Source: Octopus bimaculoides (lineage: Eukaryota). From it: 60,209 nt of DNA. Every line of letters begins with the position of its first letter. Position 1 is the stretch's first letter. A model generated the notes under the pieces. That model was not told the DNA's origin and made no database searches. It saw nothing but the letters and a program-made list of their open reading frames with translations. The translations under genes and the position numbers were made by a program. Shown one piece after another: positions 1 through 60,209 of the stretch. The stretch covers positions 97,004,688 through 97,064,896 of the forward strand of contig NC_068982.1 of assembly GCF_001194135.2 (NCBI RefSeq), given 5' to 3'.

Positions 1-670
1 AAACAGGCTAGAGTTGAAGTGCTCAGCATGAGCTAGAATTGAAATTAAAGTTAGAATGGAGACATAAGGGTGGACGACCACAGGAACAATACTGCATATC
101 CAACACAATAATTAATACATATGTGTGTGTTCAAATCATTCTAGAATCAAGAAATATAGTTTTAAGTCTCTAAAATGTCTAAAATAGTAAGATAAGATAA
201 AATAAGAGTACACATGCATATACAAGGACATAAACTTCAGAAATATCATGAATGTTCAAAATATTTATTTAAAAATATTTATAAACATGCATAGTTTTCA
301 AGTTGTATAAAAATATTTAACAATTTAAGACAATATATTACGATATATAAACGTTCAGTATGATTTAACAGATAGTGGGTAAATATATACAATGTGATAT
401 GATACGATATTACAAAATTTATATGTATTATATTAAAAACGTGTACATTATAAAAGGATATGTATATATACTATATAAAAAAAACCTGTACAATACAGAG
501 GTAATGTTAAAAGTTTACATCTATGGGCCGTTTCTGAGATGTGTCTATTAATATGGTGTAGTACTCATATTAGAAATAATTAGACACTCCCTTCACCAGG
601 ATGCTCTTTGTCACACAAAGAGAGGAAAGAATAAAAATATAAAAAGGTTACAGTGACATAATACAATATG

Positions 671-1400
671 TTAACACATAGGATTACATACATGTAAAAT
701 CAAAAGCACCCAATACATTACATTGGTCATATCTGAGAGGGCCATTATGAATAGTAGTGGTCCCAAAACAGTGCCTTGAGGAACACCGCTCACTATTTGT
801 ATGTCATTGGAGGTAGTCCCTTTGGCTAATACCACCTGACTTCTATCCTGCAGCCATTCTCCCAATTTCCCAACTATGCCGAGATCACGGAGTTTGTGAC
901 ATATCATTCCATGATCAACTTTATTGAAGGCCTTTGCAAAGTTGAGATATATCATATCCACATTTCAATAGTTGAGCAGCTCTTTCAACACCTAGTCAGT
1001 GTTGTAAGAGTTGAATCAGGCTGCTTCTTCCTGGTCGGAAACCATGTTGAGTGTCAGTCAGCAAGTCATTTTCCTCAATGAAGGTGATTGTTTTCTTCTG
1101 ACAATTCGTTCTATGTCTTTGCTGATGTGCAAGGTTAGAGAGATAGTCTGTAGTTTTTGGCCTCTGCTCTGCTACCTCCTTTATGAATAGGGCATATTTC
1201 ACCTCCTTGAGCTTGCTTGGAAGTTTGCCAGTTGCAAGAAAGCTCTGGAAGAGGGTCTGCAGTGGTCTTGCTAGGACTCGCTTACATGATTTTAGAAGGA
1301 CTACTGAGAATCCATCGGAGCCAGTAGCTGAGTTCGAGTGCCTTTCATCTATAGCACTTATTACAGCGTCTTCTTTTATATTGATGTAATCAATCATCAC
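671..1400 (-). mobile_element. Degenerate non-LTR retrotransposon RT fragment (CR1/L2/Jockey-like)
   Basis: Frameshifted ORFs carry RT motifs [22 protein letters not shown] and SGVPQGTVLGPLLF. Confidence 0.85.
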
Positions 1401-1424
1401 TGCCTCTGTTTTTGCATCTGCCGT

Positions 1425-1428
1425 TATG

Positions 1429-1462
<34 letters not shown>

Positions 1463-1540
1463 TGTGTATATATGTAAATATATATATACATATATCTATG
1501 TGTGTGTATGTATGTATATATATATGTGTGTGTATATGTG

Positions 1541-1612
<72 letters not shown>

Positions 1613-1625
1613 TGTGTGTGTGTGT
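1425..1625. repeat. Compound (TATG)n/(TA)n/(TG)n microsatellite
   Basis: Directly visible simple repeats. Many similar tracts occur across the window. Confidence 0.95.
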
Positions 1626-1775
1626 TTTATTCCAATGTGTACAAATAACACGGTAAAAATAAATGAATTGTTACCAGGGTAGCAAAAATTCACGTAAGTG
1701 CCAAGTATGTTACAGCTTACTTATAAAGGTAGAATTTCCAAAGTTAAATGAAATGATTTTGATAACATAGATAAC

Positions 1776-2132
1776 TTAAGAAATGGGGTTAAACGCAGGT
1801 TTTATTCAAATCTTTATACTTCCGACATATGTTGCGAAGAAAACATTGATATTATTCTGGAGGGAATAAAATGATGTAAAACAACGCAATCATCTCGTCA
1901 GGAAAAAAAACCAAAAAAAAACCATCAATAAGCCATTTTAACTGAATGTGATTACCGCGTATATGATTAAAATAGCTTATTGATGTATTTTGTTTCTGTT
2001 TTTTCCCTGACGAGATGATTGCATTGTTTTACATCATTTTATTCCCTCCGGAATAATATCAATGTTTTCTTCGAAACATATGTCGGAAGTATAAAGATTT
2101 GAATAACACCTGCCTTTAACCCCATTTCTTAA
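1776..2132. mobile_element. Fold-back element 1 carrying a hammerhead ribozyme (Penelope-like/retrozyme-type, non-autonomous)
   Basis: About 135 bp inverted arms (ttaagaaatggggttaaa...ctcgtcaggaaaa versus ttttccctgacgag...tttaaccccatttcttaa). The right arm runs into the N gap. Confidence 0.7.
2002..2089 (+). ncRNA. Type I hammerhead ribozyme with extended stem II
   Basis: UUCC(2003-06)-CUGACGA(2007-13)-stem II (GAUGA/UCUUC, CAUUG/CAAUG, UUAUUCC/GGAAUAA)-GAAAC(2073-77)-AUAU-GUC(2082-84)-GGAA. Stem III is the palindrome ACAUAUGU. Confidence 0.75.
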
Positions 2133-2309
2133 NNNNNNNNNNNNNNNNNNNNNNNNNNNNNNNNNNNNNNNNNNNNNNNNNNNNNNNNNNNNNNNNNNNN
2201 NNNNNNNNNNNNNNNNNNNNNNNNNNNNNNNNNNNNNNNNNNNNNNNNNNNNNTATATATATATTTATATTAAATCTCTGGGAGAGAAGTAAACAGTAGC
2301 AGCACGGAA

Positions 2310-2730
2310 TCGTGGAGTATATTTGTTCCATAGGGGATGATGCTACTGTTGTTTATAACCCCAGGAGAACATCTCCTCCAGCTGTCTAATGACACACTGT
2401 CTGTGTCTGATTAGTATTTGTGAAGGGAAATCATCGTTCCCATATCTAGCCTTATGTGATACACACAGACCCAGGTTTCTGAGTAGTAATCCGTCATCGG
2501 TATCTGGCGATTATCACACACTGATGACGGGTTACTACTCAGAAACTTGGGTCTGTGTGTATCAGGTAAGGCTAGAGATGGGAACAATGATTTCTCTTCG
2601 CAAATACTAATCAGACACAGACAGTGTGCCAATAGCCAGCTGGAAGAGATATCCTCCTGAGTCTATAACAACAGTAACATCATCCTGTATGGGACCACCA
2701 TATTTAGGTAGCAAATAAACTTCACGATAT
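2310..2730. mobile_element. Fold-back element 2 carrying a hammerhead ribozyme
   Basis: About 180-200 bp inverted arms centred near 2510. It shares its distal motif (gccagctggaagag...cctcctg...aacagtaacatc...atgggac) with elements 3 and 4. Confidence 0.75.
2515..2559 (+). ncRNA. Minimal type I hammerhead ribozyme
   Basis: CACACA-CUGAUGA-C-GGGU(uacu)ACUC-A-GAAAC-UUGG-GUC-UGUGUG. Stem I is a perfect 6 bp, and predicted cleavage is after C2553. Confidence 0.8.
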
Positions 2731-2943
2731 ATCTTCATGGCGTATCATCAAACCCTAAGACTTGTTGGCCTTAGGGTCTAATAATACGCCATAAAGGTAC
2801 TGTTTAAGGTGAGAAACCCAGGGTAACCCTATAAATAGGCTTTCACCAGCAATAAATAGAGACTGCTCTACTTCTTAGAGTGTTCTTCTCCGTTTTTATG
2901 TTTTTCTAAATAAAAAACGAGATATATATATATATACACACAT

Positions 2944-3111
2944 AGGCACAGGAGTGACTGTGTGGTAAGTTGCTTGCTTACCAGCCACACGGTTCCGGGT
3001 TTAGTCCCACTGCGTGGCATCTTGGGCAAGTGTCTTCTACTATAGCTTTGGGCAGACCAAAGTCTTGTGAGTGGATTTGGTAGACGGAAACTGAAAGAAG
3101 CCCGTTGTATA

Positions 3112-3144
<33 letters not shown>

Positions 3145-3363
3145 NNNNNNNNNNTGTGTGTGTGTGTGTGTGTGTCCCTAGCATTGCTTGACAAGCAACC
3201 GATGCTGGTGTGCTTATGTCCCCGTCACTTAGCGGTTCGGCAAAAAGAGACCGATAGAATAAGTACTAGGCTTACAAAGAATAAGTCCCGGGGTCGATTT
3301 GCTCGACTAAAGGTGGTGCTCCAGCATGGCCGCAGTCAAATGACTGTAAGAAGTAAAAGAGTA
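2944..3363 (+). mobile_element. tRNA-type SINE, family A
   Basis: Head gagtgactgtgtggtaag...ggttccgggtttagtcccac, internal microsatellite, tail ccagcatggccgcagtcaaatgactg. Multi-copy within the window. Confidence 0.85.
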
Positions 3364-3592
3364 TATATATATATATATATATGTATATATAGAGAGAGAG
3401 AGAAAGAGAGAGGATAGAACTAAGGGACTTAACTTACACAGTGTTTTCTTCTTCAAGTTTCCCCGTATTACCTCCCCTAAGCTAGCCTACGTGACTGCCA
3501 TTATTAATATTGATAGTCACACGCGTACTAGTTTCACTCCGACGTAACTTATCCAGATTTGTTGTTGGCGCCAACGCAGTCCGATTGTTAGA

Positions 3593-4351
3593 ATGGCGTT
3601 ACTGATTCAAGAGGTCAGTAGAGCTGCTCGTAGGGCCTTTTCTGGTGGTCTGAAGGAGCCCGTGTTCCAGGAAAAGCTGAACGAACTTGTTAAATTAATG
3701 AACCAAGTAAGAGGAAGAGATGTTAACTTTAACCCAGCTTTAACTGAGAGAAGCAAAAACAATAATGCTCCGGTCACATACATTCATATTTTTGAAGACG
3801 AAGTGTACAGTATGGGGATATTTGTCTTGAAAGAAAACAGCCGGATTCCTTTACATGATCATCCAGGTATGTTTGGGATAATTAAAGTCATCCATGGAAC
3901 TCTGTCTCTCGAATCATTTGATGAATTACCCGTTTCATCAGAACAACCTACCTCGTCTGCTTCCACTACAGCTACTAGCTTTAACAATGAATTTAAGAAA
4001 TTTCTCAGAGATTACGACAGGACACCAAAGCCATTTTTGGAGGTACCCAAAAAGAAAGCATCCGTGAACGACGATTGCTGTGTATTGTCACCTACAAAGG
4101 GTAACCTTCACGAAGTTCGACCCGATGGTGGACCTGCGGCCTTCCTTGATATCCTGGCTCCGCCCTACGATACGGACTCTGATAGGAGATGTAATTATTA
4201 CGAAATAACCAAAGGGCATTCGCCACCTAGGCCACTCAGTCAACCAGAAGACAGTTCTCAGAAAATATCATGGCTGGTTCAAATTCAACAGCCGTCTGAC
4301 TTTTGGTGCGACGAGTCTGATTACAACGGCCCCGAAATACCCAGCCATTAA
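3593..4351 (+). CDS. ADO: 2-aminoethanethiol (cysteamine) dioxygenase, PCO/ADO cupin family; single exon, 252 aa
   Basis: Intact ORF with VTYIHI, IPLHDHPGM (two Fe-binding His), NLHEV (third His), PAAFLDILAPPYD and RCNYY, the equivalent of the Cys-x-Tyr motif. Confidence 0.93.
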   Translation: MALLIQEVSRAARRAFSGGLKEPVFQEKLNELVKLMNQVRGRDVNFNPALTERSKNNNAPVTYIHIFEDEVYSMGIFVLKENSRIPLHDHPGMFGIIKVIHGTLSLESFDELPVSSEQPTSSASTTATSFNNEFKKFLRDYDRTPKPFLEVPKKKASVNDDCCVLSPTKGNLHEVRPDGGPAAFLDILAPPYDTDSDRRCNYYEITKGHSPPRPLSQPEDSSQKISWLVQIQQPSDFWCDESDYNGPEIPSH

Positions 4352-4960
4352 GGGGCCTCCACCGTATCACTTATTAATGTTGTCTTTCCCCATTCCAACA
4401 TTCATGTATTGTTTGTCTGACAATAGTACATGAACACCCTTACTCACATCATATTTGTAGATGATGTATTTTATTAAGGTTAAGGAATTTCCTCTCGTTG
4501 GGATTTTGCTTTTCACAGTTTATGTTTTTGTTGTGTTTTGTTATTCTAATAACAATGAATGCAAAACATTTTGGTGCTTATGAAATGACATTAGTAAATA
4601 ACAGTATGACATGTCAGAAACAGTTACTACCATACACATGCATTATATACATACATACATATNNNNNNNNNNNNNNNNNNNNNNNNNNNNNNNNNNNNNN
4701 NNNNNNNNNNNNNNNNNNNNNNNNNNNNNNNNNNNNNNNNNNNNNNNNNNNNNNNNNNNNNNNNNNNNNNNNNNNNNNNNNNNNNNNNNNNNNNNNNNNN
4801 NNNNNNNNNNNNNNNNNNNNNNNNNNNNNNNNNNNNNNNNNNNNNNNNNNNNNNNNNNNNNNNNNNNNNNNNNNNNNNNNNNNNNNNNNNNNNNNNNNNN
4901 NNNNNNNNNNNNNNNNNNNNNNNNNNNNNNNNNNNNNNNNNNNNNNNNNNNNNNNNNNNN

Positions 4961-4996
<36 letters not shown>

Positions 4997-5394
4997 GCAT
5001 ACAGGCACGTATGAGTATGTATGTACTTACGAATGAGTGTATATATTGTTTCTTCTGGGCGGAGTCTCATAAAATAGACAATATATAAAAATGAAACCAA
5101 ACAGACCTTTTTAACAAGTAAAAAAGCATATCTTCGAAAGATATGTTGCATCCAAATGTTTGTTTTACGAAAGTGAAACTGATGTAAACTCGAGGATCTC
5201 TCTTTCTCTATCTATCTATATATATTTATACATACATATGTGTGTGTGTATACACATATATTTACACACAGATGCCATTTTCAGATGGAACTATATGCGC
5301 CTTTAATGCTCATCACATGAATGTCATCATTTTTCATTCCGAATAAATATGTTAAAAAAGAAAGGTAAAGGTCATTTATGCATTCCTCTCTCCT

Positions 5395-5444
<50 letters not shown>

Positions 5445-6249
5445 TAATGTATGCAAAATTATATATAAAACTTTCCTAAATATTTTGTATAAACCTTTAA
5501 CATATTTCTTGTAAGGTTTATATTGTAATAATTGTTTTAAAATCGAATTTGCATCAGGAACTTTTGTGCAATATTTATTTATTTACTTTTAAATTCTAAA
5601 GTCACACATGGTTCCATTTAATGAAACACTGAAAATAAAGAATACAGAACCTTTTCTGATTCTTCAACTGATATGAGATTTGATTCTTTTGAATATTGTA
5701 GAACATTTCCTGATTGTGTATAAAAATTTAATTGTTACCTAATGAAAATGAATGGCAGATGATTTAATGACTCAAGCAGCCTGACCCTTCTCACCAATTT
5801 CTTGGTATCAAATATATAACAACTATCTTTGGATATATCTGGTGATACCTAACCCAGACAACGAAGATGCATTAGTATTAAGATGCATGATGAACCAGCC
5901 TCAATTGTTTGAATTGAAAGTATGGGCTAGACTCTGTAACCCAACACTATATTCCAGCATTTCGTTACTATTACTTTTACTATAATTTAATTCAGGGATT
6001 TTTAATAATTTTCATTAGATCGTCTATAGTGTTAGGTTTTTAGCAAACTAAATTCCCAAATACCTTTTGTAGAAAATATAGAAATATGTGGATGTCATTT
6101 AATTCAATACCATAATTTTCAATGTGTGTGTGTGTTTATAAAGAAACCATTAATAATTCCAAAGCAAGTTGTTGGAATCTGTGCAGACTGTAGAGAGCAT
6201 GGCTAAAGCTTTCATTGTATCTAGTTGAATATCTTGATAGCTGAATATT

Positions 6250-6357
6250 TTTAGAAGTGTATAATTTTGAGTTCAGTCCCACTGTATGGCACCTTGAGCA
6301 AGTGTCTTCTACTATAATCCTGACCCAGAACCAGAGAAGAGTCCACTGTATGTACGT

Positions 6358-6421
<64 letters not shown>

Positions 6422-6610
6422 GTACATGAGTGTGTGCTACTGTTTCCTTGCCTTGACATTGTGTGATAGTTGTAAGCAAGTGTCACTGTCATGCAAGCAG
6501 TGTCTTTTGTTTCAAATCGTCTGTGAAAACATGTTTGGCCATGAGGAAATATTACCTTACTTGGAAAGAAATAAAGGTTGGCAACAGGAATCATTTCAGT
6601 TAACTGTATC
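6250..6610 (+). mobile_element. SINE (family A head, RTE-like tail variant), copy 1 of a local duplicate pair
   Basis: Near-identical to 7535-7860, including the private motif cctgacccagaaccagagaagagtccactgtatg. Confidence 0.75.
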
Positions 6611-6834
6611 TCCCTGCACACCGAAACTGGCCTTGCAAGACATTTTACTGAAAACTTTTATTTTTGAATGTATTTAGTATTTTAATCTTGAATTTAAAAA
6701 TCCCAATACATGTCATGTAATTGGTATTTTGGGGATAATGCTTAGCCCAATTCATCCTTGATCAAGCAGACCCATTATCAAAGCCATTCTAGTCATGCCC
6801 ATCCTTTCTTTTTGTATAGCAGACATGTGACTTT

Positions 6835-7215
6835 GGAGGCACTGATGTGGATGTGTGGTAAAGAAGCTTGCTTCCCAACCATGTGGTTAAGGGTTCAGTC
6901 CTATTGCACAGTACCTTGAGCAAGTGTCTTCTACTATAACTCCACACAGGCCATGTGTGGATTTTGTATGTGAAAACTGAAAGAAGCCCGATGTTTGTGT
7001 GTGTACCTTTGTCTTGACATCATGTGGTGGTTGTAAATGAGTATCACTATCATACAAACAAGTTTATTTCCAGTTTTGCAGGAAAATATTCCCTTGTTAG
7101 AAAATGGATCAGAGTTGGTGTCAGTAAAGTTGACATTTGCTGTTGAAAATTTACCTCAATTTCTGTCTGACTCTTGCAACTATAGAAAGGTGGATGTTAA
7201 ATGATGATGATGGAC
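6835..7215 (+). mobile_element. Decayed SINE with RTE-like tail
   Basis: Head tgtgtggtaaagaagcttgcttcccaacc; ends in gtggatgttaaatgatgatgatg. Confidence 0.7.
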
Positions 7216-7534
7216 TGCATTGTACAATGTGGCATTCCTTAGTTGTTAAGATGGTGTGATTTGAGGACTGTAGTTTCTAGCAGGTTGAGTTGTACAAGTC
7301 TGAACTTGAATTTTTACGAATGGTAGAAAATTTTGTTTAAACTTTGTTACAAGCTTACTTTATCTTTCATCCATCTAGGTCAATAAAATATCTACCATCA
7401 AAATGCACACAAATTAGTGTCAAACCAATTTGGTAACCTTTATGTCATTGTTCAACTTACAACAAATAGCAGTCAAATCTCATTCAAATCATACTTTTGT
7501 AATTTAAAAAAAAATGTGTGGTATTAAGTTTGCA

Positions 7535-7640
7535 TCTCAACCACATAATTTTGAGTTCAGTCCCACTGTATGGCACCTTGAGCAAGTGTCTTCTACTATA
7601 GTCCTGACCCAGAACCAGAGAAGAGTCCACTGTATGTATG

Positions 7641-7685
<45 letters not shown>

Positions 7686-7945
7686 GTACATGAGTGTGTG
7701 CTACTGTTTCCTTGCCTTGACATTGTGTGATAGTTGTAAGCAAGTGTCACTGTCATGCAAGTGGTGTCCTTTGTTTCAAATCGTCTGTGAAAACATGTTT
7801 GGCCATGAGGAAATATTACCTTACTTGGAAACAAATGAAGTTTGGCAACAGGAAGTGTATTTGGCTGTAGAAAACCCACCTCAGCAAATTCTATCTGATA
7901 TGTGCAAACATGGAGAAGAGAATGGTTAAAATGGTGATGATGACG
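7535..7945 (+). mobile_element. SINE with RTE-like tail, copy 2 of a local duplicate pair
   Basis: Matches 6250-6610 and continues to a (tga)n-like tail. Confidence 0.75.
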
Positions 7946-8129
7946 TTTAATATGATCTATGATACACTATGTCTGTCAAAAAGCAGTATGGTCACAGGAA
8001 TACTCTTATGACTGCTTACTTGACAACTACTTGGTTGCACTGCTTTTGCAAATTCCCATGACTCCCTGTCACCATCCAATTCCATTATTATGAATTTGAA
8101 TTGGGACCTTGAGTCATAGTGAATCTTTC

Positions 8130-8490
8130 AGAGTGGCTGTGTGGCAAGTAGCTTGCTTACCAATCACATGGTTCCAGGTTCATTCCCACTGCGTGGCACC
8201 TTGGGCAAGTGTCTTCTTCTATAGCCTCGGGCTGACCAAAGCCTTGTGAGTGGATTTGGTAGATGGAAACTGAAAGAAGTCTGTCGTATATATGTATATA
8301 TATGTATGTGTATGTATATGTTTGTGTGTCAGTGTGTTTACATCCCCAAACTTAGCGGTTTGGCAAAAGAGACTGATAGAATAAGTATTGGGCTTACAAA
8401 GAATAAGTCCTGGGGTCGATTTGCTTGACTAAATGGCGGTGCTCCAGCATGGCCGCAGTCAAATGACTGAAACAAGTAAAAGAGTAAAGA
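8130..8490 (+). mobile_element. SINE family A
   Basis: Same head and tail as 2944-3363. Confidence 0.85.
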
Positions 8491-8907
8491 GTAACTATGG
8501 ATGCATTGCAGTTACTCTCTTGATAGTGCTTGGTGATCCTGACTATTGATCTAAGATTACTCAGCATCAATGTAAGAAGCACTGTTGGCTTAGTTGAGCT
8601 CTTCCACTACCTCTTCACAATCTGTCATACTGCATTCCCATGACTTCGCCTTGTCCCTGGCAAAGTGACTGAATGGCTGCTGTGCCTTGCCAAGGGGCAA
8701 CCTGTAACTATGCATGGCATGGTTATCATTCCATAAGATATTTTCAAAATGCCTGCATACCCATTGACAATTACAAGATCATAAATTAGCCTTGTGTGCA
8801 GTCAAAGTTTTAGACATTTTCAATTGTTATGTATGAATGTGCTCTGAAACTATTTTGGATGTATTTGAGAGTTTATATATATATATATATATATAAATAT
8901 ATACATA

Positions 8908-9480
8908 CAGGTTGTGATGGGTAAATTGTTGCCATTTTGTATTTTTAATTTCATGCATGTGCATTGTTTGTTTTTGATTTTGACTACACAGTATAATAGG
9001 GTCAATTGGGCACCGTCTGTGAGAAAAACACCACCATGACACAACTCACTCAGCCAGAAATTTGGAAACAGCATGTACTGCTTGGCATTCATGCCGGAAC
9101 CTCCAATATGAACATTTCAGAATGTTTGGGTTTCAGTCTGAGGACATATATCAAGACTGATAAAAATTAAAACATCCAGTCAGCATCATGGTGTTTGGAG
9201 TGATCATTAGTGTTGGTGATGTTATGCCTCCATTCATCTTCCCACAGAAGATTATGGTAGCATTCACCAAGTTAAACAAGGAGATCATCCAAAGAGTTGT
9301 AGGAGATTCCGAAGTCGTCTGGAGGCTGTAATAGAAGCCAATAGCAATTTTATTGAATAAATTTACTCTTTAGTATTTCAAGATATTTTTCTGTAATTTT
9401 GGTAAAATTTGTTAAAAAGAGATGTCAGTGCTATTTTCACTTTTGTGTAATTTAGATAACAGTTTAATCACTGCACCTTG
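8908..9480 (+). mobile_element. Internally deleted maT/DD37D-like Tc1-mariner element
   Basis: TA-flanked ends (caggttgtgatgggtaaa...tttaatcactgcaccttg). Homologous to 17743-18574 and 40483-41748. Confidence 0.8.
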
Positions 9481-9734
9481 TATGTATATATATATATAGA
9501 GATAGATAGATAGATAAATAGATAGATATTATCTTGGTTCCACAACCAAGTAGAAGTTGTTTGTCTATTATATATATATGATCCCATAAGCTAATCTGTC
9601 CTTTTTTTTTTTAAGATGATAGATGAGATTTGGATGGTGTTTCTGACAGGTTCAGTGGCCATGTAAATTTTTCTTTGTTAGTTCAACCAAATAGAAGTCT
9701 CTAGTTGTAGAGGTAGAACTTGTGGCATCAGATG

Positions 9735-10541
9735 TGGTGTGCAAGAGAGATGACTGTGCTGGTATGGTCATGTGTTGTGTATGGATAAGGACAGTTGTGT
9801 GAAAAAGTGTCACACCCTAGCAGTAGAGGGAACCTGTGGAAGAGGTAGACCCTGGAAGACCTGGGATAAGTGTTGAAGCACAACCTTCGAATGTTGGGCC
9901 TCACCGAGGCGATGACAAGTGACCAAGACCTTTGGAGATATGCTGTGCTTGAGAAGACCTGGCAAGCCAAGTGAGACCATAGCCCCTAACCGTGGCCTAT
10001 GCCAGCGCAGCATAACCAATCCATTTAAGAGTGCGCTTGCGAAGACCTGTTGAGGCAAGTGAAGTTGTTGTGGATGATGACAGTACCGCCTCATTGACAC
10101 CCGTGCTGGTGGCATGTAAAAAGCTCCCATTCGAGCGTGGTCGATGCCAGCGCCACTTGACTGGCTCCTGTGCTGGTGATATGTAAAAAGCACCATTTGA
10201 GTGTGGTCGATGCCAGTGCCGGCTGACTGGTCCTGTGCCAGTGGCAAGTAAAAAGCACCATTAAAGTATGGTCATTGCTTGTGCTGCCTGACTGGCTCCT
10301 ATGCCAGTGGCACATAAAAAAGCACCATTCAAGCATGGCCAATGCCAGTACCGCCTGACTGGCCCTTGTGCCAGTGGCACATAAAAAGCACCCACTACAC
10401 TCTTGTATAGTGGTTGGCATTAAGAAGGCATCCAGCTGTAGAAACATTGCCAGATCGGATTGGAGCCTGGTGCAGCCTTCTAGCTCGCCAGCCCTCAGTC
10501 AGACCGTCCAACCCATGCTAGCATGGAAAGTGGACGTTAAT
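9735..10541 (+). mobile_element. RTE LINE 3' end with ~66 bp minisatellite in the 3' UTR
   Basis: C-terminal coding remnant (GRGRPWKTW...AMTSDQDLWRYAVLEKT), about 4.5 repeats at 10103-10400, and a gtggacgttaa tail. Confidence 0.8.
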
Positions 10542-11334
10542 GAAACTATCAAGGAAGTCCCTATCACTTGAGATCATTACATATATTGGGCTGAGAAATT
10601 CAGGATTCTGTATGTATTTCATCACTTTATAGCTCTTGTATGTAATTTGTTTAGTATAATCTTTCATTAATTTATTTTATTTTATTATGTTTTATGTTAA
10701 AAAAAATTTAAAGCTGTTTTATATTTTCTGTTTTTATTACACATTAACTTTGAAGATTCCCAGTTTTTTTTTCCTATGTTATTTAAACTAAAATATAGAT
10801 TATGTTCCAGTTATTTTGCTTTACTGTTAATTTCTTAACTAAAAACTAACTTCATTAAAAGTTTTAATGAAATTTATTATTTTTTTTATCTGTTTTGTAA
10901 ATTTAGATAATTGCCAATGAATTGTTCAAGCAATTAACTGCTATTTGTTCTCATTACAACTAACCACTTATTGTAAAGTAGCACCTGTTGCCAGTGTTAT
11001 ATTGTTGGTCAATATCAAAAGAAAATGAGCTGAATATATCATGAAGTTATATTCAAATAAATATCATATATTTAAATGCAGTACACACTGTAAAGTGGTT
11101 GGTGTTAGGAAGAACACCCAGCCATAGAAACCATGCCAAAGCAGACACTTGAACACAGTGCAATCTTTGGGCCCATCAAATCCTGTCAAACTGTCCATCC
11201 CATTTCAGCATGAGAAAATGGACATTAAATAATCCTTTCCACAATAGGCACAATGCCTGAAATTTTGGTGGAAGGGGGCAGTCAATTAGATCGATCTCAG
11301 TACACAACTGGTACTTAATTCTTTTCTACTCGAG

Positions 11335-11530
11335 ACACAAGGCCAGAAATTTTTTGGGAGGGGGCCAGTTGATTAGATCGACTCCAGTACATAACTGGTA
11401 CTTAATTCATCGACTCCGGAAGGATGAAAGACAAAGTTGACCTTGGAATTTTAACTCAGAACGTAAAGACAGATGAAATACTGCTAAGCATTTCGCCTGG
11501 CGTGCTAATGATTCTGCCAGCTCGCTGCCT
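11335..11530 (-). mobile_element. SINE family B
   Basis: Reverse complement of aggcagcgagctggcagaatc...ttctgagttaaaattcc...ctttcatcctt. Confidence 0.75.
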
Positions 11531-11729
11531 TCATGAACATTAAATATTGATGTTTCTAAAGAGTGAAGGAAATTGACTGCTTTTCGAATAATTGGTACAT
11601 GCTGGGGTACCACTATGATGGATTTAGTCATATAAATTAACCCCAGTTCATATTATTTTTTTACTCCTCTTCCTCCTCCTCCTTCTCCTTTATCATCATC
11701 ATCATTATCATTATCATTATCATTATTAA

Positions 11730-11950
11730 GAAGGCAGTGAGCTGGTAGAATTATTAGCACGCCGGATAAAATGCTTTGCAGCATTTCATCCATCTTTACA
11801 TTCCAAGTTCAAATTCTGCCAAGGTTAGCTTTGCCTTTCATCCTTTTGGGGTGAATAAATTAAGTATCAGTGAAACATTGGGGTCGATGTAATCAACTAG
11901 TCTCTCCATCCCCTCCAAAATTTCAGGCCTTGTGCCTATAGTAGAAAGAC
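11730..11950 (+). mobile_element. SINE family B (CpG-decayed)
   Basis: aaggcagtgagctggtagaa...ttcaaattctgccaagg...ggccttgtgcctatagtagaaag. Confidence 0.75.
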
Positions 11951-12737
11951 TTATTTTTTTAGCTTGGCACTTAGTCTATTGGTTTCATTCATCGGGCTGC
12001 TAAGTTTCAGAGATGTAAACAAACCAATACCAGTTGTTAAGCAGTGTGTGGTCAGACACAAACATAAAAGCATACACACACATACATATGTCATCATCAT
12101 TTAATGCCTGTTTTCCATGCTGGCATGGGTTGGATGATTTAATTGGGTCATATGAGCTGCAGGGCTGAATCATGCTCTACGTCAGCTTTAGTATGGCTTC
12201 TATGGCTGGATATCCTTCTTTACACCAACCACTTTACAGTGTGTACTGAGGGCTTTTTTTCATGTTACCAGCACTTTTGAGTTTGTAAAGATTTGCAAGA
12301 CAGGAAGAGTTTCTACACATGAAGAACTTCTGATTTTAGTTGATCTATGGATTAAATAGTTTATAAATTTGGATATTGGACCATTTAAATCAACTGTCTC
12401 CTTGTTTCATCATTTATTAGTTCTCTCTGCTATTAAAATTGTTTAATTTAACCCTTTTGTGAAAATAATCCTAATGAAATACATTCTTGTATTCTAGTTT
12501 CATGTTTGAACTGTTGTCATGCTAGAGCAGTCTTTATGGCTAGAGTTGATTATATTGACCCCAGTACTTATTTTTCTGGGACGTTTTTATCAATATCTAT
12601 TTGCTGAACTGCTAGATTACATCTTAAGTTTATTTTAATTTTGAAAATAATTAAGAATTTTTAAAAATATAATTGAACTTGGGTCAACCAAAGCCTTGTG
12701 AGTGGATTTGGTAGATGGAAACAGAAAGAAGCCTGTC

Positions 12738-12772
<35 letters not shown>

Positions 12773-15700
12773 GCAATTAAAATAATTTTAATTAAAGAAC
12801 TAGTACTTTATTTTATTTATCTCAAAAGGATGAAAAGAAAAGTTGGCTATGACAGGGGTTGAACTTATAAAGGGAAGTCAGGCATTTTGTCTGATACTAA
12901 TGCTGAATCTATCATTATAATGATTACTAATATTAGTATATGGTTAGGAATTTGGGAGGGGAGTGTAGTTAATTAAATCAATTCCAAAAATACAAATGTA
13001 GTGCCTTTATCAGGATATAAAGTTTTGATCTTTTGGTTAGTGATCGATCATCTGTAGCTGATTTGAGGAAGATAAACTGGTATATAAACTTGATTAGTGT
13101 TAGATGTGGTTTACTTTGGGAGAGAATATTCTGATTTAATAGCATTGTTTTAAACATTATCAATGATAATGGAGTGCCCCAGCATAGCCACAGGCTCGAT
13201 GCCTGTAAAAGAGAAAGCAAAACTAAATCAAAACAAAAAAGAACCAATAAATGAGCCCCTGTTGTTTTGCCCATGATCAATCTGTGAGCAAAGGCATTCC
13301 AAATACGACCATCCCATTTTTTTTGAGTATCTAGGACTACTGTTATCTAATGTGTCATTTTTTTTTTTTATTTAAAATAGAATATTTGAGAGAAATTGCC
13401 TGCTGTTTTTAGCAAGTCCAGAAATCACTTAGAGACTCAAGTTGCTTGATCTGCTTGAGTTAGCAATGAAACCGCCTTCAAATCACACACTACAATTTTT
13501 AAAATGGATGAATATATTGAATATTGTATTTCTTGGTGCACTGTACATAGGTAAAAGGATAGGATGGCCACAGGTGGATTGTTTTTGGTTTAGTCAGGGC
13601 TGATCTGTGGCTAAACTGCAGCAAGAGACAAAAAATGCAAATAAACAACATTCTTAAGTCCTAGTGAACATTGTTGACAATGGCAAAGCTGATGGATATC
13701 TGGTTGATTAAAGCACTCTTGAGATTCAAACACTTAATAAGATTATACTTAATTAATGTTATTTCGGCAGTTCACAACAGTTGATTAAGTAAGAAACTTG
13801 AGAAGTTCTGTCATTAAGTTTTGCCTTTTTCCTCGTTTTTCTTCCCATTAATACACACCACCACCAACACCACCACTGCTGCTGCTGCCTTCATCATCAT
13901 CATCCTCATCATAATCATCATCATTTCAATTATGTAGTAGTAAATCTAGTCTCTTCAATATAACAATCAATACTTAATTGCTATTCTGAAATCAACACAT
14001 GTAGTCTGTTACCTTTTTGTTTGATTTAAAAGAGATTTAACTGCTGTTTCTAGTAGGATGAGTGACTACCTTTGGATACCCCTATGGGCTCAGTTAACTT
14101 CTGATCTTGTAGGAATTTTGGTTGAATCTACTCCAGTTATTTTATCATTCCTGTAGAGATGGAAGTCCATGCAAAAATGATTGGGTTTGAACTCAGAGCC
14201 AAGATGCAAGAAAGTTACTACTGTATTACAATTCATCCAGTGGAATTATTGCTTTCATTGCCCCTAATACTCACATTAAATTTTGGTTTCTTGCATTGGT
14301 ACACAGCTACACATTTGTAAGGAAGGGATGTTATGGAATGTTTTTTTTTTCTCTATCTTTTAATCAGATAGGAAGGCAGTGCTGAATGATTTGTCAGCAG
14401 GTGTCCAAGATTGGTGAGAAGAAAAGAGGAAGATATCATCAAGCTGGAGCCCTGGTCTGAATGTCTATACCACACTGGATTCCATTAAAGTAATCTAAAG
14501 TGCCTGGTGGTGGGCTACTGATTAAGCCTACCATCCAATTGACTCAGATTACTGGTAAATATTTTATTGTTCTAGGATGGCTGAAAGACAAATCTGGTAG
14601 GGTCTGAAGTCATTTTAAACTAAATAATTGATCCATATTTTGGCATAAGGCTAGTGATTTTTAAAGGGAGGTGTTAAATGGTTACATTGACCCCTAGTTT
14701 TTGTCTCATATTTTATATTATTGACCACAGAGGGATAAAAGGTAGAGTTGACTTTGAATTGAACTCAGAACTTTAAGGGTAGGAATAAATTTAGCTAGGC
14801 ATTTTTCTGATACTCTAATACTTCTGCAAGCTCAATGCCTGATGTAAAATTATTTCAGGCATTTTGCCTGACAGTCAACCATTTCTGCCAGTTCAATTTA
14901 CAGTCAAGTATATGTGCCAATGATGAAACTTTTATATCAGTACCTCTCAAAGTAGGTAATATGAACCCTGGGACTCTGGAAAATTTTATATGGGTACCAG
15001 GAATAAAGCGGGGTGTAGGGGTGCACAGTAGATACATCTGTACAGTTTTTTTTTTTGCTTTTATATCCTATTTAAATATTGACTTCAAAAAAATTTCAAA
15101 TGTAACATTATGATAAACTACCTGTTAGTTACAATCACAAGAGTGACAGTAACATTAACAACATCAAAATCATTAATAATAGACTTTAAAATGTGAATAA
15201 GTAAACCAAACTGAATATATACCTCATTTGCTTATAGTAGTGTGTTACTGGGTAGTTAGAACTAAATTACCCTGGTCTGATTTTATGGGTATGTATATTA
15301 AAAACAGGCAGGAAGTGGGGCTTTGAATCATGGCAAGGGTTCAAGCCTTGAAAAACCTGAGTAAAAGAAAAAGGGTGATAGTTAAAAAGTCTGAGAAGCA
15401 CTTATCTGTTAGGTCATTCAAACTGCTAGAAATTGCGGCAAGATTTTCCTCAAATCACACCCTACCATTTTAAAGAAGGAAGAACACAGGATAATGTAGT
15501 CCTATATACATTATGCTTGAGTTAAATATGGGATGGTCATAGTTGGAATACATTTAATCAGATCTATGCTGATACAGAAGTAAATCCTTTCTGTTATAGG
15601 TACAAGGCCCGAAAATTTGGTGGGAGGGGACTAGTCAATTACATCGACCTCGGTGATAAACTGGTACTTTATTTTATTGATCCTGAAAAGGTGAAAGGCA

Positions 15701-16489
15701 AAAATGACCTCAGTAGAATTTGAACTCAGAATATGAAGCTGGAAGAAATGCCACAAAGCATTTTGTTCGGCATACTCACAGCCTTTGACATGGAAGTAAA
15801 CAACATCAAACTATTACCTTACATTACTTTGGTCTTATACTGTACTCTGTCAGCAGATTCTAAATGGTATTTGAAGTTTTTTTTGTTTCATTTATGCTAT
15901 GAAGGCTCATGGTCTAGTGGTTAAGCTTCACTCATGATTGTAAGATCATGATTTTGATTTCTGGACAGGCAAAGCATTGTATTGTTGAATAAAACACTTC
16001 ATTTCACATTGCTCCAGTTCACTCAGCTGTAAATGGATTCTAGCAATAGATGAGAAGTTAACCATGCAATGAACTGATGTTTCATTCAAGAAACAGTATT
16101 GTAATCTCAGTTGCTTATATACCATGGAAACTGGTTTAAGCTCTGGCTTTCTGAGTGCTGGAGTGCATCACAGACCTAAGTCTAAGTCTGTTGTAATCTA
16201 GAGATGGTAAACTTGTAGATTTCTGAAGGGTTAAGTACAGTTTCCTGAAAGAGTATCTGTGCTTGAAAGAAAAGCATTATACTGGACTCTATTTTCATTA
16301 ATTTAATCTTATTTAAAGCTTATCTTTTCAATTAAATATGAAGTTTTGAAACATTTACATTTTTCATTTACACTTAGTATAAATACTGCATTTAAAATGC
16401 AAATCTGAAGTACTTTTCAAAAAATATAAAAAGCAAAAGAGTTCTAAGCTTTCACCTTTTTTACATTTTTTAATTTTTTACTTGTTTCA

Positions 16490-16865
16490 GTCATTAGAGT
16501 GAGGCCATGCTGGGGCGCCACCTTGAAGAATTTTAGTTGAACGAATTGACCCCTATACTTATTTTTTTTCTCTAAGTTTGGTACTTATTCTATCAATCTC
16601 TTTTTTCCAAACTGCTAAGTTACAGGGATGTAAACACACCAACACTAGTTGTCAAGTGGTGACAGGAGACGAACAGATACAAAATTACAGACACACTCAT
16701 ATATGATAGGCTTCTTTCAGTTTCTGTCTACCAAATCCACTCACAAGGCTGTGTCAGACCGGAATTATAGTAGGAGGCACTTGCTCACTCATGGTGCCAT
16801 GCAGTGGGACTAAACCCAGAACCATGTGGTTGAGAAGCAAACTTCTTACCACACAGCCATGCTTT
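16490..16865 (-). mobile_element. SINE family A (decayed)
   Basis: Reverse complement of the family A head and tail. Confidence 0.75.
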
Positions 16866-17698
16866 CACCTATTTTGTTGAATTTTTTTTTTATGAATAAT
16901 TATATAAAATATAATTATAGTTTATAGGATCCATAAAATAAAATTTATAAATAATTATTATAAAATAATAGGTTTTGCAGTGTAAAAATTATCATGAAAA
17001 ATGACTTTGTCAGGAGGCAGTTAACTTCAATATGGTCTTTCATTACAAAATGGTTTCCCAGTATCTGCTCTAATCCATAGGATTAACTTCTTTTCTTGTT
17101 ATTATATTTACAATGTACTGCAGATTATCAATGATTAATTAGGTTAGTGCATATGAAGGCCATGCATAATAGGAAATAATAGATGACATAAATTATATAA
17201 CAAATGATGATGATGACGATACGAGGATAGATAAAAAAAAAAATTTGCAGGCCCTTCAAAATTTGAATGCAGGTTTTAGATATGTAGAATGATTCTCCAT
17301 TTGACCAGAAATGCTGAGAGAGGAGAGTGATGCACATCATCATCATCATCACCATAATTTTTTTACCATCCACTTTTCCATGCATGCATGGTCAGGTGGA
17401 ATTTGATGAGGCAGAAGTTCCATGGCTGGGTGTCCTTCTTGATGCCAATCCTCATGTGTCCCCTAGCAAAGTAATATTTCACTGTGCTTTTGACAGAAGA
17501 TTGTTATCTGTACTTTATTTCACAAGGGTTGGTTAAAACCTCTTCCTCACTCCCCCAAAATAATCAACTATGCCTGATTTTTTTCACAGGTTATGGCTTA
17601 ACAGTATTCCTCTAGGTTTACTTATATGGGAGATTGGCACAGTGAATATAAGCATTGATTGTAGTTTATCTGGCAGGTGCAAGTTCAATCCCTAGGTC

Positions 17699-17742
<44 letters not shown>

Positions 17743-17744
<2 letters not shown>

Positions 17745-18574
17745 AGGTGCAGTGAATAAACTGTCATCTAAATTATGCAAAAATGAAGATACCACTGACA
17801 TCTCATTTTAATAGATATATTTACCAAAATTACATAAAAATATCTTGGAATACTGAAGAGTAAATTTATTCATAAAAATCGTCATTGGCTTCCACCATGG
17901 CCTCCAGATGACTTCAGAATCACCTGCAATACTTCTGGACAGTTTCCTTGTCTAATTTGGTGAATGCTACCATAATCTTCACCTTCAGCTCATCTTTGGT
18001 GTTACAAGAAGTTTTGTTGGTCTCCTGCTCAACTGCACCCCACACATAATAATCAAGGGGTTTGCAGTCTGGAGAGTTAGGTGGCTAGATGATAGGGGTG
18101 ATGTGGTCACAGAAATTGTCTGACAGCCATGACTGGGTTCTCCTGTTTGTGTGGCATGGTGCAGAGTCTTGACCCAGGGCAGCACTACCTCATCCAGGCA
18201 CTTGATGTAGGCCTCCATGTTGAATCTGAGGCTGTGTGGAATGATGATTGGAAGTATAACGTCACCATCACTGGTGATTACTTCAGACACCATGATGTTG
18301 ACTGGATGTTTGACTTTTATTAGTTTCAGTACATGTCCTCAGATTGATACCCAAACACTCTGAAATGTTTGTATTGGAGCTTCTGGCATAAATGCCAAGC
18401 AGCACAGCATGTCTTTTCCAAATTTCTGGCTGAGTGAACTGTGTCATGGTGCTGTTTTTCTCACAGATGGTGCCCAACTGACCCTACCATACTGTGTAGT
18501 TGACAAAATAAAAAAACAAACAATGTGCATGCATGAAATTAAAAATATAAAATGGTGACAATTTAGCCATCACA
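17743..18574 (-). mobile_element. maT/DD37D-like mariner, internally deleted
   Basis: Terminal repeats as at 8908. Transposase remnants MEAYIKCLDEVVLPWVK and an SPPNSPDCKPLDYYVWG-like motif. Confidence 0.8.
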
Positions 18575-18584
18575 CTATATATAT

Positions 18585-20035
18585 CACCATCATCATCATC
18601 ATTTAACGTCTGTTCTTCATGCTGGCATGGGTTAGACGGTTTGACCGGGGCTAGTAAGCCAAGAGGCTGCACCAGATTCCAGTCTGATTTGGTATGGGCT
18701 CTATGGCTGGATGCCCTTCCTAATTCCAGCTACTCTGAAAATGTAATGGTTGCTTTTACATGCCACTGGCACAGGTGCCAGATACATGACACTGGTATCT
18801 GCTACGACTATGATTTCACTTGGTTTGATGGGTCTTCTTCTCAAGCACAGCATATTGCTTAAGGTCTTGGTTGTTTATCATTGTCTCCATGAGGCCCAAC
18901 ACTTGAAAGGTGCTTTTAACATGCAACCAGCATGGGTGCCAGTTACGTGCCACCAGCACCAGCCATAACTACAATTTCACTTGGCTTGTCAGGTCTTCTC
19001 AAGCATGGCATGTCATCAAAGGTTTCAGTCATTAGTCATTGCCTCCGTGAGGGCCAAATTTCGAAGATCATGCTTCATCACCTTGTCCCATATCTTCCTG
19101 GGTCTACCTCTACCACAGGTTCTCTCCACAGTTAGAGACTGGCACTTCTTTACACAGCTGTCTTCATTGATATGCATCACATGACCATAGTGCAGTTGTC
19201 TCTCTTGCACACCATATCTGGTGCTTCCTATGTCCAACTTTTCTCTCAAGATGCTTACACTCTGTTGTACATGCACACTGACATTGCACATCCAGCAAAG
19301 CATACTAGCTTCATTTCTTTCAAGCCTATGCATGTCCTCGGTGGTCACAGCCAATGTTTCACTGCTGTGTTTGCACAGGCGTCATACTGTCTGCCTTTCA
19401 CTCTGAGAGGGAGACCCTTTGTTGCCAGCAAAGGTAGGAGCTCTCCGAACTTTTCCCAGCCTAAACTTATTCTCAGAGCTATGCTCTCGGAGCATCCACC
19501 TCCGCTACTAACTTGGTCACATAGATAATGGCAGCTATATACTACCTCTAGCTTACCACCACCCCCTTGCAGTTGATGGAGTCTATTTTCTGTACATTTT
19601 TAGTGTTTATTGCACCTGTGCACCTTCCAAAAAATCTATTTTCCCAGTTAACCTTTCTCTGATTTTGCTGCACCTCTTATGTGTCCATAGCTTGCACTGG
19701 GTACATCTTATGGAATTTCTACCAAAGCCTTTTCTACAGATCAAGCGGGGCCATCTACCTGAAGGGATTTGTGATTTGTCTGCTCTCCTACTTATTATGA
19801 CTTTGGTTTTTGCTAGATTAACTCTAAGGTCCTTTATTCCAGACCTTGCTTCCACGCCTAAAATTTCTTCTCTAGCTCTGGTAGTGATTCAGCTATAAGA
19901 ACAAGGTCATCAGCACAGGGGAGCTCCCAGGGGTAGCCAGACTTAAATTCGTCTGTTATTGCCTGGAGGATTATGGACAAGAGGGGGCTGATGACTGATC
20001 CTTGGTGAACCCCTACTTGTACTCTGAATTCTTCA
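18585..20035 (-). mobile_element. 5'-truncated RTE LINE
   Basis: Minus-strand VGVHQGSVISPLL, ADDLVL, a CTQCKLWTHKRCS Cys/His segment, MHRLERNEASML and RGRPRKIW, then a (gat)n tail. Confidence 0.85.
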
Positions 20036-20826
20036 TATATATATGTAAGTAGTTATCGTAACTTTATATTTTCCGACGCTACTCTATCTCCTTCTCTTTC
20101 TCTTTCTCTTCCTCTATCATTTTTTCCCCCTCTCGTTGCTCACCTATTCTTCTACTTCCTCCCTTTGTTTCTCCCTCTACCACTCTCTCTCTTCCCCTTA
20201 CACCGGCATGGTCACATGCTTCCTGTCAATAATCCTTTTCTTCCTTGGCTATCGCCGAGCAAACACTCGAACTACTTCGTCCCTACTTTCAAGATTGTGC
20301 CTCACAGCGTTCATACACACATAATTTTTCTCGTCTGGCCGTAAAGCCTTTTCTGTTTGTTTTCCTGTCTTGTTTTTTGTCCGCCACTACATTCCTCCAT
20401 GGCAAGATTTAATTTGTGTATACAAATTTAATTTGCGGTCCATGGGAAGAGCCGTTTTAACGATGCGTCCTGCCCAGCTCTTCGAAACGCTGGTGTTAAA
20501 ACGGGGGTAGCTGATGAAGAAGAATGTTCTCTATGTGACTTGTGTGTTTTCTCGTCTACGTTTTGTTTGCAATGTCCTGTACCCAGATATGCACCTATAC
20601 ATACAGGTGGATGTCGGTATGCANNNNNNNNNNNNNNNNNNNNNNNNNNNNNNNNNNNNNNNNNNNNNNNNNNNNNNNNNNNNNNNNNNNNNNNNNNNNN
20701 NNNNNNNNNNNNNNNNNNNNNNNNNNNNNNNNNNNNNNNNNNNNNNNNNNNNNNNNNNNNNNNNNNNNNNNNNNNNNNNNNNNNNNNNNNNNNNNNNNNN
20801 NNNNNNNNNNNNNNNNNNNNNNNNNN

Positions 20827-21120
20827 ATATATATATATATATATAAAGATGAGAATGTGTGTGTGTGAATCCCTAAAACTTGAGAACTACACCACCAATT
20901 TCATTCAAATTTTACACATGCCTTACTTAGGGTCCATGTAGTGTCTTAGGCCAAAAATTTTTTTAACTTCTTGTCTACTGCGAGCCCAGAGCAATATCTT
21001 ATCTCCTCTACTATTGCAGTATTACATGTCAAAAGTGAAACAATAACATCTCTATTGTAATGTCAAATATTTTCACTTTAATAGTTTCACTTTAATACTG
21101 AAACTATTAAAGTGAAACTA
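20827..21120 (+). mobile_element. Helitron-like non-autonomous element, 5' part
   Basis: tatatatataaagatgagaatgtgtgtg...ccaatttcattcaaattttacac resembles the 5' architecture of non-autonomous Helitrons (recalled, not searched). Confidence 0.45.
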
Positions 21121-21454
21121 TTATCTCACATATATATACAAGCATACATACATATATACATACTTACATATATATAATATATATATGTATATATATATAT
21201 ATCTGTATATATCTGCACAAATGTATATATATAGATGTATATATATATATATACATACAAGTATATATATAGATGTATATGTATACATCTATATGTATAG
21301 GTGTATATGTATAGATGTATATATATTGATATAGATGTATATGTATACATGTATATGTGTAGATGTATATATATATAGATGTACATATAATATGTACATA
21401 TATATATACACATATATACATGCTTACATATAAACACATACACACACACACATA

Positions 21455-21765
21455 GGTGCAGGTGTGGCTGTGTGGTAAGAAACTTAGTTCCAAAACACAT
21501 GATCCTGGGTTCAGTCCCACTGTGTGGTGACTTGGCATGTGTCTTCTGCTATAGCCTCAGACCAACCAAAGCGTTGTGAGTGGAATTTGTAGACAGAAAC
21601 TGAAGGAAATCAATTGTATGTATATATGTAAGTGTATGTGTGTGTCTTTGCCTCTGTGTTTATCCCTCATCACTGCTTCACAACTGCTGTTCATTTATTT
21701 ACATCCCCATAACTTACTGGTTTGACAAGAAACTGATAGAATAAGTACCAGGCTTATCAAAATAA
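21455..21765 (+). mobile_element. SINE family A (CpG-decayed)
   Basis: aggtgcaggtgtggctgtgtggtaag head; gatagaataagtaccaggctt tail. Confidence 0.75.
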
Positions 21766-21916
21766 AAAAAAAACACTAGGCAGTGTCTCATATTTTTCTT
21801 TGCCCACTCAGTTGTATCTATCAATCTATCTTTTTGTATGTGTGTGTGTGTGTATATATATATATATCTAATACACACACACACACATACATGTATGTAT
21901 ATGTGCATATTCATAT

Positions 21917-22520
21917 CTTTTATATAAAAGTCAATGTCTTTATGTGTGTTCGTTATGTTACTTATACATTCGAAAACTGCTGCACCGATCCTAATGAAAT
22001 TTGGAACACAAAATCCAAGCCTAGGGAGAAGGGTAATGCTGTGCGTTTCACACAATTTCATGGACCAAAATTACTGAATGGATCCTTATGATATTTGGAA
22101 CTTAGATTCAATGCATAAGGGCGGGTATAATGCAGTATGTTTGGTTTGAATTTGAGATGGCTTAAAGGGGGCAGAATCTTCATGAAAATTCATAAATTTT
22201 CGATGTTGATGAAATTTCAACCATGGGTAATTAACACACATGAAGAAGTATTCTCAAACTTTCCACTTCTCATGAGGATTCTAAGACCCCCTAATGGGGG
22301 CCTTAACTCTCAAATTTTAGCCATTTAAAAAAATCCAGAACTAGGTCAAAAGTACTGAATGGATCTTTATGAAATTTAGAAATTATATTCTATGCATAAG
22401 GGCCATAACCCCCATGAAAATTCATATATTTTTGCTGTTGATGAAATTTTAACCATAGATATTAGACACAAATGAAGTAATATTTCTAAAATTTCATCTT
22501 AGAAGTTAGAAAGACCTCTT
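21917..22520 (+). mobile_element. Helitron-like non-autonomous element with internal degenerate repeats
   Basis: Starts a|tctttttatataaaagtcaatgtc...ccgatcctaatgaaatttgg. The atgcataagggc...catgaaaattcat block occurs twice. Confidence 0.5.
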
Positions 22521-24010
22521 CATGCAGACTTAACACTCACAATTTAGTCATCTTATCTAAGCAAAGATGAATACAGTTGTACTCTTGGAAGCTGTAGGGT
22601 CACCCGAGCACAAAAGATGAGCGTTATTTGTAATTCAATGGTACAACAGTGTAAGAGTTTGCTTTGAGATATACTTAGATTGTGATTTCTGCAAAGTGGT
22701 GCATAAATTGTCAAGTAAATGAGAGGCATCTTTGCCTCCACTGACTCAGTTGCAAAGTGTTGAGTAAAGTTATTTTGTTGTAGACCTCCTTTGAATCTTT
22801 TTATTATGACTGGGTCACACATAGTCCCCACATGGTAACATTGATTTCAAGGCCTTCCCAGACGAGTGACTGGTTATTCAAAGACATTTATAGATTGTAA
22901 ATTTATTCTGTCCAGTTACCTATCGGTATAGTGGTCAGTTGCAAACTCTAGAGGTAACACTTTCATTTCCCCTTAGCCCTCACATCACACAGTTGTTAAT
23001 GTTTATTTGAGTTGGGTCACGCCCTTCCAATTCCTATACAACTAAGGCTTCCACACAGTTTTCATCAACCAAATTTAATCACAAGGGATTGGTTGGCCTG
23101 GGTCTATAGCAGAAGACTATAGCAGCTGTGCAGTGGGACTGAACCCCAAACCATAAGGGTTGTAAAATGAGCTACTTTAATTACATTCTGAATCCAAATG
23201 CTTTTTACATCAACTTTGCCGTTCATCTTTTTGGGGTCAATAAAATAAAGTACAAGTCAAGTAGTGGGGTCAATATAATTGATTAGCCTCCTTCCCTAAT
23301 TATAAGCCTTGTGCCTATAGTACAAAGAGTTATTAACTTTGTGTTATGAGGGCTAGCCTGGGGCTAAATACCAACAACACACAACTATTACTACCAGCCT
23401 TCATGATACACACAAGCAACACATTAAATATACACATATAATCATGTACAAAGAATACAAGCAGCAACATGCACACACACACACATGCAAACACACTATT
23501 CACAACACATTCACACATTTTTAATCATAGAAATATGGTGAACATAAAACAAAAATAAACAAGCTTTATGAATTATTTTATTTTATTCATTCTGTAAGTG
23601 AAAATATTTGTTCTAAATTGATGAAATCTAAATGGTTAGGATGTTGGACGACCAGTTGATGAACCATAAGTTTAATCCCAGACATGAAAATTGGTTGAGG
23701 TTTGTAACAAATTTAGTTCTTCAATGAACCTTGATGTTTTATCAAACTGAATCCAAGTTTCTATAGATTCAGGTGGGTAAAATGTCAAATCTCTCATTGA
23801 AATGATGCTGCTAAATGACATACGACCCAGACAACAGATTGTTTATTACAAGTTGGTTGATTCAATTTAATATCATTCTTCCATCTTTACTTCTTCTCAT
23901 CTTTCATACTTTGTCTTTATAACTGCATGAATTGTTTTCTTAGTTAATGGATTCTTAAGTAACTTTGCAAAAGGTAAAATTCAGATCTTGTTATTAGCAT
24001 GCATTGTTGT

Positions 24011-24158
24011 TTAGCACACATGTAAGTCAACAAAATGTGCCTTGTTTTTAAACAACGGCCCCCAACCATTATTGTTGCTGCTGTCTTCTGTTTGTTCTCT
24101 GTGTATAGAGATTTGGTTGACTTTGTGTGTCCATTCTATCTTCTTATTAGGACTCATT
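24011..24158 (-). CDS. Candidate coding exon of an unidentified minus-strand gene
   Basis: Acceptor ttgttttctttttctccactag. The only open frame (MSPNKKIEW...GWGPLFKNKAHFVDLHVC*) is phase-2 compatible with the upstream candidates. Confidence 0.25.
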
Positions 24159-24566
24159 CTAGTGGAGAAAAAGAAAACAAGTGAAAATAATCGTTTTTAG
24201 TAGAAGCATACATGTTTCAAACACATTCATTTAAATAAAATATGGGTATTGATACATATGAATCATAAATGATGTTTGGTAGAAGTTAATAGGTTTAATA
24301 TTTTTATATATAGATTATTCCCAGCATTTTAAATGTTATTTTATCAATTATATTACTGTTTTGCTAAGAGGAAAGACATTAATCCTAAATCATGGAAAGG
24401 GGCTTCTTGAATCAGAAAAGTGGTAGGAATAGATAAGATTGATGTGATTGATAAGGAAAAAAACATTTCCTCATATTTTTTCCCTTCCTTGCTGAAAAAA
24501 GTGCCTTGTGCCATTTTAAAAGAAATGAATGTAAAAGGTTAAGTGAGTTAATATATAATAAGTTAC

Positions 24567-24623
24567 CTTAAGAAGGGACTTTCTAGGATCAAATCACTTT
24601 TGTATGAATGAGAACTGAGAATT
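24567..24623 (-). CDS. Candidate 57 nt coding exon of an unidentified minus-strand gene
   Basis: cttctacattcag acceptor and AAG|GTAACT donor. The single open frame ILSSHSYKSDLILESPFL is phase 2-2. Confidence 0.25.
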
Positions 24624-26324
24624 CTGAATGTAGAAGTTTGAATCATATCTGAAATTTCTATGGTTTGTTTGCAAGAAAAAGCATTTGTTTGTGTGTCAAT
24701 ATGTTTGTGTTTGTGAGTGTATGTAACCTGGTGCCTTTTGTTGAATTTTGCACCCATAAATTTCATGACCTTTTCTTTGTAATGATGACATTTGACTTAT
24801 CAGAAATACTATTTTTCACAATTTGAATCCAGGGCATAAACACAGAAAGAAAGTAAGGTTAGGTAGTGTTAGGATATAATGGTTTCCAATAGCTATAAAC
24901 TTTAAAGGGCTGACAATATTTGCTTTGGAATTTACAGCTAAATATTAACACTGTGCTGCCAATAAAACTTTAATAATACCATCTCATTTATAGGAGAACT
25001 AAGAGTGAAAATGGCTAATTATGTGTGTTAAACATTATGAATACTTTCATCAAGCTGAAAATTTTGAAATGTTTAATGAGTTTGGATTAACAGACTAGAC
25101 TACCACTATCTTACATAGGTGAACTCAGCAATTATCTAATGTTTCAAGAAACTTGTAATTTCACATACCTTGTGTTTATTTCAATAGGATTCTGAATGCT
25201 GACTTCTTTAGGCATCTTTCTTTCTAATAATAGTTTCATGCACACACAAGAAATTAATCCAAACTGAAAATAAAAAGATTTTTGTTAAATGTCTAAAGAG
25301 ATTAAACATTAATGATTAAATTAAATATTTAAACACAAATAAATGTTTTTCTTTCATCACCATAATCATTATTTTAACTTTCATTTACTATACCATCATG
25401 GGTTGGATATAACAGTCATGTATGGTTTTTTTTTTTTTTCATATATTTTAATCCTATACAGCATTTCATTTATGTGAAATTCAAAGTTCCCAAACCTGCT
25501 CTAATCACTTGATCATTTTGAACTTAGCTCACATTTTCATCCAGCATGCATCATTCTTTCAAATTAACCTCCTGCAAGCACTTGAAAATTATTTAAGTGT
25601 TTTCTCCATTTCCGCATGTGTAGAATTATCGTGAAACAGCAAAAGGATCATGGCATGTGAAGCCCTCACCACGAAACTCGATATGCTAAAAATAACAGTT
25701 AAATGTCTGGAGAATTTTTCGTGTTTGTGTGTGTGTGGCATGCACAACAATTTCTACAGCTTATCTGAATGAACACAGGAAGAAGTACACAGAAATATAT
25801 TTTACAAACCTGTCGTAAACGTTGGTTTTGTTTTTTCGCTTTAAAGGTAAATGATTCTGATAGAACCAATTACCTTGTCAATTCATTGAATTAATCACAA
25901 CAAAATACTACAGGTTTAGTCACTGGCTCAGCACCTATATTTGTGTTCTTCATTCCAAAATAATAAAAACTTTAACATACTTCCAAAATGGGACTTCGTC
26001 CATGTGTATCCATGTGCGTATATATGCAGGTGTGTGTGTGGGGGTGGGGGTGCAAGAAAAACATTTACAGAAATGAATTTGCACAATGTTACACTTCTGA
26101 ATTTTTTTTTAATTGTGACAATCAAACAAAAATTTACTGCCAAAATTAATTTCCCTTGCATTTTCTCTCTTATTCAATATTCAATTAAAAGAGAGAATAT
26201 GTTGTTACCAACGTTAAAACATTAGTAACTTGACTGATCAGTCATTGAACCAGAATTTTAATTGCATTTGATACACACTTTGCTATCATTTATATGGAGA
26301 ATTGCAAACATGGCATATAAAGAT

Positions 26325-27872
26325 CATCATCATCATCGTTTAACGTCTGCTTTCCATGCTAGCATGGGTTGGATGATTTGACTGAGGACTGGTGAACCAG
26401 ATGGCTACACCAGGCTCCAATCTGATTTGGCAGAGTTTCTGCAGCTGGATGCCCTTCCTAACGCCAACCACTCTGAGAGTGTAGTGGATGCTTTTACGTG
26501 ACACCGGCACGAATGTCAGTCAGGTGGTACTGGCAACGGCCACGCTCAAAATGGTGTATTTTACGTGCCACCTGCACAGGAGTCAGTCCAGCAGCACTGG
26601 CACCGACCTCACTCGAATGCCTTTTCATGTGCCACCAGTACAAGTGCCAGGAAAGCAACGTTGGTAATGATCACACTCAAATGGTGCTATTTACGTGCCA
26701 GTGGCAAGGAAGCCAGACAGCTGCTCTGGCAACGATCGTGCTCGGATGGTGTTCTTAGCACTCCACTGGTACAGGTGCCATCACAATTTCGCTTTCACTT
26801 GCCCCAACAGGTCTTCGCAAGCCGAGTTTAGTGTCCAATGAAGGAGACGTTGGCATGGGTGCCAGTCGTCGAATTTAGTTCGATTTTGATTTCACTTGCC
26901 TCAACAAGTCTTCACAAGCAGAGTTTAGTGTCCAGTGAAGGAAAGGTGGGCTGGCTAAGTGGGCTGGCTACACCCCTGGCAGAGGCCTTGGAATTTGGTC
27001 TCACTTGGCTTGCTGGGTCTTCTCACGCACAGCATATTTCCAAAGGTCTCGGTCAGAAGTNNNNNNNNNNNNNNNNNNNNNNNNNNNNNNNNNNNNNNNN
27101 NNNNNNNNNNNNNNNNNNNNNNNNNNNNNNNNNNNNNNNNNNNNNNNNNNNNNNNNNNNNNNNNNNNNNNNNNNNNNNNNNNNNNNNNNNNNNNNNNNNN
27201 NNNNNNNNNNNNNNNNNNNNNNNNNNNNNNNNNNNNNNNNNNNNNNNNNNNNNNNNNNNNNNNNNNNNNNNNNNNNNNNNNNNNNNNNNNNNNNNNNNNN
27301 NNNNNNNNNNNNNNNNNNNNNNNNNNNNNNNNNNNNNNNNNNNNNNNNNNNGAGGCTTCTTAGGTTCAACTTTTCTCTCAAGGTACTTACACTCTGTCGA
27401 GTATGTGCACTGACATTACACATCCATCGGAGCATACTGACTTCATTCCTTGCAAGCTTATGCATGTCCTCAGCAGTCACGGCCCATGTTTCACTGCCAT
27501 GTAGCATGGCTGTTCATACACGTGAGTCATACAGTCTGCCTTTTACTCTGAGTGAGAGGCCCTTTGTCACCAGCAGAGGTAAGAGCTCTCTTTACTTTGC
27601 CCAGGCTATTCTTATTCTAGCAGCTACACTTTCAGCGCACCCTCCCCCACTACTAACTTGGTCACCTAGAAAGCGGAAGCTATCAACTATGTCTAGTTTT
27701 TCTTCTTGGAATGTGGCAGAAGTCGTTTTCTGCACATTTTCAGTGATTATTGCTCCTGAACATCTGCCACATACAAAAACTAACTTCCTAGTTAACCTTC
27801 ATTTGATATTGCTGCACCTCTTATGTGTCCATAGCTTGCACTGTGTACATCTTATAGAGTTTCTACCTACGC
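26325..27872 (-). mobile_element. 5'-truncated RTE LINE (gap inside)
   Basis: MLHGSETWAVTAEDMHKLARNEVSMLRWMCNVS, SDRDLWKYAVREKT, 3' UTR repeats and a (gat)n tail. Same family as 9735 and 18585. Confidence 0.85.
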
Positions 27873-27994
27873 CAACTTATTTTTATAGAAATTTTATGAG
27901 TACATTTCTGTAAATCTTTTTCTTGTGCACCAACACTCCCCCTCCACACCTGCACACGGATACACATGGATGAAGTTCCATTTTGGAAGTTTTA

Positions 27995-28365
27995 TTCTTT
28001 TACTTGTTTCAGTCATTTGACTGCAGCCCCAAATCGACTTATTCTTTGTAAGCCTAGTATTTATTGTATAGCTCACTTTTGGCGAACAGTTAAGTTATGG
28101 AGACATAAACACACTAACATCAGTTGTCTAGCGATGGCGAGTGGGGGGGGGGGCAAGCACACAAATACATACACACCCTCACACATATATATATACAGAT
28201 GAAGGGCTTCGATCAGTTTCCGTCTACCAAATCCCTTCATAAGGCTTTGATTGGTCTGAGGCTATAGTGGAAGACACTTGTCCAAGATGCCACATAGTGG
28301 TACTGAACCCAGAACCATGTAGTTGGGAAGCGAGCTTCTTACCACACAGCCACTCCTGCGCCTAT
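27995..28365 (-). mobile_element. SINE family A
   Basis: Reverse complement of the family A head and tail; interrupts the right arm of the inverted repeat. Confidence 0.8.
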
Positions 28366-28519
28366 TATGTTTAAAGTTTTATGTTAAAGTTTTTATTATT
28401 TTGGAATGAACACAGAGGTACTAAGCCAGTGACTAAACTTGTAGTATTTTGCTGGGATTAATCCAATGAATTGACAGCAAGGTAATTGCTTCTATTTTGA
28501 AAACGTGTTTTTTTTTTGC

Positions 28520-29500
28520 ATATTCGGAAACTGTCATCGAAAACATAGGAACCCGGTAAAAAAAAAAAAAAAAAGTCGGAAAGGTCGGTTTCGGGGTCGG
28601 GGTGGGGAGGGACTGTGCGCCAGGTCAGCCTGAAAAACATCAATAAGTCAGGGACAAACAAACAAGATATCAGGTGGTCATGAGATGTGCTAAAAATAAT
28701 AGCTAAATTGCCCCTAAATCACAAAAATATTTTTTCGTTATTTTTTTCTTTCTTGCATAATCGTATGAATTCCCGTGTATAGAATAATAATTCACAAAAA
28801 TTTTCTGAAAATTCCAAAAAACTATAAAAAAAATACGAGGAGTTATAATGGGAGCTTAAAGTAGAATTCCGAAATTTGGAGTGTGCTATTGTGATATACT
28901 CGGAAAAGGAAAAAAAAAGCGGGTTTATCTTGGCTGAGTACCTCTGGACATACGCTGCAGAATCAATAGTCACGAAGTTAACAACAGCAACTAAAGTCTG
29001 AATACACGCACGTACACATACAGGACGAAGAGGCGATTTCATCGTTCGACCAGTTGAACCAAAACCAAAATCTCCCTAAAAAAATAGGAAAAAAAAAAAA
29101 AAAAAAGAGCCAAACTTGCTTCTGTCTTGAAAAAAGAAGGGACACATTGGATAACATAATCCTAGATGTGCAATGCTCGAAGAGAGATTGTAAGCTTTGT
29201 ACAGTCTGGGACGTAAACATTAACAGATACTAGGGTAGGAAAATGAGTTTTACTTACGACAGATAATGCGAATATCGTCAGCACTGAAAATAACTGGCAG
29301 TGGTCCTTGTTTATAAAGAGTACCCTATCACGTGAGCATCAGCTTGTTGAAGGCTGTATACCACATGCCTTCCGAATCCCAGTCTTTGAACTTACGGTTC
29401 ACGTTACCTTTACGTGTGGATTTTATTTACATAACATTAGATGCACGCGTGATACGAGGATACTACATTGTATGTGGGAGTGGCGCAGAGTAACTGACGA
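28520..29500 (-). promoter_or_regulatory. CpG-retaining promoter-like/5' UTR region
   Basis: Non-repeat sequence with retained CpGs (including a CACGTG near 29329) at the edge of the CpG-depleted domain, overlapping the candidate 5' exons. Confidence 0.35.
28942..29042 (-). CDS. Candidate first coding exon (exon 28942-29075) with a signal-peptide-like N-terminus
   Basis: Strong poly-T acceptor ttttcctatttttttag at 29076, ATG at 29042 giving MKSPLRPVCVRACIQTLVAVVNFVTIDSAAYVQR, donor GAG|GTACTC at 28941, and an upstream consensus donor GTAAGT at 29257 (182 nt intron). Confidence 0.4.
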
Positions 29501-29799
29501 TAATGTTGTCTCTTATCTTGATCAGTATGACATGTTAACCGGTGATTGTACGTATGCACATACACATACGTACACACGATATTTCCATTTACATACAGAC
29601 GCACCCACGCACGCGCACACACTTATGCGTCCGCGCTCACATATATACACACGTCCGTGCGCTCACGCACGCACGCATACACACGCACACATTAAGTGAA
29701 TATTTTGACATAGTTCAAGAGCTCGTTCCTTCAGCATATGAGTTCCACTATATTATTCGCAGCTATGATTAAGAATATCATTGAGATCGGTTGTATTCC

Positions 29800-29985
29800 A
29801 TTCTTCCCTATACATACATACATATTCAGATTACAAGTTCAGGCTTATACCTGTAATTATTGGGACCCTGGGATATGTAACACACTGCCTAAATACCAAT
29901 CTTGAGAAATTAGGTTTCTCAAGACCAGAAAGGAGAAAGCTAATGCAAAGACTACAGATCCAATCCATCACTGGAACTAAAAAAT
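29800..29985 (+). mobile_element. C-terminal restriction-like-endonuclease remnant of an R2/R4/NeSL-type LINE
   Basis: YKFRLIPVIIGTLGYVTHCLNTNLEKLG...LQIQSITGT resembles the IPVIIGALG...LQK.A..GT C-terminus of RLE LINEs. Confidence 0.6.
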
Positions 29986-29989
29986 ATAT

Positions 29990-30945
29990 TCAAGCTAACA
30001 AGCTTTATCATGACAACAGAGGCTAAACTGAGTATTGTTGTTACCACCTTTTGTGATCTACTGTCCTTGGTCAAAGTGGAGCCTAGGTACTTGAAGGTGT
30101 CCACTTCAAGTCTCTCTCCGTTTTGCATGGTGTTGGTTGCTACTATTAACCAGGATCATACTATTTTGTGGGCTGATCTTCATCTCGTATGCTCCTGATA
30201 CTTTTTTTCAGTTTGTTGGTGAATTCCAAAAGTCCTACTTCACTACTTCCTAAAAAGTCAATATCATCAGTAAAACGCATGCTGGAAATGGGCAGTCCTC
30301 TAATGGAAAGAGCAGGGTGGATATCTTGAAGTGTCTCCTACATGATGTTCTCCAGGAAAATATTGAAAAGTACTGGAGAGAGGAGACATCCTTGTCGAAT
30401 ACCCACTGCTGTCTTGAAGAATTCTCTGATGTTGTTGTTCAGGAGAACTGCACTGCTTGAATTTTCATACGGTGTTTGGATTACTTCGATGAGGTTGTTA
30501 TTGAAGTTGTAATTCTTCATCACCTGTCACAACCCATCGTGCCAAACATGGTCAAAGGCCTTTTTGAAGTCGATGAAGTTGTGATAGAAGGTTGTAGATG
30601 TTTCTCAGTAAGCAGTCTAATGTTAAATATCTGCTCCACAGTAATCCTTTGGGGCTTAAATCCAGCTTAATTCTTCTGCCTTCCCCTTAAGTTTGTGTAG
30701 CAGAACTCTTTGCAGTACTTTGTTGGGGTGGCTAATTAAGCTGATTGCTCTATAATTCTGGCAGAATCTTAAGTTGCCTTGCTTGAGAATGGATATCTTC
30801 AGTGATTGGGTCCACTCCTTTGGCTACTGCTTCATCTTCCATATCTTCTAACAGGTAACTGTTAGTGCTTTGATAACTTTGGCCCTCCATGTTTTAGGGG
30901 ATCTGATGGGATGTTATCCACTCCTGGGGATTTCCCATCTTTGAG
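29990..30945 (-). mobile_element. RTE-clade LINE RT fragment (second family)
   Basis: FFKTAVGIRQGCLLSPVLFNIFLENIM, FTDDID, DFKKAFDHVW-like and FKYLGS-like motifs. Confidence 0.8.
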
Positions 30946-31922
30946 CATGCGCACAAAAATCAAATAAGCACTTTGGACGATTATTTTGAAACTTCACTTT
31001 AGCATTATTACAAATTAGTGCTCACCTAGAATATTCTGAAGCACCTCCAGTCACCAAAGTCTGGCGACGGGCCTCACACACGCACGCATACACACCTTAT
31101 TTGCTGGTGTAGAAGACGCACTCCTACTTTACGTGTTTATTTTATGAAAACAAAAATTGGTACGTTTTCATCGTACATTTATTGAAAGATATTTTAAGGT
31201 GGTTTTATAAGGAAAACTTATGATTCTGGGTTAACAGTTTTGTGACAATATAATGGGATAAAATATGAAATATTTTAATTGGTTTCATATTTTATTCCAC
31301 GTTACATATAATTTATCACATATAAACAGCGTTATGGGACTAGCTTATTTAATTTTTATCTTCTTTCAGATCAGCTGCATCGCTGTTTATATGTTGGTCC
31401 AGAGAATTACCATACAAAATCTAAAAAATGTATTTTTCGCTGTTGATGTTTGTGTAACCGTAATCGGTCTCCAAGGAGGTGCACTATCACTATGGTTTGT
31501 TGCCGTGCACTCGATGCAGATATCTGACAGATGGATGGAAATTTAGCTTTCCTTTCGTCTTTCCAAGAAGTTTTCATTTAGATTAGACAATTAAAAAAAA
31601 TATCTTTTAAAGGTGAGAGAGTCATTAGGAAAATGTAAGATTTATATCAGTGAGGAAGGGGGTATAAATAGATGGAGCGGCTCTCACCTAAGTGCAGACG
31701 TACCGTAAGCAATATTTTTCGTACGTTTGTGTTTAGAGTACGAGACAATTTGACTTGTTTTCAATATCTACTATTATACACTTGTTTTTCTCCGTCACAA
31801 CATATGAATGAGAAAGGAAGGGGTGATAGCTGAATAAGGAAGGGATGATGGCAAATTGATAGTGGGAGCGTTTCAACTCTGTGTGAGTATATGTATGTAT
31901 ATGTAAAAGGGAGATATGTGAA

Positions 31923-31954
<32 letters not shown>

Positions 31955-32584
31955 CAACGGAAGTGGGACGGTAAACATTCAACGCCGAAAAGAAAAACGG
32001 CGTTTCAGCCCTGTGTGAGTCTATGTGTGTACGTGTACAAGGGAAGTATGTGAATGTTTGTATGTGTGAACTAGCGTTCTTTCAGTAACAAGCGCTGATC
32101 GATGTCTCATCTAAAAAGACAACCACTAGATAACATTGACAAGTGTATTAATTTGATTTACCATCAATATCTACTATAATAATACTCTTGTATTTTCCTC
32201 CGTCACAACATATGAATGAGAAAGGAAGGGGCGATGGCAAACTGGTAGTGGGAGCGTTTCAACTGTGTGAGTATATGTGTGTGTATGTAAAAGCTATGTG
32301 AATGTTTATGTGTGTGTGTGCGTGTGTGTGTGTGTGTAATGGAAGTGGGATGGTGAACATTCAACGCTGAAAAGAAAAATCAAACAGCGTTTCAGCCCTG
32401 TGTGACTATATGTGTGTCTGTGTGTGCGTGTAGAAGGAAAGTATGTGAATACATAATTGAACCAGCGTTCTTTCAGTAACAAACGACGATCAATGTCACA
32501 TGTCAAAAGACAACCATTAGATAATATTGACAAGTGTATTAATTTGATTCACCATCTGTATTTATATATAAAATACTACAATTA

Positions 32585-32797
32585 GCCGTCATTTTGGCAC
32601 AAGGCCAGCAATTTCGAGGGAAGAGGTTCAGTCAATTACATCGATTCGTGCTCAACTGGTACTTTCTTCGTCGACCCCGAAAGAGATGAAAGGTAAAGTG
32701 GACCTCGGTGGAATTTGAACTTAAAACATAAGAACAGACTAAATACCGCTAAGCATTTTACCCGACGTGTGAACGATTCTGACAGCTCGCCGCCTTA
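32585..32797 (-). mobile_element. SINE family B inserted in the Helitron
   Basis: Reverse complement of aaggcggcgagctg...ttcaaattccaccgaggtc. Confidence 0.8.
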
Positions 32798-34186
32798 AAT
32801 TGTTTATATATTGAGATGTGTTTATTATTACAAGAGCAAAATCTTTGTTAAACATCTCCCAGTTACACAAACTGTTGTGAATGCGTAGTCATGTGGATGC
32901 TTTGTTACTGTCGTTGTGGGGTTTAGCTGACCTCATGTATATTAAATGAATCTACTCACGAACGTTTAACTTTTATATATTTATTGCTGGACATGATTTA
33001 CTGCGTTGGCTGTTTACAAAAGAAAGATGTCAATAGTATAACCACTGAATAGGTGGAGAGGACCTTGCTGCGTCTATAGAAGGCTAGCTAAGATCCTGTT
33101 ATCTCTTACTCGAGGTGGTTGTTCGAATGTCCGTGACCGACTGGTCTTAGTGGTCTGCCGAAGCCGTCCGGCTGAGTTAGGTGCCAAAACGGTTTTCATA
33201 GGGTGAAAAGGGGACGAGTTTTAGATAATCGAAGGAGCCATGTCACACCACAGCTTCACGCCGATTGGTCGATTTATAGATCAATCACATGAAACTGTGG
33301 TCGCTCACTTGCGATCCCTAACTGAATATCTTGGAGTTGGGGTTCGAATCCCTACAATATTATCCTGTAACTCGAGAAGATGACCCCTAGTACAAACAAT
33401 TATATGAAATGTTTTTAATATGGAGTTGAAATTGTTCTTGCAACGGACTTCAAATTAGTCATTGATGTAGAGAAGTAAACCCAAGGGCAGCGCCGTCGTC
33501 GATTCAATGAAGCAAACTGCAATAAGGTTGTCTTGACCGTGAGTGACTAAAAGCATTGAAAAAGTTTCAGGGCATCAACGTCAAAAAGATACATGATCAG
33601 CGACGCTTATCAGGCCGCTTATCTGTATACATAGAGAAGACGGATATCACATTGAAATTTCCCATACTCAGAGAACAAAAACTGTGTCATGTATAGATTT
33701 TTACTTAATGCCTCGTTATGACTACTACAGACACTTGCAACAATGTTACAATTTATTCCACAAGTATGGCGTTGATATGTATACTAAAGTTGAGACTGAA
33801 ATGTTATTAAACACTAAAACACCGAAAAAAGATTGCATGTGGACTCGTATGTTTATATAAGAGATAATATCAACAGAGATAGAGCCAAATGATCTAGTCA
33901 TCTGAGCTTGCTTCCAGTCAATTTCTCAGGAAGTCCAAGATACATGCTTGGATTTTTTGAGCAGGTCATGGTCTATGTCAGAACTTACGGAAGGACAGAT
34001 CACATCTTCATTTTCATCTGCAATTCTGTTCGGAAATAGGGGAGTGAATATTTCGGCTCATGAATCTATTAAGAACCGATAGAATTTGTTAGTCAGAGGT
34101 GCTTTTGACAAGCGCACACCAAAATGAAGCACCTTTTAACAAAATATGACATCTTCAGTACTACAAGGTGTGTTATGTACACTATA

Positions 34187-34911
34187 GGGCTTTCCTATAA
34201 GGTGTTATCCACCCCTGATTGGAACTCTCCCGTATGACATGTACGCATGCTCAGTGACTTGCTTTAACAGTTGCAATCAGCTGAATGCACATTGCCAGTG
34301 ACATTTGACATAATTACCCACACTCTGTGGTCAGGATTCTTTTTTTGGTTTGATGTCGGTATCGAAGGGATTACCAGACACCGGATAATACAGTGAGAGC
34401 AGCTTTCACTCACATCGTGGTATTCGATGCTGTGTACGTGTCTGTCGTGGTAAAATATGCCNNNNNNNNNNNNNNNNNNNNNNNNNNNNNNNNNNNNNNN
34501 NNNNNNNNNNNNNNNNNNNNNNNNNNNNNNNNNNNNNNNNNNNNNNNNNNNNNNNNNNNNNNNNNNNNNNNNNNNNNNNNNNNNNNNNNNNNNNNNNNNN
34601 NNNNNNNNNNNNNNNNNNACTTCAGACTTATCGTCCGATGAATTTACTTTGTTGACATATCGACAGAATTTTTATACCTTTCAACCTTTCAATCAAATCC
34701 GCCTTTCTTCCAGTAACATACTGTCCATATAATCTTAAATATTTCTTTAACTCAGGTACAGTAAGTACTTCGATAGCTGAATCATCAAGCTGCTTTATAT
34801 CCATGATAAGACGTAAAACAATAACAATGGCGTGGGTTAGCCTCCGGAAGTTTAATTATCTACATGGAGCGCCGCCTAGCCAAGGGAGATAACCTACTTA
34901 TAGGAAAGCCC
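34187..34911. mobile_element. Non-autonomous TIR element (MITE) inserted in the Helitron Rep
   Basis: TIRs gggctttcctataag / cttataggaaagccc, flanked by TATA on both sides. Removal restores atg tac act ata gag tgg cag (MYTIEWQ). Confidence 0.8.
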
Positions 34912-35764
34912 TATAGAGTGGCAGGAAAGTGGCCTTCTTTCATACATTTTCATTTAGATTAAGAAGACAAAGTTCAGTGCTGTCAAATAGGCTTAATTAT
35001 ATTGACAGAGCTTCCAGAATCAATATTACCGACCAAACTTTTTTTGACACGCCAAAAGATCAGTGGTACTAGGGTAATGTGGGCTCCTTAATCCGAAATT
35101 TACTCGCATGAAAAACAATAAATGCGTTAAAAGTATCCCAGAAAATTGATAAAAGAAATTAAATCTGGTGTATATCCACTTTATAGAAGAATAGACTAAA
35201 AGATCTGTCGCTAAGACAGAAATGATTTAATTGACGACGATGGTTCGTGGGATATTACCCGCTTTTTGCTCACATTAACGTTGAATTATGTTTCTCAGTC
35301 AAAGCAAAAGCAAACATACACGATATATATTTCTTTATTGCCCACAGGGGGCTAAACACAGAGGGGATATAGCGACTCAATTTTTGTTGGGAAGGCACAT
35401 TAGCCGCAATGAAGCATTCTAGCGTGTAGTTTTGGATTTCAAATTCTTGAACGGCACTTTTGTCATTGAAAGCAAAACTCAACATACCACAATTAACTGA
35501 ACTTCTATAACCACTAAAAATACTGCAGCTAGCCATCCTCTACAACAAAGTCCAAACCATTTCCTAATGTCCACCTTGAAAATGCTTAAAGAGTTTACTT
35601 TCCTGAAGAGAATCAACAGATACTGGCTCCAAAAAGTATAACTCCGACTACTTCCTTTAATCTTTGTCAGGAAGATTACTTTGCACGTATACTATTTCAT
35701 TCTGAAGTTATATATTTTCTGCATATGAATTAAAAGAAAATAAAGTATATATTAAGCAAAGTAG

Positions 35765-36467
35765 CTAATTATAGAAAATCTCTATAAGAGATGAAAGTAG
35801 TAACTATACTTCGAAGTAATGTTTGTCGCCACTTCAACATGGCTGTTCGGTAGGAACCGACGTTACTACCGTTTTTAACCCCCAGAAAGACGTCTCCTCC
35901 TGCTGATTATCGATGCAACCTGCACCCGATATATATTGCAGGCAGGAGAGGGAAAGCCTACCATCTTCTAGCGACGACGGGACCACCATCGATGACCAGC
36001 TGGAGGAGGCGTCTCCTGGAGCTAATAGCAGTAGTAACGTCGGTTCCTACGGAATAGCCACGTTAAAGTAGTGATGAACATTACTTCTCAGTATAGTTAC
36101 TATAGTTACTACTTTCACCTCTTATAGAAATTTTCTGACTAGCTACTTTACTTGTTGCAAGATCAGTGACTGGCCGTCTCTTATTTTTCTATATATTGCG
36201 AGCTGGAGCGTACTATTACTATCTCTAGCGGATGGGTGTCCACCACTGAGGATGAACTCAAATAGCTCGAAACCGGACTATCTTGTAGTCCCGTCGTCGC
36301 TAGAAGACAGTAGGGGTTTGCTCCTTTGCTAGCAATATATACCGGGTGCAGAATGCAGCGATAACGAGCTGGAAGAGATGTCTTCCTGGGATTAAAAACG
36401 GTAGTTACATCGGTTCCTGCGGATCAGCCACATTGAAGTTGTGATGAACATTACTTCGAAGTGTATA
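35765..36467. mobile_element. Fold-back element 4 (inverted arm + partial unit + full unit) with a degenerate hammerhead
   Basis: 35765-35985 is inverted relative to both 35995-36135 and 36290-36467. Direct-repeat period is about 369 bp (agctgg at 35998 and 36367). Confidence 0.65.
36240..36278 (+). ncRNA. Degenerate hammerhead-like motif
   Basis: ccacca-CUGAGGA-U-GAAC(ucaaaua)GCUC-GAAAC-CG-GAC. It has GAC instead of GUC, and the 3' strand of stem I is lost. Confidence 0.4.
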
Positions 36468-36758
36468 TTTGTAGTGGATCTTGCATGCATGAAGTGGATT
36501 CGATCCACTATAGCCAAATTTAAATCAACACTGCAACATAACTTTTCCCAATAGTTTTTCTCTGACAGCAGTTTAATATTTTCCAGATGCCTTTAGCTAG
36601 GCCGAAACAATGTCTTCCCCACTTGACCCTTCCTAACCTCTTCTACTCCACGAAAATCTAGAATAGAGATAACAGGACCACCAGCTGAATCCATTGTTCT
36701 CAATAATATATCTATCCTTCTGGATTGTTATAAAAGCAAGGAAATCCCAAGCAAAATT

Positions 36759-36975
36759 TAGTTTAGTCACCAGTCGGTGACGACTCAACTAGTTTAGTCA
36801 CCAGTCGGTGACAACTCAACCAGTTTAGTTACCAGTCGGTGACGACTCAACTAGTTTAGTCACCAGTTGGTGACGACTCAAGCAGTTCAGTCACCAGTCG
36901 GTGACGACTCAAGCAGTTCAGTCACCAGTCGGTGACGACTCAAGCAGTTCAGTCACCAGTCGGTGACGACTCAAT
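36759..36975. repeat. 31 bp minisatellite x7 with an internal hairpin
   Basis: Unit tagtttagtcaccagtcggtgacgactcaac; each unit contains GTCACC-agtc-GGTGAC. Confidence 0.95.
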
Positions 36976-37306
36976 GAGAACAAAGTCTGGCTGACCAGCT
37001 AGAACCTTGGCCAGAAGAAAAAATGAAGTTTACTGCTAGCAACTGTGAAACAACGCCCCACACTCTATAACTTTTACTAGCCCATTTCTTTTCTCAGTAA
37101 CATTACCATATCTCTCTGTCTATTTACTACTACAAGATCGTGTACACACATATACAGGCCGAAATTAACTTTCTTTGCCTTGCATGCTTTACGAACTGTG
37201 TTATACTATTACACTAACCTACCCGTCGTGGTATGGCATTTATTAAAGTAACGGTAAATAAATATTTCTTTACAACTTCGATCATTGTTCTTCGTTCATC
37301 TTATAA

Positions 37307-37499
37307 CCGTTACAATTGGTAACTACACAAAATTAGCATCGCTACAACCAAAAACATTATCGTACAATTGGTGAACCCGAACAAGAGAATTACTGCAATA
37401 GCAACCAATCTCTACCGTTACAATTGGTGACCCGCGACTACAACCTAACACCTATCGTTGCAATTGGTAACCCTCCGACACTAACAAATTGCCGTTACA
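37307..37499 (+). repeat. Array of 4-5 LTR-end/PBS-like motifs (cgttacaattggtrac) with variable spacers
   Basis: Motifs at 37307, 37360, 37415, 37455 and a partial one at 37492; spacing 37-55 bp. Confidence 0.6.
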
Positions 37500-38180
37500 T
37501 ATTCATAAAAGAAAAAAACAAAACAAAAAACAATCCAGCTTTGTAAATGATCATCTTCGAATTTTTAAACATCTACACTTGACAAGCATCTACACTGTTT
37601 ATTCAGTCCAGTAAGAGTACTTTTACCTTTGTATATTGTTTCATGATATCAGATGCTCAATATCCTTCAATTATTTGCAAGCAGATCAAAGTTAGTTGAG
37701 CAATGTATGTGACTCTAAATTTGCCTCATTCCTTGGTTAAATTTAAACCTTTAACCATCTTCTTTCTCTTTTTACTTTCGTTCATCTAAAATAGATGTTA
37801 ATTATATTCCGTGCTTGGAATTTTAAAGGTTCTCCTTTTAAATTCCGTGGTTCTATTTATTAAAGATAAATATTCATCAGATATTTTTTTATGTTACTAT
37901 GTTTTTTTCTCTTTTAAAATATTTTCTGTATTAATAAGATGAAAATGGTTGATGTAATCAACTGTTAATTCTGAAAATAACACGATAAAACGTATGAACA
38001 TGAGGTTAACTGTAAGGTCACTAACCTTAATAAATATGTGTGCGCAAGTGTATACATATAACCATGAATACATACACACATAATACATACATACATACAT
38101 ACATATATGATGTCAATAAACTTAAAGGTGCGTGTGTGTGCGTGCTTGTATGTGTATATGTGTGTGTGTGTTTGCGTGCG

Positions 38181-38261
<81 letters not shown>

Positions 38262-38475
38262 AATACATTTCTAAATCTCTCAGAGAGATTTATGCAGTAG
38301 TGATGCGATAAAGTAGTTGTATGCTGTTAACTTAATGTGACAGTCCCATGAAGGGTATAATACTACTGCTATTTAGCTCTAGGAAGCAGCACCGCATCCT
38401 GTTGGCCTTGACACATTTCCTGTGTCCTTATGTTTCCAATGGGGAGACAAGCAACTCCACTTAGCTAAGCCTGCA

Positions 38476-38518
38476 TCCAGAGACATGTTTCTGAGTCTTT
38501 GCTCGTCATCAGTCTGGA
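38476..38518 (-). ncRNA. Minimal type I hammerhead ribozyme
   Basis: Exact reverse complement of 38789-38831. Confidence 0.8.
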
Positions 38519-38788
38519 GTAGCAATGGCCTGCTAGTTGGAGATGCCTCCCCCTTCTAAACATAAGAACACTGGAAATATGCCAAGGCCGACAGGAAGCG
38601 GTTCTGCATCCTAGGGCTAAATAGCAGTAGTATTATTCCCTTCATGGGACTGTCACATTAAGTTGACAGCATACAACTACTTTATCGCATCACTACTGCA
38701 TAAATCTCTCTGAGAGATTTGAAAATGTATTATTTCTACTATATGTTTACGAGAGCTTGACAGGCATCAACTAGCAGGCTATTGCTAC

Positions 38789-38831
38789 TCCAGACTGATG
38801 ACGAGCAAAGACTCAGAAACATGTCTCTGGA
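38789..38831 (+). ncRNA. Minimal type I hammerhead ribozyme
   Basis: UCCAGA-CUGAUGA-C-GAG(caaaga)CUC-A-GAAAC-AU-GUC-UCUGGA. Stem I is 6 bp, stem III is the palindrome ACAUGU, and predicted cleavage is after C38825. Confidence 0.8.
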
Positions 38832-39041
38832 TGCAGGCTTAGCTAAGTGGAGGTGCTTGTCTCCTCCTTGTAAACATAAGGACACAGGAAACGTGTCAAG
38901 GCCGACAGGAAGCGGTGCTGCTTCCTAGGGCTAAATAGCAGTAGTATTATTCCCTTCATGGGACTGTCACATTAAGTTGACAGCATACAACTACTTTATC
39001 GTATCACTACTGCATAAATCTCTCTGAGAGATTTAGAAATG

Positions 39042-39090
<49 letters not shown>

Positions 39091-39094
39091 CACA

Positions 39095-39972
39095 CACGTG
39101 GTCTGATCAATAAGTATCCGGACTGTTGCCATAATAACGAAGCTAAAGCATGCACAGTAAAGCCGCTTGGCAAAATTGACCTTGAACTCTACTGTGCATG
39201 CGCACGAAGTTTTATAATTCTAGCTCACTTCCGCTATTTACAGCAGTGCTTGGAAGGAAGGTGTGTAGCGTGTGATCGTCGAATTGACAGAGAAAGTTGT
39301 CATGACGATACTTGCTCAGAGGCTTACGCAAAGTTGTAGAAAGTGTATGAAGGAGAGTGTATGAGCCGCACACAAGTGTACGACTGGTTCACACGTTTTC
39401 AAGATGGCAAAAAAAAAAGTCGATATTGACAAACGTTCTGGGAGACGCGCAACCAGCAGAACTGAGAAAAACATCGCAGATGTGCGTGCAACTGTGAGGG
39501 GAAATCGTCGAATCACCATCCGTGAATTATCAGAGGATGTGCAGATTAGTTACGGTTCAGTACAGTTCATTATCACTGAAGATTTAGGTATGAGACGCGT
39601 GTCTGCCAAGTTTGTCCCAAAACTGCTTTCAGTTGACCAAAAATAAATACTCGGGCTTCAGTTGCACAAAATCTCATTGACTGTGTCGAGAACGATGAAA
39701 ACTTTTTGAAAATTTGCGTAGGCCTCTGAGGATGTATCATCAAGCATTTGGCAAAATTTGATGCAGATTTTCTGTTCAACTTTATCTGTCATGGTCAATG
39801 CGACGATCACACGCTACACACCTTCCTTCCAAGCACTGCTGTAAACAGCGAAAGTGTGCTAGAACGTCAAACCTTAGTGCGCATGCACAGTAGATGTCAA
39901 GGTCAATCTGTGCCAAGCGGCTTCACTCTGCATGCTTTAGCTTCGTTACTATGGTAGCAGTCCGAACACTGT
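39095..39972 (+). mobile_element. Mariner element with long (~200 bp) TIRs and a deleted transposase
   Basis: 39120-39285 is inverted at 39800-39970. ORF remnant RSGR...RRITIRELSEDVQISYGSV...LGMRRVSAKFVPKLLS is mariner HTH plus WVPxxL-like. Confidence 0.9.
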
Positions 39973-40482
39973 AAAATAGGTACATTAGACTGCCACTAAT
40001 CCGGCACTTATTCCGACTAAAAAAATTTCAAATAATTTCAAATTTCCCGGGTCGCCGAACCAACCGGCTGCAAAGATTTTTTATTCACTTCCCTCGCTTT
40101 CAGCTCATGCCAATGTGGTAAATAATGTAGTTCTTCGAGTCAATCGGCGTCTATTTCTAGCATGTGGTGCTACTCATTTGTGCCCGTATTATAATTATAT
40201 AATTATATATTTTGTGTGTGTATATATATATATACATGGCATGTATGTGTGTGTGTGTGTGTAAACAAGTAACAAGGATGTCCAGGTATCAATGCATTAC
40301 GGCCGTTTCAAGCGGTTCCGTTTAATCGATCAATCAAAATATTGCATCAATTTGAAACAAACCGTTGTCCTCAGAAGTAGATGATCATATAGATTTCCAA
40401 CGTAAAGGATAAACCATTTATAACAAATTTATATCAGTACTAGAAACCAAAAGGATTACATTGTTTCCTTATGTTATATATA

Positions 40483-41748
40483 CAGGTTGCAATGAATAAA
40501 CTGTCGTCTAAATTACGCAAAAATGAAAATAACCCTGATGTCTCATTTTAATAGATATATTTACCAAAATTACTTTAAAATATCTTCAGTAAATTTATTC
40601 AATAAAATCGTCATTGGCTTCAACTACGGCCTCCAGATGACTTCGGAGTCTCATGCAACTCTTCTGGAAAGTCTCCTTGTTTAAGTTGGTGAATGCTACC
40701 ATAATCCTTGCTTTCAGTTCATCTTTGGTGTTACAAGGAGTTTTGTCGGTCCCTTGCTCAACTGCGCCCCACACATAATAACTAAGGGTTTGCAGTCTGG
40801 GGAGTTAGGTGGTCAGATATTTGGAGTGGTGTGGTCGCAGAAATTGTCTGACAGCCATGATTAGGTTCTCCTGTTCGTGTGGCATGGTGCAGAGTCCTGT
40901 TGCCAGACATAGGGTCTTCCAGCAGCCACTCTCTTGATCCAGGACAGTACTACCTCATTCAGGCACTTGATGTAGGCTCCCGTGTTGAGTCTGAGGCGGT
41001 GTGGGGAGATGAATGGAGGCATTACGTCACCATCTCTGATGATTACACCAAACACCATGATGTTGACTGGATGTTTGATTTTTATCACTCTCGGTAGATG
41101 TTTTGGGGTCACGGTGAGCCAACAGTTGTTCTGTGTGTTCACCATCTGATCCCGGCAGAAAATTTTCTCGTCTGAGAAAAATCAAAGCATGTTCGGTTGG
41201 AGGGGATGTTTGAGTTTGTTCAAAAGCTTCGTAACGAGGTCCTTCCTCTTGTCCTTGATGGCTTGGGATAAAAGTGGGCGCTCTCTCATCTTGTATGAGG
41301 AATACCGAATATTTTCACGCACTACCTGCCTAATAAGAAACTCAGACACTCCCATGTCCCTGGCGATGGACCTGATCGACTTGGAGGGATCGTTGTCAAC
41401 CATGGCCTGGATCTCGCCAACAAATTCAGGAGTTCTTTTCTTATCAGAACGATCAGAGTGAGTTTTCCGAATTAGACTCATTCAACTCTTTCCGAATCCT
41501 CTGCACTGTCCTCGGATTGACACCCAAACACTCTGAAGTGTTCGTATTGAGCTTCCAGCGCGAATACCAAGCATCACAGCACGACGTTTCCAAATTTCTG
41601 GCAGAATGAATTGCGTCATGGTTCTGTTTTTCTCACAGACGGTGCTCAACTGGCCCTACTATACTGTGTAGCCAACAAAATCAAAAACAAACAATGCGCA
41701 TACGCGAAATTAAAAAATAAAATGGTGACAAGTTACCCATCGCACACC
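40483..41748 (-). mobile_element. Near-full-length degenerate maT/DD37D-like transposon
   Basis: KRTPEFV...DPSKSIRSIARDMGVS, KHPVNIMVFGVI, YVWQQDSAPCHT and PPNSPDCKPL motifs; ends homologous to the 8.9 and 17.7 kb copies. Confidence 0.85.
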
Positions 41749-41749
41749 C

Positions 41750-41834
<85 letters not shown>

Positions 41835-41843
41835 CATACATAC

Positions 41844-41921
<78 letters not shown>

Positions 41922-43029
41922 CATAAAAAGTCAGGAGGTATGAGAGATGACTATATTCCATCAGTTGATTTTGATAGGGTGACGGCCTTCATCATGTCAT
42001 AATAATTTTTATTTTGGTGTATAATAAAATCATTTTACATGTCTGCACAAATATACTTGTTATACATTGTATAGCACTATTGTACATTTACAAATCAATG
42101 CAGACAGAGAAGGCTAGCTCTTTAGATCAACAGAATATCCTGGTTACATCAATTTTTCAACTCTGTTTTATACATTCAAAAATCATCTTCAGATATAGAA
42201 TGTATAGAAGATCGATAACTGATAAAAATTTATTAAATAATCAATTATCAGTCTTCCATTTCAAGTCAGATAATAGGCGAAAAACCCTGTTTAGCCGGAC
42301 CTAATTTAGTTAGAAAAAATATAAATACGGAACTCAAGTTCGGTTCTACTTCTTTCGCTTGGCGCCTGGCTAAAGGAGCATTTCAGTAACGACTTGTCAC
42401 TGCGGGACAATTCAACTTTTACCCTCTCTACGTGTCAACACAGTGAAGTGAAATATTTTACTCATTCTCTCTTCTTGTCTCATCCGTTTTCCTAGTAGTC
42501 ATTCACAGATGAACTTAGCTACCTACAGAATGGATAACAGAAATGCAAATGATCTGTGTACAACTCAAAAAAGTTTATCTTTGTAACGATAAAATATCAA
42601 TTACTATTTTTCTTCTGTCATTTATTTGGAGTATACAAATTGCTAAAATTTTGGTGACCTTCTGACTCAAGAGTTGCAACCTCCTCTACGAAATGTTGCT
42701 TTACTATTAGAGTGAATGAAACAATGTTGCTTTACTATTAGAATGTATGAAACAATGCTAATTAAACATATGAAAATAAGCATAGATGTTTAGGACAAAA
42801 TTATGAAAATGATTTGGACAGACAAAGGGTTAACAGTGCTTATTTCTCCTTGAGAATTTTATACAAGCGCTGTGTTTACCATGACTCTTAACTCTTTGAA
42901 TCTTTCTAGCTTCTTCTTTCTAGTTCCAAACATTAGTAAACAAAATGTTATGAACTTTATATTGAATGTAAAGTGGATGATAAGGTTAAGTGTCATCCTA
43001 TACTTGTTGTGCAGCGACATCAGTAAGAC

Positions 43030-43460
43030 TACTTAAGAAGCTAGGTAAATTGCGCATCATATGCCATTTATCGTTTCTGTCTCGCAAGTAATTAAATAAC
43101 TTAATTTACCGTCTGCAATGAGACCAGTTCACTACAGTGCTCAACTTCCACCACCAAAATGTTCTGAGTACGCTACTTTACGCGACAACTAGTCAAAGGG
43201 AGTTGGAGATTATCATGAAGAAAAAGATGAAACTAGTTCTTCTAGTGCTAATATAGTGTGTTACTAACACAAGGAATGACCTAGTTCGTGACATGAATTG
43301 ATCTAAAAAGTTGGATAAAAATATTAGATTCAAGATTAAAGAGTTGGAATTAGCTACTGTGTGTTACTTTGGTTTGTGTCTTTCGTGGCCATCATGATGA
43401 ATTCAAAGAATGCTTTTGCCATGAAATTGGACTAGATACGTAAATGTTATTAACGTGTTT
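43030..43460 (+). mobile_element. Degenerate transposase remnant, probably CMC/Chapaev3-like
   Basis: LNLPSAMRPVH...LPPP, NDLVRDMN*SK, ILDSRLKSWN. These resemble the recalled YPNLPSAIRPV.H and LNDLVRDL.LSK..AELL.SRLK.WN motifs. Confidence 0.55.
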
Positions 43461-44148
43461 AAATTCAACACACAAAAAAAATACTACATGAATCAGGTAT
43501 TTTCTTGTTTGGGACACAAATTTTTCTTTCTATTCTTTTTCTTTTTGTTCCTCAACTCTAGATTAAACCAGAAATTCTATTAAATAGAATATATGTAATT
43601 GAAAAATAAAACAAAGAAACAAGTTTTCTGAAGTCTTGTAGGAATCAATATTCTGTTTTAATAAGCAGGATTCAGGTAAATTATTATTTGTTCTTGCTAA
43701 GTCAAGTAATTTATTATTAGTTTTAGTATTGTATGTACTACTTATTCTTGTATATTAGTTTCAAATTTTGGCTCATGGTCAGCATACTTTAATTGATGAA
43801 ATAGGTAACAAGTCTTTAGATGATTTGTTTGTATCATGGTTGTGAAGCCATCTAAATATGATTCTATTCAGAAGGCTGTTATATCATTTGACAGGAACAC
43901 GGTATGAAGAATACATAAAACAAGGCTGTAACCTTAAATATCTTTAATGCGGCCACACGTATATATGCAAGCTGAATGATAAATGGAAATGGTTTGATGC
44001 GTGGAGGCCATGATCTTCTCTTGTGCGTTACCTCCTGCCTGCTAGTCGCCGCGTGTCGTGAGAGAGCCAGTTGGGTCACGTCTTCGCAATCTGGCGTCTC
44101 GATGCAAAAAGAGAAAGTTACAAGGCTTCGCGCCAGAATCTCACGCTC

Positions 44149-44167
44149 TAGCGCCATCTAGTGCCAG
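44149..44167 (-). promoter_or_regulatory. CTCF-like motif
   Basis: Minus strand ctggCACTAGATGGCGCTA matches the CCACYAGRKGGCGC core, in a CpG-rich patch. Confidence 0.3.
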
Positions 44168-44654
44168 TTCGTTTAAACCCGCTGTCAAGGGAAGTAACTG
44201 CGCCTACAAGACTTTATTCGTAAGTAACTGGCTTCCTATCTAAAGCAAAGGCACACAACAGGATTCACGAAAGTATAAGTTTGATTTAATAGATATACGA
44301 TTTTTAAGTGTCTAAAACATGATGCGAACTCATCGCGGAATTGTTATATTTCAGTACATTATTTATTAAACAATTGGAATGACATGCTTACTCGTCCACA
44401 TTAAGGAATAAAATAGAAATGAACTTCGTAAATGTTTAAAATGAAATGTCACCCTGTTATCATTCCACCACGGCCAATCCCACCCTCAATTGGTTTTCAA
44501 GTGTAAGACCTTTGTACTTATGCATCGAGACCTTTGTAAAGGAATCAACAATATTCGAGCGATACACGTCATCTTCGACAGAAATAAGCATAACATTAAC
44601 ATTGACATATTCACTGCCATTGTTCTAAAACGTATGCTGATTCTGAAACACAGA

Positions 44655-45150
44655 GGCCTAACTGCAAGATATTCAGTTAAGGATTACACGTAAGCGGCCA
44701 CAGTTTCACGTGATTGATCTATAAATCGACTAATCAGCGCGAAGCTGTGGCGTTATAGAGTTCTTCATATGATCTAAAATTCTTCTCCTTTCAGACTATA
44801 AAAACCGTTTGATGGCTTCGGGCATTCGTGCAGACTATCTTGACTAATCACAGAAGGCTGACCGCTAAGACCAGACAACCTCGCGCAAAAAATGACTTTG
44901 GACACTCACACACGATGTATCCCAGCTAGCCTTTTATAGACACGGCGAGGTTCTCTCATCCTAGTTAGCGGTTATATTATCAATACCTTCCTTTTGTAAA
45001 CAGCCAACGCAGTAAATCATGTCCAACAATAAATATGTAAAAGTTAAAAGCTCATGAGTAGCTTCATTTATTTTACACGCAGTCAGCTAAACCCACAACA
45101 ATGGTAACAAAGCATTAACAGATATTTTGCTCTTGTAATAAATACACCTC
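44655..45150 (-). mobile_element. Diverged relative of the Helitron upstream non-coding segment at 32815-33340
   Basis: Shared blocks such as ggacatgatttactgcgttggctgtttacaaaag and gtcgatttatagatcaatcac in the opposite orientation. Confidence 0.65.
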
Positions 45151-45386
45151 AGTATAGACAAATTAATTATGTTATGCACCTTGTTGGTATATAACTAATC
45201 AACGAGCCAAAGAAGAAGCGCCTACGCCAGGAGAGAGGAAACACTTGTCTACGGTTCGAAGTTTCTCTTGCTTTCAAATTTGAATATACCCACTGGCAAA
45301 ATTAGATAAAAACCCGTACAATAAAAATGCCGAGTAAGTTTTAAGATCAAAATCGTATTTTAAAATAAGTGGATTTTAAAGCTGTA

Positions 45387-45864
45387 CAGTAACCCTTCGA
45401 CTATCGCGGATGTTACGTTCCAAAACCTCCCGCGATATGTGAAAATCTGCGAAGTAGAAACAGTACTGTATATATATATATATATATATATGTTTATCAT
45501 TTTTATAATTTGTATATATTTATTTTATTATAAATGCAAGACAATACCACACACTCGCCTCCCGAGTTTCGTTTTCCATACAGTAAGTGCGATTCTTTGT
45601 TTGCTCATCTACGATACACTACGTATTTTCTTTTAATATATTTTAATTAATGTGTTATACAGTGCAGTACTGTACTCTATTTTTATTTATTAATTTTTAG
45701 GCGTAGAAAATGCTTATTTTACCACAAAAATAATTAAAATCTAAAAAAGTCTAAATACCTATCGACCGCAGGAGTCCGCGATATAAATTTACATATATTA
45801 GCCTGAAAAATCCGTGATGTACTGAGTGGTGGTAGGTGAACCGCGATATGGCGAAGGATTACTC
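45387..45864. mobile_element. Tigger/pogo-type MITE
   Basis: TA-cagtaacccttcgactatcgcgg...ccgcgatatggcgaaggattactc-TA. Confidence 0.75.
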
Positions 45865-46291
45865 TAGTGTTTATATTTCGGCGCTGAATTGGCAAAGTCG
45901 TGAAAGTGTTGGCCAGGGTAAAGCATTTCCCCTTACTCTCTGNNNNNNNNNNACTAATTCAGAATTGTAAAGGCGTTGGATGGAATATTTGGCGGTATCT
46001 GTTCTGGATCAGGGCATTCTGAATTCAAATTCAGCCCCCTTACCGAAAAACGTCAAAACTTCTGTCGAGTTGTGGCCGATAATTACTAATAGTAAAACCA
46101 ATGGAAATATAACTTTCTTGATGCAGTCGGAAGATAAACTGCCACCAACACCTTGCATCTTAATGAAAGGATTGGCAAAGCTGCGTGGGGCTGATGATAC
46201 GGCAACTTTTAGTTGGTTGAAAGGATTAGTATATGTGGTTATTAGCTAAATTCCATGTTGAAAAAAGGAAAAAAACAAAACAAAAAAAAAC

Positions 46292-46670
46292 ATGCGCAGG
46301 AGTGGCTGTGTAGTAAGTAGTTTGCTTACCAAGCACATGGAACCTTGTTTATTCTCACTCTATGCCTCGGGTTGACCAAAGCCTTGTGAGTGGATTTGGT
46401 AGACGGAAACTGAAAGAAGCCCGTCGTATATATGTATATGTATGTGTGTGTCTATGTTTGTGTGTCTGTGTTTGTCCCCCGAACATCGCTTGACAACCGA
46501 TGGTGGTGTGTTTGCATCCCCGTAAATTTAGCGGTTCGGCAAGAGTTACCGATACAATAAGTACTAGGCTTACAAAGAATAAGTCCTGGGGTCGATTTGC
46601 TCGACTAAAGGCGGTGCTCCAGCATGGCCGCAGTCAAATGACTGAAAAAAGTATAAGATTAAAAGAGTAA
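46292..46670 (+). mobile_element. SINE family A (CpG-intact)
   Basis: Family A head, body and tail, with a deletion in the head region. Confidence 0.85.
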
Positions 46671-47435
46671 AATACTACCAGTAAGTAGTAGAAAGCAGTG
46701 ATGTTATTTTCAATGTATGATTTGCCAAAAGTAGATATTTTCAATATCTACGTAGAATTTATAAAATTCCAGAATAGATGTGTTGCTAAATTTCAATATC
46801 TACTAAGTATCATTCGATTATGAGAGAATTAACCCGTGTTACCAAGAGTCAGGAGCTTCATTTGGCTTCATATCAAAAACAGTTTCACATATTCGTGGTC
46901 CTAGCTTATGATTTGAATTTCGAAACCACTTTTAAAATTGATCTCGTAGAATGACTGCCCTGTAGCATTCTTCCCCAAAAGATTCCAGTTTCTGTTAATT
47001 CCTGCTTGTAAAGTGTCCCATGCAGTGGGTTTTGCTTTTTTTAAATATATATTTTCTTCAGTTGAGTTACGAACAACTGCACCAGTAATTCAGTGCTGCT
47101 AATATGAGCAAGAAGAGAGGTAATAAGTTAATCCGGTCTTTATAGTTTTGTAGTGAGATATGAAAGCACTACTTTGTCGTGGTAGCACAGCACAGTCGTG
47201 TTATGCTCATTTGATCCATTTATTGCTGGCTGCGGAAGGATACATGTGAAAACTTCCGCCCAGCAGTAAAACGCGCCTTTTCCAAAGAGCTAAAACAGTT
47301 GCAGCATTGGCGGCGAGGACACAACATTACTTTCTACAACGTGGCACCTGTTTTATGTTTACCACCAGCTTAATCGGCTGCAGATTTAACGGCCTTAGTG
47401 CTACGTCAATCTTTCTGTTATGCATTTATTAGTTG

Positions 47436-47785
47436 GCACTCCGTCGCTTACGACGTCGAGGGTTCCAGTTGATCCGACCAACGGAACAGCCTGCTCGTGA
47501 AATTAACGTGCAAGTGGCTGAGCATTCCACAGACACGTGTACCCTTAACGTAGTTCTCGGGGATATTCAGCGTGATAGTGTGACAAGGCTGACCCTTTGA
47601 ATTACAGGCACAACAGAAACAGGAAGTAAGAGTGAGAGAAAGTTGTGGTGAAAGATTACAACAGGGTTCGCCACCATCCCCTACCGGAGCCTCGTGGAGC
47701 TTTAGGTGTTTTCGCTCAATAAACACTGGGAATCGAAACCGCGAGTCCGCTGCCCTAACCACTGGGCCATTGCTCCTCCACTCAC
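47436..47785 (-). mobile_element. tRNA-derived SINE family C
   Basis: Minus-strand A box tggcccagtgg, B-box-like ggtttcgattcc and tail gcgacggagtgccaac. Second copy at 54150-54425. Confidence 0.8.
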
Positions 47786-48997
47786 GCGTGAATAACACTA
47801 AAGGAATAAATCACTATATTTTATTACCAACTCACCTTCTGATGTTTGTTTATACATTCACGTCATACACGTTATAGTGGTACCCGTTAAATTGGTGGCT
47901 ACCTATCCACTGCACTGTGTCCACCATTGGTGACCTTTCCACGTATTATCTTATTGCTAAAGTTTCAAACTTACATTTATGTCACTTGAGATATCGATAA
48001 AAAATGCTCAGTCCTATTAACCATTTTTGATTCTTTAATTCTTTAACATTCATGAAAAGTTTCACTTCATGTTTTAGCACATAGAAGAGCTTGGACATTT
48101 AGTCTTTGCTTAGCTAATAATCCTCTTAATGTTACAATAAATCATCATATACCGCGTTTAGGTCCTCCAAAATTTCTTTAAATTTTTTGTTATTGAATTT
48201 CTTATCTTTTTCTTTTAAGTTAATACGTTTTCTTTCTACTTTCTTTACATTGTTCAATCTTAAAAAAAAACATCCATGTAAATTTTATTAGTGAATAAGA
48301 GAACGATTTGTAGAGTTCATGCTATCGTTCGACTAGCTCGATAAACAGAAAGACAAGATAGTTAAAGATGGAATGTCTTTAATCATGGCTTTGCTCCATC
48401 GACTGGCGCAGAGCTAAACAACCGCTAAGTTATCTCAAGGTCAAATCAAAATCAAAACATCAGCTTATGTAAAGAAGGTTCAAAACGATTACATTTTATC
48501 AGCGCTGCAAGTATCAAGGAACTGATAAACATTCGTATGCATAATCCCCGTTTAAATCTCGATAGTAATATTCTTCTGATAACAAATAGGACAAACCACA
48601 ATCTACGTACGTTGAAAACAAATATCTTCTGAAATAATTAGATATTGAAAGAAGTTATCTTCCCACAAAGAAACAGTTTCGATCTGTTTTACAAAATTGG
48701 AAGATGCCTTTTTATAATTCTTATTTAACCAAAGAGATTAAGCTTCTATTACTGAAGCAAAAAAAATTCTCCCCGGCAACTCTTTTCCTTTTATTCATAC
48801 TAGCCATTGCAGAACAGGTTGTTTCTATGCAGTTTACAATATTAATTTAAAACTTCACCAAGGTCGACTTTGCCTTTCATCTTTTTTTGGGGTCGATAAA
48901 ATAAGTACCAGCGCTGGGGTCGATGTTATCGACTTACCCCGTTCCCCGAAATACCTGGCCATGTGCCAAAATTTGAAACCAATATCAATTTAAGACT

Positions 48998-49215
48998 TAA
49001 GGCGGTGAGCTGGCGGAATCGTTAGCACGCCGGGCAAAATGCTTAGCAGTATTTCGTCCGTCTTTACATTCTGAGTTCAAATTCCACCGAGGTCGACTAT
49101 GTCTTTCATTCTTTCGGGGTCGATAAAATAAGTACCAGTTGAATACTGGGGTGGATGTAATCGACTTAGCCCCTCTTCCGAAATTGCCGGCCTTGCCCCA
49201 ACATTTGAAATCAAT
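48998..49215 (+). mobile_element. SINE family B (CpG-intact)
   Basis: aaggcggtgagctggcggaatcgttagcacgccggg...ggggtcgataaaataagtacc. Confidence 0.85.
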
Positions 49216-49739
49216 TTTAATTTAAGGCTTACAACAGCAGTAGGTAAATGAATTGTAAAAATGCTGCTAGCATTCAAAATTATTACAATTCATTAGTAAA
49301 GACAATAACCAATAATCAGTCTAGACATAACTTAGTTTCATACTGACTATTCATTCTCATTCACAATATTTAACAAGACAAAAAAAAAAAAAAAATCCGC
49401 CAGCGGGGTGGTTGGTGGGAACGAAAACAACAACAACAGTATAATAATATGAATTGGCTGTAATAAAGGTCTAACTATTATGTTACCAATTCTGGTGTAT
49501 TCCGACTCATGATTACCATCAGACGATAAGCATTGGTGGTGGTGGCAGTCAATATTTCGAGGATCGGAAGAAATACCACATAGTATTCTGTCTAACACTC
49601 TAACGACTTTCTTTAAGATGCAAAGGAAGAACATTATACATATATATTATATATATCACGCGATTTTGTCCCAAACAGGGTTTGAGGCCATTGTAGTGTA
49701 AGGGACTTCAAAAGAAGGAAAAGAGGTGGCCTACAAATT

Positions 49740-50600
49740 CAAAAGATGTTGATTGACAGAAAACTTAAAAGACTGGATGTCATAGACCAGAGGAAAACAA
49801 GACGATGGTCTTCATTTCCAGAAAGCAACAGTTCGAGGAAAGAAGTTACTATAATAAAAAGACCTATGGACTAACAAGAATCTCAACAGAGAAGCGATGC
49901 TCCTGAGAAGAGAAGCGGGTGACACGTTTAAAAGTGTTGACAGAGGTTACTAGACCAGAAAGCTCATCAGTGCAATGACTATGAAAATGCTTATAGAAAA
50001 AAACAAAAACAAAAAAAGTACATTTTGTCGATAAATCAAAGACTCCAGTCCAGTAGACAAAAGAGGATCAACTCGATTCTGAATTCTATCAAGCAAGTTA
50101 AGACACTCAGCTCAAAGATGACAACAATATTCAATGCAAGGTCAAATGGTGACATTGTAGAGATAAAAGATAATCTTTGGAGTAAGACATTTGCGAGAAC
50201 AGAAGAGGAATCCGGTTTTCTTGGCATCTGACATAGCAATAGACTGAATATATTTGTTCCAAGAGAGATCCTTGGTCAAAGTCAAACCAATAAGTCGGAT
50301 GCTGTAGCTTTCTGGAAGATCAAATTCACCGATAGCAATGGAGGTAAGTGATGACTGACTATAATGATTAATTGCCAAAAGCTTTGTCATGCTAGCATTT
50401 AAAAGTCACCAGACAGTTACAACCCAACTCCATGAACATGCGAAGATAATCATGAAATGTAGCTTGCTCAAGGCTACTAGTATTGTCAGGACAGGTGTAA
50501 ACAGTGGTATCATCGGCATAGATAGCGAGTTTAGAAATAAGGTCATTAATGAAGAAGAGAAAAAGAGTAGGGCCATGTACAGTACCTTGAAGCACTCCAG
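49740..50600 (-). mobile_element. CR1/Jockey-like LINE 3' portion
   Basis: QGTVHGPTLFLFFINDL, YADD, LGLTLTKDLSW-like, IEYCCHL and FFPRT motifs on the minus strand. Confidence 0.8.
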
Positions 50601-50859
50601 TATTGATAGCTTATGACTTTGACTGCCAACCGTCAAAGACCACCTTGATTTTGCGATTTGAAAGAAACGACTTCTTGATGTTAAGGAAAAGTTCAGAACT
50701 TATGGATCAGCCCAGCGTGCAACGCTCTGTCAAAATAATTAATAAAGAAGTATTTAGGAATCAGTTCAGCCCTGTCTTAAAGTTGTGAAGAGCCGGAAGA
50801 AATGCCGCTAAACATTCTGTCCGATGCGCTAGCAATTCTTCAAAGCTCACGTGACATCG

Positions 50860-51035
50860 GCAATGGAATATTGTTCCCACATCTCAAACTGCATCTAAAA
50901 ACACATTCCAAACTGCATCTTAAAAGGAAACCATCTATCTGTTTGGTAAATAGTCACTCATCTATACACTTCAGCTTCTTGTTCAGAGACAAACTATCTC
51001 CTCTTTCTATCTACTACATCGTTACTACAATGATC
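50860..51035 (+). mobile_element. Second LINE C-terminal fragment in the opposite orientation
   Basis: atggaatattgttcccacatc = MEYCSHI, the same conserved motif as IEYCCHL in the adjacent copy. Confidence 0.5.
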
Positions 51036-52021
51036 TATACTTTTTTAAAAGTAGTTAATTGCATATAAGCTATTTCTAAGGAACCAAACTCATTGAAACC
51101 CCGTCCTCATCCAGGTTTACTCTGTAACCGCTAACAAACATATGTTAGAGTTGAATATCAACCATATTGATCTTAGCAACCAAGGAGGGGAGCAAATGTC
51201 TTGGTTTCTGCTCCTTTCTCCAAATTAAGACAAAAATAAGCCATTATCAACAGCTTCAGCAAAAACTACTGTAGAATGAAAGATAATTAAGGACCAACGT
51301 TAAGAACGATCTTATTTTTTTATTGCTATCATGTTATTATAATCTCAACATTAAAAAAAGTAACGTAAGTTATCTTCTGGGTTAATAAAATTTCTATGTG
51401 GACTTGCACTGTAAACAGTGCATTACTTCGTTTTTGCTTTCCTTCAAAAATTCCAGTGTTTTTAGGGACTTGGAGGTTGTTTTGTTAGATGGGGATAAAT
51501 AGTTAATTAGACCATAATCTACAATTTCATTTTATAGATATCTGAAGGATACGAAGTAGAGTTAACATAAATTAGATTTAAAATGAGAACTGGGAGCCAT
51601 TGAATTAGATACAGTCATCTTGGATAACCGATACGCTCACGTTGGTAATATAGGTAAAATTATTACAACATAAAAATTCATTGAATGCAGAGCTCTATTT
51701 TCATTAGACATTTAGACAACTCACCGTTACAGATTAAGCCTACCGTCTATAATATTGAACAGTGCTTTCTGTAATTCCATTTTTATTTTAAAGTAGTGAC
51801 TGGCCATCTGGTAAATAACATTTTTGCAACCTCCTCTAACCGACACTGAATACAGTAATGCATCTATTTGAGAGTACAGTGGAGAAATAGATAAGTTCAG
51901 TTACTGTGATGAGTGATGGCTTTAATATTTCGAACCCTTGCTCTTTGTGAAGAAGATGAAGAAGATGAAATTGTGAAGAAGTGAAGAAGATGAAATTGTT
52001 TCAGACGTTGTGAGCGATATA

Positions 52022-52520
52022 CACTGCGTCCAACATTATTAGGCAAATCAATCTTCTCTCAATAAATAAATGCATATTCGTTCAAAACCAGTTGTTTTCC
52101 CACTGACTGTTGGCAACACCTATCTGCGCACATTCTGTTAAAATAAACCGGATCTGCGCAGGCGCCAATAAATGACGGCCATTTTTGTGATTGGGCAACA
52201 TTTTCACCGTCACAAATTATTAGGCAAGTATAATAAAAAGGATAATTGTGTCAGAACAAACGTTTATTTAATTCAATAGTAAAGGTTCCAACAATAACAA
52301 TAACGGTTCCAACAATTACACAATATCACCTTTTTTTTATCATCTTCACTCTCAGCCAAACAGCGATGGTCTGAAACATGGTCTCTACAAATTTTCTAAC
52401 GAAATTATAAAAACCTTTAATATACTTTGTAGTATATCATAGTTGTATTCGAAATACGGTGTCCTTAGATGTCATTAATAAACGTCTTCATTCCCGCAGT
52501 AATTGTGGTTCTTATAACAG
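52022..52520. mobile_element. Tc1-like IR/DR terminal region
   Basis: TA-cactgcgtccaacattattaggca, with attattaggca repeated near 52217. Confidence 0.4.
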
Positions 52521-53344
52521 TTTTCACTCCGTCTGTTCATCTTTAATCATTACACAATCGTTACATAATTAATTTGGAGATTCAATTCCTTTAAAAATCT
52601 GCCTTTGAAAATACAGGCCAACATCCAGAAACCAAGCTTCCTTCTAACTATCCTAAGTTGATCTTGCTCATTGTGACCAATACTGTGTGACGCATATGAC
52701 AGAGACACAAACTATGAAACATCTAAGCTGTAAATGTTAACATTTACAAGAAATGTATTGAATCACTTTTCACAATAAAATTTGTATACCCAGGCAAGTA
52801 TTAAACAAAATCTTTTTTACTTGGGATGTGTGGTGAATTTTTTGAAGAGGATCCAAAACGTGTGACGTGGGTGACATCGCAAAAAATAACTTCCCACCTG
52901 CAAATATTAACAGCTAATTCCTCTAAATTTCTTCAGAGCAGCATAAACGGCTTCCTGGTGTTTGTTGACATTGGCCTTTAAATTAAAAAAAAATGCTAAT
53001 GATTTTGCTGGACAACAATGTCTGTGGTCACATTTCTCATTTACTTGGTGTGACGTGCGTGACATTATCAAGACAAATATTTTCTGCATCGTCCAAATAG
53101 TGTCAATCTGGAACAAACTGCTCCAGCATCGATATCTAGTCGTAAATGAACCGTTTCAACATACCTCTTTACAGGTATATCTTTTATCTTTTTACTTGTT
53201 TCAATCACTGGACTGTGGCCATGCTGAGGCACCACATTAAAAGATATTTAATCAAATGAATCGACCCTACACTCACCCACTAGTTATGCATTTTTAAAAT
53301 CCTGCTAATTATTTTATCGATCTCTTTTGTAGAACACAAGTTGT

Positions 53345-53578
53345 CAAGCGGTAGTGTGGCAGAAACGTTAGCACGCCGGGCGAAATGCTTAGCGGTATTT
53401 CGTCTGCCGTTACGTTCTGAGTTCAAATTCTGCCGAGGTCGACTTTGCCTTTCATCCTTTCGGAGTCGATAAATTAAGTACCAGTTACGTACTGAGGTCG
53501 AGGTAATCAACTTAATCCCTTTGTCTGTCCTTGTTTGTCCCCTCTATGTTTAGCCCCTTGTGGGCAATAAAGAAATAA
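53345..53578 (+). mobile_element. SINE family B nested in a minus-strand family A SINE (53185-53775)
   Basis: Intact family B sequence lies between the tail and head pieces of family A. Confidence 0.8.
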
Positions 53579-53586
53579 GTGTAGGA

Positions 53587-53648
<62 letters not shown>

Positions 53649-54149
53649 ATCGACACATAAAGCTTTGGTCGGCCAAGGACTGTAGTAGAAAACACTCACC
53701 TAGGGTGCCACGAACTGGGACTGAACCTGGAACCTTGAAGTCGGGGGAAGTAAACTTCTTACTTCACAGCCACGCTAAGTGATTTTTTCTGAGCATTCTA
53801 AATATGTTTGCAAACCTGTTTTAGTTTCATGAGATTTGCAAACCTGTTTGAGTTTCATGAGATTGTATCATCTCCACCTTGCAACCCCCCTATCTAAACT
53901 GTTGATAAGTCAGCCGTGTCTGCAATGTTGAGAATTTTTCTAAGAGGTTACGAGTCTTCACTCATATTAATGAGTGAATTACTTTAAGACGTTCGACCAT
54001 CTGATCTTTGCCGGAATCTAAACAATTATCCGATATACTGATATATCGTTGCTACCTTCAGTTATGTAGGGGCACCAATACGTAACGCCTGGATGGATAA
54101 GCATTTAACGGACAACTGTCAGGCTTCTGTTATTATACTCGGGACTTGT

Positions 54150-54425
54150 TGTTGTTGTTGTTGGCACTCCGTCGCTTACGACGTCGAGGGTTGCTCGTGA
54201 AATTAACTTGCTCGTGAAATTAACGTGCAAGTGGCTGAGCACTCCACAGACACGTGTACCCTTAACGTAGTTCTCGGGTATATTCAGCGTGACACAGTGT
54301 GACAAGGCTGACCCTTTGAATTACAAGCACAACAGAAACAGGAAGTAAGAGTGAGAGAAAGTTGTGGTGAAAGAATACAGCAGGGTTCGCCACCATCCCC
54401 TGCCGGAGCCTCGTGGAGCTTTAGG
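54150..54425 (-). mobile_element. SINE family C (runs into gap)
   Basis: Near-identical to 47436-47705; (aac)n tail. Confidence 0.8.
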
Positions 54426-55501
54426 NNNNNNNNNNNNNNNNNNNNNNNNNNNNNNNNNNNNNNNNNNNNNNNNNNNNNNNNNNNNNNNNNNNNNNNNNNN
54501 NNNNNNNNNNNNNNNNNNNNNNNNNNNNNNNNNNNNNNNNNNNNNNNNNNNNNNNNNNNNNNNNNNNNNNNNNNNNNNNNNNNNNNNNNNNNNNNNNNNN
54601 NNNNNNNNNNNNNNNNNNNNNNNNNNNNNNNNNNNNNNNNNNNNNNNNNNNNNNNNNNNNNNNNNNNNNNNNNNNNNNNNNNNNNNNNNNNNNNNNNNNN
54701 NNNNNNNNNNNNNNNNNNNNNNNNNNNNNNNNNNNNNNNNNNNNNNNNNNNNNNNNNNNNNNNNNNNNNNNNNNNNNNNNNNNNNNNNNNNNNNNNNNNN
54801 NNNNNNNNNNNNNNNNNNNNNNNNNNNNNNNNNNNNNNNNNNNNNNNNNNNNNNNNNNNNNNNNNNNNNNNNNNNNNNNNNNNNNNNNNNNNNNNNNNNN
54901 NNNNNNNNNNNNNNNNNNNNNNNNNNNNNNNNNNNNNNNNNNNNNNNNNNNNNNNNNNNNNNNNNNNNNNNNNNNNNNNNNNNNNNNNNNNNNNNNNNNN
55001 NNNNNNNNNNNNNNNNNNNNNNNNNNNNNNNNNNNNNNNNNNNNNNNNNNNNNNNNNNNNNNNNNNNNNNNNNNNNNNNNNNNNNNNNNNNNNNNNNNNN
55101 NNNNNNNNNNNNNNNNNNNNNNNNNNNNNNNNNNNNNNNNNNNNNNNNNNNNNNNNNNNNNNNNNNNNNNNNNNNNNNNNNNNNNNNNNNNNNNNNNNNN
55201 NNNNNNNNNNNNNNNNNNNNNNNNNNNNNNNNNNNNNNNNNNNNNNNNNNNNNNNNNNNNNNNNNNNNNNNNNNNNNNNNNNNNNNNNNNNNNNNNNNNN
55301 NNNNNNNNNNNNNNNNNNNNNNNNNNNNNNNNNNNNNNNNNNNNNNNNNNNNNNNNNNNNNNCTCTACATTGATTGTATGTTTTTATTTTTTTTAAAATT
55401 TATTATATTAATATATTTGTCTGCATGTGTTTACTTTATGCGTATTCCAGTATTATGTATACCTGTCATGTATTTGTGTACATCATTAATATGTAAGTGC
55501 C

Positions 55502-55532
<31 letters not shown>

Positions 55533-56507
55533 AGGGGGTGTCCGTCTCCAAAACTCCAAAGTTGAGTAACATTTTCATGCTTGGATTTGTAAACTACGAT
55601 AAGAATAACACTGGTCAACAAAGAATTTGTCCTAAGAAAAAAGAATACCTATTTCATATATGTTTTTGGAGGCAGAATTCAAAAATAATATCAAATTATC
55701 TATACTAAGTTCACCGTAATCAAAATTCAGAGTTGCATTGATACACCAAAATTGAAAGCAATCTGAGCAAAATTAAAGTGGGATCATTTTGCGAATGAGA
55801 AAGACTAGATCCAACAAGGAACTAAGCAAAATTAAAGGGGGCTCATTTTGCGAATGAGAAAGACTAGATCCGATAATTTATTCTGCAACTGTTACTGTCC
55901 CCTAATTGTTCACCCATCACCTTACATGCAGGACATTTCACCAATACCGAATACATGTTAGCGTTGGAGAGATATATGTCTTGAGAAATTGGCTTCTCTT
56001 TTATTTTTATTATCACTCTTACTACTTAGGGCGGCCATCTGGTACAGTCGTTAGCATGCCATACAAAAATACTTCGTGACATATCTTCTGGCTATATGTT
56101 CTGGGTTCAAATTCCGCCGAGGCCGACTTTACCTCTTATCCTTTTGGAATCGGAAAAAAAAAAAAAAAAAAAATACCAAGTGAGCACAACATAATCAACT
56201 AGACTCTTCCCCAAAATTTCAGGCCTAGATAAAATATTTGGCAGCAATATAAATATCTGGATTAGGACCATGAACTGTGGAGGAACACTGTGTATTGGTT
56301 ACATATTGTCGTTTTGTTTAACTTACCTCTATCTGCGCTTCACTCCATAATCCTCAATCAAAAAGTCTTCCGCCAAGCGAGTGACTACCTAGCAAAAAGC
56401 AAGCGTAGTAGCGTCTAACACCATTAGAAACTAAAAGGTATTCCTCAGAAATACTCAGCCTATGTATCTTTTATCTTTTATCTTTTACTTGTTTCGGTCA
56501 TCAGACT

Positions 56508-57194
56508 GCGGCCATGCTGGGTCACCATCTTGAAGAATTTTTAACCGAATGAATCGACCCAGCATGGCCGGGTCACCATCTTGAAGAATTTTTAACCGAA
56601 TGAATCGACCCGGCCATGCTGGGTCACAACCTTGAAGAATTTTTAACCAAATGAATCGACCCGGCCATGCTGGGTCACCGTCTTGAAGAATTTTTAACCG
56701 AATGAATCGACCCGANNNNNNNNNNNNNNNNNNNNNNNNNNNNNNNNNNNNNNNNNNNNNNNNNNNNNNNNNNNNNNNNNNNNNNNNNNNNNNNNNNNNN
56801 NNNNNNNNNNNNNNNNNNNNNNNNNNNNNNNNNNNNNNNNNNNNNNNNNNNNNNNNNNNNNNNNNNNNNNNNNNNNNNNNNNNNNNNNNNNNNNNNNNNN
56901 NNNNNNNNNNNNNNNNNNNNNNNNNNNNNNNNNNNNNNNNNNNNNNNNNNNNNNNNNNNNNNNNNNNNNNNNNNNNNNNNNNNNNNNNNNNNNNNNNNNN
57001 NNNNNNNNNNNNNNNNNNNNNNNNNNNNNNNNNNNNNNNNNNNNNNNNNNNNNNNNNNNNCTTGAAGAATTTTTAACCGAATGAATCGACCCGGCCATGC
57101 TGGGTCACCGTCTTGAAGAATTTTTAACCGAATGAATCGACCCGGCCATGCTGGGTCACCGTCTTGAAGAATTTTTAACCGAATGAATCGACCC
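56508..57194. repeat. 51 bp tandem array derived from a SINE A tail (gap inside)
   Basis: Unit cggccatgctgggtcaccgtcttgaagaatttttaaccgaatgaatcgacc on both sides of the N run, preceded by the SINE tail at 56470. Confidence 0.9.
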
Positions 57195-57225
<31 letters not shown>

Positions 57226-57529
57226 GAGTGAAGAAAGAAAAGAGGAAGAAGTAGAGAAAGGTGATTAATATCAATACACTTAGACCAAATGGCCACATGG
57301 TCAGCTGCAGGTAGTGCCGAAGAACGAGAGAAAAAGACAACGAGAGAAGTGTATGATGTGCGGTAAGGTGGGGAAAGAATACTCATTACGTGGTTAAAAA
57401 GTTAGCTGAAGGGAAAGGTAGATAAAGAGAGATGGACAGGGGAGGCAGTTATATTGAGAGAGAGAGAGAGAGAGATAGTGATGGTGGTGTGTTGGTAGTG
57501 AAAAGTATTTTTTATTGAATTAATTTTTT

Positions 57530-57888
57530 TATAGCGACAATCGCTTAAGCGCAATTATTTATCGTCTGATCGCTTAAAAAATTCATATTTGTTTATAAGG
57601 ATTAATTTAGCCTAAACTCTGGATTCACAAGAAGCACGATTGCAAGCTGCCCGAGAAAGGATGCGCAGATATAGAGTACAGATCAGAGAGGAACAGCGAG
57701 AAAATATAATAAAAAGAGGAAAAAGGCAACACTGACGAAGACGTGAGGAAATTAATGTAGACGAACGTCAAGAATATTTAAAGAAAACTAAACTATGAAT
57801 GATATAAAAAAGCAAACCATCCTTTTTTTTCTTAAATAGGTCCTCTTAATTTTTTCCATTCCGTGGAATTTCCACGGGTCCCACTAAT
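57530..57888 (+). mobile_element. Helitron-like 3' end
   Basis: Hairpin ccgtggaa-t-ttccacgg (57861-57877) followed by CTAAT (57884-88), which is CTRR-like. Confidence 0.5.
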
Positions 57889-57984
57889 AACGTTGAAAAT
57901 GATAAATCATTTGGAGGGATTTATAAAAAAAATACATACTTTTTCATTATGAAGCTGTTTTGAATATAACGAAAAGTTTTAACA

Positions 57985-58146
57985 TAGAAATAATACATTT
58001 CTAAATCTCTCAGAGAGATTTATGCAGTAGTGATGCGATAAAGTAGTTGTATGCTGTCAACTTAATGTGACAGTCCCATGAAGGGAATAATACTACTGCT
58101 ATTTAGCCCTAGGAAGCAACACCGCTTCCTGTCGGCCTTGACACAT
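57985..58146 (-). mobile_element. Truncated dispersed copy of the element-3 unit (no ribozyme)
   Basis: Near-identical to 38260-38415. Confidence 0.85.
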
Positions 58147-58329
58147 TAAGGATCACGATAATCAGTCAGCTACCCTAGCCTAGTCGTTACTACTCCCCAA
58201 TGTAGGATTCTTCACCATACAGGTGACAGGCACAGTTGTAAGATGCATTACGGATCTATAGCAATTGGAATAACGACCCAATTGAAATAACGACCCAATT
58301 GAAATAACAACGTGTGACGTTTGGAGTAA

Positions 58330-58980
58330 AGGGAAATGAAAGTGTCGCCTCTGGAGTTTACAAATGACCACTATATCGATAGGTAACTGTGCAGAAAAAA
58401 TTTACAACCAATAAATGTTTTAGAACAACCAATCACTCATCTGAGAAAATATCTGTCATTACAGTATCGAAATGTGATTGTTTCAGTTTTAATACTGAGA
58501 CAGTGGAATAGTTTCATTTTTGAAGTGATTGAATGAAATGTTTGACTGTCAATGTGAAAGTGACTTGTACAGAGGAATTGTGTTGGAAAGTACGCATGTA
58601 TATGTATATGTGTGCATTTATGTAGGATTGGTATTGTGTCTGTTTCTTTTACTGTCAGTGTTTCTCCTTCCTTTCTTTTTGTATTTGTTGTTGGATCGTT
58701 CGTAAAGGTTCATAAGAGAAAGTAGGAGTTGAAAGGATTTATAAAGGTAGTAGAAAGAAGAAATTAGATTTTATTAGAGGGGAAAATGTTAATTTGTGTA
58801 GTTTTATGGATTTTATTCGTAATTGGGAGTTATTTTGATGGAAAAATGACGCTGTGACCTAAGTTATGGTATTTAGAATGTTAATTCCGATTCTTTCATC
58901 CAAGAAATTTGGAATTGTGTAAATGTATGAATTTTAAACATATACACATACACAGAAAATCTGCCTTTTATAGATAAGAT
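58330..58980 (-). mobile_element. Helitron-like element 5' part
   Basis: Minus-strand start a|tcttatctataaaaggcagattttctgtgtatgtg. Confidence 0.4.
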
Positions 58981-59296
58981 TCATATATTTGAACGTAGCA
59001 GATAATAGCTAACTTTTGGGCACTATTTGGACCCTGCGTTGTGTCCACCACTCTAATTGGTTGGTATTGGCGCCAATATGCAACCTAACCAATCGAAGTC
59101 TCTAAATAAGATCACGTGAGACAGTCTATTCACAATCCAATTTGAGCCTACTGTTACTTATAAAAATTCAACTTCTCCGCGTCTCGGAGTCTTTTGGTTC
59201 CAGACCTTCCAGACCACACAACATTATTTCAGCCTTCTGATATGAGCCGTTATTAGATAGTTACACTGCACACGCACCACGGACCACTATCTATAA

Positions 59297-59312
59297 TGGT
59301 GACCCCGACGTG
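59297..59312 (+). mobile_element. tRNA-Trp primer-binding site of an LTR retrotransposon remnant
   Basis: TGGTGACCCCGACGTG is 16 nt complementary to the eukaryotic tRNA-Trp 3' end. The upstream 59050-59120 region has CCAAT and CACGTG motifs. Confidence 0.6.
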
Positions 59313-59399
59313 GAACACATCACCTTGACCATCCATACCTTTTTCACTTTCAGCCGTAGCCATAGTTTCAGTGCATAAAGGAAGCGCTTCTCGCGATGC

Positions 59400-59665
59400 A
59401 AAGCATAAACATCGTACAGTGTCCATAAAAGTTGAACTGTTGAAAAAACTTGACAGCGGTGTGTCTAAAAAGGTAATGTGAATTATACAACGTAGGATCT
59501 TCGACAATTTACAACCCCCCTCCCCCAGAAAGACCAGTTACTCTGTTCTTTGCTAACGGTGAGTCAAAGAAACAATCGATAATCGATAATCCGTCAAAAT
59601 CACTAATCCGACACTCTCTAGGTCTCAGCGATGCCGGATAATCGGCAGTTAACTGTAGTTCAAAG
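59400..59665 (+). mobile_element. Tigger/pogo transposase N-terminal HTH remnant with a 3' TIR-like end
   Basis: KHKHRTVSIKVELLKKLDSGVS...YNVGSSTIY; ends ccggataatcggcagttaactg-TA. Confidence 0.65.
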
Positions 59666-60209
59666 CTTAGAGAAAGAAGCGGTCTTGGGTGGGTTGTTAT
59701 CAAAACCGTTGAATGATATATCAAAAGTTTATCTTATATTCTGCAGCACCAGCGAATTATTCCTACATACACGTTTTCTATATCAAAATTATCTGGGGCT
59801 ATAATTAAAGACACTTGCCCAAGGAGCCATGTGGTTGGGAAGCAAGCTTCTGGATCTAGTTCAAAACGGGGGCGCCAGTATTTTCTTAACGAAACACTTT
59901 GAAACTTGGGACACTGGTAGAATGTGTCATATAAAACATCTTTTTCTCTTAGTCTTCTTAAGAAAAATTATTATATTGCAACTTATTTCATGTTAAAGTT
60001 GTCGCATTTCTGTAATTTCAACCAATGACTGACGTCCATTCAGCCGAGTACAGTAAGTGCTGACTACGTAAACAAACGATTCTCAAACGATTCTGGCGGT
60101 GATAAAATTATTATTTCCTTGTCAAAAAATGGCTGAAGCATATTGGCAGTAGCTAATAAACCTTTCTATTATAGGCACAAGGCCTGGTTTTTGAGGGAAA
60201 GGTTAGGGT

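Follow-up and report, generated by a model that had tools for sequence, protein, structure and literature searches.

Short non-coding units with minimal hammerhead motifs in octopus DNA: probable insertion products of Penelope-like/retrozyme-type elements

Four inverted-repeat elements (E1–E4) lie in the window analysed here, 60,209 nt of Octopus bimaculoides DNA (GCF_001194135.2, contig NC_068982.1, 97,004,688–97,064,896, forward strand), and a fifth (E5) lies at the orthologous O. sinensis locus. All five are probably insertion products of short non-coding hammerhead retroelements, most likely mobilised in trans by the RT/GIY-YIG endonuclease of a Penelope-like element (PLE). The units are ~160–370 nt long and low in GC (27–45%), and the fold-back is a head-to-head dimer formed upon insertion of the unit, not the shape of the element itself. 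Hammerhead-bearing units are a hallmark of PLEs and are already known from other animals; we found no literature report of such elements in cephalopods.

Hammerhead motifs

A preliminary description of this DNA listed four non-coding inverted-repeat elements, and all were found where it placed them, with arms 78–92% complementary, free of N and without coding capacity. Their components, in window coordinates, are as follows.

1776-1941 / 1967-2132: E1 inverted repeat, arms 92% complementary
1776..1968, minus strand: E1 left unit, full, ~193 nt, 3' end at 1776
1967..2132, plus strand: E1 right unit, ~27 nt missing at the 5' end, 3' end at 2132, adjoining an assembly gap
2003-2088, plus strand: E1 hammerhead, UUCC CUGACGA (59-nt helix II) GAAAC AUAU GUC GGAA, C17 at 2084
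1819-1904, minus strand: E1 mirror hammerhead copy, predicted dead, A13 to C (GCAAC for GAAAC)
2353-2506 / 2515-2668 (87%) and 2318-2353 / 2667-2702: E2 inverted repeat
2262..2506, minus strand: E2 left unit, 3' end against (TA)n, just past the gap
2507..2728, plus strand: E2 right unit
2515-2559, plus strand: E2 hammerhead, CACACA CUGAUGA C GGGU UACU ACUC A GAAAC UUGG GUC UGUGUG, C17 at 2553
2462-2506, minus strand: E2 mirror hammerhead, degenerate, U4 to C (CCGAUGA for CUGAUGA), one helix II pair broken
35754-36467: E3 whole, three arms
35754..35986, minus strand: E3 arm 1, inverted copy, 5' truncation just inside hammerhead helix III
35987..36155, plus strand: E3 arm 2, 5'-truncated copy, partial tandem, pLTR-like
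36156..36467, plus strand: E3 arm 3, tandem period 370 bp, 3'-truncated relative to arm 2
36246..36295, plus strand: E3 degenerate hammerhead, CUGAGGA, bulged U, helix II, GAAAC, helix III, GUC
38258-39050: E4 whole
38258..38535, minus strand: E4 arm 1, inverted copy, 3' end at 38258, adjoining (TG)n
38536..38735, plus strand: E4 arm 2, 5'-truncated, hammerhead absent
38736..39050, plus strand: E4 arm 3, one full 314/315-nt unit
38789-38831, plus strand: E4 hammerhead, UCCAGA CUGAUGA C GAG CAAAGA CUC A GAAAC AU GUC UCUGGA, C17 at 38825
38476-38518, minus strand: second intact E4 hammerhead
39175-39907: true mariner-like element with 114-bp terminal repeats, beside E4
57988..58147, minus strand: E4b, solitary 5'-truncated copy, final 160 nt of the E4 unit

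The cytosines previously named as cleavage sites (2084, 2553 and 38825) are correct as read directly from the sequence. Helix I is UUCC/GGAA in E1, CACACA/UGUGUG in E2 and UCCAGA/UCUGGA in E4, and the core is CUGACGA in E1 and CUGAUGA in the other two. Helix II pairs as GGGU/ACUC in E2 and GAG/CUC in E4, in each case between an opposed C and A; in E1 it is a 59-nt imperfect hairpin with the closing pair G10.1–C11.1. GAAAC is followed by the palindrome ACAUAUGU in E1, by ACUUGGGU in E2, self-complementary counting G–U pairs, and by the palindrome ACAUGU in E4; with ACAAUUGU in E5, all four families have a self-complementary helix III. A helix III that is missing, or very short and palindromic, implies action as a dimer, and the motifs are predicted to be minimal, dimer-dependent type I hammerheads as in PLEs. 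The E3 motif is degenerate, as had been stated, keeping CUGAGGA, GAAAC and GUC, with a helix II (GAACU/AGCUC) containing one A·C mismatch, a 9-bp hairpin as helix III and no helix I. The minus-strand E4 motif, absent from the preliminary description, is identical to its plus-strand counterpart. Mirror copies in E1 and E2 carry core mutations that should stop cleavage.

A strict hammerhead descriptor gave three matches against 0.10 expected (300 dinucleotide shuffles), an expectation that falls to 0.013 when a palindromic helix III is required; a looser descriptor admitting E1 gave four against 0.015 expected by chance. These four have C17 at 2084, 2553 and 38825 or are the minus-strand copy at 38476–38518, and every intact type I core found in the window with the descriptor lies inside the four elements. 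Rfam hammerhead families yielded no match at gathering score or E ≤ 10, even on 440–660 nt windows, so that the Infernal check proposed in the preliminary description was negative for every copy.

Stem I had also been said to covary among the intact motifs. This holds between E2 and E4, where three helix I pairs differ by compensatory double changes and all pairing is retained, and fails for E1, an unrelated, separate family. In the core-plus-helix-II block E2 and E4 are identical at 21 of 26 positions, while their aligned units average only 49% column identity. Since only these two are homologous, true covariation is limited to their stem I difference.

Activity of the hammerheads may be weak or absent, because the closing position 10.1/11.1, conserved as G10.1–C11.1, is an opposed C and A in E2 and E4 and U–A in E5, and because helix II of E1 is long and imperfect. 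The motif might then be conserved without being a working ribozyme and could instead be a structure that the mobilising enzyme recognises. We regard this as unlikely. The non-canonical closing position, the copies left unscored by Rfam models, the poor in vitro cleavage of published PLE minimal hammerheads and the success of Naiad PLEs without hammerheads (PMC8557442, PMC4209133) all fit with it; however, the catalytic core (C3–A9, G12–A14, U16.1, H17) is fully kept in four otherwise unrelated families, and the lone U3 family also has A8, a known compensating change.

Architecture of the insertions

In all five fold-backs the unit 3' ends point outward and the 5' ends are central. E2 and E4 adjoin (TA)n tracts, and E3 and E4 each carry one more copy in tandem, truncated at its 5' end, with periods of 370 and 314 bp. 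Within E3, 35798–35882 is inverted relative to 36018–36102 and 35873–35986 relative to 36285–36398; within E4, the inverted arms 38258–38449 and 38544–38735 agree at 91%, and arms 1 and 3 at ~90–95%. The first ~33 nt of E4 arm 3 (38736–38768) are present only at the tandem junction, resembling a PLE 'tail', and the arm terminates in ...AAATGTATTAT against (TA)n. E4b is 98% identical to this arm and has the same 3' terminus, outside any microsatellite. Homology of the E2 right unit may resume beyond a 70-bp hairpin (2730–2799), to ~2835. Folded as a circle, the E4 unit is unusually stable (−103 versus −75 ± 5 kcal/mol, z = −5.4). The inverted repeats of the preliminary 'fold-back elements' are thus real, while the folding back arises at insertion and is not a property of the unit.

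The fifth element lies in a gap-free (no N) stretch.

L002 (orthologous O. sinensis locus) 15100-15489: E5, fifth hammerhead family, fold-back with hammerheads on both strands

E5 has arms identical over 165 aligned bases, apart from two gap positions; they have one defined inner end in common, and an 80-nt tail is present on one side only. E5 sits within (TA)n, and the same site in O. vulgaris is an uninterrupted (TA)26; this insertion, filled in one species and empty in the other, is therefore probably recent.

The layout of these insertions matches that published for PLEs, namely an inverted 5'-truncated copy beside a partial tandem, (TA)n targets, a one-sided tail and solitary copies truncated at the 5' end but constant at the 3' end (PMC8557442, PMC11167929). 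A PLE protein cleaves and extends both strands, with internal initiation (PMC11167929). Arm divergence within one element is unequal (95.5, 92.6 and 90.7% in E4), which is not predicted by a single insertion event. In E1, the right unit and the O. sinensis copy share 96.4% identity; for the left unit the figure is 90.6%, against the single copies of both O. sinensis and O. vulgaris.

Part of the evidence bears on whether the palindromes are artefacts of a gapped short-read scaffold. The E1 right arm stops at 2132, one base before the gap at 2133–2253, and E2 begins ~10 nt beyond it; this locus is on record solely through this assembly, gaps included, the orthologous loci of O. sinensis and O. 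vulgaris have a single E1 arm and no E2, and PLE insertions are known to disrupt short-read assemblies (PMC8557442). Yet the arms differ by 4.5–20%, whereas no difference would be expected from a chimeric duplicate; E3 and E4 are distant from any gap, and E5 has the same layout in the gap-free stretch of another species' assembly. The right arm of E1 is complete, because the copies in two other octopus species share its terminus, ...CCCCATTTCTTA. An artefact is highly improbable.

A repeat annotator could well label E1–E4 MITEs or unclassified SINEs. The elements are small, non-coding, nearly palindromic and in TA-rich sites, a target-site duplication of E5 is unreadable within (TA)n, and the mariner-like element neighbours E4. 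That they are MITEs or foldback-type DNA transposons (for example TA-targeting Tc1/mariner derivatives) with an incidental hammerhead-like motif is nevertheless improbable. Each arm reproduces an entire polar unit, unlike short terminal repeats; a third arm, in direct orientation, is present in E3 and E4; the one-sided E5 tail belongs to the insertion; E4b and the single E1 copies are lone-arm insertions with a fixed 3' and a variable 5' end; and four unrelated families share the core and palindromic helix III, at four matches where 0.015 were expected. The hammerhead excess, the palindromic helix III and the insertion architecture support the preliminary reading of PLE/retrozyme-type elements.

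PLEs at the orthologous locus

PLEs are present in octopus genomes: L002 has ORFs with GIY-YIG domain matches, of which one exceeds the Pfam cut-off and also matches RVT_1 weakly. An inverted 3' UTR copy of one of these ORFs has a U3–A8 hammerhead ~50 nt from its 3' end, abutting (TA)n, for which 300 shuffles gave no equivalent match. The geometry of E1 is the same, with C17 48 nt from the unit 3' end. No unit resembles the PLE copies in L002. No RT or GIY-YIG ORF occurs in the window, and the elements are therefore most likely non-autonomous and of the PLE/retrozyme type. Their link to PLEs rests on architecture and precedent, as no autonomous PLE with matching termini was found in the ~100 kb of octopus DNA sampled.

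The units may instead be ordinary solo pLTR pieces, 3' ends with heavy 5' truncation that derive from full-length autonomous PLEs elsewhere in the genome, a possibility that we consider rather doubtful. Strong 5' truncation is typical of PLE insertions (PMC8557442), most dispersed minimal hammerheads have been taken as truncated PLEs (Cervera and de la Pena, PMC4209133), and E1, besides its PLE-like hammerhead position, has copies of merely 166–198 nt. In E3 and E4, however, the unit 3' end runs into the 5' part of the next unit at periods of 370 and 314 bp, and these tandem junctions argue that the template was a short unit, not a 3–4 kb element. The single inner end common to the E5 arms also speaks against this possibility.

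Proposed route of insertion

For short non-autonomous units, we infer the following route. A multimeric or tandem master transcript would arise, and two adjacent minimal type I hammerheads would pair via the palindromic helix III and cut it to unit length. A cellular ligase might circularise the resulting RNA, which would then template target-primed reverse transcription where the DNA is AT-rich or (TA)n. A PLE enzyme, the presumed mobilising agent, would nick and extend both target strands, with copying begun at an internal RNA site; internal start and extension of both strands would together give an inverted dimer joined head to head, its 3' ends facing outward. Some products would also gain one more copy in partial tandem, or a tail on one side. 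The genomic fold-backs are probably inert, because a transcript over both arms would lock the hammerhead in an extended duplex with its own antisense.

Comparison with known systems

Type I hammerheads also occur in short repeats, dispersed or in tandem, such as Schistosoma Sm-alpha and newt satellite 2. The newt hammerhead also needs dimers, because its helix III is weak and palindromic; unlike the octopus units, both repeats have canonical helices I and II with loop–loop contacts. MITEs and foldback elements are likewise small, non-coding, near-palindromic and found at TA-rich sites, but the octopus elements have polar unit arms in which the 3' end is fixed and the 5' end varies, and they also show third arms, tails and solitary copies truncated at the 5' end.

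Metazoan non-LTR retrozymes (Cervera and de la Pena 2020, PMC7229834) share non-coding units of 170–400 nt, low GC, type I hammerheads and RNA predicted to be highly structured (E4 here), as well as tandem junctions and proposed PLE mobilisation (Li, Clavereau and Pollet 2026); animal retrozymes have been argued to be non-autonomous PLE derivatives (Li, Clavereau and Pollet 2026 preprint). Head-to-tail arrays define them, as do, among invertebrates, canonical hammerheads with loop–loop contacts and monomer cleavage (PMC7229834; 2026 preprint), whereas the octopus elements have at most 1.6 tandem units, mainly head-to-head, and minimal hammerheads.

The minimal hammerheads of PLE pseudo-LTRs (Cervera and de la Pena 2014, PMC4209133) differ in that the octopus copies have no RT/GIY-YIG ORF between or near them, G10.1–C11.1 is replaced by opposed C and A (E2, E4) or U–A (E5), and helix II of E1 is 59 nt long. 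Both groups belong to type I and leave helix I open; they also share an absent or very short palindromic helix III, an extra nucleotide between A9 and helix II (E2–E4), wide sequence variation among families with motifs often dispersed, and the U3–A8 core variant, also found beside an octopus PLE; dual motifs on opposite strands, 100–700 bp apart, are described for PLEs (PMC4209133). Compared with PLE insertions (Craig et al. 2021, PMC8557442; Frangieh et al. 2024, PMC11167929), the copied unit here is a few hundred nucleotides without an ORF, and the E5 tail is ~80 nt versus the usual 30–40 nt. The inverted 5'-truncated copy with its partial tandem, the one-sided tail, the (TA)n or AT-rich targets and the disruption of short-read assembly are common to both.

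Architecture of the fold-back elements

The repeat finder confirmed the four fold-backs of the preliminary description in the places where they had been reported: E1 (1776-2132), E2 (2310-2730), E3 (35765-36467) and E4 (38260-39047). In every one, both arms are copies of a polar unit set head-to-head, with 3' ends outermost and 5' ends central. E1 and E2 contain an inverted pair, as does E5, a fifth hammerhead family at the orthologous Octopus sinensis locus (L002). E3 and E4 follow one plan of three arms: one copy is inverted and two are direct, the first of these being 5'-truncated. They thereby add a partial tandem, or pseudo-LTR (pLTR), to the inverted pair. The direct-repeat periods are 370 bp (E3) and 314 bp (E4), which indicates a template of only a few hundred nucleotides. 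Each tandem junction comprises ~1.6 units with one intact hammerhead per strand, and a segment of ~33 nt in E4 (38736-38768) is found at the tandem junction only.

Arms, units and additional hammerhead copies (window coordinates unless L002 is given)
1776-1941 / 1967-2132, inverted: E1 arms, 92% complementary (repeat finder)
2353-2506 / 2515-2668, inverted: E2 arms, 87% complementary, plus outer arms (repeat finder)
38258-38535: E4 inverted copy (arm 1)
38536-38735: E4 5'-truncated copy (arm 2)
38736-39050: E4 full unit, 314/315 nt (arm 3)
57988-58147: E4b, standing alone and covering only the final 160 nt of the E4 unit; 98% identity to arm 3, shared 3' terminus ...AAATGTATTAT
L002 15100-15489: E5, hammerheads on both strands, unrelated to the other families
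L002 3659-3623, minus strand: U3-A8 hammerhead linked to a Penelope-like element (PLE), UUGAUAA GGUUC...GAACC GAAAC AU GUA

A constant 3' end combined with a variable 5' end marks insertion by target-primed reverse transcription rather than by a cut-and-paste mechanism. Against the alternative that these are MITEs or foldback DNA transposons stand the third arms, the one-sided tail (described below for E5) and the solitary copies that are shortened at the 5' end yet share one 3' end. The pattern expected of such transposons, in which non-polar copies have terminal inverted repeats and a fixed target-site duplication, was not the one found, in agreement with the preliminary description, and annotation as MITEs is inappropriate for such elements.

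The arms have diverged unequally. Identity in E4 is 95.5% between arms 1 and 3, 92.6% between arms 2 and 3 and 90.7% between arms 1 and 2, and against the O. sinensis copy it is 96.4% for the right arm of E1 and 90.6% for the left. Such a pattern suggests either gene conversion or successive insertions into one site. Comparison of the arms for an ADAR signature showed no A-to-G bias. (TA)n tracts adjoin E2 and E4. In a circular fold the E4 unit is far more stable than its shuffles (z = -5.4), and helices I and II of the hammerhead are retained in the minimum-energy fold; the stability of the remaining units is not unusual. The 3' part of the E2 right arm is interrupted by a 70-bp hairpin (2730-2799; 30-nt arms, 83% complementary), past which weak homology to the E2 left arm appears to resume. 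The hairpin could be a nested insertion.

The window is part of O. bimaculoides chromosome CM046602.1 (GCA_001194135.2), to which it is 100% identical with the same gaps, as established through its ADO gene. The search for an independent assembly of the locus found none in the collections covered, the sole record with this gene being the same O. bimaculoides assembly. The gene itself (2-aminoethanethiol/cysteamine dioxygenase; 3593-4351, plus strand) is intact and intronless with a Pfam PCO_ADO domain, and its protein is 97% identical to those of O. vulgaris and O. sinensis and 82% to that of Argonauta hians. All four elements are free of N. The last base of the E1 right arm, 2132, lies directly before the gap at 2133-2253, and E2 starts ~10 nt past that gap, after a short (TA)n run. 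The E1 right arm is nevertheless complete, because the E1-unit copies in O. sinensis and O. vulgaris share its 3' end and stop at the same ...CCCCATTTCTTA. The other gaps fall between elements, and the finding is unaffected.

Hammerhead cores and their expectation by chance

The hammerhead strings stand as first described, with C17 read from the sequence at 2084, 2553 and 38825. The core C3-U4-G5-A6-N7-G8-A9, G12-A13-A14 and U16.1-H17 is present in correct order and spacing in E1, E2, E4 (on both strands) and, in L002, E5. The copy in E3 is degenerate, as had been noted: CUGAGGA...GAAAC...GUC and a 9-bp helix III are retained and helix I is lost. Helix I measures 4-6 bp and helix II 3-5 bp, but the latter is long and imperfect in E1. 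E2-E4 have one additional nucleotide following A9. The segments spanning 15.2-16.2 and loop 3 are palindromic (ACAUAUGU, ACUUGGGU, ACAUGU and ACAAUUGU) and would permit a dimeric helix III, which is palindromic in every hammerhead family. The E5 hammerhead reads CCAC CUGAAGA UUGUC GAUCAA GACAA GAAAC AAUU GUA GUGG.

A strict descriptor (CUGANGA; helix II with an optional bulge; GAAA; the segment from A15.1 to U16.1; H17; helix I) matched both strands of the 60 kb only at 2521-2553, at 38795-38825 and at the minus-strand twin of the latter, 38512-38482. These three matches compare with 0.10 expected from 300 dinucleotide shuffles, a figure that falls to 0.013 when self-complementarity of helix III is required. 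A looser descriptor that admits the long helix II of E1 gave four matches against 0.015 expected (200 shuffles). Two further, weak minus-strand matches to this relaxed descriptor, 19002-18973 and 16420-16348, are at chance level (1.5 expected) and were set aside. The opposite-strand counterparts within E1 (1819-1904) and E2 (2462-2506) each carry a single core mutation, GCAAC and CCGAUGA respectively, and in the E2 counterpart one helix II pair is also broken. The core mutations should abolish cleavage of these two copies.

E2, E3 and E4 are distant homologues with a mean column identity of 49%; E2 and E4 nevertheless share CUGAUGACG.G......ACUCAGAAAC almost exactly. Between these two, helix I shows three double substitutions (C-G to G-C, A-U to C-G and C-G to U-A) and no broken pair, and helix II one G-U to A-U change. 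These putatively compensatory changes were read by hand from two diverged homologues only, as MAFFT misaligned the short hammerheads and its alignment was unusable for counting pairs. Features of the kinds seen here in helix III, after A9, in the shared core and in helix I were taken by Cervera and de la Pena (PMC4209133) as evidence that the minimal, dimer-dependent hammerheads of PLEs are non-random; they also describe dual motifs on opposite strands, 100-700 bp apart.

At the base of helix II, the G10.1-C11.1 pair is kept in E1, E3 and the PLE-linked hammerhead of L002, and E5 has U-A. In place of the usual G10.1-C11.1, C faces A in E2 and E4, which may alternatively be read as G-C plus an extra A before G12. 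Helix II of E1 is a 59-nt interrupted hairpin, and constraining the E1 fold to the hammerhead gives -13.1 kcal/mol, compared with -16.1 for the unconstrained minimum. The cofold minimum of E5 is the double-hammerhead form.

Infernal searches with Rfam hammerhead models, the check proposed in the preliminary description, gave no match at gathering score on the whole window. No hammerhead match arose at E<=10 on the window and three short sub-windows (161-661 nt), in a run made without a minimal-hammerhead positive control; cmscan matched only miRNA models, through generic hairpins or microsatellites. Membership of the hammerhead class consequently lacks Rfam support. Published minimal hammerheads cleave poorly even as dimers (PMC4209133). 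Given the missing Rfam score, the C/A opposition in E2 and E4 and the interrupted helix II of E1, ribozyme activity of the E1, E2 and E4 motifs cannot be assumed.

Filled and empty sites at orthologous loci

Gap-free 20.7-kb orthologous loci in O. sinensis (L002) and O. vulgaris (L003) were reached via the ADO orthologues. Each of these loci has just one copy of the E1 unit, a lone arm whose core is intact. The 3' end of this arm falls on a microsatellite, a LINE cuts it on the 5' side, and E2 is missing from both loci. In O. sinensis the LINE adjoining the inner end of the E1 unit is itself 5'-truncated. LINE-type RT-like fragments are present at 999-1670 (minus strand) in the window and at 6649-8197 (plus strand) in L002. 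The latter matches Pfam RVT_1; the ORF of the former has no Pfam match and is RT-like by motifs only.

The two E5 arms show no mismatch across the 165 aligned bases. The right side alone bears an 80-nt tail, and the entire insertion lies within (TA)n. At the corresponding position O. vulgaris has an unbroken (TA)26 (L003 15188-15238), with flanks 99% identical. A deletion in O. vulgaris could also produce this difference. The simplest reading of the two sequences is that E5 is a recent insertion whose palindrome would have been made in one event. Its target in O. sinensis is the internal microsatellite of a ~500-bp repeat, found at L002 14914-15638 and in the window at 6139-6657 and 7487-7966. 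Because its internal (TA)n hosts E5, this repeat offers many potential targets.

Penelope-like elements at the O. sinensis locus

None of the 84 scanned ORFs of at least 75 aa in the window is an RT + GIY-YIG ORF. L002 does contain PLE copies, whose ORFs match the GIY-YIG domain, one of them above the Pfam cut-off and with a weak RVT_1 match in addition. Within L002 1-6120 two copies stand head-to-head (1-1213 versus 1806-3018, 100% complementary), and a further copy at 4205-5554 also has a weak RT match. An inverted 3' UTR copy of one L002 PLE carries the 102-bp repeats of that element. A U3-A8 hammerhead (3659-3623) lies ~50 nt from the 3' end that adjoins (TA)n; no comparable hit occurred in 300 shuffles, and U3 with A8 is a core covariation reported for Schistosoma PLEs. 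Because this 3' UTR copy holds a hammerhead near its (TA)n end, octopus PLEs do carry minimal hammerheads, placed with respect to the 3' end just as the hammerhead of E1 is. The (TA)n at L002 3550-3575 is faced by two different PLE-type 3' ends.

The comparison of the units with PLE sequence suggested in the preliminary description found no similarity between any unit and the L002 PLE copies. Protein searches for more octopus PLE loci, with the L002 PLE ORF and a LINE ORF, returned Argonauta as the only octopod locus, with no hammerhead match there, and exact look-ups of the ORFs inside E2 and E4 returned no record.

Other repeats in the window

Just downstream of E4 and its (TA)n lies a mariner/Tc1-like remnant (39175-39907), which has a reading frame and terminal inverted repeats of 114 bp; it is a genuine DNA-transposon fold-back and serves as a contrast case. 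An inverted SINE-like pair is found at 11367-11898 (arms ~80-165 nt, 79-83% complementary, AT-rich spacer). Neither of these two fold-backs contains a hammerhead. Between E3 and E4, 36728-37006 consists of ~9 tandem copies of a 31-bp unit (TAGTTTAGTCACCAGTCGGTGACGACTCAAC), each holding the palindrome GTCACC-AGTC-GGTGAC. Sub-threshold Rfam SCARNA7 matches at 31841-32013, 32204-32405 and 55394-55559 (16-30 bits; gathering score 65) probably represent a dispersed repeat and not a gene.

Discussion

The PLE-like architecture, the window free of RT/GIY-YIG and the template of a few hundred nucleotides are best read as those of non-autonomous hammerhead elements, presumably mobilised by PLEs, of the class now termed animal retrozymes; the earlier proposal of non-autonomous PLE/retrozyme-like elements thus remains the best reading. 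This kind of element is already well established in other animals. A search of the full-text literature found no paper describing hammerheads in cephalopods, and a 2026 repeat annotation of O. vulgaris reports Penelope elements as active and leaves 893 SINE families unclassified, the word 'hammerhead' being absent from its text. On the reading given above, the range of hammerhead-bearing PLE/retrozyme-type elements extends to cephalopods.

The main interest lies in the E5 site and the unusual core variant. Filled in O. sinensis and empty in its sister species O. vulgaris, the site records an insertion in full: the arms are free of mismatches, there is a tail on one side, and the target is (TA)n. 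This fits the recent in-vitro result that PLE protein primes on both strands and begins synthesis at an internal position. The opposition of C and A beside helix II is a natural variant of interest for ribozyme activity. A far broader proposition seems to us improbable: that octopus genomes host several abundant, still active families of palindrome-forming hammerhead retroelements (~1 per 15 kb in the sample), their core having an opposed C and A for G10.1-C11.1, and that their head-to-head insertions into (TA)n seed long perfect hairpins from which, specifically in this lineage, double-stranded RNA (such as ADAR or small-RNA substrates) and microsatellite instability would arise.

The fold-back architecture matches the PLE insertions described by Craig et al. 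(PMC8557442), which combine partial tandems with a neighbouring inverted copy that is 5'-truncated, carry a tail on one side, favour (TA)n and are difficult for short-read assembly. It also fits what a PLE protein does in vitro, where both strands of the target are cut and extended and reverse transcription begins at a site within the RNA (PMC11167929). A 2026 preprint (Li, Clavereau and Pollet) argues that animal retrozymes derive from PLE pLTRs. Textbook retrozymes have canonical hammerheads, whereas the elements described here, known from genomic sequence alone, have minimal ones. Metazoan non-LTR retrozymes form head-to-tail arrays of 170-400 bp units with one type I hammerhead each; unlike textbook retrozymes, the octopus elements are laid out mostly head-to-head.
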